The translations under genes were made by a program, and so were the position numbers. This document shows, in pieces, positions 1 through 64,000 of a stretch of DNA of 64,000 bases. Under the pieces are notes generated by a model that was not told where the DNA came from, made no database searches, and worked only from the letters and a program-made list of their open reading frames with translations. Where the stretch lies: positions 4,216,001 through 4,280,000 of the forward strand of contig JBHGNT010000012.1 of the NCBI GenBank assembly GCA_043228905.1, given 5' to 3'. Source of the DNA: Azolla caroliniana. Its lineage: Eukaryota > Plantae > Polypodiophyta. Positions within the stretch are counted from its first letter, which is position 1; every line of letters starts with the position of its first letter.

Positions 1-2606
1 CAACGATCAACTCCCTCGATCGGAGCGCTTGACTCGAACATCTCCGTCGGTTAGCGAATCTTCATCGACATGAACATTCCCGTTCTATCGGTTCACGAAC
101 TTTGGTATCCTCTTTTGGGTCCTTAAAAACGTTGTGTGTATGTATATCTTCCTTTTGTTGATTTTGTGAGTTGTGTGTGGATCGCATCCATTTCTTTTAG
201 GTTGATAGAATTTCGTAGGTGCCCTTTGGTTTTTAAAATTCTATCATGTACCCTTATGTTTTTAAAGTTATGCTTGATACCCCTTAAATGTTTTAAAATT
301 TCATGGATGCCCTCATCTCCTTTTTTCCCTCTCTCTTTTTTCTGTTTGCTTCTATCTCTCCTGCTCGTGTTTGTCTGTCCATGCCTTTCTCTTCTTCCAT
401 GAATTCTTCTTTCTCTTCCTTCTTTGTTCATCAACGGCTACATCTCCTTCCACGTGTTCTTCCTCTTCTTCTTCGTTTTCGTCTTCTTCTTCTTCTTCTT
501 CTTCTTCTTCTATGCATTTCCCTTCTCTCATCTTCTTATTTTGTGCATGTCTACATCTTTCTTCTCAGCGTTGTCTTTGTTTTGGTTGTCGTGGTTGGTG
601 TCCAACCATCTGGCCACTCCGGCCATTGTTCGGCTATTCCGGCCGCTTCGGCCGCTCGTCTGTCTCCATCTCCCGCCGTGGTCATCTCTAACCGCTGTTG
701 TCGTCCTTGTCCGGCTGCCTCCGTTCGGCCACTATGACCGCTCTTAGGTTGCTCTCCGGCCTCTCCTCCGTCTCTGTCGGCGTTCAGTTGTCGTCGTCGT
801 CATCATCTTTCTGCTGTGAGTTCGGTCTGTCGTCCCGACCGTCTGTCTGTTTCTCCGTCTGTTTGGCCCTCGATGGCTCGGCTGCTCCAACCTTTGTCCG
901 GCTATTCCAGTCGCTCTTCAACTGTTATATACCCATTCCGACTGCTCTCTGGCCGCTCCGACTGCTCTTCAGTTGTTGTCCAGCCATTCCGACCACTCTC
1001 CGGCCACTTCGGCCGCTCCAGTTGCTCGTCTCTGTGTCCGGCTTCCTTCGTTTCCCCGGCCTTGTCCAGCCCTCCGGCGGCTCCGGCTGATCCAGCCACT
1101 GTCCGGCTATTTCGACCGGTTTTTGGCTCTTTTGGCTGCTCTTTCCGCTGTCTGGCCCATCTGGCCATGTCTGTCCGGTCCTTCTCCAGATTTCTCTATC
1201 GACGGGCTTGTCGGCCCTATTCGGCCGTCTATTTTGGCCAAGGTTCTTCGCTTTTCAGCGTCACTGTCGCTGTTTCGCCAGTGTACTCCGCTGTTTGTGT
1301 CCAACGTGTCTCTAGCCAGTTGTACGGCCGACTCCGTCATCATTCCGGCCGCCATCATTTGTTTGGCCACCGATGTCGCTTCATCCTGCCCTTGTCTCGG
1401 CCGTTGTTCGGTTGCCATCCGTCTTTGACCCTATCTTTTCGGTCCTTCGTTCATTCTTCCGTCCATCCATTCAGTAGTTCGTTCTTTCTTTCCGACCATC
1501 AAGTCTATCTTCAGCAGTCTTTGTCTCTTCGCATATCTATCGTTGTCCGACTGTCTTCGTTCATCCCGACCGTTGTCCCCTGTCATCTCCGTTGTTCGAC
1601 ACGAATGTCCATGTCTTTCTGGTTGTCCGGTTCTTGTCCCGATCATCTTTGGTCTGGCCATCGTCGTCGTTGTTGTTGTTGATCTCTCTGTCATTCCGGT
1701 TGTCGCTATGTCTATTTCTTTTTTTTCGTTATCATGGTCATTTCCAACACATTGTTGTCGCCATTTCTTGCATAGTACCGATTTGATTTGCTACACATCA
1801 TAAATTCGATTTATCGCACATCATCGATTTGATTTCATGCACATTTTGTTGTCGCCATGGCTTTGCCGCGTATTAGTCTTCAACTTCATCTTCAAAGGGG
1901 GTCGCCTTAGTGGTCGCCAAAAAGTGTTGTAAGTTTTAGGGTTAGGGTTGATGGTGATGGTGATCGAAAGCCGTCGAGGAATGCAACATGGTGATGCTAT
2001 GCGCAAGGAAGATGAAGAATGATGTGTGGTGATGATCTGCGAGAAATGGAATTGACGACGATGAGCAACAAATGGCAACAATGATGTGCATGAGAAGTGG
2101 GAAATGGCAAATTGATTGTGGCACAATTCTATGAACTAATGTTTATATCAATGGAAGTGCGGAGGAGAGAGGGACCCAACCGTCACAAGCCGTATCTTCC
2201 AAATGTGGGAGAATGCATTTCTATTCACATACTACCAAACAAATACTGCTAGAAAAAACGAATGACAAGACCCAAAAAATGACTGAATAGACATCAACAA
2301 GCCGGACGGACAGACAACGGCTGGACCAACGACCAGAATGCAAAGAGATGGCCAAAAACCCTAAGCAGGGACAACGGCCATAGGAGCAATGTCCTGACAA
2401 TGACAGCGAACAAGTGACAATCGGAGAGCGACCGGAGCAAAACAAGCTGCGAGAGAGCAGTAGCAGGAGAGCGACCAAACCGACGGCCAGATGAAGCAGC
2501 GGCGACCAGACAAGTCGACCGAGATGACGACGATGCTTGACGACGGCCGGCTGACGGAGACGACCACAGAGAAGCAGCAGCCGCATCAGGAGAGTTCCGA
2601 ACAGAG

Positions 2607-3320
2607 AGGGGCTAGATAGCAATAGGAAATAGGTCCCTCTGGATGGGAAGTGAGAAGAACAGTGCTGATGAGCAAACTCGGCTGAGGCCGATAGGCCGAG
2701 GCCGAAACCGGATGTGGAGTACCCGGCAACGGAAGACCCGGTGAGAACCGGATGTGGAGTACCCGACAACGAAAGACCCGGTGAGAACCGGATGACTAGT
2801 ACCTGGCAACGGAAGACCCAGTGAGAACCGGATTACGAGTACCCGGCAACGGAAGACCCAGTGAGAACCGGATGGCGAAGGCCTGGTGAGAAGTGCTCAC
2901 CGGATGAAGGGACATATTCGTAAATATGTTTTCTAAGAGTCCATCGGGGCTATATTTGTAAATAGCCGAAAAGTCATATTAGTATAAATATGACTTAGTG
3001 TGGAGTGGTTGTCATTCTTGTTGGTGCAAGATTAGAGTGCATAATTGTGTACAGAGAGAGAGAGAGAGGAAGAGGTCATTGCCTCTGTTGTAACCGCCGC
3101 CTGTGACGAAGATAGCAAGCTCGAGGTCGTTGCCTCGGTGCTATAGTGATAGTTTGCAGTCTGTGGGCTACCGTGGTTTTTTCCTAGTTTGGGTTTTCCA
3201 CGTTAACATCTTGTGTACTCTTCTCTTCATAGTGTCGTGCGTACATTACCCGTTTTCTGTGTTTTGATCCTAGGCTCGGTTGTGGCCGAGTGTTGTTCAT
3301 CGGGAGCGTGTGTTCATGTC
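2607..3320 (+). mobile_element. LTR-like fragment (solo-LTR relic) inserted in the right arm of the foldback element
   Basis: Interrupts the arm-to-arm alignment. Contains TATA-like tataaata (about 2984), a GA tract, and ccgtggtttttt...gggttttccacgttaa...tcttgtgt, a motif typical of the 3' part of plant Copia LTRs. No clean TG...CA ends. Confidence 0.45.
2707..2885 (+). repeat. 40-bp tandem repeat, about 4.5 copies
   Basis: Unit accggatgtggagtacccggcaacggaagacccggtgaga starts at 2707, 2747, 2787, 2827 and 2867. Confidence 0.9.
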
Positions 3321-4174
3321 ACGACCAAATATTGGCCGAAGAGAGGAAAGAGCAGTTGGAAGGGCCGGAAACCAGTCGGAATAGCCGGATAGTGGCTGTA
3401 GCGACCAGAGCGACCGCAAGGCCGGACAATGCCGGGGAAGCAGAAAGGCGGCCGGGACGACAGACCGGACGCACAACTGGAAGACAACGAACAAATGGCT
3501 GGGACAATAGCTGAACAACGACCGGAGTGGTGGCAAATAATCAGCGACGGCGGCGAAAAATTAGGGATGAAGATGGCCGGACAACAGACAGCCGAGTAGA
3601 AGCAGTCAGATGAACGACGATGCCAGACAATGGCAGAATGGGTTGGACGAACCAGACAGACGAGCGGATGGGATGGACAAGCCCCGGATAGCCGACGCCC
3701 GGACAAACGACCGGGTAGATGCTGGACAAGGCGACGGATGATGGCCGGAATAGCAACCATTGAATGGTTGCAGAGGCGGCCGAAAAGACACGGCCAAAAG
3801 AATAGAGTCGAAGACCGAAACAGCAACAAACTGTCAGCCACACAAACAGGAAAAAGAAGAAAAAAAGGATGATGTCTGAGAAAGAAGATGCCGAAACAGA
3901 GAAAGAAAACAAGAGAGAAGACAAAGAAGAGGAAACAGACAACGATAAGAGAGAGAGAGAGAGAGAAAACGCAAACAAAAAAAAGGAGAGAGAAGACAAA
4001 GAAGAAGAAACAGACAAGACAACGATAAGAGAGAGAGAGAGAGAAAACGCAAACAAAACAAAAAGGAGAGGGAAAAATAAGAGAAAGGAAAAATAGAATG
4101 GCATTAAAGGAAATTTTGCAAATATGAGGCTAGAGAAAGGAAAAATAGAAGGGCACCAGATCATGGATTCACCC

Positions 4175-4830
4175 TAGCCCCAGCCCTATCTTCGACTTGT
4201 TCTTCACGACCTGTTTTTCATCCTTCAATTGTTTGATCAGGCTCGCGGTTGCCACTTCTTGGCTTCTGTAGTGCATGAGTTGGGTCTGATAGGTCGTCTG
4301 AACTTTGTTCAGAGCCATTGTAGCACGCTCTGTTGCCTCTGAGTGCTGCCGGGTCAGCTCTACCTGTTCTTTCGCCGCTCCCGCCAGTTGTTTCGCTACT
4401 TCAACCCCCTTCGACTATTCTTCTACCAAGGTTGCCACGGTCCGGTTAACCTCATCCCGAAGTTCCTGTAACTTCTCTTGTTGTCGGTCAGTTTCGGTGA
4501 TCAATTTCTTGTGTTCCGCATCCAAGTGTTTGTGATCCCGGTGCAGCCGATCAAAGTCTTCCGTTTTCTGTTTCAATCGTTGGTTGATCAGACGGTGAGC
4601 ACGGTCTTCCCGGTCCTTTTGTTGCCGGAGTTCTTCCTTGAGTCGCTCGATCTCTACTTCCGCCGAGCGCTGAAGTTTGTCCTTTTCCTGCAGGAGTTTT
4701 TCTTTTTCTTCCTTCAGCCGGTCATATGCTTGATGACCTTTTCTCAAGCTGCCGAGGCTGTCGGCCATCTTCCTTTGTTCCTCCTCTGCCATTTTTTTCA
4801 ATTCTCGGTCCTTGGCTCATAAGGCTCTTA
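4175..4830 (-). pseudogene. Coiled-coil protein fragment (about 210 codons, internal stop at 4415), probably TE-derived
   Basis: ORF 4415..4801 is E/K/R/Q-rich with heptad periodicity. The frame continues past the stop (SKGVEVAKQLAGAAKEQVELTRQHSEATERATMALNKVQTTYQTQL...). Both ends are cut by other elements. Confidence 0.45.
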
Positions 4831-4980
4831 TGTAGCATTTATGTTCATCATTTTTTATAATTGACACATATTTCTCTATTTCCTTCTTAATCAAACATGT
4901 CACCCATCCTTGTGCTCTTCTTTGTCTTGGATTTTTCTCCCATATCAAAGAGTGTACATTATAGTTTCCTAATCTTTGAA
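4831..4980 (-). mobile_element. LINE ORF2 APE-endonuclease fragment (downstream half of the LINE split by the Sola2 insertion)
   Basis: Joining 30530 to 4980 across one TGAA copy gives the in-frame ...LLIETWEHDTQRIQRLGNYNVHSLIWEKNPRQRRAQGWVTCLIKKE, with APE-type ETW and GxVxxLIK motifs. Confidence 0.8.
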
Positions 4981-5269
4981 GGGTGAAAACATGCGAATGG
5001 AAACAATTAGCTATGCCCTTGACATAGGTAATTAGCTATGCAAAAAGCTACCAGTGATAAATAGTCATTTTTGCACTATGAATGAAAACATTAGAATGTT
5101 TTAATTATATAAATGAGCACCATAAATGGATATATTCACCATAAATTATACACCGAATTCCTAGGTCCATTATGCATGATCCATTGTCACATCACGTTGG
5201 CCATCACTTTGTGACTATTCAAGCTTAAATTATTGTCACTATTCCTAACCCTATTGAGTCCATTCCTCC

Positions 5270-5650
5270 ATTGCTGCCATTCTACACTCAGTTGTCGTCA
5301 CTATGCGGTCCAAGCATCATCTGCCATTGTTCGATCCGACGGAGTTCACTCCTCCATTGCCGTCATTCTATACTAAGTTACCGCCACAGTTCGGTCCAAG
5401 AATCATCTGCCACTATTCGCTCCTATTGAGTTCTGTTGCCACCATTCTACACTTAGTTGTTGCTACTATTCAGTTGTGGATTGTTGCTACTATTCGATCC
5501 GACGGAGTTCACTCTCCTCCATTTCCCCCATTCTACACTCAGTTGCCACCACTGTGCGTCCCAACCATCATCTGCCATTGTTCGATCTGACGGAGTTCAC
5601 TCCATTTCCACCATTCTACACTCAGTTGCCGCCATTGTTCGGTCCTGGAT
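5270..5650 (+). repeat. Degenerate tandem repeat (about 76-88 bp unit, about 5 copies) in the Sola2 left subterminal region
   Basis: ccattctacactcagttg or variants recur at about 5277, 5362, 5440, 5528 and 5612; ttcgatccgacggagttcactc recurs three times. Confidence 0.8.
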
Positions 5651-6346
5651 TGCAATGATTGTTCTGTCTGTTGATAATCTTGTGTATTGTTGTATATAAT
5701 CTTGTGTATTGCGGAATAATTTTTTGTATTGTTGTTGCCCATAGTCATCTTACCTCTTTCCCGACGGTGGTTGAGTATCCTTCACTCCGTTGCAACAAAC
5801 ATAAACTTACCAATGGTGGGATCACTCTTGTGAATCACCGGTTTGCATGTGGTTTAGTAACTACCTATGTGTCTTTCTTTGTGGAATTTTACTAATGAAT
5901 ATGTCAAGCCAAATGGAAGGGGAAGGAGGGTGTTTACCAATACCCCTCATGGATCATCAGGATAGGGATGACGCTATCAGGACACAACAAGCAATACGAA
6001 AGTATTGGGCAAAAAGAAGAAAGAAACATCATAGAGAGAAAGGTTGTAGACCAAGCACATCAGCAATGAAGACAAGAAGGTAGTACTTTATGGAATATTA
6101 AATGATCCATCGATAAAGGAGTTTGTTGATTGTGATGGTCTTAATGCAAACATAACATTTGTACTACTAAATAATCTTGAAACATAAAGGAGTTTTGTAT
6201 CCATAAGCAGGACAAAAGATGATCTTGTCTTAAAAAGGTCTAGTCTAATGATTTTACTTAATAGTCATGTTTACGATTTTAACATTAGTGTGCTATCTAA
6301 GGTAATTGGTGTTAGTACAAAAATTGTGTACAATACAATGAACCGG

Positions 6347-7024
6347 TGTCGCGTTGGTACACGCGTGCGTGGAGAACAAGGCGGGACCACTAGGGTCTTG
6401 GACCGAGGAATAGGTGAGAAGAGGGAGAGAGAGAGAGAGAGCGAGAGAGCGAGAGACGCTCACACACATATAGACAAAGAAGCACACGGGGACGCGGCCC
6501 AACAACACAGGAGACACGAGTTGAGAACGCTAGCTTATGTATATAAATATGTGTATGTATTTGTATGTATGCAGACGACTCGAACGGTTACAGCCGATCA
6601 GGTCGGCGAGATGGATGCCGGCACCTGATCACCCACGCACACAGGAGAGCAAGATGGAGATTCTGCCAAAAGCACACGGGCGTTGCACGGAGCAGGATCA
6701 GCCTCCTGAGAACCTATGCAAAAGAAAGCTATGGAGAACGACAGAGAAGAAGAGCTCGGTCCCAGTCCGACAGCACTTCGTCCCCTCTAGCGTGCGATAC
6801 CTTCTCTCCCCCGTCTCCCTCTCTTTTATAGCTCAAGGAGGGAGGCCGTTTCACCCGTTTACATCACATTAATTCTCTGTCCTTTCCCCTATAGAATATT
6901 GCTACCTAGGATTTGACCTTTGTGCCTACCTATCTACTATACAACAAGGGGCGTGCCCACGTCTAAGGGCCGGTTCACACACAGTATACACGGTTTGCGC
7001 CTGGGGACGGTTTTCTTCATGACA
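6347..7024 (-). repeat. 3' LTR of Gypsy-1 (678 bp)
   Basis: Near-identical to 12737-13449. PPT ggtgggggcgga (minus strand) lies immediately inside at 7025-7036. Confidence 0.97.
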
Positions 7025-7100
7025 TCCGCCCCCACCTAAACGCGCATCCACCGGTATGCGCCAAAATTGGGTTCCTACGGGAGAAAACCGATCCTTGCTT

Positions 7101-9005
7101 TTATTCCTCGTTTACCAGTTCATCCTCCGCCTCGGGCTGCTCGTCGTTGCTGTCCATGCCCCCTAGCTCTGGCTCACCGTCGTGTCGTTTCTTGAACGCT
7201 TTGATCCTCTTCCCCGCTACCGGTATCGCCATTCTCGTACCGTCGAGCTCCGCGAGATGGTACGTCCCATTGCCGTTGGCGCCTGTTACTACGTAAGGCC
7301 CGAACAACCTCCTCGCAAACTTCCGTGTGGCCCTGTGCTGATTGTCGAGGCTGCTGTCGTAGACTAGCACCCAGTCGCCTTCCTCGATCTTCCTTGGCCG
7401 GAGCCGGTGTGTTCGGTCGAACCAGGCTTTGTTCCTTATCCTCGCTACCCAAAGTTTCTCCACGGCTCGCTCTACGTCCTCCGGCCTCCGCTCGAGCTGT
7501 CGAATCCGCGCCGCCAACAGTTCCTCCCGGCTCATCTCATCCCTCCAATCCACCGTGGCCCACGAGGAGATCGTTCGCTTTGTTGGCATGATCGGCTTCT
7601 GTCCGAACATAAGCTCGGCCGGCATGAACCCGATTACTGAATTGTGCGTAGTCCGGTCCGCCCACAAGGCATAAGGTAGCAGCCGTGGCCAATTCCCGAC
7701 TTGGCCTCTGCACGCCCGTACTAGCGCTTTGACAATTGGCCCGTGTCCGCGCTCCACCTTCCCGTTCGCCTCTGGATTGTACGTTGTGGTGAGCCAAAGT
7801 TTGACTCCTAGCCGGTCGAACAGCTCTTCGGCCTCTTCTGCGTCCAACTCACCACGGTCAACCACGATCTTCCCTACGCACCCGTATCGGCATACCACGT
7901 CCTCAATCAAAAACCGGCATATGGCTGCAGTCGTCTTGTTCTGCAGGGCTCGGCCTTCAACCTGGTTTGTTAGATCCTCCCGAGCCAGCACCAGATATCG
8001 CATTTGTCCTACCTCCATTGGCATCGTCACCAAATCCACCATCCATTTGAAGTGGACGGTCGGAGGGTAGGTTGGGTGAAGCTCGTCCCGGTGTCGGATC
8101 ATGGAATGGACCTGGCAGCTTTCGCAAGTCGCCACGAACCGATGCACGTCCTGGTATAGTCCCAGCCACCAGTACTTCCCTTTTAGCTTTTCAAATGTGG
8201 CCCACGTTCCACGGTGTCCAGCCCAAGGACTATCGTGGTACGCCACCAGCAAATCCTCTTGTTCCTCCTTCTTCGCCACCACTCGGAGCGGCATGCCGTT
8301 CCTCTTCTTCGGGTGCTTCCATATGTACCCGTCCTGGAGAAAGAATCGGTAGGATTTCTTCTGAATCCGGTTGGCCTCGTCTGTTGTCCATGCCGCGTCC
8401 GGTGTCATTGTTTTCAGGAACCCGCCGATCTGCAGCCACTCTCCATCGTACTTGCTCTCGTCAAAATCATTAAGCGTTGGAGTGCATTCCCTGCCTGTTG
8501 TTACGTGAGCCGCCTTGAAGAAGTCCATGCCGACTTCCTCGTCCTCCGAAACCATGCCGCCCTTGTTTTCGAACCTCGCCCTTGAAAGCATGTCGGCCAT
8601 GGCATTGTCTTTCCCGGAAATGTGTCGTATTTCCGGATTCAGGGACTTGATGTACGCTATCCACCTGAGCATTGCCAGGTCCGGCGTCGCGCATCCGGAA
8701 ACCATGCCAAGAATTGGCAGGCAGTCCGTCTCGATAATTACCTCTGCCTCGATCAGGTAGTCTTTATCGGCCTTTACCGCCGATACGATACCCCAGAGCT
8801 CGCGTTTAACCTGGGTGTATCCTCGTTGTCGCTCGCTGAGGACCTTCGCGCCGAACCGGATCGGGAAACGCATGTCGTCCTTGTCCTCTTGGTTGACGAC
8901 CCATCCGATCCCAGTCGGACTCATGTCTATCGTTACGTAAATTGGAGTGTCCTTTCCGTAGACAGCCTTTCGGAGCGCCGGAGTTGCGGCAAGTGCTTCC
9001 TTCAT
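7101..9005 (-). CDS. pol: Gypsy pol 3' part: RNase H + integrase (HHCC zinc finger, rve core, GPY motif; no chromodomain)
   Basis: KRELWG, ETDC, NAMADMLSR, YHDSPWAGHRG..CESC, KWMVDL, YNPEANGKVERGH, FGPYVV. Confidence 0.93.
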   Translation of the reverse strand: MKEALAATPALRKAVYGKDTPIYVTIDMSPTGIGWVVNQEDKDDMRFPIRFGAKVLSERQRGYTQVKRELWGIVSAVKADKDYLIEAEVIIETDCLPILGMVSGCATPDLAMLRWIAYIKSLNPEIRHISGKDNAMADMLSRARFENKGGMVSEDEEVGMDFFKAAHVTTGRECTPTLNDFDESKYDGEWLQIGGFLKTMTPDAAWTTDEANRIQKKSYRFFLQDGYIWKHPKKRNGMPLRVVAKKEEQEDLLVAYHDSPWAGHRGTWATFEKLKGKYWWLGLYQDVHRFVATCESCQVHSMIRHRDELHPTYPPTVHFKWMVDLVTMPMEVGQMRYLVLAREDLTNQVEGRALQNKTTAAICRFLIEDVVCRYGCVGKIVVDRGELDAEEAEELFDRLGVKLWLTTTYNPEANGKVERGHGPIVKALVRACRGQVGNWPRLLPYALWADRTTHNSVIGFMPAELMFGQKPIMPTKRTISSWATVDWRDEMSREELLAARIRQLERRPEDVERAVEKLWVARIRNKAWFDRTHRLRPRKIEEGDWVLVYDSSLDNQHRATRKFARRLFGPYVVTGANGNGTYHLAELDGTRMAIPVAGKRIKAFKKRHDGEPELGGMDSNDEQPEAEDELVNEE

Positions 9006-9190
9006 CTTTCAGACAGACTCTGTATGCTCGTCTCTCCACTCGAATTTTCACCCCTTTTTCAGCAACCTGTATAACGGCTCCGCGACGTGAGAGTAATGCG
9101 GGATCCATATGTGGTAGAACACGCACGCTCCCAAGAACCTCCGAACCTCCGTGACTGAGCTACAGTCGTCCTTCATCGCAGAGATGGCTT

Positions 9191-10594
9191 CTACCTTAGC
9201 CGGAGACGGTTTCCGGCCGTACGACCCGCATGGTGTCCGACGACCATGATCTCTGATTGCTCGAAGGCCGATTTTCCCCCAGAGAAGGTGAGCCTCGCGC
9301 CCTCCAACCTCTGCAGCACCTTCTCGCAGTCATCGATGTGCGTCGCCACGAATTTCCGGCACCCGTCCGGTCCGATCGTCTCGTCCCTTTCCTCCATCGG
9401 GCATCCCTTGATCGGGACGTCATCCAGAAACGGCATGGTGATGTCCGGGATGCAATCCCTCAACACCTTGTTCATTGCGTTCACCATGTGAGCCACCGAG
9501 TTCGTCCCTCCTTGTGGTAGGGTACACATCCGTACTAGGCCGAGAGGAGTTCGCATTGTCGTGATGTCTCTGCTCTCTATGGCTAGCTGGAACTGATCGT
9601 ACCCCGAGTAGAGATCACCGACCGAGTAAATCGACCTTCCGGCGAAGGCCTCCGCGAACTCGTTTATTGTCGGTCCGATTCCTGCGTTTCGAATGGTCAC
9701 CTTGTTGACCGGCTGCAGGTCTTGAATAAAGCGCAGCGTGCCGTCCTTCTTCGGCACGGTAAACCACCGATTCGAGTATGGGGCACTCGACGGTTCGAGG
9801 ATTCCCATCTCGACCTTCTGCTTTAACAGCTCCATCATCTTCGGGATGTGAGCTCTGGATACTGGAATCGGTTTGAGACTCCACGGCACATGCGGTACCG
9901 TGAATATCACCATCGGTTCCACGACTATCGGGTCTACGCACCCGATCTCCTCCGGTGAGAATGCGAAAGCCTTCCCGTGCCTTCCGAGCATTCCTCGAAA
10001 ACAGTCCTCTTCCGCTAGCAGTAGGAAGCCGCCCCCACCGATTTTGAGCTCGCACAGCATTATGTCGGTGAACGTGTGTCCTATGCGGGCCGGATTTCGT
10101 AAACTCGGGTCCGACGCAACCCCCTTTATTCGCAACTCGCTACCCTCCGGCAAGGGAGCCGCGACTGGCCTCACCTTCCGGTCCACAGTCTTGTACCTCG
10201 TGTCCACCCGGGCCGTCCGATCCGACTCGAGCCCTCTACTGAAGTCCGCGATGACTTTGTACATCCTTTCCGAACATACTGGAATCGTCCGGTCCTCTTT
10301 AAGGACTCCTCCGACTACCTCTCACAGCTCCCCCAAGGTATCGTCGAAAGAGACCGCCTCCACGGCTCCGTTGATTTCCTCTTCAAGGCCACGGATACCA
10401 CATGCCGGAAATTGCTCCTCCACCCTTTTCTTCTTCCGGCCAACAACGTCAACTATCATATACCCTCCGTTGTCGGAGAACCAAAATTTCCTACTTATAG
10501 TACAGGTCTTCTTCACTATCGTACACTTGTGGGGTGTTCCCGGAGTGTCCGGACTATCGCGGCCCCACGCCTTGATAGCCCTCTCTAAAATTCC
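9191..10594 (-). pseudogene. pol: Gypsy pol 5' part: reverse transcriptase (premature stop at 10322, frameshift near 9230)
   Basis: SSAPYSNRWFTVPKKDGTLRFIQDLQPVN, DLYSGYDQ, LPQGGTNS, MPFLDD. Confidence 0.92.
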
Positions 10595-12693
10595 TCTCGT
10601 CTTTCGCCCCCGAGGGTCTCACGGTTCCGCTCATGGTTCGGTCTCACCGTCAAGAATTGGACCGAGTGACGCCCATCCTGGCTCTTGACCCTTGCATAGG
10701 CCGAGCCGTTGTCCAACACCTTGGTCTCCATCCGTGCTGCCATGATGTACGGTTCTCCTAGTATAACCGGATGTGAGGACGTCTCCTGCACGAAGAAGTG
10801 CTGGTCCATCTCGACATCACCAATCTTTACTCGTACATTCGGGCAGGCTCCATGCAGTTCTTCGGTGGCATGCGTCGTTGCATGTATTTTCCACCCGTGC
10901 TTGGTGTTGATCGTCCATTTCCCCTTCTTATAGAAGTCCATGGACATCAAATTGATTTCTGAACCGTGGTCCAATGCCACCACCGGTTCATGAACATCTC
11001 TGATCTTCACGGGGGTCTCCGTGGTCGCTCTCGCCCAGTGCGGCCTTGAATAGTGGCTCTCCGCCAACTCGTCTTCCAGCGCCATGTCCTCTATGTGCGT
11101 CGTCCGCACCTCCACCGGCTTCTCCGGTTCTATCTTCGTCGACATCCTCTTCCTCTTCACCAAGTCTACGATGGAGTCGTGGAACTCCTTCTTGGCGATC
11201 CCGAGCACTTCCCTCAGCGACAGTTCCACTTTGCTGTCGAGGATTCGTTCTTCCAGGACCTTTCACAGGTCCGTGGATCTTTCGATTTCTGTGCCCAGCC
11301 GGTACCCGCCCCTCTTGGGATTATCCTGGGCGCCAGTTACACCGGCCTCATTTCGTCTTTGCCCGAATCGAGTGTCATATCATTGTGAGGGCCCGGCCCC
11401 TCCGGTTTTCCCTACCCGCTTGTCCTCCACCAGAGCCTTGTAGTTTTGACAAGCAGCTTCGACGAAGCCCGTCTTTTCTTCCACCGGGTCACCTCCCGGA
11501 CCCGTTTTTCCGCGCGGTCTGCCTCTTCTTTCCTTAGTCGTGCGCCGGCGAGGCCTTCTAGCATCGTCGGCCAGAACCCGGCTTTGTTCGTCTTCGGGGC
11601 CTCGCCACCTCCAACCCGAATACCAGTTGACGCCGAGTAGTGGACGGTCTCCGCGTGACGAGCCGCCGCCTCCTCCATCAGCCTTTTCATACCCCCTCAC
11701 CCGACGTTCAGGTCTAGGGGCCTTCGGGTTTCGCTGGCGTGCACCTGACCATACCACAGGTACACCACGTTGCTTCTCATCGCCTCGGCGAAGTCCCCGC
11801 AGTCCTTCCGGATGTGGCCAACCGCGTCACACCACATGCACTTGTTTCCAGCCAGAGGTCGTCGGTCACGGCCCTGTTCACTACCGTCCCTCCATGCCTG
11901 CGCGATCTGGAGATCCTTTACCATCCGCGTCTTTTCCTCCAGAGCTGCTCCCCTGGACGAGCCCTTGACCATGCCGGTCGAAGCCGATCCGGTCTCGAGC
12001 CAATCTCGGGTCTCTTCCCTTCGTGTTGGTGGTGTTGGCTCGAGCTTCCTTGCTATGACAGAGCCCGCCCCTTTCGATCCTTTGTCAACCCATTCCCGTC
12101 GTTTGTCGAAACGACCACAGACCCTTTTCACCACGGCCCAGTCGGCCGTCAGCCCGTCATCAGTCTCCAATAGGAGGCCTACCTGCTCCCGATCCCGCTC
12201 ATCAACTAACTTAACAAACAATAGGACACGGCTTGTGTCCAGAACGGTCCGGTCAAGCACCGAGAGGCGCGAAGCGTTCCTCAAACTCCCGGAGGAGCAC
12301 CGACGCGTTCCTTCCTTTGTCGGGGGTCTCCACCCACTCCATGAAGTCCCGCTTCGAAAGTCGAAGCGCATCTTCAAGCCCGTATTTTTCGAGGAGCCGA
12401 CCTTCGAACTCCTCCCGGGTCCGGCTCTCGGCCCGTACCTCGAGCACCTCCGTATGGATACCCGGCATCGCCACTCGAGGGAATCCGGCTAGACGCCTGT
12501 CTTCCGGAATGTCCCTCATTACCATCTCAGCCCGGTAGGACGCCAAGTAGCTCGTGGCATCCTTCCCACTAAACCGGCCGATCGTACCGACAACCGCCTC
12601 GATAGCCCTATCAAGGGCGCCGGGGCCTTCGCGCGCACTCACTATACGGTCCACAGCCGAAGCCATGGCTTCTGCAAGGTCCGACCCCCTCAT
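10585..12693 (-). pseudogene. gag: Gypsy gag + aspartic protease (frameshifted)
   Basis: GRFSGKDATSYL in gag, zinc knuckle CMWCDAVGHIRKDC, protease LDHGSEINL...VILGEPY; ORF pieces 12253..12693, 11697..12377 and 10585..11229. Confidence 0.88.
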
Positions 12694-12714
12694 CTTCTAC
12701 TCCTCTACTGCCTC

Positions 12715-12732
12715 TTCACGTCGGGTTCACCA
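12715..12732 (-). promoter_or_regulatory. Primer-binding site complementary to the tRNA-Trp 3' end
   Basis: Minus strand TGGTGAACCCGACGTGAA, 4 nt from the 5' LTR. Matches the 3' end of plant cytosolic tRNA-Trp as I recall it (...TTCACGTCGGGTTCACCA). Confidence 0.85.
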
Positions 12733-12736
12733 AATA

Positions 12737-12810
12737 TGTCGCGTTGGTACGTGCGTGCGTGGAGAACAAGGCGGGACCACTAGGGTCTTGGACCGAGGAA
12801 TAGGTGAGAA

Positions 12811-12851
<41 letters not shown>

Positions 12852-13449
12852 CGAGAGACGCTCACACACGTATAGACAAAGAAGCGCACGGGGACGTGGC
12901 CCAACAACACAGGAGACACAAGTTGAGAACGCTAGCTTATGTATATAAATATGTGTATGTATTTGTATGTATGCAGATGACTCGAACGGTTACAGCCGAT
13001 CAGGTCGGCGAGATGGATGCCGGCACCTGATCACCCACGCACACAGGAGAGCAAGATGGAGATTCTGCCAAAAGCACACGGGCGTTGCACGGAGCAGGAT
13101 CAGCCTCCTGAGAACCTATGCAAAAGAAAGCTATGGAGAACGACAGAGAAGAAGAGCTCGGTCCCAGTCCGACAGCACTTCGTCCCCTCTAGCGTGCGAT
13201 ACCTTCTCTCCCCCGTCTCCCTCTCTTTTATAGCTCAAGGAGGGAGGCCGTTTCACCCTTTTACATCACATTAATTCTCTGTCCTTTCGGACAGAGATAC
13301 TCCTTGATTTCCCCTATAGAATATTGCTACCTAGGATTTGACCTTTGTGCCTACCTATCTACTATACAACAAGGGGTGTGCCCACGTGTAAGGGCCGGTT
13401 CACACACACTATACACGGTTTGCGCTTGGGGACGGTTTTCTTCACGACA
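12737..13449 (-). repeat. 5' LTR of Gypsy-1 (713 bp)
   Basis: Differs from the 3' LTR by 12 nt of extra GA repeat, a 23-bp segment, and about 13 substitutions counted by eye. Confidence 0.97.
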
Positions 13450-13699
13450 CCGGATAATTTCAAGTGGTGAAGGAATGAGTCTCCTAAAGCTAACAACAAG
13501 ATGTAAGCCAATGACACCCATAACATCAGAAATCAAGGATATAATCACCATATTTTGGACTAATGAGAGTAGGCTTTCACCCAATAAGAAGGATTTATGT
13601 AGGAAACGTGTTGGAAGGAGTTAATACGAGGAGCATCCCATTCATATTCGATGTACCTCATGTATTTACAATTATCTCAACTTTTGTTTTGAGTTTTGA

Positions 13700-14405
13700 G
13701 ATTAGTTAGTTAGCTAATTAACTACCTCAGAATATGACCATAGATAACTAACTACTGGTAATAGCTAAATAGTTAAATAGCTATTGCCAATAGCTAATTT
13801 AGTTATTATCAGTTAATTACCTAGCACAATAGCTAATTAGCTATCTCAGAATATGGCCATAGCTAACTAGCTACTAGTAATACCTAAATAACTATTGCCA
13901 ATAGAAAACTTAGCTATTATCAGTTAATTAGCTACAACAATAACTAATTAGCTATCTCAGAATATGACCATTGCTAACTAGCTACTAGTAATAGCTAAAT
14001 AGCGATTGCCAATAGCATTAGCTACCACAATAGTTAATTAGCTACCTCAAGATATGACCATAGCTACTCTTAATAGCTAATTAGCTACACTTAATAGCTA
14101 ACTAGCTATAACCGTCGCTAATTAGCTACAAAATATGACTACTAGTAATAGCTAATTAGCTACAAAATATGACTACTAGTAATAGCTAATTAGCTACATC
14201 AGAATATGATCATAGCTAATTAGTTATTGGAAATATCTAGTTAGCTATGTCAAGTGCTAATTAGCTACTGACCATAGCTAATTAGCTACTCTTCATAGCT
14301 ATTTAGCTACTATCAATAACTAATTAGTACTCTTATTAGCTAATTAGCTACAAGGAGAGTATGATCAGAGCTAATTAGCTACCACACTATGTCTAACTAG
14401 CTACA
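13700..14405. repeat. Array of palindromic AGCTAATTAGCT motifs inside a putative transposase intron
   Basis: Dozens of exact or degenerate (T)AGCTAATTAGCT(A) units separated by short spacers. Transposase coding resumes after ttattag|g at about 14468. Confidence 0.9.
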
Positions 14406-16473
14406 TCAAGGTGCATCAGAATACTCACTGGACTCCCTTTTTATTACGCGGGTCGATTTATTTATTAGGTTCAAGCGAATGCATCCAAATATCAAAGTTC
14501 AACTACGAACATTTGAGTCTCTTAAACCACACTTTGTGAGATGCTTAAAGGATTGATACACGTGTTGTTGCATTTACCATGTACAAATGGGTTTTCTCAA
14601 GGACTTTGTTAATCTACTACGTCACTATAGCTCCTCCCTAGAGGATGCAGTCTGCACTTGTGAGTGCCCAATTTGTCAATCTAGCCCGCAAGAGCATTGT
14701 AAATCATCAGAGCATGGTATCTCTTTGATGAGTGGTCGTTTAAATTTAGTATTGTGTCCGAGAGAATTTGAGGCGTTCTTCCATAGTCATAAATGTGTCA
14801 TGGGTTTATGTCAAGATTGCGGCCCTAGTAGATTTAGGTGGTATCCAAAAGAGTTGAGTAGTGAAACATTAATCTCTATCAAGTTATTTGAGTCTATGGA
14901 CACCAACTTCGAAGGAAAGTTGTGTAAAAGAAAGGACCTAGTTAGGAAGTCGCTTAAACTAAGGGATTTGGCGTTTCTATTTGTAGTATCTCTAGGAAAG
15001 TTCATTAAACACAACTTCATTTATTCATGGCACGCCCATCAATTTAAGACTTGCATATCTTATTTTCCAAATGATGTAGTAGTCTCAGTAGTAGATTTCG
15101 CAGAGAATTATACTTTCAAGCAACATAATGAAATTCAATCCATGCATTGGTGTTCAATGCAAGTAACCATTTTTGTGCACATAACATATTTTCGAGTTTC
15201 AGGTGATCTTAAGAAAGTAATTCATTTTTTTGTTTCTAATGATAAGAAGCATGATACCTTGTTTGTCCAACACTGTTTTCAGTTACATTAGCAATGGTTA
15301 TTATGTCAACATTGGGTCTGGTCTAATGGAGTTGCATCACAATTCAAGGCTAGACGTCCATTTTATTTTGTTAGGAGGCATCCTTCTATAACAGGTTTGG
15401 AGATGAGATGGAATTATTTTGGGTCTAGCCACGGTAAAGGTGAACATGATGTAGCAGGTGCAGTTATAAAGCGGGCACTAACCCATGAACAGCTAAAGGC
15501 AAATGGTGTGCATATGAATTGTGCATCACATGTCATCAAATTTTTAAGAGCTAATATGTCAACGAGTGCAACTAGTGTTTATTCCTCGCAAGTCCGAGAT
15601 ATCAAACATGAAATTTGGGAAGTGAAGATAGCTGAAGTAAATAGGGAGAAGATTTGGGAATTCCCGAATTGCGATCTCTCCATGTTGTTCGGGGTTATTC
15701 TAGGTTGGATGGTCATTGTATTGCGGTTAGAGAATTAACTTGTTTTTGCTTCCATTGTGTGCAGGGAAATTGGAGGTATTGTTTAAACAAAGCATATATT
15801 CTGATTTGGGAGTACCATACATTGAATGATAAGGACGCATTTGATTTAGAAACAGAAACATATCAGGGACGTGGAGATACTCTGAGTGATGTTTTAAACA
15901 TTGCGAATAATTTTGTTGTAAATGCAGAAGAAGCCAATTCAGAGGGTGTTGATTTCTATATATTGAAGTGCACAGTTTGTAAACATTGTGCAATGAAGAA
16001 TATTGTAGATGCTTGGGGAAATTTTGTATCCACCGGGACATTCTACATCGAAGGTATTTTTTATGCAAGACTAGATGATTACGATTATGTATATAGGCTT
16101 TTAGAAGACAAACCGATAGCATACATGTACTCTCAATTGGTTAAGTGCATCAACGTCCCGATGTCGTAATACAATAGCTACTCATGCTTATACACAATTA
16201 GTGCTAATGTGTATGAATGTATTTGCAACATTATGCCATGGAATTTGTAGCTACAAGGAGATCATACCAGTTTTCTTGTAAAACAAGCAGAGCACATGTA
16301 TTGCAAAAAAACAGTTTAATAAAATCATTTGCGAGATTGTCTTCTTTATGATATATAGTTTTCTTTCTGTTCATGTTTCTTAATCAAATCATTTGGGAGT
16401 GTTCTTTTTTATATACAGTCTTCTCTCTGTCCTTGTTTCACAATAAAATCGTTTGTCTGTTTAATAAAATCGT

Positions 16474-19400
16474 TGTCGTGTTGTTCCACTTGTGCGGGAG
16501 AGACTAAGGCGGGACCACAGGGGCCTTGAACCGAGGGATAACCGAACAGAGGGAGGAGCGACGCAAGAACAATGGCCGAGCCACACACGCACTCAAATAC
16601 ACAAAGCTCGCAACTTATTCGACAACGGAAAACAAGACGAATATATATTTATATGATCAGGGTTACAACTGGCAAGCTGGTGAGCGACAAGGCTCTAACA
16701 CTCACATGCACACACAAAAACGTGAGATGGAGACTCTATCAGAAGCACTCAGGCATTCCACGAAGCAGAGGCAGCCTCCCGAAACCCTGTAGAGAGGAAC
16801 AATAGAGAAAGACAGAGGAGAAGAGCTCAGTCCCGGTTCGACAACACTTCCTCCTCCACAAACCTCCTCCCCCCCCCCCCCCCTCTTGACCCTGCCCCTC
16901 TCCCTCTCTTTTATAGCCTAAGGAGGGAAAGACGTTAGAACCAGTCACAACACCATTAGTCTTTGCCCTTTCAGATAGAGATACTCCTCGATTTCCTACC
17001 TAATGAGTATGCGCTACCTAGGATATTCATATCAACTAGTCTGTACCTAATTATGTACAATACATCAGATTTTGTGCCCGCGTGTAAGGGCCGGTTCAAG
17101 CACACTATTCCCGGATTCCGCCTCAGGACGGTTTTCTTCTCGACATCTGCCCCCACAAAACCGCACATCCACCAGTATATGCCAACTAGACCTTAACCGG
17201 AGAAAACCGGCCCGTTCTCATCTTTCGTTCTCTGAATCGTCATCCTCCCCGATCCGATCGTCAATGTCATCCACGCTCTCTAGGTCTGGTTCGTCCTCAT
17301 GCCGCTTCTTGAATGCCTTGATCCTCTTCCCGGCCACCGACACTACTATTCTCGTTCCCTCGAGCTCCACGAGATGGTAGGTGCTATTGTTGTTGGCTCT
17401 TGTCACCGCGTAAGGCCCGGACCACCTGCTCGTAAATTTCCGCATCGCCTTGTGCTGGTTGTCAAGGCTGCTATCGTAGACCAGAACCCAATCACCTTCC
17501 TCGATTTTCTTTGGTCATAGTCGGTGGGTCTGGTCGAATCGCCCCTTGTTCTTTGTCCTTGCCGCACGCACCTTCACCAATGCTCGTTCCACATCCTCCG
17601 GTCTTCGCTCGAGCTGTCGGATTCACGCCACTAACAGCTCCTCCTAGCTCATCTCGTCTCCTCAGTCCACCGCAGCCCATGAGGAGATCGTCCGGTCCAT
17701 CGGCATGATCGGCTTCTGTCCGTACATCAGCTCCGTCGGCATGAACCTGGGTACCGAACTGTGCGTAGTTCGGTCCGCCCACAACGCGTAAGGTAGGAGC
17801 CGCGGCCCATTCCCGACTTGGCCTTCACATGCCCATACCAATGCCTTTACGATTGGCCCGTGTCTGCGTTCCACCTTCCCGTTTGCCTCCGGATTGTATG
17901 TCGTTGTGAGCGAGAGTTTAACCCCTAACCGATCAAACAGCTCTTCGACCTCTTGCGCATCCAGTTCTCCACGGTCCGCTACGATCTTCCCTACGCACCC
18001 GTACCGACATACCACCTCTTCGATTAGGAACCGGCACACAGCCGCGGTCGTCTTGTTCGGCAACGCTCGGCCCTCCACCTGGCTCGTCAGGTCCTCTCGT
18101 GCTAGCACCATGTATCGCATCCGCCCTACCCCCATCGGCATCGTCACCAGATCCACCATCCAATTGAAGTGGATGGTCGGCGGGTAAGTCGGGTACAACT
18201 CGTCCCGATGTTGGACTATGGAATGTATCTGACAGCTTTCGCAAGTCGTTACGAACCGATGCACGTCCCGGTACAGTCCCGACCACCAATACTTCCACTT
18301 CAGCTTCTCAAACGTGGCCCATGTCCCCCGATGTCCGGCCCAAGGACTCTCGTGGTACGCCTTTAGCAATGCTTCCTGCTCCTCCTTCCTCACCACTACG
18401 TGGGACGTCGTCTCGCTTCTTCGGGTGCTTCCATATGCTTCCGTCTCGTAGGAAGAATCGGTACGCCTTCTTCCGGATCCAGTTAGCCTCTTCCTTTGCC
18501 CACGCCGCGTCCGACATCATCGTTTTCAAGAACCCACCGATCTAGAGCCACTCCCCGTCGTACTTTCTCTCGTCGAACTCGTTAAGCGCCGGAGTGCCCC
18601 CCTTTCTCGTCGTCACATAAGCCGTCTTGAAGAAGTCCACGCCAACTTCCGTGTCCTCCGAAACCATGCCGCCCTCATCATCAAACCTCGCTCTCAAAAG
18701 CATGTCGGCCATGGCATTGTCCTTCCCGTAGATGTGCCGAATCTCCGGATTCAGGGACCTGATGTACGCTATCCACCTGAGCATTGCCAAGTTCAACGTC
18801 GCGCATCCGGAAACCATACCAAGAATCGGTAGGCCGTCTGTCTCTATTATTACCTCTGTCCCAATCAGGTAGTCTTTGTCGGCCTTGACCACCGAAACGA
18901 TACCCTAGAGTTCGTGTTTAACCTGGCCCTATCGTCGTTGTATCCTCGTTGTCGCTCGCTAAGCATTTTCGCTCCGAACTAGATGGGGAACCTCGTGTCG
19001 TTCTCATCCTCCACGTTGATCACCCATCCGATTCCGGTCGGACTCGTGTCTACGGTTACATAAATCGGAACATGTTTACCGTAGACCGCTTTCCGGAGTG
19101 TCGGTGCCGCGACAAGTGCTTCTTTCATTTTCCGGACCGACTCCGCATGCTCCCCGCTCCACGCGAACTTGCGCCCTTTCTTCAACAACCCGTAGAGCGG
19201 CTCTACGATATGGGCGTAATGCGGGATCCAAATGTAGTAGAACGTGCAAGCTCCCAAGAACCTCCGGACTTCTATAACCGACCTGCAATCTTCCTTCATC
19301 GCGGAGAAAGTTTCCACCTTAGCCGGAGACGGTTTTCAGCCATAAGGCCCGCACAAGTGTCCAACGACCATGATTTCCGACTGTCCGAAAGCCGATTTCT

Positions 19401-22350
19401 CCCTAGAGAAGGTGAGCCGCGCGCCTTCCAGCTTCTTTAGCACCTCCTCGCAGTCTCTGATGTGGTCCGAGACGAATTTTTGACACCCGTCTGGTCCGAC
19501 CGTTTCATCCTTATCCTCCACCGGACATCCCTTGATCGGAATGTCATCCAAGAATGGCATGGTGATGTCCGAGATGCAGTCCCTTAGCACCTTATTCATC
19601 ACATTCACCATGTGCGCTACCGAGTTTGTCCCTCCTTGCGAAAGCGTACACATCCGAACTAGGCCGAGAGGAGTCCGCATTGTCGTAATATCCCTGCTCT
19701 CTACGGCTAGTTGGAATTGGTCGTACCCCAAGTAAAGATCCCCGATCAAGTAAATCGACCTTCCGGCAAAGGCCTCCGTGAACTCGTCAATGGTCGGTCC
19801 GATTCCGGCGTTCTGAATGGTCACCTTGTTGACCAACTGCAGGTCCTGAATAAAGTGCAACGTGTCATTCTTCTTTGGCACAGTAAACCACTGATTTGAA
19901 TACGAGGCACTCGACGGCTCGAGGATGCCCATCTCCACCTTTTGCTTCAGCGGCTCCATCAACTTCGGGATGTGAGCTTTGGGTACTAGAATCGGCTTGA
20001 GATTCCACGGTACATGCGGTACTGTGAAGATAACCATTGGTTCAATGACCGTCGGGTCTACGCACCCGATCTCCTCCGGCGAGAATGCGAAGGCCTTCCC
20101 GTGCCTCCCGAGCATTCTCCGAAACCGTTCCTCCTCCGCCGGTAGTAGAAAGCCACCCCCAACGACCTTGAGCTCCCGTATTGTTATGTCGATGAACCGG
20201 TGTCCTATGCCGGCCGGATCTCGTTAACTTGGGTCCGACGCGACCCCTTTCATCCGTAACTCGTTGCCCTCCGACAAGGGTGCCACGACTGGCCTCACCT
20301 TCCGGTCTACAATCTTGTACCTTGTATCCACACGGGCCGTTCGATCCGACTCGACCCCTTTCCCGAAGTCGGCAATGACTTCGTACATCCGTTCCAAACT
20401 AACCGGAATCGTCCAGTCTTCACTGAGGCCTTCTTCGAGCACGTTCCTTAGATCTCCAAAGGTGTCGTCAAAAGAGACCGCCTCCACGGCACTGCCTATC
20501 ACTTCGTCGGGGCCTAGGAATCTGCATGCCCTAAGACGTTCCTCCGCCCACTTCTTCTCTCGGCCGCTAGTGCCGGTTATTGTACAACCTCCGTTGTCGG
20601 AAAACCAAAATTTCCTGTCTATAGTACAGGGTTTCCTTCCTATGCTACACGTGTGGGGTTTTTCCGAGGTGTCCGGACTACCGTGGCCCCACACCTTGAT
20701 AGCCCTCTCTAAAAATCCCCTCAGCTTTCGTCGCCGAGTGTCTCGCAATTGCGTTCGTGGTTCGGTCGCACCGTTAGATATTGGACGAAGTGTCGCCCAT
20801 CTTGGCTCTTCACGCGTGCATACGCCGAACCGTTATCCAACACCTTCGTCTCCATGCGTGCTGCCGTAATGTATGGTTCTCCGAGTATCACCGGGTGCAA
20901 GGATGTCTCCTGCACGAAGAAGTGCTAGTCAATCTCGACATCACCGATTTTCACGCATACATTTGGGCAAGCCCCGTGTAGCTCCTCTGTGGCGCATGTC
21001 GCCGCTCGTATTTTCCACTCGTGCTTGGATGGAACATCAGGTTGATCTCCGAACCGTGGTCTACCAATGCCACCACCGGCTCGTAGATGTCTCTGATCCG
21101 AACCGGTGTCTCCATAGTGGCTCTTTGCTAGTGCAGCTTCAAATAGTGGCTTTCCGCCAACTCGTCCTCCAGGCCATATCTTCCAGGTGCGTTCTTCGCA
21201 CCTACAACGACTTCTCCAGCTCCGGCTCCGTCGAAAACCGTTTCTGCTTCACCAAGTCCATGATGGAGTCGTGGAACTCCTTCTTGGCGATCTCGAGCAC
21301 TTCCCTTAACGACAGGTCCACCTTGTTATCGAGGATTTGTTCCTCTGAAACTTTTCGTAGATCCGTCGTCCTTTCTATCTCGGTGCTTAGTCGGTAACCG
21401 GCCTTCTTTGTTTTGTCCGGTGCACCAGTGGTATCGGCGTCATTCTGCGTCGACCCGAACCGGGTCTCGTACCATTGCGAGGGTCCGGCCCCTCCGGCTT
21501 TTCCCGCACGTTTGTCCTCTACTAGAACCTCGTAGTTCTGGCACTCAGCTTCCACGAAGCCAGTCTTTTCCTCGACCGGGTCATCCCACCCGATGACCTC
21601 CCGGACCTGCCTTACCACGCGGTCTGCTTCCTCCTTCCTCAGCCGCACACCAGCGAGGCCTTCTAGCACCAACGGCCAGAACCCAGGGTCCTTCGTCCTA
21701 CGGCCTTCGTCACTCCCGACCCGGATTCCTGCCGACGCCGAGTAGTGGATGGTCTCTACATGGCGCGCCGCCGCTTCTTCCATCCGCTGCTTCATTCCTC
21801 CACGTCCAATGTTCGACTCCAGGGCTCTCCGGGTCTCGCTAGAATGCACTCGCTTGTTCCACAGGTACACCACATTAGCCCTGAGCGCTTCCGCGAAGTC
21901 CCTGCATTCCTTCCAAATGTGACCAACTACGTCACACCACAAGCATTGATGCCCAACCGGAGGCCTTCGATCGCTAGGCTGCTCGCCGTCGTCCCTCCTT
22001 GCCTGTGCAATCTGGAGGTCTTGTACCATCTACGTCAGCTCTTCCACAACCGCTCCTCCAGACGGGCCTTTGACCACACTGGTCGATGTCGGGCCTATCT
22101 CGAGCCAATCTCGGGTCTCCTCCCTTCACGCCGGCGGGGGTCCCTCAAGCTTTCTTGCCACAACAGATCCCGCCCCCGATGAGCCCTTGTCGCCGCACTC
22201 ATGCCGTTTGTCGAAACGGCCATAGACTCTTTTCATCACGGCTCAGTCGGTCGTCATGACGTCGTTTGTCTCCAGCAGGAGACCCACTTGCTCCCAATCC
22301 CGCACGTCCACAGCCTTTACGAACAACAGAACCTTGCTCCCAATCCCGCA
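16474..22350 (-). mobile_element. 5'-truncated Ty3/Gypsy element (Gypsy-2), same lineage as Gypsy-1
   Basis: 3' LTR 16474-17145 (TGTC...GACA) with adjacent PPT gtgggggcaga. Broken IN, RH, RT (MPFLDD), PR and gag ORFs at 17218-22340, homologous to Gypsy-1. 5' gag, PBS and 5' LTR are missing. Confidence 0.93.
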
Positions 22351-22754
22351 TTATCCTTTTGCTCACAATTTTCCTGTGTCCACTGACCCTTGAAATTTTG
22401 TCGCCACTTCAGGAAGAATCTTTCTACACCCTTCCACACATATGTACGTGGTTTTTCACTCCAAATAAACAAATCAAAGTATTGCACAACCCACACTAGA
22501 AATTGATTCGCGTCCCTCCTTGGCTGCGTATATCACACACTCATCAGGACTTTATCAAGATCCAAGATCAAGGCTCTTCTATCTTCTAATGGTTTAGGTT
22601 TCCATAATTGTAACTGACCTTGTGTTACACCAAGTATTGGTAGCATACGATCAATTTCAATCAACTCAGGTTCTGTCGACCCAATTGGTATCCTTTTGTT
22701 GAGTGACAAGCTCAACATTGAGTGCGTAATACGATGCGTAAACCGGAAGGCCAT
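22351..22754 (-). pseudogene. FCP1/NIF-like (CTD-phosphatase family) HAD domain fragment, Sola2 cargo
   Basis: Reading through one TGA: RALILDLDKVLMSV*YTQPRRDANQFLVWVVQYFDLFIWSEKPRTYVWKGVERFFLKWRQNFKGQWTQENC. This shows the DLDxxL motif I, R..FL, IWS and W.Q..C features of NIF domains. The C-terminus is lost at the Gypsy-2 junction. Confidence 0.72.
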
Positions 22755-23835
22755 CAGTATGGTATTCCTCGTAAGGAATAATTTTGGGAGTTACTGTAGC
22801 AAGCTCATTTATGAGCATTCAAGTACTGTCAGTACTTGTGTCAGCCCGATAGTCAGGGCTTGTATATAAGGTGCTCACTAAGCACGAAGTATGTACAGAA
22901 CGGAGAACTATTATTTTGAAATAGATTTGAGTTGTATGCTCTGTCTCTGTCTCTCCCTCTCTCCATCTCCATCTCTGCGTTTTCAGTGTTTTACCGAATT
23001 GTCTTATTCTCCCAAACTGTGTACTCTGTGTCTTACGCACACGCTTCCACACAACGTATTCTTTCACACCTTTTCCTCTTCAAACCCTTGGTCGACTGTG
23101 TCATTGTGTTTGCTTCACCTTGTCTTGTTGTTGTGCAGTCATTGGGCTTGGCTTCACACTATTTCTCTCTTGTATAGTTGATTGTGTCATCAGTCCTAGC
23201 ATTACCTTTGTGCATGTAGATAAGTCTCCTCTAGTCAATATCAGCCCACTAGTATCACATGTTGCATCTACCTGCAAAATCAGATCATTTGTGCAACATG
23301 CTTGATCTACTTGCGTGACTAGATCATTTGTGTCAGTTGCTAAATCTACTTTCAAGATGGGGCCCTCTAAACACGTAGCAACATCAATAGTTTCCACATT
23401 GTCATCGGCCTTATGAGCAATAGATTCAAACCCTTTAGACTCTGCAACATCAGAAAACACCAACATATTCGCACTCACAAAGTAGCTAACAGTCTCACAA
23501 AACAACATAATGAACATGAAATATTCTGCAACAAAATAATAATATTATTTTAATCTCCATCATAGAGTTCCATTACATAATGTGGATCAAGCAACAACCA
23601 ATCTGAGGTTTTACTTGTCCAAATAGATCATAGAAAATCTTCATAATTTTCTAGGAAAATAGCTAACAATCATATCCCACTAATCAGTAATTAGCAGTAA
23701 TTAGCTCCAATTCAAGAGCCCCTTGACCGAGTAATTGGTCTTGTCCCCAATTGTGGCCCCTTCTTCAGCCTTTTTCTAGCCGGTTTCCCATTTAGCCTTG
23801 CTTCTTTCACCCATTGCGCAAGTGTGTCCTCCTCC

Positions 23836-26800
23836 AACATGTTCGCGTTCACAAGTGGAAGGATCGCGCCCAAATGGAAGGATAAGGAATATTCCATATG
23901 ATTTTAGGGCTTTTTTGGTCATTTCACAAAACACCTTGATACCAGTATCACATGTTCTCAAAAACTTGATGAAAAAGCTAAAATTTTCACCATTTGGTAG
24001 ATTTGAAAAATGCCAAATTTTGGCCAAATACGAAAAGTGAAAGGAGAAATTACAACTAGTAGTATTTTAGATCCTAACGAAATCATAAGCGAAAGATTTC
24101 AAAACAATCAACTTTTTCATTTCATTTGATAAAATGTTGTCTAAATTTCTTATATATGGTTGCACAAAAAATACATTTAGGAGTTATTTGCATCACTATC
24201 ATCATTCCTTTCATGAGAATCACTACTATAGCTAATATACAATTGTGACTCTTCCTCCTCATTTTCAAATGTACCAATCAAATCATTGTCTTCACTAAAT
24301 GGTGTCTCCAATTGTGTGCACTAAATCTTGTTCGCCTTCAATCTGAGATATCTTCTAGTCTTGGTAATATCTTTTTTATTATGTCTATTGTTGTCGTCCT
24401 TAAACATCCAACTTTTGTCAGTGTAAAGTCATACACAATGATATCCACCTCACTAATGTCAATGATAGATGTATTACAAAAGTTTAATGCATCACCACGT
24501 CCAAAACTTTACCAATGTAGTATTGGTGCCCTAGGTCATGGCCATCTACATGTGTAGCTAGCTATTAATATCCCCACCTTGAGTTCTTGCAAGTTTCCTT
24601 GTCACCTGAGTTATGTTCGTGTTTTCATCCTTAGCTCCACATAAATGTTTCTATGTTGTAGATGAACCAAACTATGAAGATCAACATTAAGTGCTTTGAA
24701 GTGGTGATTAAGAACCCTGAGAATATTTTATAGAGCACGTAAATTGCATTTGCAAGGTTTAATTACCATCAACACAATTATTAATGGCTTTTTGTTAATC
24801 AATGAAGCACATGTTCACCATAAGGTTTCTTGTTATGCAACATACTTCTTTGCAATATGATGCATCTTTTTCTCTTGTAAAAATAGAGATTTTAGTACAA
24901 TTCGAGTTCATGTAACCCTAAACCTCTTTTATTTGAAAAAAAAGAAGATTTCTAAACATGAACTCCATACATTGTATCCAATTGATGTAAAAAACAAAGT
25001 TTTGATCATAATTACATACAATGTATCAAATTCATGTTCAAAGTTTTTTTCTATAATTTTAAAAAATAAAAAAATTGAGCTTGAGTTGATGAAAAATCCA
25101 GTTTTTTCACCGCAATTCAATACAATGCATAGAGTTCATGTTTAAAGTAATTTTTTAAAATTTTTTTAAATTGTTTTCAAATTTGTTTCAAATTTTTTGT
25201 TTTTTGGAAAAAAAATATTTTAACATGAATTCAATACATCGACTGGTAATGAAAACTATAGTTTTTTCATCACTTCGAAAAAAAAAAATTAAAAAAACAA
25301 AAAGACCCAAAATAAATAGAAAAAATAAAAAATAAAAAATAATACTTTAAACGTGAACTCGATACATTGTATCGAGTTCATCTTGAAAACTCTGTTTTTA
25401 AACATGAACTCGAATGTATCGAGTTCGTGTTGAAAATATGACTTTTCGACACGAACTCGATACATTCGTGTTAAAAACCCTATTTTTAAACACGAACTCG
25501 ATACATTGTATCGAGTTCGTGTTGAAAAACTCAGCTTTTTTATGTGAACTCGATGCAATGTATCGAGTTTGTGTTTAAAACATTTAAACACGAACTCGAT
25601 ACATTGTATCAAATTCATGTTGAAAAGTCAACTTTTCAACACGAATAGAGTTTTCAAGACCTAGTTGGTGTCAAAAAGCTGACATTTTGGCATGAATTCG
25701 ATACAATGTATCGAGTTCATGTTTAAAGTTTTTTTTCTATTTATTTTGGGTCTTTTTGGTTTTCTTTTTCTTTTAAGTTGAAGTGATAAAAAGACTAGAT
25801 TTTTCATTACAAGTCAATACAATGTATTGAATTCATGTTTAAAGTTTTTTTTCCAAATATATAAAAAATAAAAAATAAAATCACTGTAAACATGAACTAG
25901 GTACATTGTATTGAATTGTGATGAAAAATCTGGTCTTTTCATCAAGTCAAGTTCGATTTTTTTATTTTTTTATTTTTTAAAATTCGGGAAAAAAATCTTT
26001 GAACATGAATTTGATACGTTGTATGGAATTGTGATGAAAACTCTATTTTTTACATCAACTCAATACAATGTATGCAGTTCATGTTTAGAAATCTTCTTTT
26101 TTTTCAAATAAAAGAGGTTTAGGGTTTACATGAACTCGAATTGTACTAAAATCTCTGTTTTGACAAGAGTAAAAGATGCATATCGATGTTGTAAAGAAGT
26201 ATGTTGCACAACAAGATACCTTATGGTCAACATGTGCTTCCTTGATTAACAAAAATCCATTAATAATTGTGTTGATCGTAATTGAACCTTGTAAATGTCA
26301 TTTACTTCACAAATTTTGTAGGTGAGCTCTCAAAATGAAGAAGAGGAGAGCATTGTGGATTCCTTGATAATTATGTGATATGTTCAAATTGATATATAAA
26401 TTAACTTATATCTAAGTTTGGTAGTTTATGAATATCATCTACATTTTAGGAGTTATGGATTTATCAAAATTGTTTATGAATATTGTATACCTTTCTTGAG
26501 TTGTGAATTTATGGATGTTAATGAGCACTAAATTTATAGATGAGGGCATTAAGGATTACAATGTTACCTCTTATACTTCAAGTCTAACAATAGATGTAAC
26601 TTCCACTTCCGTACATCTTCTCGAGATGGTGAAACCATTAATCTTAACTTCTGCCTTAAGTTAACCATTGTGATTTTCTTTAAGTTAACTACATTTCATA
26701 TATGCAAACCATCAACGTTTAAACATTTATTGAAAAACTATACAATTTTAGAAATGATCATTTTGAAACTTGTTAAATCTCAAAAAATTAACAAATTTTA

Positions 26801-26924
26801 CATGTTATTTAAATCATGTGATACTGGTGTATCAAGTTTCTGAAAATCACCTAAAATCACAAGATTATAAAAGGAATCTATAAGTGGAATGCACGATCCT
26901 TCCACTTGTGAACGCGAACGTGTT
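23836..26924. mobile_element. Unclassified non-autonomous TIR DNA transposon (3.09 kb), 4-bp TSD CTCC
   Basis: TIR aacaYgttcgcgttcacaagtggaaggatcgYgc at both ends (about 34 bp). Subterminal inverted motif ccagtatcacatg. CTCC at 23832-23835 and 26925-26928. Removal joins ORFs 26865..27179 and 23712..23897 in frame (AMERLSE|EDTLAQW). Confidence 0.88.
24739..26305. mobile_element. 1.57-kb foldback palindrome element
   Basis: 24739-25250 is a close reverse complement of about 25800-26305. The core is made of repeated AACTCGATACA(T/A)TGTATCGAGTT palindromes. No TSD was found. Confidence 0.85.
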
Positions 26925-27399
26925 CTCCGACAACCTTTCCATCGCCTCAACAACGGCTTGCACGTCAGCCATGTCTTGTGCTAGCTTTTCAAGTACAATG
27001 GGATCTAGTGGAACATCATCAACAGTTGGGCTCAGTGGGGTTGAATCAAGGTTTTGGGATTCGAAGAAATGTTGCATGAAGTGTTCAAAAATATTGTTGT
27101 TATGAACCTCAAATTTACATGTTGTTTCCAATATTTCATGGCTTTTCACAACATTGCTTAATTCAATACAATCTTCCAAAAGAATAGGGTGGAGCTGATC
27201 TCAAGGAGATGTGATAGCAAGACTCTTACTTTCACCCACGTTGCTAGCTATCTCCTCATCGATTGCAATGTCATCAGCACCGAACACCTCATGCAACCTC
27301 CTTAATCCATGAGATTCTACAACAACATGTCAACTAATTAGCGGCTTCTCTTGTGTTTTTCTATCACCTTAGCTGACAACTAAACATGGTAGCAGCTAC

Positions 27400-28118
27400 T
27401 CTTGATACTGCTCGATACTACTACATCCTAGCTAATTAGCTACATCTTAGCTAATTAGTTATTCTACTTAAGTATGGTAGTAGCTAATTAGCTACCACTT
27501 AGCTAATTAGTTGCATTGTAGCTAATTAGTTGCATTGTAGCTAATTAGTTGTTGGACTATAGGCTGGAAGTAGCTAATTAGTTATTCTTCTTAACTACGG
27601 CAGTAGCTAATTAGCTACCAATCTTGATATGCTTAGCTAATTAGCTGCTAGACTATAGATTGATCGTAGCTAATTAGCTACATCTTAGCTAATTAGTTAT
27701 TCTACTCAAGTGGTAGTAGCTAATTAGCTTCTAGACTATAGGCTGGCAGTAGCTAATTAGCTACATCTTAGCTAATTAGCTATTCTTCTTAACTATTGTA
27801 GTAGCTAATTAGCTACCACTCTTGATATTGCTTAGCTAATTAGCTAAGATGTAGCTAATTAGTTGTTGGACTATAGATTGGAAATAGCTAATAACTACAT
27901 CTTAGCTAATTAGCTATTCAACTTAAGCATGGTAGTAGCTAATTAGCTACCACTTAGTTAATTAGCTACATTGGCTGCTAGGTTATAGGCTAGCAATAGC
28001 TAATTGGCTACATCTTAGCTAATTAGCTAGTCTTCTTAACTATGGCAGTAGTTAATTAGCTACCACTCTTGATAATGCTTAGCTAATTAGCTACATCTTG
28101 GCTAATTAGTTATTGTAC
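27400..28118. repeat. Second AGCTAATTAGCT palindrome array, in a putative cargo-gene intron (about 28135-27317)
   Basis: Dozens of TAGCTAATTAGCTA units with higher-order spacers (catctt, ccactcttgat, gactataggctgg). Confidence 0.9.
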
Positions 28119-29500
28119 TTAAGCAACAATTTTACCTATCAGTTTTCTCCACTCATCTGGAAGAGTTGTATTGCAATCCCCCAAACAGACTACAGCAATG
28201 CGACAGGCATATTGAAAACAAACGATATGGTATGTGTGTTCGCATGGTCGTAGGTATACCAACAAAGTAGCAGTTTTGTCCTCTATGCCTAAGCCGCAAG
28301 CAATGCAACGTGCTTGAACAGTCAATATATCGTTGCTTGGTTCTTCTTCGTTTGGTATGGGAGCAAGAACGTTGAGGTCCGATTCTTGTCTGCTCCTTAC
28401 CATCCCCTCTACAAAATGTAGCAGTTTCTTAAAGGCAGCCAATTACCTATTCTTGACAGGAGTATTGTTCTTAGAACACAGTTGAGAAATTTACCAATAA
28501 ATCATTCGTTAATGAGGAAGATATAACAACAAGAAACAATAATCATTAACTTACTTGGGAGGTTCTCCAAATTGTAATCAGCGACAGTATTTACACCTAG
28601 AAGGTCCAGGTTCATTGAAAGAAGTTGGATCTTTGTCTGTAGTTGTATTTTCTGTTGGGGATCTAGCGGCCCCTCAATTTCGAGCTCATGTTGAGTAACC
28701 TGTTCTAGATAATGCCTCACTAAGCACATTTTCATGTACAAGGTATATATAACATGTTACATACTAGCAAAAAAATAGCAACCTGAATCTTATTTCTGAT
28801 TGTTGTCACTGCCAAAGTGACTTTGCTTTTCATTGCAGCAGCCAATGTTGCTTTCTCTAAATCAGTCTTTGTTGCCTCCAATGTCTCACAGGCTTCATGG
28901 ACATTTTTCAGAATATAGCTAATCAATGTCTCACCTGTATCATCAACATTGGTTTTCATTGTATTTCGGTGTGGTATAAACTTGCGGGTTTGTTGGGAGT
29001 GGGCAGTTGATGATGTGGGCAATTGCATCATCAACTGCCATTCTCCAGAATCTTGCCATTTTTTGTTGCAAGCTCCCCATCTTCCGGCATCGTTCTACCG
29101 ATGCCTCACCATAAATAGCCCAAGCTACCTTATACATTTCAGGGTCCGTTGCTTCCTTCGTTGTTTTGCAATACTCATATGTAAAAGCTCTGGTGAATGC
29201 AATGGACAGCTTGTTGTTGACCGGGATCTATTGATGTACTTTCTGGTGGAGCCTCATGCAGTCGTCATACAACTCCAGTCATACATGCTTGAGCTTCGCC
29301 TTGCCTTTCACTCTGGGCACTTATAGACTGACAACCAATCTACATCACTAATCAATTTGTTTGTTAAAACAACAGGGTCAATACCCTCTAGCAACAGACC
29401 ATATATGTTGTTAAAGTCCTCCTTTGCCTTGCAAAACTTTACAAAGTTTAGCACTCTAGCATATGGAGGAACGAGTCATCTGGATTAAAATATCAATACA
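28119..29500 (-). pseudogene. Multi-exon cargo gene remnant with RING-H2-like zinc finger
   Basis: CIACGLG...PCEHTYHIVC...CLGDC in ORF 28119..28442. Upstream coding pieces at 28502-28741 and 28790-29330 (ELYDDCMRLHQKVHQ*IPVNNKLSIAFTRAFTYE...KVAWAIYGE). Exon limits are approximate. Confidence 0.68.
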
Positions 29501-29669
29501 TGTTACCTCTGCTCTACTGGGACATGTATATTTAGAGCCATAATTGGTAGGGAAGAATCAAAAATAAAAAATCAGCCACATTCACCCAAATCCTAAATCA
29601 AGTTTGGGGGAAGTTTGCAAACACACAGCCATTGAAGTCAGAAATGTGAATTGGTACAAAATTCCACAT

Positions 29670-29960
29670 TAAATCAGAAATCAACCGCTTAAAAAATCAG
29701 AAACCCTATTCAAAAACTTTAATCAGAAACCCTAATCAGACATCAACCACTTAAGGAAATTAGAAACCCTAATCTAAAATATGTATGAAATCAACCCTAA
29801 TCATAATTGGTAGGGAAGAATAAAAAATAATTAGAAATCAACCGCTTAAAAAATCAAAAACCTTAATAAGAAACCCTACTCAGAAATCAATCGCTTAAGG
29901 AAATCAGAAACCCTAATCTAAAATATGTATGAAATCAACCCTAATCATAACTTTTGTCAA
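29670..29960 (+). repeat. Short modular repeats (aatcagaaaccctaat / aaatcaaccgcttaa) in the Sola2 right subterminal region
   Basis: Repeated cagaaaccct and aatcaaccgcttaa; about 60-bp duplication ...gaaaccctaatctaaaatatgtatgaaatcaaccctaatcataa at about 29750 and 29895. Confidence 0.75.
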
Positions 29961-30529
29961 TCAGAAACACACATGCTGCTACACCCCGATCTTCGAGACA
30001 TCCTTGTTTGGGACTCCAACAACTTCGCCCTAATTGTTTTTCATAAAACATGAACAGGCAACAAAGTTACGGTTATTAGAAAGTAAAAAAAAAAAGATTT
30101 TTTAATGTGTCACTAATACATACTTGGACAAGGATCGAACTGATGTTGTGTTGTAGCTCTAAAGGTGCAATGTCAATATTAGAGTTTTTGTGCTGCTACA
30201 AGAGTTTCGTCTGCGTTCGTGCTCAGAGTACTCCATTTGTTTGGATTTCGAAGTCAAACTCACCCTAAACTAGAATTTGGTGACATTCAAGTCGAGTTTA
30301 GATGGGCACTGTTCCCCAAGTTCCACTACATCAAAAACCAAAGTTCAAAATTTTGAGCATTCTCATAAATTAAATGACATGTATTTAACTAATAAAACAT
30401 AAAATTTCGTAAATGATCCTCATGATTTGCCCACAAAAAACTTAGCTAAACAAATAGCTAAATGGCTATAGCCATTTTAATAGCTAATTAGCTATAATTG
30501 TGTTTCCACTCACATGCTTTTACCCTGAA

Positions 30530-31553
30530 TCCTTTGAGTATCATGCTCCCATGTTTCAATAAGAAGTGTGATATTTGAGTCATCAGTGAACTCCTGTATG
30601 CCAAATCCCGCATTCCATGGGTATCCATTGCAATTCCAAAAAAATAGTAAAAAAAGGCGTCGGTTAGTCTCATAGGTCATGTGTCCCTATTTGCTTACAT
30701 TTTCATCTTTAGGCACATCCTTAACCTTATTTTTCAATCATTCTTCATATGCTTTACGACGAGTATTTTGTTGTGAGATAGTACGATCTTCGCTCACAAA
30801 GCATTGCATACCTTTGAGGTATACCCAACTATTTTCGAGTATGATCCCCCGCTTTGTATTATCTTTCATTGTGCATACAATAGGCATGTTTCCCAACTTG
30901 GTGTGCCCCATATACATTCACATCTGACATCCCATAATGCATGCTAAAAAAATTCACCAATGGCCTTTCCAAAGGATGCGGGTGTTTCCATACTCTCCTC
31001 TTTAATCCCATGGACGACAATGTTCTTTGATCATCGTTCACGTTCTTTCAATTCTCAGACATCTATGCTTTCTATATTCTTCTCTTGATGCATCACATGC
31101 ATATTAGATGATTTTGATACCACATCCCCACCACATACATCGGCCCATGACTTCGTTGTACATACATTTTTTATCTCACTTACATCCCTCCTCATTGTGT
31201 CCAATTTTTCTTCTTTTAATGCTTCCTTTAACTCAATCTTGTTATGGTGCTCATTTGTTTCGAAAGAAGCTCTTTTACATTCTTGAATCTCTTCTTCAAG
31301 TTTTGCAACCACTTGCTTAAGACTTTCATTCTCAATGACAACAATTTGGAGCTTAACATTCTGTTTCATTAACGTCCTAATCTCTCCACCTTGCTTGTTT
31401 ATGGTTTCTTGAAGAGAAATCAAGTGACTCATAAGCATTTTGTCCATTGCATTGGAATCAAGATTTGTTGGTGATCTCGGCTCATTATCAATCATACCCC
31501 CGAACTTTGCGGCAGCTTTACGAGTGTTTGCCATTGTAGGGACAACCCCTACA

Positions 31554-31610
<57 letters not shown>

Positions 31611-31620
31611 CCTTTCACTC
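30530..31620 (-). mobile_element. LINE 5' part: ORF1 (coiled coil + RRM-like) and start of ORF2 APE
   Basis: ORF 31055..31535 is a coiled coil with SWADV. Read-through ELKERERRSKNIVVHGIKEE is typical of non-L1 (CR1/L2/RTEX-like) ORF1. ORF2 start FFWNCNGYPW...ETW at about 30640-30560. Confidence 0.8.
31557..31604 (+). repeat. (GA)n microsatellite
   Basis: Pure GA run. Confidence 0.95.
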
Positions 31621-34012
31621 GATATATAGCAACGTTTTTTGTTTGGTCTATATTTTGTTTTATATAGCAACCCAAAATAGGCTCAAAAGTTGGGACTATC
31701 TTTCACTTGGTCTAATTCTATTTTGCATAGCAATCAAATATACAGTCATAAGTCCTTCACACTTCTCTAGACCTACTCTCTTAGAATATAATCCTTATAA
31801 CTTTCTTTTTTGTTTCCCTTGAGTTCCTCTGTATATTGTTGCATTCATTCTAATATCTTTATAACATGAATGCGTATGCACAATAGTACCGATTGTAACG
31901 AATTTTCTCTTTTATCCGCCCAATTATAATTGCTCGTTTCCGAGCACCTTGACATTAAATTTGTAATCTTATCACCCTGTGCATATTTGTTAGTTTGAAC
32001 ACTATGATTGCCAAAACACCAAACAAATTATGATTGCATACATGGTTATGTGAAAGAAAATGTTGCAAAATCCTTTTTTTACTCGGCACGGTTTTGTTCC
32101 TTTTCGAGTGTTGGGTGTGCACACACTATCTACAGGAAATCCCCTGATCCCGACAAGAAGAAAAGTTGAAGGCTCATATTTGGAAGTTTCGAAGTCAAGA
32201 GGAAGCTTCAAAAGCATGGAATCAAAGGTTTGGACATCTGAAGGATGATTAATCAATCATGGTTTTCCTGAGGCATTTTGTATCATTAGAAGGAAAGGTC
32301 ATCATGTAGGGAAATGACACTTTTCTTGCATTAATTGTTCATTCATGAAAGGATGTATCATATAAACCTTACCCTTTGGGGGTAATATGATGAGAATAAA
32401 AGTCAAGATCAATCAAATACAGATTAGCCTTTGGGCTAAGTTGTTTTGGTGACAGATTCATGTGATGTAATTTGTCAAAGCCCACCCTAGTTTGAGTTAT
32501 TTCCATTGCAGCAATAGTAGTGAGGCTAATGCAAATTAGAAGCCTTACTAAAGAAAGCTACAAAATGCAATCATTCACAAAAAATTTCTTGAGTCTTGAT
32601 GTTTTGCACTATCCCTATCCTATTCTAGAATTCGATATCTTCCTTGTATAGTGGATGTAGAGAGTTGGTGTTTCGTACTCGTATCTCATCGCCCCTTCGA
32701 TATTGTATAATTGGATATCTTTCTACTAATTTTGTCAAGAGTGACCCAATGTTTTGTGCTATCTCTATTTATCATCCCTTATATATTTCTAGAATTAGAT
32801 CTTTCTCAGAAAGGTGTTCTAGTGATTTGTGCATGTAATCTTTTGCATGGCTCAAATGAAAAAAAAAAATTGGTAAACATGGAAAATTGTTAACAAGCAT
32901 GTGTATGTCCATATCAGCATTCAATTAAGTAAATGTTCTGAATCTTGTTAATCAGCAAAATTAATCGAGTGGTTTATTGAAAAAAATATTAATTGCCATT
33001 GGCATATAGGGATCCCAATAATTATGCTCCCATACTATGCTTCATTATGTTAGTTCCAATGAAAGTGTGTTTATCCCTTCTTTTGACCCTGAAGTCATGA
33101 GTTTAGATGCTACATGTAAATTTCCATATATAATCATTGACATGAGCCAAACAACTTCTCGTCCATCATTTAATTCTTTAAACTTGATATGTGTTTTATT
33201 AGAGTGATCAACATAGTTACTCTAAAACATTTCCTTATTCCCTAGGTAGACTTGGTTTTTGTGGCAAGGAACAATGGTTTATTACAGATGTAATAAATAG
33301 AGAGGCATGTTCCCACATGCTGTTTGTGAAAGTTGGAACAAACCAACAAACACTATATATTATAATCATGTTGAATTTTGTTGTGGCTTCATCAATAAAA
33401 ATTCTTGGGAAATTGAGTTTTGGCATTGTTGTTTAGATATCTTCAATGTCAAAATTTTGTTTTTTTGGATTGTAATTTGTATGACGAGTGTCCATAACTT
33501 ATAATTATCTTGCATTATTTCACATTCACCCTTCTTTGGAGAAGAGAAAATGAACATAGTCATCTAGTCGTTTAACACTCTTATTTACCTTTCATGGATC
33601 ATTTAAATGGTGAAACGTTTCATACTCGTAAATTTAACGCCAAGATTCCTTTCTTGACTTGCACACATCTCTTAACTCCAAAAAGTGTTATTTTTTATCA
33701 TTTCTTTCTTGGTAAATATATTATATTCAATTAATTTTATGTTCTATTACATCATATGAGTTCAAACTCAATTATTTATGGGTTCATGAAGTTTCATTTG
33801 AATAGTTTAGAGTTCAAATTCCCCTTCATATCAAGTGTTATTATAATCATGAGCGTCCATTATCAATAATTATCTTGGATTTGTATTGTCATCTTGTTTT
33901 AATATATACACTACTTTTTTCTCTTGATCTTTTCCCTCAATATTGTTTGCGATATATTTGTTCCCTCAATTTCTTTTATATTTAAATACATGGATTTGCA
34001 TGTGTGTAAGCT

Positions 34013-37000
34013 TCTTCTTCTTCTTCTTTTTTCCAAAAAAAAACTCCTTCCATTAGTTATAAAATTTTACATATGAGATTAATATATCTAAATCCCTGTA
34101 GGGACGCAATAGGTCCATCTTATGTGGATGCCCACCGACTCAATAAAGGGGGAGGTCGATCATTGTTGGATGAAGGCTAGTCGTTGTCTTTCAACTCCAT
34201 CGGAGTCGCCTTTGAGGCATCATATTGGCTTTTTAGAGTGGCTACAACTTCACTCCATATCTCTTGCATTAACACTATTGGTTGCGCAGTTTGGTTGGAG
34301 AACACCCGTCCACACTGTTGTTTCTATAGAGTCCAAAGAATTATTGGGCTGACCAATTCCAACACAACTTAAGATTTGGCATTGATAGGAGTTGAGTGGA
34401 CATTGTCGATGGTGGAGAAAAAAACCTATTGTGCTTTTATCACGAAAGCCATCCCCTCTTCTTGATGCTCGTATCTATCAATTGGGGCCTGCCATGATAG
34501 CCAACATATATTTCCCCACTTGATTAAGCCTTGCACCTGGCATAATTGCAATAAACGGCAAACCCCCTGCCATATTTGATGGAACTCTAGGCAATCCCAC
34601 AAAGCATGTCAGATTGATTCTATTGCATTTGGGCACACTACACAATTAGGAGAGCTAAGGTTCCCATGCTGCCATGCACCAACCGGTAGTGACCTATGTA
34701 TTAATAGTGATTGGAAAGTGGTGATTCGTCGTGCATGTTGTTGTTTCCAAAAAAATTTCCAAAACTTGGTGATAATTATGTGAGGAACATGATATGTGTG
34801 CCAGACCTTTGTAGCAACTGGCTCTCAAGCGGTTTGAGGAGCTAGAATATGGCAACCCAATCTAGTTGTGAATTGAAAGAAAGGGATGGGTTTGCTTCCT
34901 TGCCCCGCGTAAGGATCATGCCATGTCCATTGCAAAGGGTCCCAACTAACCTTACGTAGCCATGTGTTTTCGTGAGTACATATGTGCCAATCTGGTTGTA
35001 CTTTGATAGGATCAGGATCTACAATCCATTTATGCCCAGTATACGCTAGTACTCAAATTGCCTTATTTTGTGTTGGTGTCTCATTGTGTTGCAATTCAGA
35101 GCTTGTGATCCTGTATGGTGTTTCCCTACCTCTTGGGATCAAAGAACCCTCGTCCTCGTAGCCTATCCATTTCTCTATTGTCATCCTTTGATTAGCAACT
35201 TCCCTAATCAGCGTTAATGATTTCAGATCTCATTGCCCATCTGCCCCTGATTCCATGGAGTATGTTGGCTTGGTCTTGTATTGGCAATGACATAAATCGT
35301 CTCCAACATTCTATACTTTTTCCTGAACCTTCCGCAATGTATCCCCATGATAACCCCTTACTTGATCCAATTAGTTGATTAGATTCATCTTTGATACATG
35401 GGTTCCATAGGATATGTTGACTGAGCCAAGCATGTTCAGAGTTAGGTTGATTGCACTTGAGCCCTCGTCTAATGTCACACCACGCCTTCCACATGAATGC
35501 ACTGAATCTATCCTCCAATTGGCGGGAGAAACTAGGTTTGAGCTCCATGTTTAGAATCCATCCAGTTTGGTGGTCCCAATTGGCCCTTTTTTTTGGCTTA
35601 AAGTAAGCGAACCGTAACCACAACAACATTTTCCAACAATCATTCCCTGGTTGGAGTCCTCACACCACAAATTTGGCGAGTAGGGCTTTTGATTGTGAGA
35701 GGGGATCAATAAGACCCAATCCTCCCCTGGACTTAGGTGATGTGAGTATAGGCCACGCCACCTTGGCCGAGTTGCATGATCTTCCTTACAAGACCAAATG
35801 TAGTTGCATACCAATCGCTGAATCTAGCGTATACTTTCCTTGGAAATTGTCCAACATGATAGGTTGTACCACGTTGTTGTGAGTAATACCTAATTTGCCA
35901 CTATGATGTGCCCCGCTAGCGAAAGTTTTTTCGAACTCCAATGCATCAACTTTTGTCGAATGGAGTGAATAACTAGTGCAATCATAGTCTCCGGAGGTAT
36001 GTTGAACCCAATTTGGAAACCCAAATATTTTATGCTCGCTCCTTGATTGATCCACATGAAAGTGGGATGGGGGTGCCACGCAGGATGTGCTTCATGAGAA
36101 AGCCATATTGCACAGGATTTCTACCAATTGATCATGGCATTGGATCTCTTGCAAAATACGTCTAATTTACGACTTTCTAGCTTTTTTAGATTTTCCAAGT
36201 CCCCTTGTAGGTAGATTGCGGTGTCATCTACAAATTCTATATCTAGGAGGCTTTGTTGAGAATGCGGCACACGAAAACCACGTAGATTGAGTTGTCGTGA
36301 GTTGAGAAAGATAGAGAGTGCTTCGGCATATAATAGAAATAAGGATGGAGCCAGTGGGCATCCCTATCGTACAAACCACAATAGTCGGAAGAAGGGGTCT
36401 GTTTCACCTGCTAATGAAACACAACTGATGGCATTCCTATAAATTTCTGCAATGCCTTGGATTCATGACTCTTGAAAGCCGAGTTTCCCCATCACACTTT
36501 CTAGAAAGTTCCAGCATACCCTGTCATATGCTTTCTCAAAACTAGGAGCACCACAGCTACCTTGTTGTTGGTACGCTTGACAAGGGCTACTGCTTCCCAA
36601 AACGAGAAAAGGTTGTCTAGGATGCTCCGATTTCTAACGAAACCTGTCTGGGACGGATGAATGAGTTGAGGCAGAAGTGGTGCTAAGCGGTGTGCCACGG
36701 TTTTTGCAAGCAACTTATAGACAGTATTGAGAAGAATTATGGGCCACCACTTACTAATGTCATTGGCACTCCCACCACTTTTAGGAATGAGATGTATCAT
36801 CCCCTGTCCAAATTCCTCTGGCATGTTTCCAAAGGTGATGATCTCCTCATATGCTTAGAGGAGGTCTTCTTTAATAGTGTCCCAAAGGCATGTGAAAAAG
36901 TGAGGAGTGAACTCCGGGGCAACTATTTGCATCCAAATCAGAGAGGGCCTCCAATATCTCGATATTTGATAAGGGACGCACGAGCCATGTATTCATTTCC

Positions 37001-37590
37001 GTCATGACTTTCTCGGGTATGCTCTGGAGGATAATATCTTCTCGTGCATCTTCCCCTATGGCTATATTATCTTCGGTAAGTAGTCGCTTGAAGTAACTCG
37101 TGGCAATATTCCTCATTTCGTCGCCATCCTCAGTGGTCGTTCCATCCTCTCGATTGAGGCTACGCATCATTGTTCTAGCGTGCCTCGGTCCCTTGGATCG
37201 AAAGAATTCCTTCGTGGATTTGTCCCCTACTTGAATCCATCAAGTCATGCTTCCATGAAACTCCATGTCATAAATTGTCTTTTCCGCCATGATGAGTTCA
37301 TGTTTGGCCATGACAACCTGTCCCGCAATCCAACTACATGTTGGGTATCTCTGTTGGAGTCGTTGTAAGGCTATTAGCCCCCATTTTGTCCTCTGTCGCT
37401 TTTCATGGGCATCCTTACTTCTGGTCTTGACAATCTTGTGTAGTAGAGTTGAAGCTCTTGTTAGTTTAGCTAGAAGTTTGTCAGATGCTAATGAGGCATT
37501 GACAGGTAATGACCATTGGTTGACGAGTTGTTCCTTCACCCCTGTGACTGTGTAGATAGTGTGTAGGATTCGAGGTTGAAATGGGCCCTA
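34013..37590 (-). mobile_element. 5'-truncated L1-clade LINE (degenerate RT and zf-RVT) with TSD
   Basis: IHLIPKSGG..WPIILLNTVYKLLAK..QTGFVRNRSILDN RT motifs; CVVC..HALWDC near 34600. A/AAG tail at 34013-34032 (minus strand). TSD catgtgtgtaagct at 33999-34012 vs catgtgtgtgtaagct at 37591-37606. Confidence 0.88.
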
Positions 37591-38619
37591 CATGTGTGTG
37601 TAAGCTAATGTGAGCCTTCCTCTTTCTTCTTTAATTTTTTGATATATTGGAAGATCCATAGCGGAAACTTTATCCTTTATTGCCTCGTAGTCTTCCATAT
37701 ATCCTAGGTATTTTAATTGTCTTATTGTATTTGGAATACATTTGTGTATATATGTTTCCTCTTCTTGTAAATGGAATGTGCTAAAAAACTTTATTTGATT
37801 TTGTATGCGCTAAATTATTTTTTCAACACATTCTGGTTGACATTATCACTTGTAGGAACATGGCTGGTTAAAAATTTAAAATTCCAGTTAGGATCATAAC
37901 ACGTAGGAAAATTTCCGATAGGGGCTAGAAACTTTGCCTAACACTAGGTATGGGATACCCACGATCAACATAGCATCGTTGTTGAAGAAACAAAATGTTT
38001 TGTTAAAGTTCAATGTCAAACTATTGTCTTTATACATCGTATAAAAGACATTGGATGTCTCCCACACATTATTCCTTTTAGAGTCACAAGGTTAGCTTAT
38101 TGAAACTTCAAACATGTAAGCATGAAGATATCATTATGGTGTTGGTTGTGTTTGGCAACATTAATGGAACAAATTCTATAATTGTTCTACCAATACATGA
38201 GACACTCACTACCCTACCAATCGTCGGATTCATAACGATCCCCTCATATCGTGGCTCTATACGTACAATTTAGTAGAGGAACTATACGACTTTGAACACT
38301 TGCCAAGTACTCATTGTATACTTCGTCCCTTATGCATCATTGACATGCACATTGGCATTAGCACGAGGAAACAAGGCAATGGGGTAAAGAGAACATGTAA
38401 AATCTAGGAAAGGGTATCTTGCCTCTTAAACTTTAGTAGAGGGACTATACATCTCCACACACATGTCCACTAAAGGATCGTGTGTACTCACAATGTGAAA
38501 GGGAACAAAGGCAACATCACTTAAATGGTAAGGGAAGTATAAAGCCAACATTTTGGCTCTTCTCAAGGGTTTTTTTCCACTTTTGATAATGTAAATTAGA
38601 GCTTCTCTCTCTCTCTCTA

Positions 38620-38848
38620 TCGTAATTAGCTTACCCTAGTGGTAAATTATTACACTACTAGCCCTAGCTCTTATCGTAATTAGCTTACCCTAATGGTAAA
38701 TTGTTAAATTTCCCTAGCTCCTAGGTTTGAAACCCAATTTCCAGTCACCTCTCTATTACTCCATAGATATGTACTAGATGCCATTGTGGGATGTAGGGGT
38801 TGAACCCATGACCTTGTGGTCTTCATTGGGCAACCTTACCAACTAAGC
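38620..38848. mobile_element. Probable tRNA-derived SINE relics (two, convergent)
   Basis: Plus strand ...taatggtaaa...ggtttgaaaccc and minus strand agcttagttggtaagg...gggttcaacccc carry A-box/B-box-like motifs; no complete cloverleaf. Confidence 0.35.
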
Positions 38849-40329
38849 TTCTCTTTCTCTTTCTCTCTCTCTCTCTCTCCTTCTCTTTCTCTCTCTCTCT
38901 CTCCTTCTCTCTCTCTATCATAGATTTTTACTAAATCCTTAACTCTGATCTTTGCACTAGCCTTCACTAGTTGTAGTGTGAGTTCAATCCTAATTAACTT
39001 TCCTTCTCTTTCAATGTGTTTAAGAGTCTCAATCAAGACTTCGGTGAGGGGTATGTACGACTAAGTAAAGTTAGTTTTGGTAAGAAAGTGAGAAGGGGTT
39101 CTAAAGGATTTGATGCCATTGAAATATATGCCTTTGATGGGCATTGAACCTTGGACCTTGCTCCTCAAATTCTTTAGAAAAACATAAAGAACTAGAGAGT
39201 CCACCCAAACTGTTCTTCTTCAAAGAACCACTTATCAAAATGATAAAAGCTTCATGTAAACCCTCCATTGCTCTAAGTACCGGAGCTTCCCCTTCAAACA
39301 ATATATTTGATGGGCGATTGTGTATTAGAACCTTCAGTTTTTGGATCGCGATGCTCACTGGATTCATCAGGAAAACTAGGGTTAGAGATGGATGTAGGGT
39401 TCAGTATGAAAGGTAAAAGGCTTTATAATGATGAGGAAAAAGACATGGTCAAGTAGATCATAAGAACTTTGAAGGTCACAACGAATTCCTGAACTCTTTA
39501 AAGGCTTGTTTGGCAAACATAAGGACTTGCAGAAATGGCTTCAGATCAAATGCCAATATATTTGTCGAAAAGAAAAGACTACCTTCAGCAGTGATAATTG
39601 CAAACATATTTGTGATCTGACATTGGAAAATTATACGTGCATAGTTTGTATCTTCAGCCTAACCAAGCATTTTGACAAGGCTAGAAGTATAGAGGTTTTG
39701 GATCATGGGATTGTCTTGCATCAGTATCAAAGTGCAATGCTATCTATTGTGATAGTTGTACCAATTTTGATATAGTTTCATGTATAATGCTCAAATCCTT
39801 TACACAGGCATGTTTGGTTCACTACCCATCCATCTTGTAGGCTCGTGGTTGCTATATTGTAAACAAATCCAACATTGATGCAGATGTATTTCCTTTCAAT
39901 CATGTGCAATTTCAATATCTCAATCAACTCTTGAAAGACTGAGTTCTAAATGAATCATCGTTACTAGTATGTCAGTCAATCAAGATCAAAATCACAATGT
40001 GTTTTCAAAAAGGCATCAATGATAGCGTTCCAATATATCTAATTAATGTAGTGTAAAAATCATGTATCGGAAATTAACCTTACAAGGACAATAAGCGAAA
40101 ATTTTGAAATGCTGTATGGCATTTGTTAATTTTATTTCTGCTTCTTGAGACAAGATATAATATACATGGAATATGTCCAGAAGTAATGAAATGACAAAGC
40201 GTGGAATTCTATCTGCCATTAGTGCCCTTCAACTTTCAGAAATTTGTAGAAATCGAGACTGATTAATTCAAAGCGAATGTTGATCTAGATGCATCTTTGA
40301 CACATCAAAGCAGGTTTATAATAGGAAAA

Positions 40330-42063
40330 TCAGCTGTCGATACGGCCACCTCTAGATATAACAATCTTCGAATAGGGTCTGTAAAAACCTCGCTCTGCCA
40401 CAACTGCCCTTGTGTCTCCAATAAGTTTTGCAGTCCTTGTCATAAAAAACAGATGTACAGGATCATTCTCAGAATGGTGAGAAAAACAATATACAAACAT
40501 GCTGGTTTGAATGGAGATGAATTCATAACTCAGTCCAATCATATAAGCCAATGATCTACAAACATGCTGGTTTGAATGGAGATGAATTCATAACTCGGTC
40601 CAATCATATAAGCCAATGATCTATGCTATCATATGCACATAAAACTACATGGAGACTAAACATGAGACAACCAACTTCCTACAAAGAATGTTGAAAGAAG
40701 AAAACTTGGTTAATGGAAGGAAACATGGGTTAAAAGATAAAGAGATTCCTTAGCAGCCATTTCTACTATGTATGGTTTGCTACTACTAGGTATTTGAGGG
40801 CATAAAAGTATAAGAGGTCTTCTAGGGATGGTTTGCTTACTTGAAGTAAGGGCTGCTTGTGTTCTCTTGCACAACCTTGACACTGCTAATCGCCTTCAGC
40901 ACATCGAAGCCATCGATGATTCTGCCGATGACGAGATTCCCAGAATCCAGCTCCGGCGAATCTTTCAAACAAATGGTGAATTGAGTCCCATTAGGATCGG
41001 GCCGGACCTCTTCCTGAATGACCTTGAACTTCCCATCTTTTGCCACTAGTTTCGGCTTCGGAGGAGGTTTCCCAACATCTCTAACCACGATCGACACTGA
41101 TCCTGCACTGTTTTTTATCGTATTTGGGCATATCCGATTCAGATTATCGAGCTCTGGCAAGAGGGATTCAGCATTTTCTCCCCCTATGAACAGAGCCGAA
41201 TCTCGATTCTCTCCACTCAAGCTAAAGCTTCTGAGGCCTGCATTCTGAATAAATGATGGTGTTACCTTCACGAATTCCTTTTTCCGGTAACTTATCCCTT
41301 TGCTTCCGATAGCTATTTGGGAAAATCTTTGAGCGCCAATGGGCACATTCTCACCATATAAGCCTACCACAATTCTGCCCACATTCTCTCTATCAATGGA
41401 TATATCGAAGAATATCTTGTCTGTGATTGAGAACTCAGAAACAATGCATTGAGGGACAGCGGCAGTCTCCTCATCACCAAGTGCAATATCATCATGTGTT
41501 AATGTCGGTGGGCCAATAAGGGTAAACAGGGTAGTCTGCACAAACAATCTCCGATGGAATACGCTCTGTGATACAACATCTTTTTCAAGGGTAGATCTCC
41601 TTGCAGAAGAAGAACAAGGAGGAGGTAAAGAGCGATGGCGATTCAGCTCCGAATGCATATAAAACACAACCGATTCATGCCTGAAACTTGATCTGTTACA
41701 CACATTTTTGAAAAATACCCAATCAAAATACTCTTGAATTCACTCAAACACAGAAACTTGACCTGTCAGACACATTTTTGAACAATACCCAATCAAAATA
41801 CTCTTGAATTCACCCAAAACACAGAAACTTGATCTGCCACGCACATTTTTGAACAATGCCCAATCAAAATACTCTTGAATTCACTCAAACACACACACAC
41901 ATACACATTCTCAATCTGTCTATCTCTCTCCCTCTCTAACTATCTATCTATGAATCCTACCTGTGCACATCTCTGTGAGGAATTTGAAGTTTTACCTGTC
42001 TGATGTCCGCCATGGCGCAGGTGGATTGGCAGCAGAGAGGAGGAGAGACTGAGGGTGCAGCAT
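40330..42063 (-). CDS. CYP28: Chloroplast thylakoid-lumen cyclophilin-type PPIase, CYP28 type; exons 42063-41996, 41692-40841, 40435-40330
   Basis: ITDKIFFDISI..VGRIVVGLYGENVPIGAQRF, PDPNGTQFTI..SPELDSGNLVIGRI, C-terminus SSPYFKTAKLIGDTRAVVAERGFYRPYSK resembling Arabidopsis CYP28. GT-AG introns are phase-compatible. Twin-arginine RRLF motif in the presequence. Confidence 0.92.
40491..40623 (+). repeat. About 66-bp tandem duplication in CYP28 intron 2
   Basis: tacaaacatgctggtttgaatggagatgaattcataactc(a/g)gtccaatcatataagccaatgatct occurs twice. Confidence 0.9.
41683..41893 (+). repeat. About 70-bp tandem triplication spanning the CYP28 intron 1 acceptor
   Basis: gaaacttga(t/c)ctg...cacatttttgaa..aatacccaatcaaaatactcttgaattcac occurs three times. 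Confidence 0.9.
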
Positions 42064-43249
42064 TTGGGCTTCCCCTCCCCACAAGGATAGGAGGATTGAT
42101 TCCACTTGTTTTTTTCACATGTTTGTTGAAAGGGTAAAATATGTGTAGGTGGAGTGTAGTGGAGTGAAGGGCATGTGAAAGGCCCCTTCTTGATGAATCA
42201 ACTCAACCCCTCTTGACTTGTCTTGACTAGACTTGACCGAGTCAAGTTAAGTCGGCTCGGACCGACTAGTTGTGGCCCCTTACCAGGATTAGGTAACACA
42301 ATGGTGATCGACATAATACATACATACCTATGTGCGGCATCTCCCAAACCCAACCCTAAGCCCTAGCCCTGAATCCTAAACCCTAAACCCCGGCCATGGA
42401 AGGCTTGCCACATACCTCATCCGGTGTTTCCTCCTCTTTCCAATGCATTTCACACTCAAAAATGTGTGTGCATCAGGTGTGAGTTCTTGGGAGCGTTGTC
42501 GCGTACAGAAGCATTATAAGGCGGTTGAAGACCCGAGGAAAAGCCTATTAAGCAGTTTGAACTCGATTTCATCTTTTTTGCATGTCCATTCTCACTATAC
42601 CACACATATCTAAAGACTTGTCGCGTTTGCTTTGACTCGCATTGACCGTGTCTATTGTGAATATGTGAAGACATTACATGCAAAGCACATTGTGATGTAT
42701 TGCCTCTAATTTACTGAATTTTGGATTAATGTGAAAGATAGAGGGTTCAAAGAAGCATATTTAATTAGTGAATTACAATAAAATCATCCAATAAGCCCAC
42801 TCATTGCACGGAAAAGTATTATTATTTATTCATTGCATGTATTAGAGGAGTATTGCCTTAGCATGGAAGTTACAGTCTCTCATAAATAATAATTAACAAA
42901 TGAAAAGAATTAGTCCATTTTATACATCGTAACACTAGCGCCAAGCCTGTGTAGGCCTCTCAATATAATTGATGCCCTTTCAACACGATGGTAATTAAAG
43001 TTGTAGAACTAGGGATGTTAAAGACATGGACCCTGAATTGAAGCAATTAACACAACATTTGTCATCCTCGACACAAGTTTCATATTTGACGAGTAAGAGT
43101 GGAAACGAGAAAGAAGAACAAAATGAGAATGCATGCCAAATCTAAATTGAGCATTAAGATCTTGCTAAAACTGCACTCCAACAAACTTCTGCAGGAAACC
43201 TCGACTCATATTGAATATGGAAAATTTCGTAAGTATGTATGTATAACAC

Positions 43250-43570
43250 GTGTATTCGAGCGCTCAAAAACACCACGAGACAAATGATTATTTGTATACA
43301 AGAGCTCTAAACACCACACCACAAAGACAAATGACATCTATATTCAAGGGCTCAAAACACTATACCACAAGACGAATGACATCTGTATTGGAAAGCACGA
43401 AAGACCACATCACGAGATTAATGGCATTTGTATTCAAGAGCTTGAAACACCACACCACAAGACGAATGACATCTGTATTCAAGAACTTGGAACATCTCAC
43501 TAGAGGAAGCAGTACCATGTGTGTTGGAGAACTTGAAACACCACACCATGGGAAGCAATAACATCTATGT
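43250..43570 (+). repeat. About 45-bp minisatellite, about 7 copies
   Basis: Unit close to aaacaccacaccacaagacgaatgacatctgtattcaagagcttg. Confidence 0.85.
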
Positions 43571-44212
43571 TCAGCACACGGGGATTTGGAGCCCGAAGTT
43601 TAAACCCAAACTTTCCCATGTGTGAACCCAAAACCTTCATTAGTACATGAACTCTCATAGTTTGGATGTGGTTTATGTAACCTAGAAGAACTCAAATTGT
43701 AATTATTAAATATCGATAATAGTGTTCTCAACACACACTACATAGATACTTCTAGATCATTGTATTATTGTGTTGTTAGATGTATCTTTACTTTAGCAGA
43801 TCAAATCTCGATTGGATACTTGATATTGGAACAATTAAAATGTTACTTTCAAGGAATCTAATGTTGCCCTCAAGCCCCCCTTGCCCACCTGGTTTAATTT
43901 GCAAGCATATTAATTTTTCCACATTTCCATGCTTTTACACAAAAGTACTTCATATCGGAGTGTGGATACTTCCATAATTCACTAAATATGTAAGATCTAC
44001 ACAATAAATTGGTTGGAATTTATTTTATATAATGCTGGAGGGCAGTTTATTTTCAATTTGTAATCACGTGCCAAAATAAGTCGAGATGCTCCATGGGGAT
44101 AGCAATTTACCCCGTTGCTTTATCAAAGCTATGCTCAAAGAACACATGATAAACACGGTTGCTCTTTGCGATTATACTGGTTTGAAGACAAACTCCCACT
44201 TCATTTACACTA

Positions 44213-44395
44213 CCCAATTATCATCTCCACACGTAGCACAATTTTGTCACAACCTAATGGATTGTTTGGTTTTCTTCGTCAATTACATCAAGAAGCTCCC
44301 ATTTCACAAACACTTGCCCAATTATCATCTCCACACGTAGCACAACTTTTATCACAACCTAATGGGTCGTTTAGTTTTCTTCAGCAATTACATCA
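44213..44395 (+). repeat. About 105-bp-period tandem duplication
   Basis: cccaattatcatctccacacgtagcacaa...tcacaacctaatgg...caattacatca at 44213 and 44318. Confidence 0.85.
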
Positions 44396-44874
44396 TAAAT
44401 ACTTTATGTCCATGTCTCATGATAGATGTTCAAGCCAACAAGAGCAAAAAAATGATAGATAGTTCCATCTGAATGCCTGTAAACCTTTTTATAGTATTCT
44501 GGGATTCATCTTGATTTTAGAATTAAATACAGTATGTAACTATAAACTTAAACATAATTAGATCGATATTTACCAAGAACGTTCCTAATCAAAACATTTA
44601 CCTACAACAATCTTAAAAGGTATTATCAAACAGTGCACCCTTAAGAGCATTCATTTGCAACGAGGGTGCTGCATTAAGAAATATGGTGAAAATTCACTTA
44701 AAATCACAAACTATAAAAAAGGCTATTTTGCTACTGTTCGCACATTTTCAATATTGTCAGTTAGTTTCTTTCATCTGATTCTGCAGACCACTCTCTACAG
44801 AAACAACTAATATATTAATATTTGTATAGCTGGCCCAAACACCCATTTAAAATGTTTAAGGACACTCCGATTCT

Positions 44875-47800
44875 CTAACCTTCCTTCTTCATCTTAAGAG
44901 CTGCTCGAATTACATTCCCCCTTGTCAATAGTCCTACCTGAAAATATAATGAAATGAACAATTCATACAAACAATCCTTTAAATAAGAGCCCAATTTCTG
45001 TCTCCTAATTTTCTAAATGAGAAAACATTACCAATTTCCCACTATCATCAACCACTGGCAACCGCCGATACTTTGTCTCCAAGAGTAGCCTATTCAAAGA
45101 GAACACCACGGTCCATAAAAATGGGATAGTTATCAACAAAAATAAAGAAAAAATAAACTCAGGAAACAGGTGGGGGCAGAGTTTCTGAGTTAACAATCTA
45201 TGATGAAAAGAAAGCAACCTTGCTGCATCTTCGAGATTTGTCATTTCCCGGACAACTAGTGGAGATGGTGTCATAACTTCTCCCACGATCCTCCCGTGTG
45301 TTTTGTTGATGAGTTTTTGTAGTTCTTTAAAGGCCTGCAGAGCACATTAATTCCTTCAACATTAGAAGCAAATCCATTATATCCACACAATACAAAAATG
45401 CGATCAATTCTCATTTAATATACCTTCCATGTGCTGCCAGCTTCTGGGAAAAGTGATGAGCTCGATGACCTCTTACCTGGTAGAAGATTATGAAGGGAGA
45501 CATGTGGATGTAATGCAAAATTAATGAGCATAAGCTGAGATACATTGAGAAAGGATCTTGTTGGATATAGCATCTCAAAAAGCAATTAGCCTTTTGCAAA
45601 ACCTTTGGATTAGACGAGATGACCCCAATTAATGGAAGGGAATTAGATCCTAATATACAATATGAGAACTAACTAATACCTTTGGATCAGATGAGACAGA
45701 CCAAATTATTGGAAGGAAGATGTGTTGTATTAAATCATTTTGTACCATGGGGGAGTCCAGAGTAAACAGTTCAAGATTCACCCATGATCACCAAGTGAAT
45801 TCTTATTTAGGCAAACAGCATTTTCTGGCATTGAACTGGAAAGCATGTACTTTTTCCTTTAAGCTTTTTGCTTTATCAGCTAAGCCTTTCCCTTTTTTCC
45901 TTTCTTTTTAACATGCATAAAGGCAATTCTTTACTAGATCCGTTCACTGTATGCCAAAACAGATTTCATATCCAGTGAAACAGAAATGTTTGTGAATTTG
46001 ATAACGTGAGCTGTTGTAAGGACATACCAAAACTATACTTAAATCAAGTAATCATGGGCCACATTTATCAGAAACACCTCTCAAAAAATAGAGAAAACAA
46101 GTAAGCAATCTTAAATTCAAACCATTTATGTATACCTGAAATGGAATCAAGTGCAAGTAAGTCGAAGTCTGACACTACTCCAACCTGTAAGAATTCTCAT
46201 TATGTAAATAAAACCTCATTTATAATTTGAAGATTTAACAAAGAAACAAACTTGTCATATAAACAGCATTGTACAGATCATTATAACACATTTGGCTATC
46301 AACCACAATTTTCGTATTTAATATTCCTCGCATGAAAATCAAGGAGTGTTCGGCCACAAATGAGTTGATACAACTTGTTGATATGCACATCTAAATTGAT
46401 TTCAGGTACTTTCTCAGGTTTGCTTATCTCAGGACTAAAACCCATGTCTGGGACTGGATAAGATATCAGTATCTGTATTGAATCACTGGTAATTTGGTTG
46501 TAGTTAGAAAAGGGAAAATCCTTACTGCATAATATCATTGTAATAAGATGTTTTGAGTTTTAGTTCATGCAATCTTCACGAAGAAGACTACTCCACGAAT
46601 TGAAATGCATATGGTCCCAAAGTCTACATTCAGCTGGATAAGCTGGAAGATCAATTGTTTTTCTAGTTCCTGTAATATTGAGCGCAGTGGAAGACAAGTT
46701 GATGTCATTTGTGTCTCATAGTGACACATGACTAAGCTAATAACAATCACATCATGCATGGCCCAATGAGGGACAGACACTACGGTTTCAACTTTTAAAA
46801 CAAAATAGAAGATAGTCAAGGCCTAAAATCTCCAGCTTCAAACAAAAGAAAAAACATGAAAACCTGACAGTCTTTTGCACTCATGAATCATCACTTGCTC
46901 CATTGGATGGGTAGTCAGAATTTAAGCTCACAAATACAAAAGGTTAGATACAAAGATATATCAACATCTCTACAAGGCCATGAAACGAGTGTCCTATGTG
47001 ACCTAATCAAAAACTGCAACTGCTAATGTTGTCTGGACAGTGACACACATACAGCTCCTCAAATTCAACCTCCTTATGGCCAAGTGGACAAGCTGTCCAT
47101 ATCCTCAGATTACAAGACGAATGTTTGACCTCCCCTATCATTGTGCAAAGGACATCTGACATGTCTTTCTACGTATACATTTGGGTGGGGTAATGAAATG
47201 CATCAGATTCTCCTCAATTGCTGCAATACCACCATGGTTGTTTACGTACCCGTATTTAACATTTAAATACGTATAGTACCTCATCATTTGTATAGTACGT
47301 ACTATACCTCAATGTTGTTCAGTCAAATATCATGTACATTTGTCCAATACAATATTTAACGTATTTATAAAAAAACAGGTATAATACGTATTTATAAATA
47401 AAAATGTAAGTAAAACCCTAACAAAAAGCAAAAGAAAAAAAAGATTTTAGTGAAAAAGAAGCCAAAGGAATGAAGAAAGAAGAATAGAAGAGACGACGAT
47501 GAAGAAGATGAAGAAGAAGAAGAGAGAAAAGAAGACAAACTTGTCCTGAGTGTGATAATCGCAGAAGATAGAAGAAGAAGAAGAAAACGAAGAAAAGAGA
47601 AACCTATCATGAGTGTGATAATCGTAGATGATTCCTCAATCTATGAAGGCATAATTGTAAATAATTACAATTTGAAGTAGAACATTGTGATACACACTTA
47701 CACTGATTTATAGAATAAGGGAATGTCGACATCCATATTACTACAAGTATTTTAGGATGTGAAATGTTCAAATGTCTTATATACATTTTAGGATGTACAA

Positions 47801-50306
47801 TATAGTTCTACATCACAAAATTGTGTAAACATAGATGTTTTTTACAATATTATAGATATTTTTTAGAAAAGTAAATAATTTTCAAATTCTAGAAGTATTT
47901 TACGTACTTTACGTATTTTATAAGTATTTAACATATTAAGAAAACGTATTTAACGTATTTTTAAATTGGGAGGTACTATACGGGTATTAATACGTTAAAT
48001 ACGTATGGTATCCGTACCGTACCTAACGTACCTAACAACCTTGAATACCACACTAGTCTCAAAACTATTGATGACTGCAGTCCTATTCAACTTATGAATA
48101 CAAATTTATCAATACAGTCTTGGTTTTCTGATATAGTTGGGGGGATATGATAGCAGCCACACCTTCATAAAAGAATCATGAAACTTGCATACAAATTGCA
48201 GTCTTGCATACTGTCCAAAAATATGACCCAAGGGAGCCAAAACTATACAAATGGACCTGGAATCTAGTTTGCTTTAACCTATTCAAAAGATGATATATAT
48301 TACCATCATGCCCTCGCGTATTGCTTGGAGATTTACGTCCAGCCTTTGATCAATGTTCAAGGGCGGATTAAGCCACAACTCAAGCATGCATACTAGAATA
48401 ATAGATTGAATGTACTGATATGGGAATATTAGCTTCTTTTTAAATATTATGCACCTGATTAAGATGGAGAGAGAGTTCATGATGTATATATCATAGCTTT
48501 TAGCCATGTTATAATCAATATACCCATGAAACAAGGCCCATCTGCTGGAAAGAGGTCTAGGTGCATTGCATACTAGAGTGCCTCTACCATGCATTTTAGA
48601 TTAAGAATGTGGACTATGGTCTATAATAGCTCAAGCTTGCCACCAGGACTGGATAGAACAGAGAAAATAAATGAATGAATAGAAAATGGACAAGAGATAG
48701 CTACCTCATATATATCCAGAAGCTGTACAAAGCTATCCAATCTCTAGATTTTTAAATCCGTCCAATATTGTACTTCATTGATTCAAGAGCAATGAATTTC
48801 AATTCAAATTTTTATACTTTCATCACTGTATATTATCAATGCCATCTGCTGTTACCCTCTACCCACAGCCTTTAGCAGTTATAGATTCAGCAAGTTCAGC
48901 CAAAACACGGAAAAGAAAAAGCAAATGAGAAATTGCATCACCTCACCAGTTTTCCAGCATCATCGACAACAGGCAAGCCTGTCACCCGATTGTGTACCAA
49001 CAATTCAAGAGCTGTTGACAGAATGCACAAAAATAAAGAGTTTCAAATTTCAGTAATTAGCAAGAAAATATCAATTTTCCAAAAAATGAGCTCCTAAAAA
49101 CACTACAGGAGGTATCTTTAAGCTGTGCAGTATTGATAAGAGCACAAATGTTCACCTTCATCTACAGTAGTCGATGACTTGACTACAAAAAGATCATTCA
49201 ATTTTGTCATAAAATCGCCAACCGTGTAAAATTCATGTTTAGCCTGCAAATGGATATCATGTTTGAATATTTTCATCAGATAAACGATGAATGAAAATTT
49301 TGATTTTGGGCTATCCCATCTGTGCACTCCCTTCTAGATGAGCCTAAATATATGGCTTCTCTCTCAATCCAATATAATTCAAGGTTCTTATTATCATGAG
49401 TACAATCTCGTAATGTCCAATTACTTAATCTAATCTTACATTGTTATTGTCCCACGCTCTCTCTTAATATCTTATTAATCACACAAGCTAATCACAAATA
49501 ATAGTAGCTAGGTTAATACTCCCTGATCCATCAGTGAACAACATAAATACATGTGAAGAGATTTCAAAAACTTTCAAGTGATAGATTTGAGGATGTCAAG
49601 ACAATTGGGCACTCTACCAAATCAGATTCAAATATCATTCCATGTTTTAACATCAACACCAGTATTGCAGCCAGAGCCACAGATTCCGGAATTCCAATAC
49701 GTAAGAAATACCGAAAACTATGGCATATCAGAATTTGTACTTTCTATGTCCTCCGATTACATGTTTTTTAATGTTCGATTGTCATTCAATAAACAAATAA
49801 TGTACATTTCTCCCAGCATCACACGTTTATTCATATTAGCATTCAGTGGCAAAACTCACTAGAACCACATTAACAATGTGGTAGCATTAAAGAATAAAAA
49901 CGAGTATCAAAACAAGGTGAGCAACTCCCATGTGAGAAAAGGCAAAATAACAACCCTGAAAGATGGAATGGGCATTAAAATAGAAAATTTATGGGCTTAC
50001 TGGAAGTGGGTTTTCCATGAGAGCAGCAGCTGGAGAGTATTTCCATGGTCTCTGCGATTGACAAACCCTGGTTTTCCGGAGAGAAGTAGAGACGGCGATA
50101 GTTCCTGATGCAGAGGAGGCCAGAGCGTCCACAGGAACATTGGAAGTTCGACAAAAGAAGGGTAAAGAAGGAGAAGAAGGAGAAACGTCGTGAGAGGTCC
50201 CATAGGAGGCCAAGTTGAACAAACAAGCAGAAGAAACCGATGAAGGAGAAGCAGCAGCCGAAACAGAGGAGGAAGAAGAAGGTCTGGAGAACAGAGCTAG
50301 ATCCAT
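44875..50306 (-). CDS. CBSX: Chloroplast CBS-domain protein of the CBSX1/CBSX2 type; exons 50306-50001, 49243-49156, 49011-48947, 46184-46136, 45476-45424, 45334-45219, 45089-45032, 44937-44875
   Basis: Ser-rich transit peptide, then YTVGDFMT..TTVDEALELLV..RVTGLPVVDD.GKLVGVVSDFDLLALDSISG..TWKAFKELQKL..VGEVMTPSPLVVRE.TNLEDAARLLLETKYRRLPVVDDSGKLVGLLTRGNVIRAAL. All introns are GT-AG and phase-compatible. Confidence 0.95.
47233..48043. mobile_element. Non-autonomous hAT-type element (811 bp) in CBSX intron 3
   Basis: 8-bp TSD AATACCAC at 47225-47232 and 48044-48051; TIR CA(T/A)GGTTGTT; clustered subterminal (T)ACGTA motifs. Confidence 0.88.
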
Positions 50307-50479
50307 AGCTCAACAACAACAACGACAAGGCGATTGTCTGCTGCAGACCTTCTTCTTCTTCTTCTTGGATCGAAGAAGAAGAAGAAGGAGAGAGGAGAGG
50401 CCCAAAATGTTTATCTAGATCGGATGATTGATTTGTTTGGTGTGTGTACAGTGTGTGACATGAGATGGTGCTATTCTAT

Positions 50480-50770
50480 GCTATGTATGTATGTATGGTA
50501 TGTATATATAAATGTATGCATCTATGGTATGCATATATGTATATGTATATGATATGTATGTATGGTATGCATATATGATATGTATGATATATGTATGTAT
50601 ATCATATATGTACATATAGTATATGCATATATGATATGTATGATATATGTATGTATATCATATATGTACATATAGTATATGCATGTATGTGCGTTACTAT
50701 ATATGGTTTGTTATGTATGTGTGGTATGTATACATAGTATATATGTATGTATGGTATGAATGTATGTGTG
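50480..50770. repeat. TATG/ATAT low-complexity tract upstream of CBSX
   Basis: Imperfect (ATATGT)n / (TATG)n. Confidence 0.85.
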
Positions 50771-50783
50771 CACAGTATGAAGC

Positions 50784-51044
50784 ATACGTACCATTCGTGC
50801 ATTCCCATCCTCGAACATTCTTATCATTCACGTATGAAGAACACCCTGGACGTATGGTAAATACCATACTTTTGCACAATTTATTTATTGTCAGTTTTTG
50901 TTATTTAGAGAAAGAAAGTTAAAGGTAAATAGTAAAAATTGTTTTTTTTTTTTTTAAACGAATAGAATGTTTTGATAACATACGCATTCCTTTGGAAACG
51001 TATGAACCCGAATGTCTGGGCTAACGAACGCGAATATTACGTAC
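50784..51044. mobile_element. Possible small MITE
   Basis: Imperfect inverted ends tacgtaccattcgtgcattc...cgaacattc and gaatgtc...gaacgcgaatattacgta. Confidence 0.35.
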
Positions 51045-51187
51045 TATGTATGTACGTACGGAACGAAGAATGAATAGTATACGTATGATAAGAAGAAGAA
51101 GAAATTAAAGAAAAGTTTTTGTGGAGTCAATAATAACAAAAGAAAAACGCGATGTGTGACATAAAAGTTCAAAATGTAGGAGGAAAG

Positions 51188-51259
51188 TATCAGAGCGAGG
51201 TTTCGATCCTCGGACCTGTGGGTTATGGGCCCACCACGCTTCCGCTGCGCCACTCTGAT
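51188..51259 (-). tRNA. tRNA-iMet: Cytosolic initiator tRNA-Met (CAT)
   Basis: ATCAGAGTGGCGCAGCGGAAGCGTGGTGGGCCCATAACCCACAGGTCCGAGGATCGAAACCTCGCTCTGATA: A1-T72 pair, GGG/CCC anticodon stem, ATCG T-loop. CAA just upstream and TTTT about 15 nt downstream. Confidence 0.97.
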
Positions 51260-51487
51260 TTGAATGTAATTGACTATAGACTTGTAACTAATCATATATT
51301 CATTAATAAATTGTCCTTCAAATATTATCTTAGTTTCTCTCTCTCCTCACTATTTTCTAATCATATATTTCCTTATCTCATGCTTACATATGGATCAAGC
51401 TCTAACAGTATCATAAGTATATATTCATTAATAAGTAGTCTTTCAATATATGTATAATCTTAGATCGAAACCTCGCCCTAATACATA

Positions 51488-51527
<40 letters not shown>

Positions 51528-54500
51528 ATTTGTAATTTTAGTTGACTCTAGTGGTAAGTTGTTAGATTACTAATCTTATGTCTTGGGTCCATACATATAT
51601 TCCCTTAATTTACTAGATTTCACTTTGGAATGTAGGGGTTGGGATTGAAGTTTTGAACACATCACCTTCTGCTCTCCATCGGACAACCTTTTGTGTGTGC
51701 ACACATGTGCGTGTGCAAATTCTCCTCCCTTTCTCTTTTGAGAATTGAAGCATTTGAAAATAAACGAATTGTCATCGTTGTTGTGTGTATACGTATAATG
51801 TGTGTGTGTGTGTGTGTGTGTGTATGATGGGATGGGATGGCTAAGAGTGGCGCAACAAAAGTGTGGTGATAAGAAGATTTGGGATGAGGAACATACGAAG
51901 CATTGACAATTCTTACCTTTATCCCCTAATGGATATATGTAGCAAATTCCCACAACCTTTCCAAGTTGAGACATACCAACCTCCATCTCTTAGGGGGCAC
52001 ATATCTATGCCCTCTATTTACAAGTATGTATGAGGAGCCTAAAGAACATATGAATTGATGTAATAACACCTTATATGCAAACAAAGGAGATGCTTGCAAC
52101 ACTCATTATGGTCTTGGTAGGTGACATAGGTTCCTTATGTCATGTTTCTAGCCTCTTGAGTTAAAATACCATCATGATGTCATCCTCTCGCTTGGCCTGG
52201 CCTCTTGGGTTAAAATAACATCTCACCATGTCACATAGATCATATATTTGACTAGTTCCATGGATGTTGATACTCTCTAGCTTTCAAGAATACTTGATAG
52301 ACGTGAGCACAATAAGTGCCTATGTCGTCTGGTTCTAAAACCCCCACCAAATGAAATGGAAAATATTAGCATGTGCTTTGTTTCTCGGTGGTGATGAATA
52401 CTCTTATGTCAATTTTAGCTAGAGATGTACTTAGCAAATTGTAAGAATACCACAAAAATTACTCACAAAAAACTGCAAAACATGCACAAGTCACGAAACC
52501 ACCTCATGCCATGACACTAGGACACCATTCGTTCATATTTCTTACGTTTCGTTCTCTTATGACTCCAACAAATGAAACTAATGTTTGGGTATATATGATC
52601 ATGTAGACATATGAATATATATGATAATGCCATTTAACGCAATTTCTAGCCACAATCTATCTTACATGCATGTTTCTTTTCTTTTAGTTCATTCGATTCA
52701 ATGGATACACACTCCAAATGGGTTTCCATAACATGTTGCGTGCAATGCACGTTCGAATTGTGGGCATGCTTGTGATAAATATTAGGTTGCATTTAATTGA
52801 ATCCTCAAATGGATTTAATCAACACAATGTATGGATTTTCATTCCAAAACTATTTAGGGCACACTCAACCCTTGCTGTATGTCTTGACTCTTGACCAAAC
52901 CAATCAAGAGTTCAACAAAAAAGGAATACTATCGATCCAATGGAACAATCCATCCATTGAAGAACATGATTATTGGTCAATCCAAAATTAATACTTTTTT
53001 GAAATTTAATGGAATAAAATTGAAATAAGAGAAAAATATAACACTCATTACATTTTATTGGATATGGTGCACTTCTTGGTTCAACATGTACCCTCTCTTG
53101 AAAATCCATAGTTGCACGATATTAATGCTTAACAAGGTATGGTGCAACATAACCTCTCTTGAAAATCCATAGTTGGACCACATTAATGCTTAAGAGGTAT
53201 AATCATGGTGTGTTCCATCATTCAAATATAGAACACAACATGAGCTATTTTTGTACACAACTTGCAAGAATACAACAATTGGTGTATGCTGGCAATGTTA
53301 AAGGTGTTCCATCGACTGTACTAGTTGCACAAGTGGAGTATCTCGTGTTGTAATACTCCAAAGTACATGTTGCACCTCTACATGCTACATCGAGAACAAA
53401 CAAACATACCACGTTAAAAAAATGCTCACAACACAATGCATAGATGACTTACACAAAAAATAGAGTTTTGGTTGAAACATGAGAAAATGTCAACATTACT
53501 TTTAGTGTCAAGGAACCTAGAATGACAAGTGAGACATGGAAAATTTGACGTTGATTTACTATTAAATAGTGTCTAAAATTCTAGCAATAATAAGTTTTAC
53601 TATTAGGAATGCTAGACATTTTAGTTGTACGAAATGATATAGAAAGTACGCATGAAGATTCTCTTATAAGATAAAACAAGGTAATTTTGGCAATACTTTT
53701 GCTAGTAAATAATGTCAAATTTCCCAATGATATCTTTAATGGTAAGAAATGCCAATATTGACATGTACATAGAAGAGTCTTGGGATGAGAAACAACGAAA
53801 TTGCAAGATTGCTCCACTAAAGCATCACAAATTTTGTTTTAAGGAAAAGTTTAGTAACGATTCTCGAGAATAATTTGTTGTACATACTACCAATAAAGAA
53901 ATGAAGGAACAAAGTTGTCTCTTTGGCCAATTCATTGATGAAACCATCAATAAAAATGACCAAGTAACATAAGAAACTAATTAATTATCAAATTTGTAAT
54001 GGTATGACTATCATTAATTATGATCACAAATATAAGAATTGGTAAATTAACGCTTAAAAAACCTTGAGGGATTTGATCTGGGACGCCATGTCTACGATGG
54101 TTAATCATTACTACAAATTAAATACAAAATAAAACAAGATTAGATAACCATCAACCCAAAAGTCAGCAAATATCATGTGGATATATATATATATATATAA
54201 ACAACTTAACCTCCATGGGGGAGAGCATCGAGATAGTAAACATTATAATTAAGATGAAAGGCGAGGATTACGGAGAGTAATATAGTAATATTTGGAGACT
54301 CTTGTTGTGCATGGTTGCCACAAATTACACAACCACATAGGTAATTATTCCCTTTATAGCAATTCATCACTCACACTATCTCATATCCCACATTCTATAT
54401 CCAAAGACATCTATTTAATGTGGTTGGTCGCCACACGTAGTAATTATTCCATTTTTAGCCATTCATGGGTTAAAATATATGTTAATATCACACATTCTAT

Positions 54501-57500
54501 TTCCATTGGTTAAGGAAATTTGTTTAAACACATACCACCACTATCCAACACGACTCCAATCTCATTATTGAACTAACTTAGTACATATATGACACTTTGC
54601 ACGACTCGAGATGTTGCTAACGCGATATGTAAATCAATATGTTGTATATATATATATATATTATGGTGACACATTATGGCAATGCAACATAATCAAGTGT
54701 TCAAATCTCACAATCGTAGTGTTTTGGGAAAGGGGGGAGGGGGAAGTGTGTTCAGATCTTCCTCTTCTAACTCCAAATGATATCCCCAAAGAAGAAACTA
54801 AGAAAATTACAAGTATGAAGAGAGGTGAAGGATATGTGTGGAAGAATGCATGAGGACCTATTGTAGGATGTACATCAAACAACACAAATATACGACAAGA
54901 GGGGAAATAGTAAAGGAGACTTTGATTCTGAACTTCAATAGAAGAACTTCTTCTTCTTTTTCTCTGTAACTCTTACACTCTAAGACTCAAGAGAATCAAC
55001 AATACAATGTTGGAGTTGAGCTTATATACTCAAGCTCTAACTCCAAGACGTGTTCACACTAAAGATACAAATTGGAAGGAGTCGACCTTTTATGCCAACA
55101 AACTCTCCTGTAAAAGGACTACTCTTTCTACATACAATGGCAAGGGGGTTACCTCCCCCGTAAACCTAGATTACAATTTTAATCTAAAGTTATAATTACA
55201 AGTCATTCGACATATAGCCAAGTTGGCAGAGGTAAAGTCAGTATCTATCCTGATTCGGCTAGTCATCTGGGTCAATTTGTCCGAGTTGGTCGGATCGACC
55301 TGTTCGAATTGTCTTGCGTCCGAATCAGCTCGTTTGTCTAGATCGGCTCATGTCCGATTCTGACTCTCAGCCTTGGGTTGATCGTCTGCCATCCGCTCAT
55401 GTTTGCTCCTGTGCTCCTTGTGGGATCTTCTATTTGTCTTCAGGTTCGTTCGCCCCTTGATCATTTCTTCTCCAATCGATATCATCGCTCAGTGTTGTGT
55501 CTTCAGCTTCCTGGCATTCCGATTCTTTTGCCTTTTCGGTTTGTTCGATCGGGCCATTCTTTGATTTACCTTCTGTTCCTCGTTCGACTTTTTTTTGCTC
55601 GGTCGCTTGTCATAGTCCCATCATTGTCCTTAGTTTTCCGAAGCGTTGTTTTGGGAGTGGCTTCATCAGGCAATCGGCGATGTTCACCTTAGTGTTGATC
55701 TTCCGAACTTCGAGCTTCTTCTTTGTTATGAGTTCCCAGATATGATGAAACCGCACCTCAATGTGTTTCTTCTTCGCATAATAGACTGGATTCTTGATGA
55801 GTTGTATTGCACTGTACGAGTCATAGTAGATGGTCGGCACTGGATGCTCGATTTGTCTTGTAGCCGAGAAATTGGTTGACAGTCGGTGCAACCATATAGC
55901 TTCCTTTGATGCCTCTAATGTTGCTATGTACTCAGCCTCGGTGGTAGACAAGGTTGTGCACTCTTGAAGTTTCGACCTCCATGATATGGCGCCATCACCA
56001 CATGTGAATACATAGCCTGATGTCGACTTCTGGTTGTCCGTATTTTCAACATAGTTGGAGTCGGTATAGCCTTCGACCTTTGGTCGGGTTGGCCGATCTG
56101 AAAGTTAGTTGTGCATATTTGGTTCCTCTTAGATACTTAAGGATGTGCTTGACGGCCTCCCAATGCTTCCGTCTAGGGTTCGACATGTACCAGCTGACGA
56201 CCCCTATGACATATGGAAGGTTGGGCCAGGTCGCCACCATTGTGTACATGATACTTCCTATGACTGATGCATAGGGTATCTTTCGATTGAGCTTTCTCTC
56301 CTCTTCCATTGAGGGAGAGTCTTTGTCCGATACTCGGATCAACGTCGAAAGCGGTGTTGGTGCCGGGTTCGTGTTCTTCATGTTGAAGCGCCTCAACACC
56401 TTTCAGATGTTGTCCTTAGCTTTCCGATCTCGGCTTGATTGTTCCCTGCAATCCGCATCTCATCTGCATGTAATCAGATAGATCTGGGACTCGTTGGCCA
56501 ATTGCCGAATAAATGCATGGGTCAGAGTCGGATCGGTGGTAACCAAGTTGCCTGATGTAGTAGTCAAACTTCTGGTACCACATCCTCGACGCTTGTTTTA
56601 AGTCGTAGAGGCTTTTCTTCAGTCGACGTATGAGGCGACCTTCCTCCTCCGTCGCTGTGAAGCCTGTCGGTTGAGACATATAGATGTCTTCTTCCAAGTC
56701 TTCATGTAGGAATGTTGTCTTGATGTCCAACTGCTCAAACTCTAGATCTTCAGTCGCCACAACCCCGAGTAGGCGCCGAAGGGTGGTCATCTTGACTACG
56801 GGTGAGAATATCTCGTCGTAGTCAACCCCATGTTCTTGTTTGAATCCCTTTGCGACGAGCCGAGCTTTGTATTTGGGCTTCTCTGAATTGCATACATATT
56901 TATATCTGAAGATCCATTTCTAGGGTAGCGGCGTCCTTCCGGTTGATAATTCAACCAACTCCCATGTTTGATTATGATGAATCAAATCTATCTCGGATTT
57001 CATGGCTTGTAGCCATGTGTCAGCATCCGACGCGACTATGGCTTCCTCGTAGGAGCTCGGTTTGCTTGTGTCTGTGTAGTTGATGTAGTCAAGGCCCGAT
57101 TGATAAAACCCTGTCGGCCTTCTGACTCATTTGAATCTCCTTGGTGGCGACCGAGATTATTTGAACCGTCTTCATGAGCCCTATTGGATGACTCACCCCT
57201 GCAATAGGATTTTGGCAATGCCGAGTCATCCTCTCTTATTTTGAGATTGATTGACGGAGTGGCCTTTGCCTTGGTCGGTTTAACTTTGTCCTTGTCAGCT
57301 TTCGTCAATCTCGTAATCGAATCGATTTCAACTGGTGGACCCCTTGCCGATTCGGAGTCAGCAAGGGTGTTGTCGGCTCGGTCGGTTTCGACCATTTGTC
57401 CAATCTCCGATTCGGCTTGGTGAGCATTTCCTTCTACAACATCTCTATCAATTTCGAAGGAAACCTTTTTACCAACTATTTTCTGTTGGTTCCGCACAGA

Positions 57501-58221
57501 AACAATCGAGTCTTCATTGAAGACCACGTCACTACTCCGGATCAGTTTCTGGTTCTCTAGGTCCCACAACCTATACCCAAAGTCCCCATCGGTTCCATAA
57601 GTGAGAAATATACATTTTGTTGCATGGGGCGCCAACTTGGTCCTTTCCTCCCTGGGGATAAAGGTGTAGGCTTTGCATCTGAATATACGAAGTCTGTCAT
57701 AAGTTGGTTGTTTGCCTGACCATAGTGCCTGTGGCACTTCGAGTTTGATTGCTTTCAACGACGATAGATTTATCAAGTAAACTGCCATCTGTAATGCTTC
57801 GACCCAGAATTCCAACTTCAGTTCGGATTGCTAGAGCATTGTCGTCGCCCTCTCCTGGATCGTCCGGTTGATTCATTCTGGTGCGCCATTCTGCATGGGT
57901 GTGTATGTGTTGAGAATCAAGCTCAACTTGGTCTAGTCTGTGAACTCACCTTGAGAGTGAAGAGACACTCAAACGGTCAAGAGTCGCCATTATGTCACCA
58001 CTTTGTATTCTAGCATTTAGTATGAGTCATAGAATCATATTCTATGACACATAACTTATGAGCTTTCACATTCCCCATGCTCCATGAGTCTTGTAGTTAA
58101 TGAAGAGAGAGGGTGACTACATAAAGCACCCTCCTCCCACCTTGTATAATGTTGTGTCTTTCTCCTTTGTTAATATACTTAACCTTGCGTATACTCTGTG
58201 TCTCTTTCTCTCTCTCTCTCT

Positions 58222-58264
<43 letters not shown>

Positions 58265-58309
58265 CACACTTGTTCCACTTCACAAGAATCCATCTCTTGA
58301 TTCTTTACA

Positions 58310-58323
58310 TGGTATCAGAGCGA
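58310..58323 (+). promoter_or_regulatory. PBS for initiator tRNA-Met
   Basis: TGGTATCAGAGCGA is complementary over 14 nt to the mature 3' end of the tRNA at 51188-51259. Confidence 0.95.
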
Positions 58324-58468
58324 TTTGGTAGCTCGATCTAGCCCATTCGCCTCATCGTGATCGTGTGTTGTGCTCCATGCCGACGACCAAGAACCGGCTC
58401 ATCGCTATCGTAGCTTCGCTACATAGTTCGCATTCGAAGAGAGAAGAAGAAGAAGAAGAATCGACATA

Positions 58469-61400
58469 ATGAATACTCAAATGGGGAGTGCTCTCCCTAC
58501 TGAGAAGTTGGATCGAAACAACTTCGCAACTTGGGAGTACAAGATGCACCAATACCTTGTTGGACAAGGCTATTGGAGCTACATCAACGGAGCGCATGAA
58601 GACCGACCCGCCGAAGCGGCTCCCGGATACGCGACATGGGAGCAAGCCGCAAGCCGCGTGATGTATTGTTTGGCGACATGTGTTCACGACCACATGCTCG
58701 GTTACATTCGAGAAGCCAAGACGCCGAAGGAAGAGTGGGAAAATCTACGAAAGATTTTCGCCGCCAACACGACCGCGAGGAAGCTTCAACTCCGCCAAGA
58801 GTTGAACAACATTCAACAAAGGGACATGTCCATCACGACATACACCTTGAATATCAAGGAGCTTTGCGACTCACTCAGCTCAATAAGCGTAAGTATAGAT
58901 GATGATGAGATGGTGCAAATATGCCTCGGCGGCCTCGCACCACGGTTCGGCATGATGCGAACCGTCGTTCTAGCACGAGAGAAATCTCCCTCCTTCTTCG
59001 AGCTCCAATCAATGCTATTGGTCGAAGAAAACCACGTGCGTACAAGGAGCAATGAGTTGGAAGGCCACATGCTCTACACACACTCTAATGGAGGAAGAGG
59101 ACGCGAACGAGCGAGAGGCCGATTTGGCCAAGGACAAGGCGGACGAGGTCCGACCTACGACAACAACTCCCAATTTCAGCCGCAAAACGGAGGCCAACGA
59201 GGAACCTTCACAAGAAGGGGGAGCTTCCACTCCAGGCCGAGCCATCAAAACGCAACCGAATGCGAATATTGTGGAAAGCTCAGCCACCACGAAGAAGAGT
59301 GCCAAAAGAAGATGCGTGAATCAGCTTCCACAAGCCAACAACTCACGAATTACTCACACAATTCCAACTACGAAGAGTATAGCGGAATGTACGGGAACAA
59401 CTCCGACTACGAAGATCGTGGCGGAATGTATGCACGCAACTCCGACCGTGGCGTGAATGTTCATGATGAAACATAGAGCAAACTCTATGTTGGCCTCTAC
59501 CTCAACTAGTGCCTCCAGTCCGGAAGACGTATGGTTCGTCGATTCCAGTGCCTCAAACCATATGACATTGCATCAAGAATGGTTCCGAGAACTTCGAGAG
59601 CCAGACCGACTCGGCTATGTCGAAACCGGAGATGACACTACGCACCCGATTCGGCACATCGGCAATGTTCTGTTCGGAAAAGAAGGTAAGCAAAATTACA
59701 TTAAAAATGTCTTGCATGTACCGACCATTACGAAGAATTTGGTCTCCGTCGGCCAAATTGTAGAGCAAGGGATGCAAGTTCGATTTAATCAAGGCGGTTG
59801 CTTCATTGAAAAAGAGGGCCGACTCATCGCACGCGGACGAAGAGAGGGCCAAATGTTCATTCTCGACTCACACGAGATGAAATCCGCCATGTTCGCAAAG
59901 GGCATGAAAGACGATTCCGACATAGAGTTATGGCACAAGCGGATTGGCCATATAAATCTCCAAAAGCTCAAAGCAATGAAATCGAAAGGAGTTTTCATAA
60001 GACTCCCAACATTCAAAGAGAAGGAGTTTGAAGGTGTATGCAAAGCGTGCCAATTCGGCAAGCAACACCGACACCCATTCCCGAAAGAGCGGAACGTGAG
60101 CAAAGGTCTAACTCGAGTAGTCCATTCCGACGTATGGGGACCGGTGCAGATGGCTACATTCGGTGGATGCCGATATTACGTGCTCTTCATCGACGACTTC
60201 TCCAGGCACAATTGGATCTACCCGATGCGGCAAAAGAGCGAAGTGTTCGGACACTTCCAAAATTTCAAGAATGAAGTCGAGAAAGCCACATGCCGACATG
60301 TACGTTGTCTTCGATCGGATGGCGGCAAGGAGTACTTCTCGGATGATTTCACGGCGTATCTTCGAAAGGAAGGAATTCGGCGAGAATTCCTTTGCCGACA
60401 CACTCTGCAACAAAACGGGGTAGCCGAGCGCGAAAATCGGCACATCCTCGAAGTAGCGCGGGCCATGATGAACGAGAAGCATATGCCCAAGTCATATTGG
60501 GCCGAAGCTGCAAATACGGCCGTCTACCTAATGAACCGGTGCACAACATCCGGCATGCACGAGGTCACTCCGCACGAAATATACTTCAGAAAGAAGCCGG
60601 ACTTATCGCACATCCGCATATTCGGAGCGATAGCGTACGTGCACATCCCCGATGAGGAGCGTCAAAAGCTTGACCCGAAGTCGGAGAAATGTATCGTCGT
60701 AGGATACTCATTGGAGCAAAAGGGGTACAAGTGCTACAACCCTTCAACTCGAAAATCTCGAGTAAGTCGAGACATCGTTTTTGACGAGTTCGCATCCTGG
60801 TACGCACCAAAGACAACTCCGACTCCAACTCCGCTCGACCCGGAATTCGCTGAACAAGAGATCGAGGATGAAGATCGCCTTACGTGCATATTCGAAGAAA
60901 GTCCGATCATGACCCGATTGAGCGGACCACAAGAGCCGTTGAGCGATCAAAGCACATCACGGCCTAGCCCAAAGATGGACAAAGGCAAGGCGAAAATGTC
61001 AGAATACGAAGATGATCGCTTCAACGACAATGAGTCGACTCACTCACTCGACAATGAGTTCGGCAATTTCGAGGTACCAATCGGAGCTAAGAAAGCCCTC
61101 ATCTCTGCAAATGAAAAACTCCGCCGATCCACCCGTGAAAAGAACCCATAAGCCGATTCGGCTACAACGATTATATGGCGTACCATTACGCCTTTATGAT
61201 GAAGGTAGCGACAGTACGGGAGCTGGAAACCTTTTTGGAAGCCGCGAAGGACCCGCGATGGATCGAAGCAATGAACGAGGAGATGCATGCACTATGGAAG
61301 AACGAAACGTGGGATCTCGTTTCCACCTCACCACACAAAAAGGCGATCGGATGCAGATGGATCTACAAGGTAAAGTTTAACGCCGATGGCTCCGTAAACC

Positions 61401-62788
61401 GCTACAAAGCTCGACTTGTAGCGAAAGGATACGCTCAAACGCATGGTGTCGACTACGAAGAGACCTTTGCCCCAGTGGCAAAGATGATGACGGTGCGGAC
61501 CGTAATTGCGCTTGCCGCGGCGAAAGGATGGCAACTCCATCAAATGGACGTCAAGAACGCCTTTCTACAAGGCGAATTAGAAGAGGAGGTGTACATGATA
61601 CAACCACCTGGCTTCAACTTGAGCACCCATCCGAAAGTTGTATGCCGACTCAAGAAGCCACTCTACGGCCTCAAGCAAGCACCGCGTGCTTAGCATTCGA
61701 AGATAACGCAATAGCTTCATCAAATCGGCTTTTGTATGTCAAAATCGGACAACTCCCTCTGCATACGAAGCGATTCCGCAAGTCCGATTGTCATCATTTT
61801 ATATGTGGATGACCTAGTAATTGGCAGTGAGGATCTGGACGACATCAATAAGGTCAAATCCCTCCTTTCCGACAAGTTCAAGATGACGGACATGAAGGAG
61901 CTCCACTACTTCCTCGGCATCGAGGTAATTCGGACTCCGGCCGGAATCATGATCTCTCAACGGCACTACATCCTCAACTTGTTATACAAGTTCGGGATGG
62001 CTGAGTTCAAATCCGTGGCAACCCCGCTCAATCGCAACCTCAAACTAGATGCGAACTCTGGCACCAAAGCGTGTGAGCCGATTCAGTATCGGCAACTCAT
62101 CAAGAGTCTCATCTACCTCACGATCACACGACCCGATCTCAGTTATCCGATCGGTCTCCTTAGCCAATTCATGCAAACACTGCGTGATACTCACTTGGAT
62201 TGTGCTAAGCGAGTTCTATGCTACGTGAGAGACACAATGGATTGCGGCATCCTCTACAAGAACGCGGTGCCAATACGACTCGAGGGGTACACAAACGCCG
62301 ATTGGGCTGGCTACAAAGCTGATAGAAGATCAACCTCTAGATTTGTTTTCTCCCTCGACAGTAGAGCAATATCCTGGAGTAGCAAGAAGCAGCCTATCGT
62401 CGCTCTTTCGAGTACGGAGGCGGAATACAGGGGTGCAGCCGTAGCTGCGTGTGAAGCCGTATGGCTCAAGAGGATTTTGAAGGATCTGGGCGTACCCATC
62501 AAGGATTCGACTTCCCTTTACTGCAACAACATGAGCAATATCTATTTGGCTCGGAACCCGGTGTTCCACACGCGGACAAAGCACATCGAACTTCACTATC
62601 ACTTCATCCGAGAGCACGTTCTGGCTGGTGATGTCGACCTACAACACATTAGCACCAATCTTCAAACGGCCGACATCTTCACTAAAGCCTTAGGAGCCGA
62701 CAAGCTATGGCAATTCATGACCGATCTCGGATTGACGATCCCTGACCTGGCAAGCTTGAGGGGGAGTACTAAAGACACTAGGCAATAA
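58469..62788 (+). pseudogene. Copia gag-pol polyprotein with two frameshifts (about 59457 and 61150) and two stops (61691, 61711)
   Basis: UBN2-type gag with CEYCGKLSHHEEEC; PR WFVDSSASNHM; LWHKRIGH; IN HSDVWGP..LRSDGGKEY..QQNGVAER; [15 protein letters not shown]; RH SSTEAEY..ADIFTK. Confidence 0.95.
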
Positions 62789-64000
62789 CCGCGCACTACG
62801 CAATAACGTGTGGATTCCGCAACCACGCAACAAAGTAGCGAAGAGCCGATCTACCGTGCAAAGCCGCAAAGAAAGACGCAAGCCGAAGCACAAACTTCGC
62901 AACTACGCACAACACAAGCTGGAGCACGGATTCCGCAACTCCGCATAAAGCGAGTCGACACAGACTCCAGAACGCGAGTTGAAGCGGATTTCGGATACCG
63001 TTTGAAACCGACCCGACTTGAGCTTGAGGGGGCGTGTTGAGAATCAAGCTCAACTTGGTCTAGTCTGTGAACTCACCTTGAGAGTGAAGAGACACACCAA
63101 CGGTCAAGAGTCGCCATTATGTCACCACTTTGTATTCTAGCATTTAGTATGAGTCATAGAATCATATTCTATGACACATAACTTATGAGCTTTCACATTC
63201 CCCATGCTCCATGAGTCTTGTAGTTAATGAAGAGAGAGGGTGACTACATAAAGCACCCTCCTCCCACCTTGTATAATGTTGTGTCTTTCTCCTTTGTTAA
63301 TATACTTAACCTTGCGTATACTCTGTGTCTCTTTCTCTCTCTCTCTCTCTCTATCTCATACACACACACACACACACACACAGATCACACCTATTCCGCT
63401 TCACAAGAATCCATCTCTTGATTCTTTACAGTATGGAACGGTCTTTTGGTTCCAGATCCCTTTGTCGGTTAAGTACTATTTGAAGGCTTGGGAGGTGTAT
63501 TCACCTCCGTTGTCAGAGCAGAGTGTCTTCACTCTGTATCCTGATCAGTTCTCTATTCAGCTATCCACCGAGTGAAGACCTCGAGCGCATTGTCTTTCGA
63601 CCTAATCGAGTAGGCCCATACCTTTTGTGTACAATCATCTACGAATGTGATGAAATACTGGGAACCTCTTAGTGATCGTTCAGACATAGGGGCACATATA
63701 TCTGTTTGCACGAGCTCTAGAGGTTGTCGTACCGTCTCATAGTGGAGAGGGTACGGACTTCGGGTCTGTTTCCCGTAATGACAATGCTCGCAAAAGTCGG
63801 TCTTTGTCTAAAGCTTCGGAATGTAGCCGATCTCCATTAGCAGATCTAGTCTAGCTTGAGACATATGGCTGAGTTGGCCATGCCATAGTTTTGGATCCTA
63901 CAATTCGGCTATGTTCACTTCCCCTTCTGGACTGATCACAATCAATGGATACAATTTATTGTACTTATATCCATTTCTGATTTTTAGATTTCCTCGACTG

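Follow-up and report, generated by a model that had tools for sequence, protein, structure and literature searches.

Several plant transposons with terminal inverted repeats (TIRs) encode a second protein besides the transposase. PIF/Harbinger elements combine a Myb-like ORF1 with a transposase, CACTA elements encode TnpA and TnpD, and VANDAL MULEs encode VANC, an anti-silencing protein with co-evolving arrays of short motifs. Sola2 termini follow the rule 5'-GRG...CYC-3'.

For Sola and Sola2-Fanzor elements, a 4-bp target-site duplication (TSD) has been described (PMC10741241, PMC3627910). Published Sola elements include examples of more than 15 kb (PMC10741241), and multi-gene Sola2-Fanzor elements of 10 to 15 kb are known (PMC3627910); the supplement of the latter paper contains the sequences of Sola2_DFa-2 and Sola2_PPa-1.

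Here we describe a 25.5-kb region within a 64-kb stretch of Azolla caroliniana DNA, the whole of which we call the window. We read the region as one old, inactivated copy of an autonomous Sola2-type cut-and-paste DNA transposon with a convergent accessory gene whose product would serve as a cofactor, and assign this reading a probability of about 0.85. The element belongs to a multi-copy fern family with a previously undescribed second gene and two palindrome arrays. The Sola superfamily itself is already known; of the accessory gene and the arrays we found no description in the searchable literature.

Termini and insertion site

The region is delimited by the following features:

4977-4980, no strand: left TSD copy, TGAA, identical to 30526-30529
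4981-5005, plus strand: left TIR, starting with GGGTGAAAAC; its terminus recurs on 66 contigs elsewhere
30501-30525, minus strand: right TIR, pairing with the left TIR at 4981-5005
30526-30529, no strand: right TSD copy, TGAA, identical to 4977-4980

The sequence-only reading had proposed imperfect 25-bp TIRs starting with GGG and a perfect TGAA duplication 25.5 kb apart, and both were recovered. The TIRs agree at 21 of 25 positions, and a degenerate 25-mer pattern of them has two sites in the 64-kb window, which are the TIRs themselves (0 expected from shuffles). Excision of 4981-30529 fused a minus-strand ORF of the flanks in frame, with about 50 and 53 amino acids around the junction. The earlier claim of an in-frame LINE endonuclease in the flanks thereby held for the ORF, whereas the LINE identity comes only from WNCNG- and LLIETW-type motifs read by eye, which make it plausible. 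Searched separately against Pfam and PDB sequences, the two pieces of this ORF gave no match. The Sola2 element probably inserted at a TGAA site within this older ORF, possibly a LINE fragment.

Copies in other genomes

We scanned ENA metagenome assemblies sharing repeats of the window at about 65 to 86% identity. The same terminus was present on 66 contigs. In 61 of them the flanks are distinct, and their divergence begins precisely at GGG; five of the 66 join the right TIR to accessory-gene exons (68 to 78% nucleotide identity). Two complete copies with homologous GGGTnnAAGCATGT ends, one of 12.1 kb and one of 10.95 kb, were detected in Adiantum nelumboides (L006 and L075). In both, transposase and cargo lie between homologous TIRs, and the 4-bp duplication is perfect in L075 (GTAT/GTAT) and matches at three of four positions in L006 (GAAA/GAAG). 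Together, the 66 termini, the five contigs joining right TIR and cargo, and these two copies provide the further copies linking TIRs with transposase and cargo that the sequence-only reading had suggested looking for.

MITE derivatives of about 297 bp, consisting of the two ends alone, were found in a related plant. The L024 MITE is flanked by TTAT/TTAT, three MITE pairs match at three of four duplicated positions, and on low-coverage contigs several pairs have no matching duplication. GGG...CCC termini are common to the window copy, the 66 external ends, L006, L075 and L004.

Nested insertions and original size

Three insertions interrupt the element:

6347-13453, minus strand: insertion 1, a Ty3/Gypsy-order LTR retrotransposon flanked by CCGG, with reverse transcriptase (RT), RNase H and integrase
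16474-22350, minus strand: insertion 2, a second Gypsy-order retrotransposon, akin to insertion 1 and lacking one end
23836-26928, no strand: insertion 3, a non-autonomous TIR element with abundant internal inverted repeats, flanked by CTCC

The LTRs of insertion 1 share about 93% identity (717 columns compared), and insertion 2 is 72 to 81% identical to insertion 1. Excision of insertion 1 restored the transposase frame, and excision of insertion 3 restored that of the accessory gene. The two Gypsy-order retrotransposons and the small TIR element landed in the Sola2 copy after its own insertion.

The nested insertions sum to 16.1 kb (63% of the span) and leave 9,468 bp of host element, in agreement with the earlier estimate of at least about 9.5 kb. 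Additional host DNA had been suspected to be missing at insertion 2, and this loss is real because the NIF-like exon ends, truncated, at 22353 and the complete relatives are longer (10,950 and 12,108 bp). The previous description of the element as giant was too strong, as the native size is about 11 to 12 kb and larger Sola elements have been published. We conclude that the size of the element is not exceptional.

Transposase

The transposase is encoded in three pieces:

6248-6346, plus strand: N-terminal exon piece with an HTH-like LSKVIGVS...VYN stretch (HTH recognised by eye), cut by insertion 1
13454-13660, plus strand: continuation of the N-terminal exon, in frame with 6248-6346, with a stop at 13622-13624
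14401-16169, plus strand: main coding region with the DDD core and a C-terminal Cys-rich region

By eye, the piece at 6248-6346 looks similar to the N-terminal part of P0015, and the piece at 13454-13660 is homologous to L001, L003 and L006. The main coding region is inactivated by two stops (14554-14556 and 15289-15291), by a frameshift near 15650-15740 and by WSNG in place of WSDG, which puts Asn at the position of the second catalytic Asp. Of the motif set read earlier as DFAENY, SDG..SQFK and HGKG..D, the two outer motifs were confirmed, whereas the middle one reads WSNG..SQFK in this copy.

Our searches yielded 1,570 transposase homologues. Alignment and a motif scan showed that DFAENY, SDG..QFK and HGK...D are kept across the family, with spacings of 83 to 90 and 37 to 43 residues. 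In the AlphaFold model of the transposase (pLDDT 85), the three Asp residues take up the canonical positions, one on strand 1, one where strand 4 ends and one where the helix following strand 5 begins, and every Foldseek match to this model was an RNase H-like nuclease or transposase. As judged from the predicted structure, the transposase has an RNase H-like fold that carries the DDD triad. More distant kin occur in liverworts, in a Klebsormidium transcriptome (P0075) and in many animals.

Convergent accessory gene

The pieces of the second gene all lie on the minus strand:

22353-22790, minus strand: remnant of a NIF-like exon (FCP/SCP-type HAD phosphatase) with DLDKV, truncated at 22353 (PF03031, E = 3e-4, 20.9 bits); matches the NIF ORF of L005
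23104-23834, minus strand: linker pieces, one stretch repetitive and acidic and one basic with KRLKKGP (compared by eye with Adiantum gene models)
26931-27329, minus strand: acidic exon, in frame with 23715-23834 after excision of insertion 3
28122-28442, minus strand: RING-like zinc-finger exon, CxxC...CxHxxHxxC...CxxxC
28505-29475, minus strand: conserved N-terminal domain and coiled coil (CC), in three frames here; intact as a 229-aa ORF in L028

The cargo forms a single conserved gene with several exons and not a set of miscellaneous captured genes. The arrangement of a transposase with one or more convergent accessory genes, as proposed earlier, was thus confirmed with a single gene that is syntenic in relatives. 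The encoded protein has a conserved N-terminal domain with a coiled coil, then a RING-like finger, and an acidic/basic linker leading to a NIF-like HAD phosphatase domain. Its order and orientation are constant in L001, L004, L005, L006 and L073-L075, and the synteny persists where the transposases are only 42 to 55% identical.

The Pfam NIF model (PF03031) matched ORFs of L004 (32.9 bits) and L005 (29.9 bits) and P0163 (31.9 bits), with a gathering cut-off of 21.8 bits that places the remnant in the window slightly below it. In this remnant, both Asp residues of the phosphatase motif DxDx(T/V) are kept. Adiantum-type copies carry DLNNV wherever the motif was found (6 of 9 checked), with the second Asp replaced. 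The Cys/His pattern of the RING-like finger is kept among the window copy, L001, L004 and the Adiantum models, and Pfam RING families matched it with E values of 0.06 to 0.15, under their cut-offs. Gene models of Adiantum fuse RING with NIF and CC with NIF, and at least 6 NIF paralogues and at least 22 CC paralogues are annotated in A. nelumboides. An intact accessory exon of 229 aa is present on the L028 contig (92x coverage).

The copy in the window is dead and cannot move unaided, given its stops, the frameshift, the Asp-to-Asn change at the second catalytic position and the truncated phosphatase exon.

Palindromes and internal arrays

Short repeats occur beside both ends and within the genes:

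5005-5040, no strand: left subterminal half-sites AATTAGCTA at 5005 and 5030, forming a small hairpin-like palindrome
5256-5645, no strand: 86-bp tandem repeat of 4.6 copies in the left arm
13690-14410, no strand: array A, the 14-bp palindrome TAGCTAATTAGCTA and variants, between transposase exons
27334-28160, no strand: array B, a second TAGCTAATTAGCTA cluster, inside the accessory gene
30443-30494, no strand: right subterminal palindrome sites, with a full site at 30481-30494

Within the 64-kb window, all 29 copies of the half-site fall into segments of the host element, namely the two arrays and the stretches next to either TIR; the nested insertions contain none. The left subterminal half-sites are conserved in the MITEs and, among the metagenome copies, in ends of the left type, and L006 and L073-L075 have a counterpart of array A at the corresponding position. 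Palindromes of 12 to 14 bp that are specific for each lineage adjoin both TIRs and fill the two internal arrays, at the same places in every lineage.

Proposed mechanism

We propose that a transposase dimer would bind the palindrome via its N-terminal HTH-like region. Palindromes beside the TIRs would then position the catalytic core for cleavage at the GGG ends and integration with a 4-bp stagger, while the internal arrays could act as additional putative binding sites that regulate or assist transposition. The accessory protein would be an element-encoded cofactor under selection that either helps transposition, comparable to the second ORFs of PIF/Harbinger or CACTA, or is directed at the host.

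A further-reaching version, which we consider rather unlikely, is that the CC/RING-like/NIF-like protein acts on the host and that the palindrome arrays, which evolve fast and lie within the genes of the element, are docking sites guiding the accessory protein or the transposase to copies of the same family. Possible targets would be RNA polymerase II, IV or V, at their phosphorylated C-terminal domain, or further components of silencing. If true, this would represent a sequence-specific self-recognition or anti-silencing system, an analogue of VANC in VANDAL elements assembled from different parts.

Alternative explanations

The window contains a single copy, and 63% of the element's span is nested retroelement or other insertion, so that the TIR pair and TGAA might be a chance pairing or the bounds of an unrelated composite. 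We give this origin practically no credence. It is contradicted by the shuffles, by the 66 external termini bounded at the identical base, by the complete Adiantum copies that keep the gene order between homologous TIRs, by a half-site motif common only to the ends and the internal host segments, and by the frames restored across nested insertions. We also regard it as very unlikely that the transposase is a member of a different Sola subgroup or of an unnamed DDD superfamily, with a Sola2 likeness confined to short catalytic motifs. Such a placement would agree with a Pfam search of the transposase in which no model matched, with a profile search that did not retrieve the dictyostelid Sola2 proteins, and with Foldseek matches that are distant RNase H-like folds only. 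However, Pfam lacks Sola models anyway (PMC5751038). Compared by eye, the published Sola2_DFa-2 and Sola2_PPa-1 transposases read DFKEN, WSDGAKHFK and HGKSDVD with spacings of 87 and 43, and our family fits them in all three motif contexts and both spacings. The 4-bp duplications correspond to those of Sola and Sola2-Fanzor elements, and the G-purine-G ends to the published dictyostelid ends, 5'-GAG...CTC-3', which themselves fit the GRG rule. Motifs, spacing, ends and duplication length thus support a Sola2-type family, as the sequence-only reading had assigned it.

Another explanation accepts the element as real but regards its minus-strand cargo as a host gene that was captured passively in the manner of Pack-MULEs, has no role in the life cycle and was carried over from a founder. 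We consider this unlikely. Between close Adiantum copies, the NIF and RING exons show dN/dS ratios of about 0.7 to 1.3, so these values do not demonstrate that the cargo has been under recent constraint. The NIF catalytic motif is degenerate in Adiantum, no NIF match was found in L001 or in the liverwort relative L003, where none of the accessory pieces had a match, and the cargo of the window copy is broken. Near-neutral ratios in young copies are, however, also predicted by decay after insertion, and one transposase segment likewise reached 1.20. Passive carriage is further opposed by CC and RING parts still recognisable at 28 to 37% identity, by a dN/dS of about 0.18 for the CC domain across a deep split, and by a constant order and orientation despite the divergence of the transposases. 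The intact exon on the high-copy, collapsed L028 contig and the conserved multi-exon structure with its family-specific internal array point in the same direction. We therefore favor an inactivated Sola2 copy whose accessory gene would encode a cofactor.

Comparison with known systems

The family resembles Sola2 (Bao et al. 2009; Repbase) in its DDD transposase, whose DF.EN, SDG...FK and HGK...D contexts have matching spacing, in its 4-bp TSD, in short TIRs starting with G-purine-G and in having no Pfam model, and its size lies inside the range published for Sola (2 to 9 kb, some >15 kb). Unlike known Sola2 elements, it adds a conserved convergent accessory gene (N-terminal domain with coiled coil, RING-like, NIF-like) and a lineage-specific palindrome repeated in two internal arrays, and its hosts are ferns, with more distant kin beyond. 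With the Sola2-Fanzor elements of dictyostelids (DFa-1/2/3, PPa-1/4/5; Bao and Jurka 2013, PMC3627910) it shares large size (10 to 15 kb), a second protein gene, 4-bp duplications, short TIRs and ends of the 5'-GAG...CTC-3' type. In those elements the second gene encodes Fanzor1, a TnpB-like nuclease, whereas the RING-like/NIF-like gene described here shows no Fanzor similarity; their TSDs are strongly AT-rich (AWWT), whereas those of our family have a moderate A/T bias only.

Compared with PIF/Harbinger, CACTA and VANDAL elements, the family has a transposase of an unrelated superfamily and a second protein with unrelated domains; its arrays consist of perfect palindromes located 1.6 to 3 kb from the ends and within genes, and it is known from sequence alone. 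Like these elements, it conserves a second element-encoded protein alongside the transposase, and by analogy its lineage-differing short motifs may recall the TnpA-binding subterminal repeats of CACTA and the target motifs of VANC.

A dead transposon of a two-gene, Sola2-type fern family

The transposon copy at 4981-30525 is dead. It belongs to a fern family of Sola2 type with two genes, and the sequence-only reading of this locus was essentially right. The element carries a transposase gene and a convergent accessory gene (cargo), both interrupted by younger insertions.

Features of the element
TGAA, then 4981-5005: left terminal inverted repeat (TIR), 25 bases, starting GGGTGAAAAC
6248-6346, 13454-13660 and 14401-16169 (+): transposase gene, split by insertion 1 and then by a 0.7-kb repeat array
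6347-13453 (-): insertion 1; LTRs ~93% identical over 717 columns; RT, RNase H and integrase in Ty3/Gypsy order
16474-22350: insertion 2, a relative of insertion 1 (72-81%) with one end missing
22790 to 22353 (-): NIF remnant of the cargo, cut off by insertion 2
23836-26928: insertion 3, a 3.1-kb non-autonomous TIR element; 31-bp TIRs (AACAYGTTCGCGTTCACAAGTGGAAGGATCG), CTCC on both sides
27329 to 23104 (-): acidic and basic linker of the cargo, split by insertion 3
28442 to 28122 (-): RING-like finger of the cargo
29475 to 28505 (-): N-terminal domain and coiled coil of the cargo
30501-30525, then TGAA: right TIR, reverse complement of a 25-mer starting GGGTAAAAGC

Ends, insertion site and nested insertions

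The imperfect 25-bp TIRs and the perfect TGAA duplication described previously were confirmed. The two TIRs agree at 21 of 25 positions, and a degenerate 25-mer covering both matched two sites in 64 kb, which are the TIRs themselves (shuffle expectation, none).

When 4981-30529 was deleted and the flanks were joined by script, a minus-strand ORF became continuous and in frame. By eye, its WNCNG and LLIETW-type motifs resemble those at the beginning of an APE-type LINE endonuclease. Pfam and PDB sequence searches with each half separately gave no matches. Of the earlier claim that removal of the element restores a LINE endonuclease, the joining of the frame thus stands, while the LINE identity is a judgement by eye. 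Local BLASTN with the joined flanks found no uninterrupted paralogue in the window or the fetched loci. Left of the presumed endonuclease fragment (3000-4800, minus strand), the open frame becomes long, Glu/Lys-rich and coiled-coil-like, and is without a Pfam match. As this is not a reverse transcriptase, the presumed LINE is a short fragment at best.

Removal of the three nested insertions leaves a host element of 9,468 bp, in agreement with the predicted minimum of about 9.5 kb. Script frame checks showed that removing insertion 1 restores the transposase frame and removing insertion 3 that of the accessory gene. Database searches used single exons as queries, and joined sequences served for these frame checks and for the BLASTN with the insertion-site flanks. 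The interior of insertion 3 is rich in foldbacks, with inverted repeats nested in one another, and a metagenome contig (L047, 1459-1839) has a copy that is 84% identical. The left arm contains, after the TIR and before the transposase gene begins, an 86-bp tandem repeat (5256-5645, 4.6 copies, 69% matches).

Elsewhere in the window we observed a Ty1/Copia retrotransposon at 58469-62788 (gag, integrase and RVT_2 domains) and, just upstream, a second fragment with a retroviral SH3-like domain (57036-57815, minus strand). An ORF at 40837-41703 (minus strand) encodes a cyclophilin-type peptidyl-prolyl isomerase domain (E = 5e-18); it may be the one ordinary host gene observed in this window.

The transposase and its proposed assignment to Sola2

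An exhaustive HMMER search with a 234-aa piece as query returned 1,570 transposase homologues, including sequences from the liverwort Calypogeia fissa, a Klebsormidium transcriptome, a nemertean and ferns such as Adiantum nelumboides. Three contexts are conserved in the alignments, DFAENY, SDG..QFK and HGK...D, with spacings of 83-90 and 37-43 residues. An AlphaFold model of the transposase core (pLDDT 85, pTM 0.82) predicts the first of the three Asp on strand 1, the second where strand 4 ends and the third at the beginning of the helix that follows strand 5. The Foldseek search with this model retrieved only RNase H-like nucleases and transposases, with weak scores. The window copy itself is dead as judged from its sequence, because it has in-frame stops, one frameshift and WSNG in place of the WSDG of its relatives.

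Pfam holds no Sola model (PMC5751038), and Pfam searches over every window ORF of the element gave no transposase match and only weak RING hints. The transposase profile search returned only plant-like sequences and did not retrieve the dictyostelid Sola2 proteins. Our comparison with published Sola2 sequences was made by eye. Two printed Sola2 transposases read DFKEN, WSDGAKHFK and HGKSDVD (supplement of Bao and Jurka 2013, PMC3627910); for one of the published sequences, Sola2_DFa-2, we counted spacings of 87 and 43 residues (PMC3627910). The ends of those dictyostelid elements are GAG...CTC with 4-bp duplications (PMC3627910), and reviews list DDD and 4-bp duplications as hallmarks of Sola, with sizes of 2-9 kb and some elements above 15 kb (PMC10741241). 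In this comparison the motifs, spacings, ends and duplication length fit Sola2, as had been proposed. The description "giant" is an overstatement, since the element is not unusually large for Sola.

Some metazoan relatives of the transposase (animal homologues P0059 and P0089) carry a fused C-terminal OTU cysteine-protease domain, and one also has a weak, sub-threshold SIR2-like match. The accessory functions of the family therefore differ by lineage.

Other copies in Adiantum and in metagenomes

The proposal of a family whose other copies link these TIRs with a transposase and cargo was borne out by complete copies in L006 and L075 and by five metagenome contigs that join the right TIR to the cargo.

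Adiantum-type copies
L006, Adiantum nelumboides: 12,108-bp copy; perfect 22-bp TIRs beginning GGGTCTAAGCATGT; flanks GAAA and GAAG
L075, Adiantum nelumboides: 10,950-bp copy; perfect GTAT duplication
L004, other assembly: right end the same as in L006 and L075, at a different site

The first 14 bases of the Adiantum TIRs follow the pattern GGGTnnAAGCATGT, which is the same in the right TIR of the window; in the left TIR two positions differ.

When metagenome contigs were scanned for the TIR pattern, 66 with a terminus were recovered, all from a single ENA series (L007-L072, ERZ10343xx). The oriented contigs have 61 distinct flanks, diverging exactly at the first G, and their interiors are of two types, matching the left and right ends of the window. 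As these contigs share the other repeats of the window, their source is a related plant. The five contigs with accessory-gene exons are 68-78% identical in nucleotides to 28127-30525, and one of them (L028, 92x coverage) has an intact 229-aa exon that is spread over three frames in the window. MITEs of ~297 bp, in which the right end is joined to the left end, were also found. The TTAT duplication of one is perfect, and in three others the pair agrees at 3/4 positions; several pairs on low-coverage contigs are mismatched, which we attribute to chimeric assembly and age. At the 61 insertion sites the four duplicated positions are ~75-84% A/T, and there is an excess of G at -6 and of T at -5; this composition hints at a weak target preference.

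The accessory gene

Convergent minus-strand coding pieces follow the transposase in a fixed order in seven loci (L001, L004, L005, L006 and L073-L075). Outward from the transposase these are a NIF-like HAD phosphatase domain (PF03031; 32.9 bits, cut-off 21.8), a RING-like finger with a Cys/His pattern, and a conserved domain of ~130 aa that is followed by a coiled coil. All parts are present in the window in the same order. In Adiantum gene models, NIF is joined to RING and also to the coiled coil, so that the accessory gene(s) suggested before resolve into one multi-exon gene. Annotated paralogues in Adiantum nelumboides number at least 6 for the NIF part and at least 22 for the N-terminal part, all "hypothetical proteins".

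The cargo is recognisable across lineages whose transposases share only 42-55% identity, and across this split the coiled-coil part has a dN/dS of ~0.18. Between young Adiantum copies the ratios are near 1, which is what decaying copies would be expected to show. At the phosphatase motif the window has DLDKV, and those Adiantum-type copies where the motif was found have DLNNV.

The N-terminal domain had no Pfam or PDB match; its AlphaFold model was poor (pLDDT 64) and gave no Foldseek match. For the RING+NIF model (P0163), a PDB sequence search returned no match. The liverwort locus (L003) contains a transposase and one array of the kind described below, and we found neither cargo homologues nor element ends in it.

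Palindrome arrays

All 19 occurrences of the 14-bp palindrome TAGCTAATTAGCTA in the window are within the element. Its half-site AATTAGCTA (n = 29) adjoins both TIRs and forms two arrays at 13690-14410 and 27334-28160; in the 64-kb window it is absent from the nested insertions and from outside the element. In the relatives the layout is the same and the word is different.

Palindrome words of the relatives
Adiantum-type copies: CCACTTGCAAGTGG
L001, another relative: CTATGTACATAG
L003, liverwort: AGTACTAGTACT

One array always lies directly upstream of the main transposase exon and the other within the accessory gene, and the MITEs retain only the end-adjacent sites. We considered that the arrays are separate MITE insertions. 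This was rejected because their positions correspond in every Adiantum copy and the termini carry the same motif. Nor are they the true ends of a smaller element, because transposase exons sit outside array A. We rather propose that a protein encoded by the element binds the palindrome; the likeliest candidate is the transposase, which would act as a dimer, and the site would co-evolve with its binder.

In the Adiantum copies, array A (L006, 7102-7886; L073-L075) is a near-perfect inverted repeat of ~320 bp with arms 90-95% complementary. If transcribed, it could yield a long hairpin RNA.

Comparison with known Sola elements

Fern repeat tables list Sola only as a RepeatMasker class, and the structure of Sola elements in plants is essentially undescribed. 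The novelty lies in the cargo gene and in palindrome arrays specific to each lineage, for which we found no description in the searchable literature. A fern Sola2 family is now defined by exact ends, MITE derivatives, a conserved second gene and putatively co-evolving arrays of palindromic sites. It can serve as an annotation template; without one, pipelines will annotate the cargo exons as dozens of host genes for "hypothetical proteins", which is what happened in Adiantum nelumboides. With two proteins, a defined site of 14 bp and a MITE of 297 bp, it also offers a tractable experimental system for studying end recognition by Sola transposases and the reason why they are accompanied by a phosphatase-like protein. 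Dictyostelid Sola2 elements are multi-gene as well, but there the second gene is Fanzor (PMC3627910).
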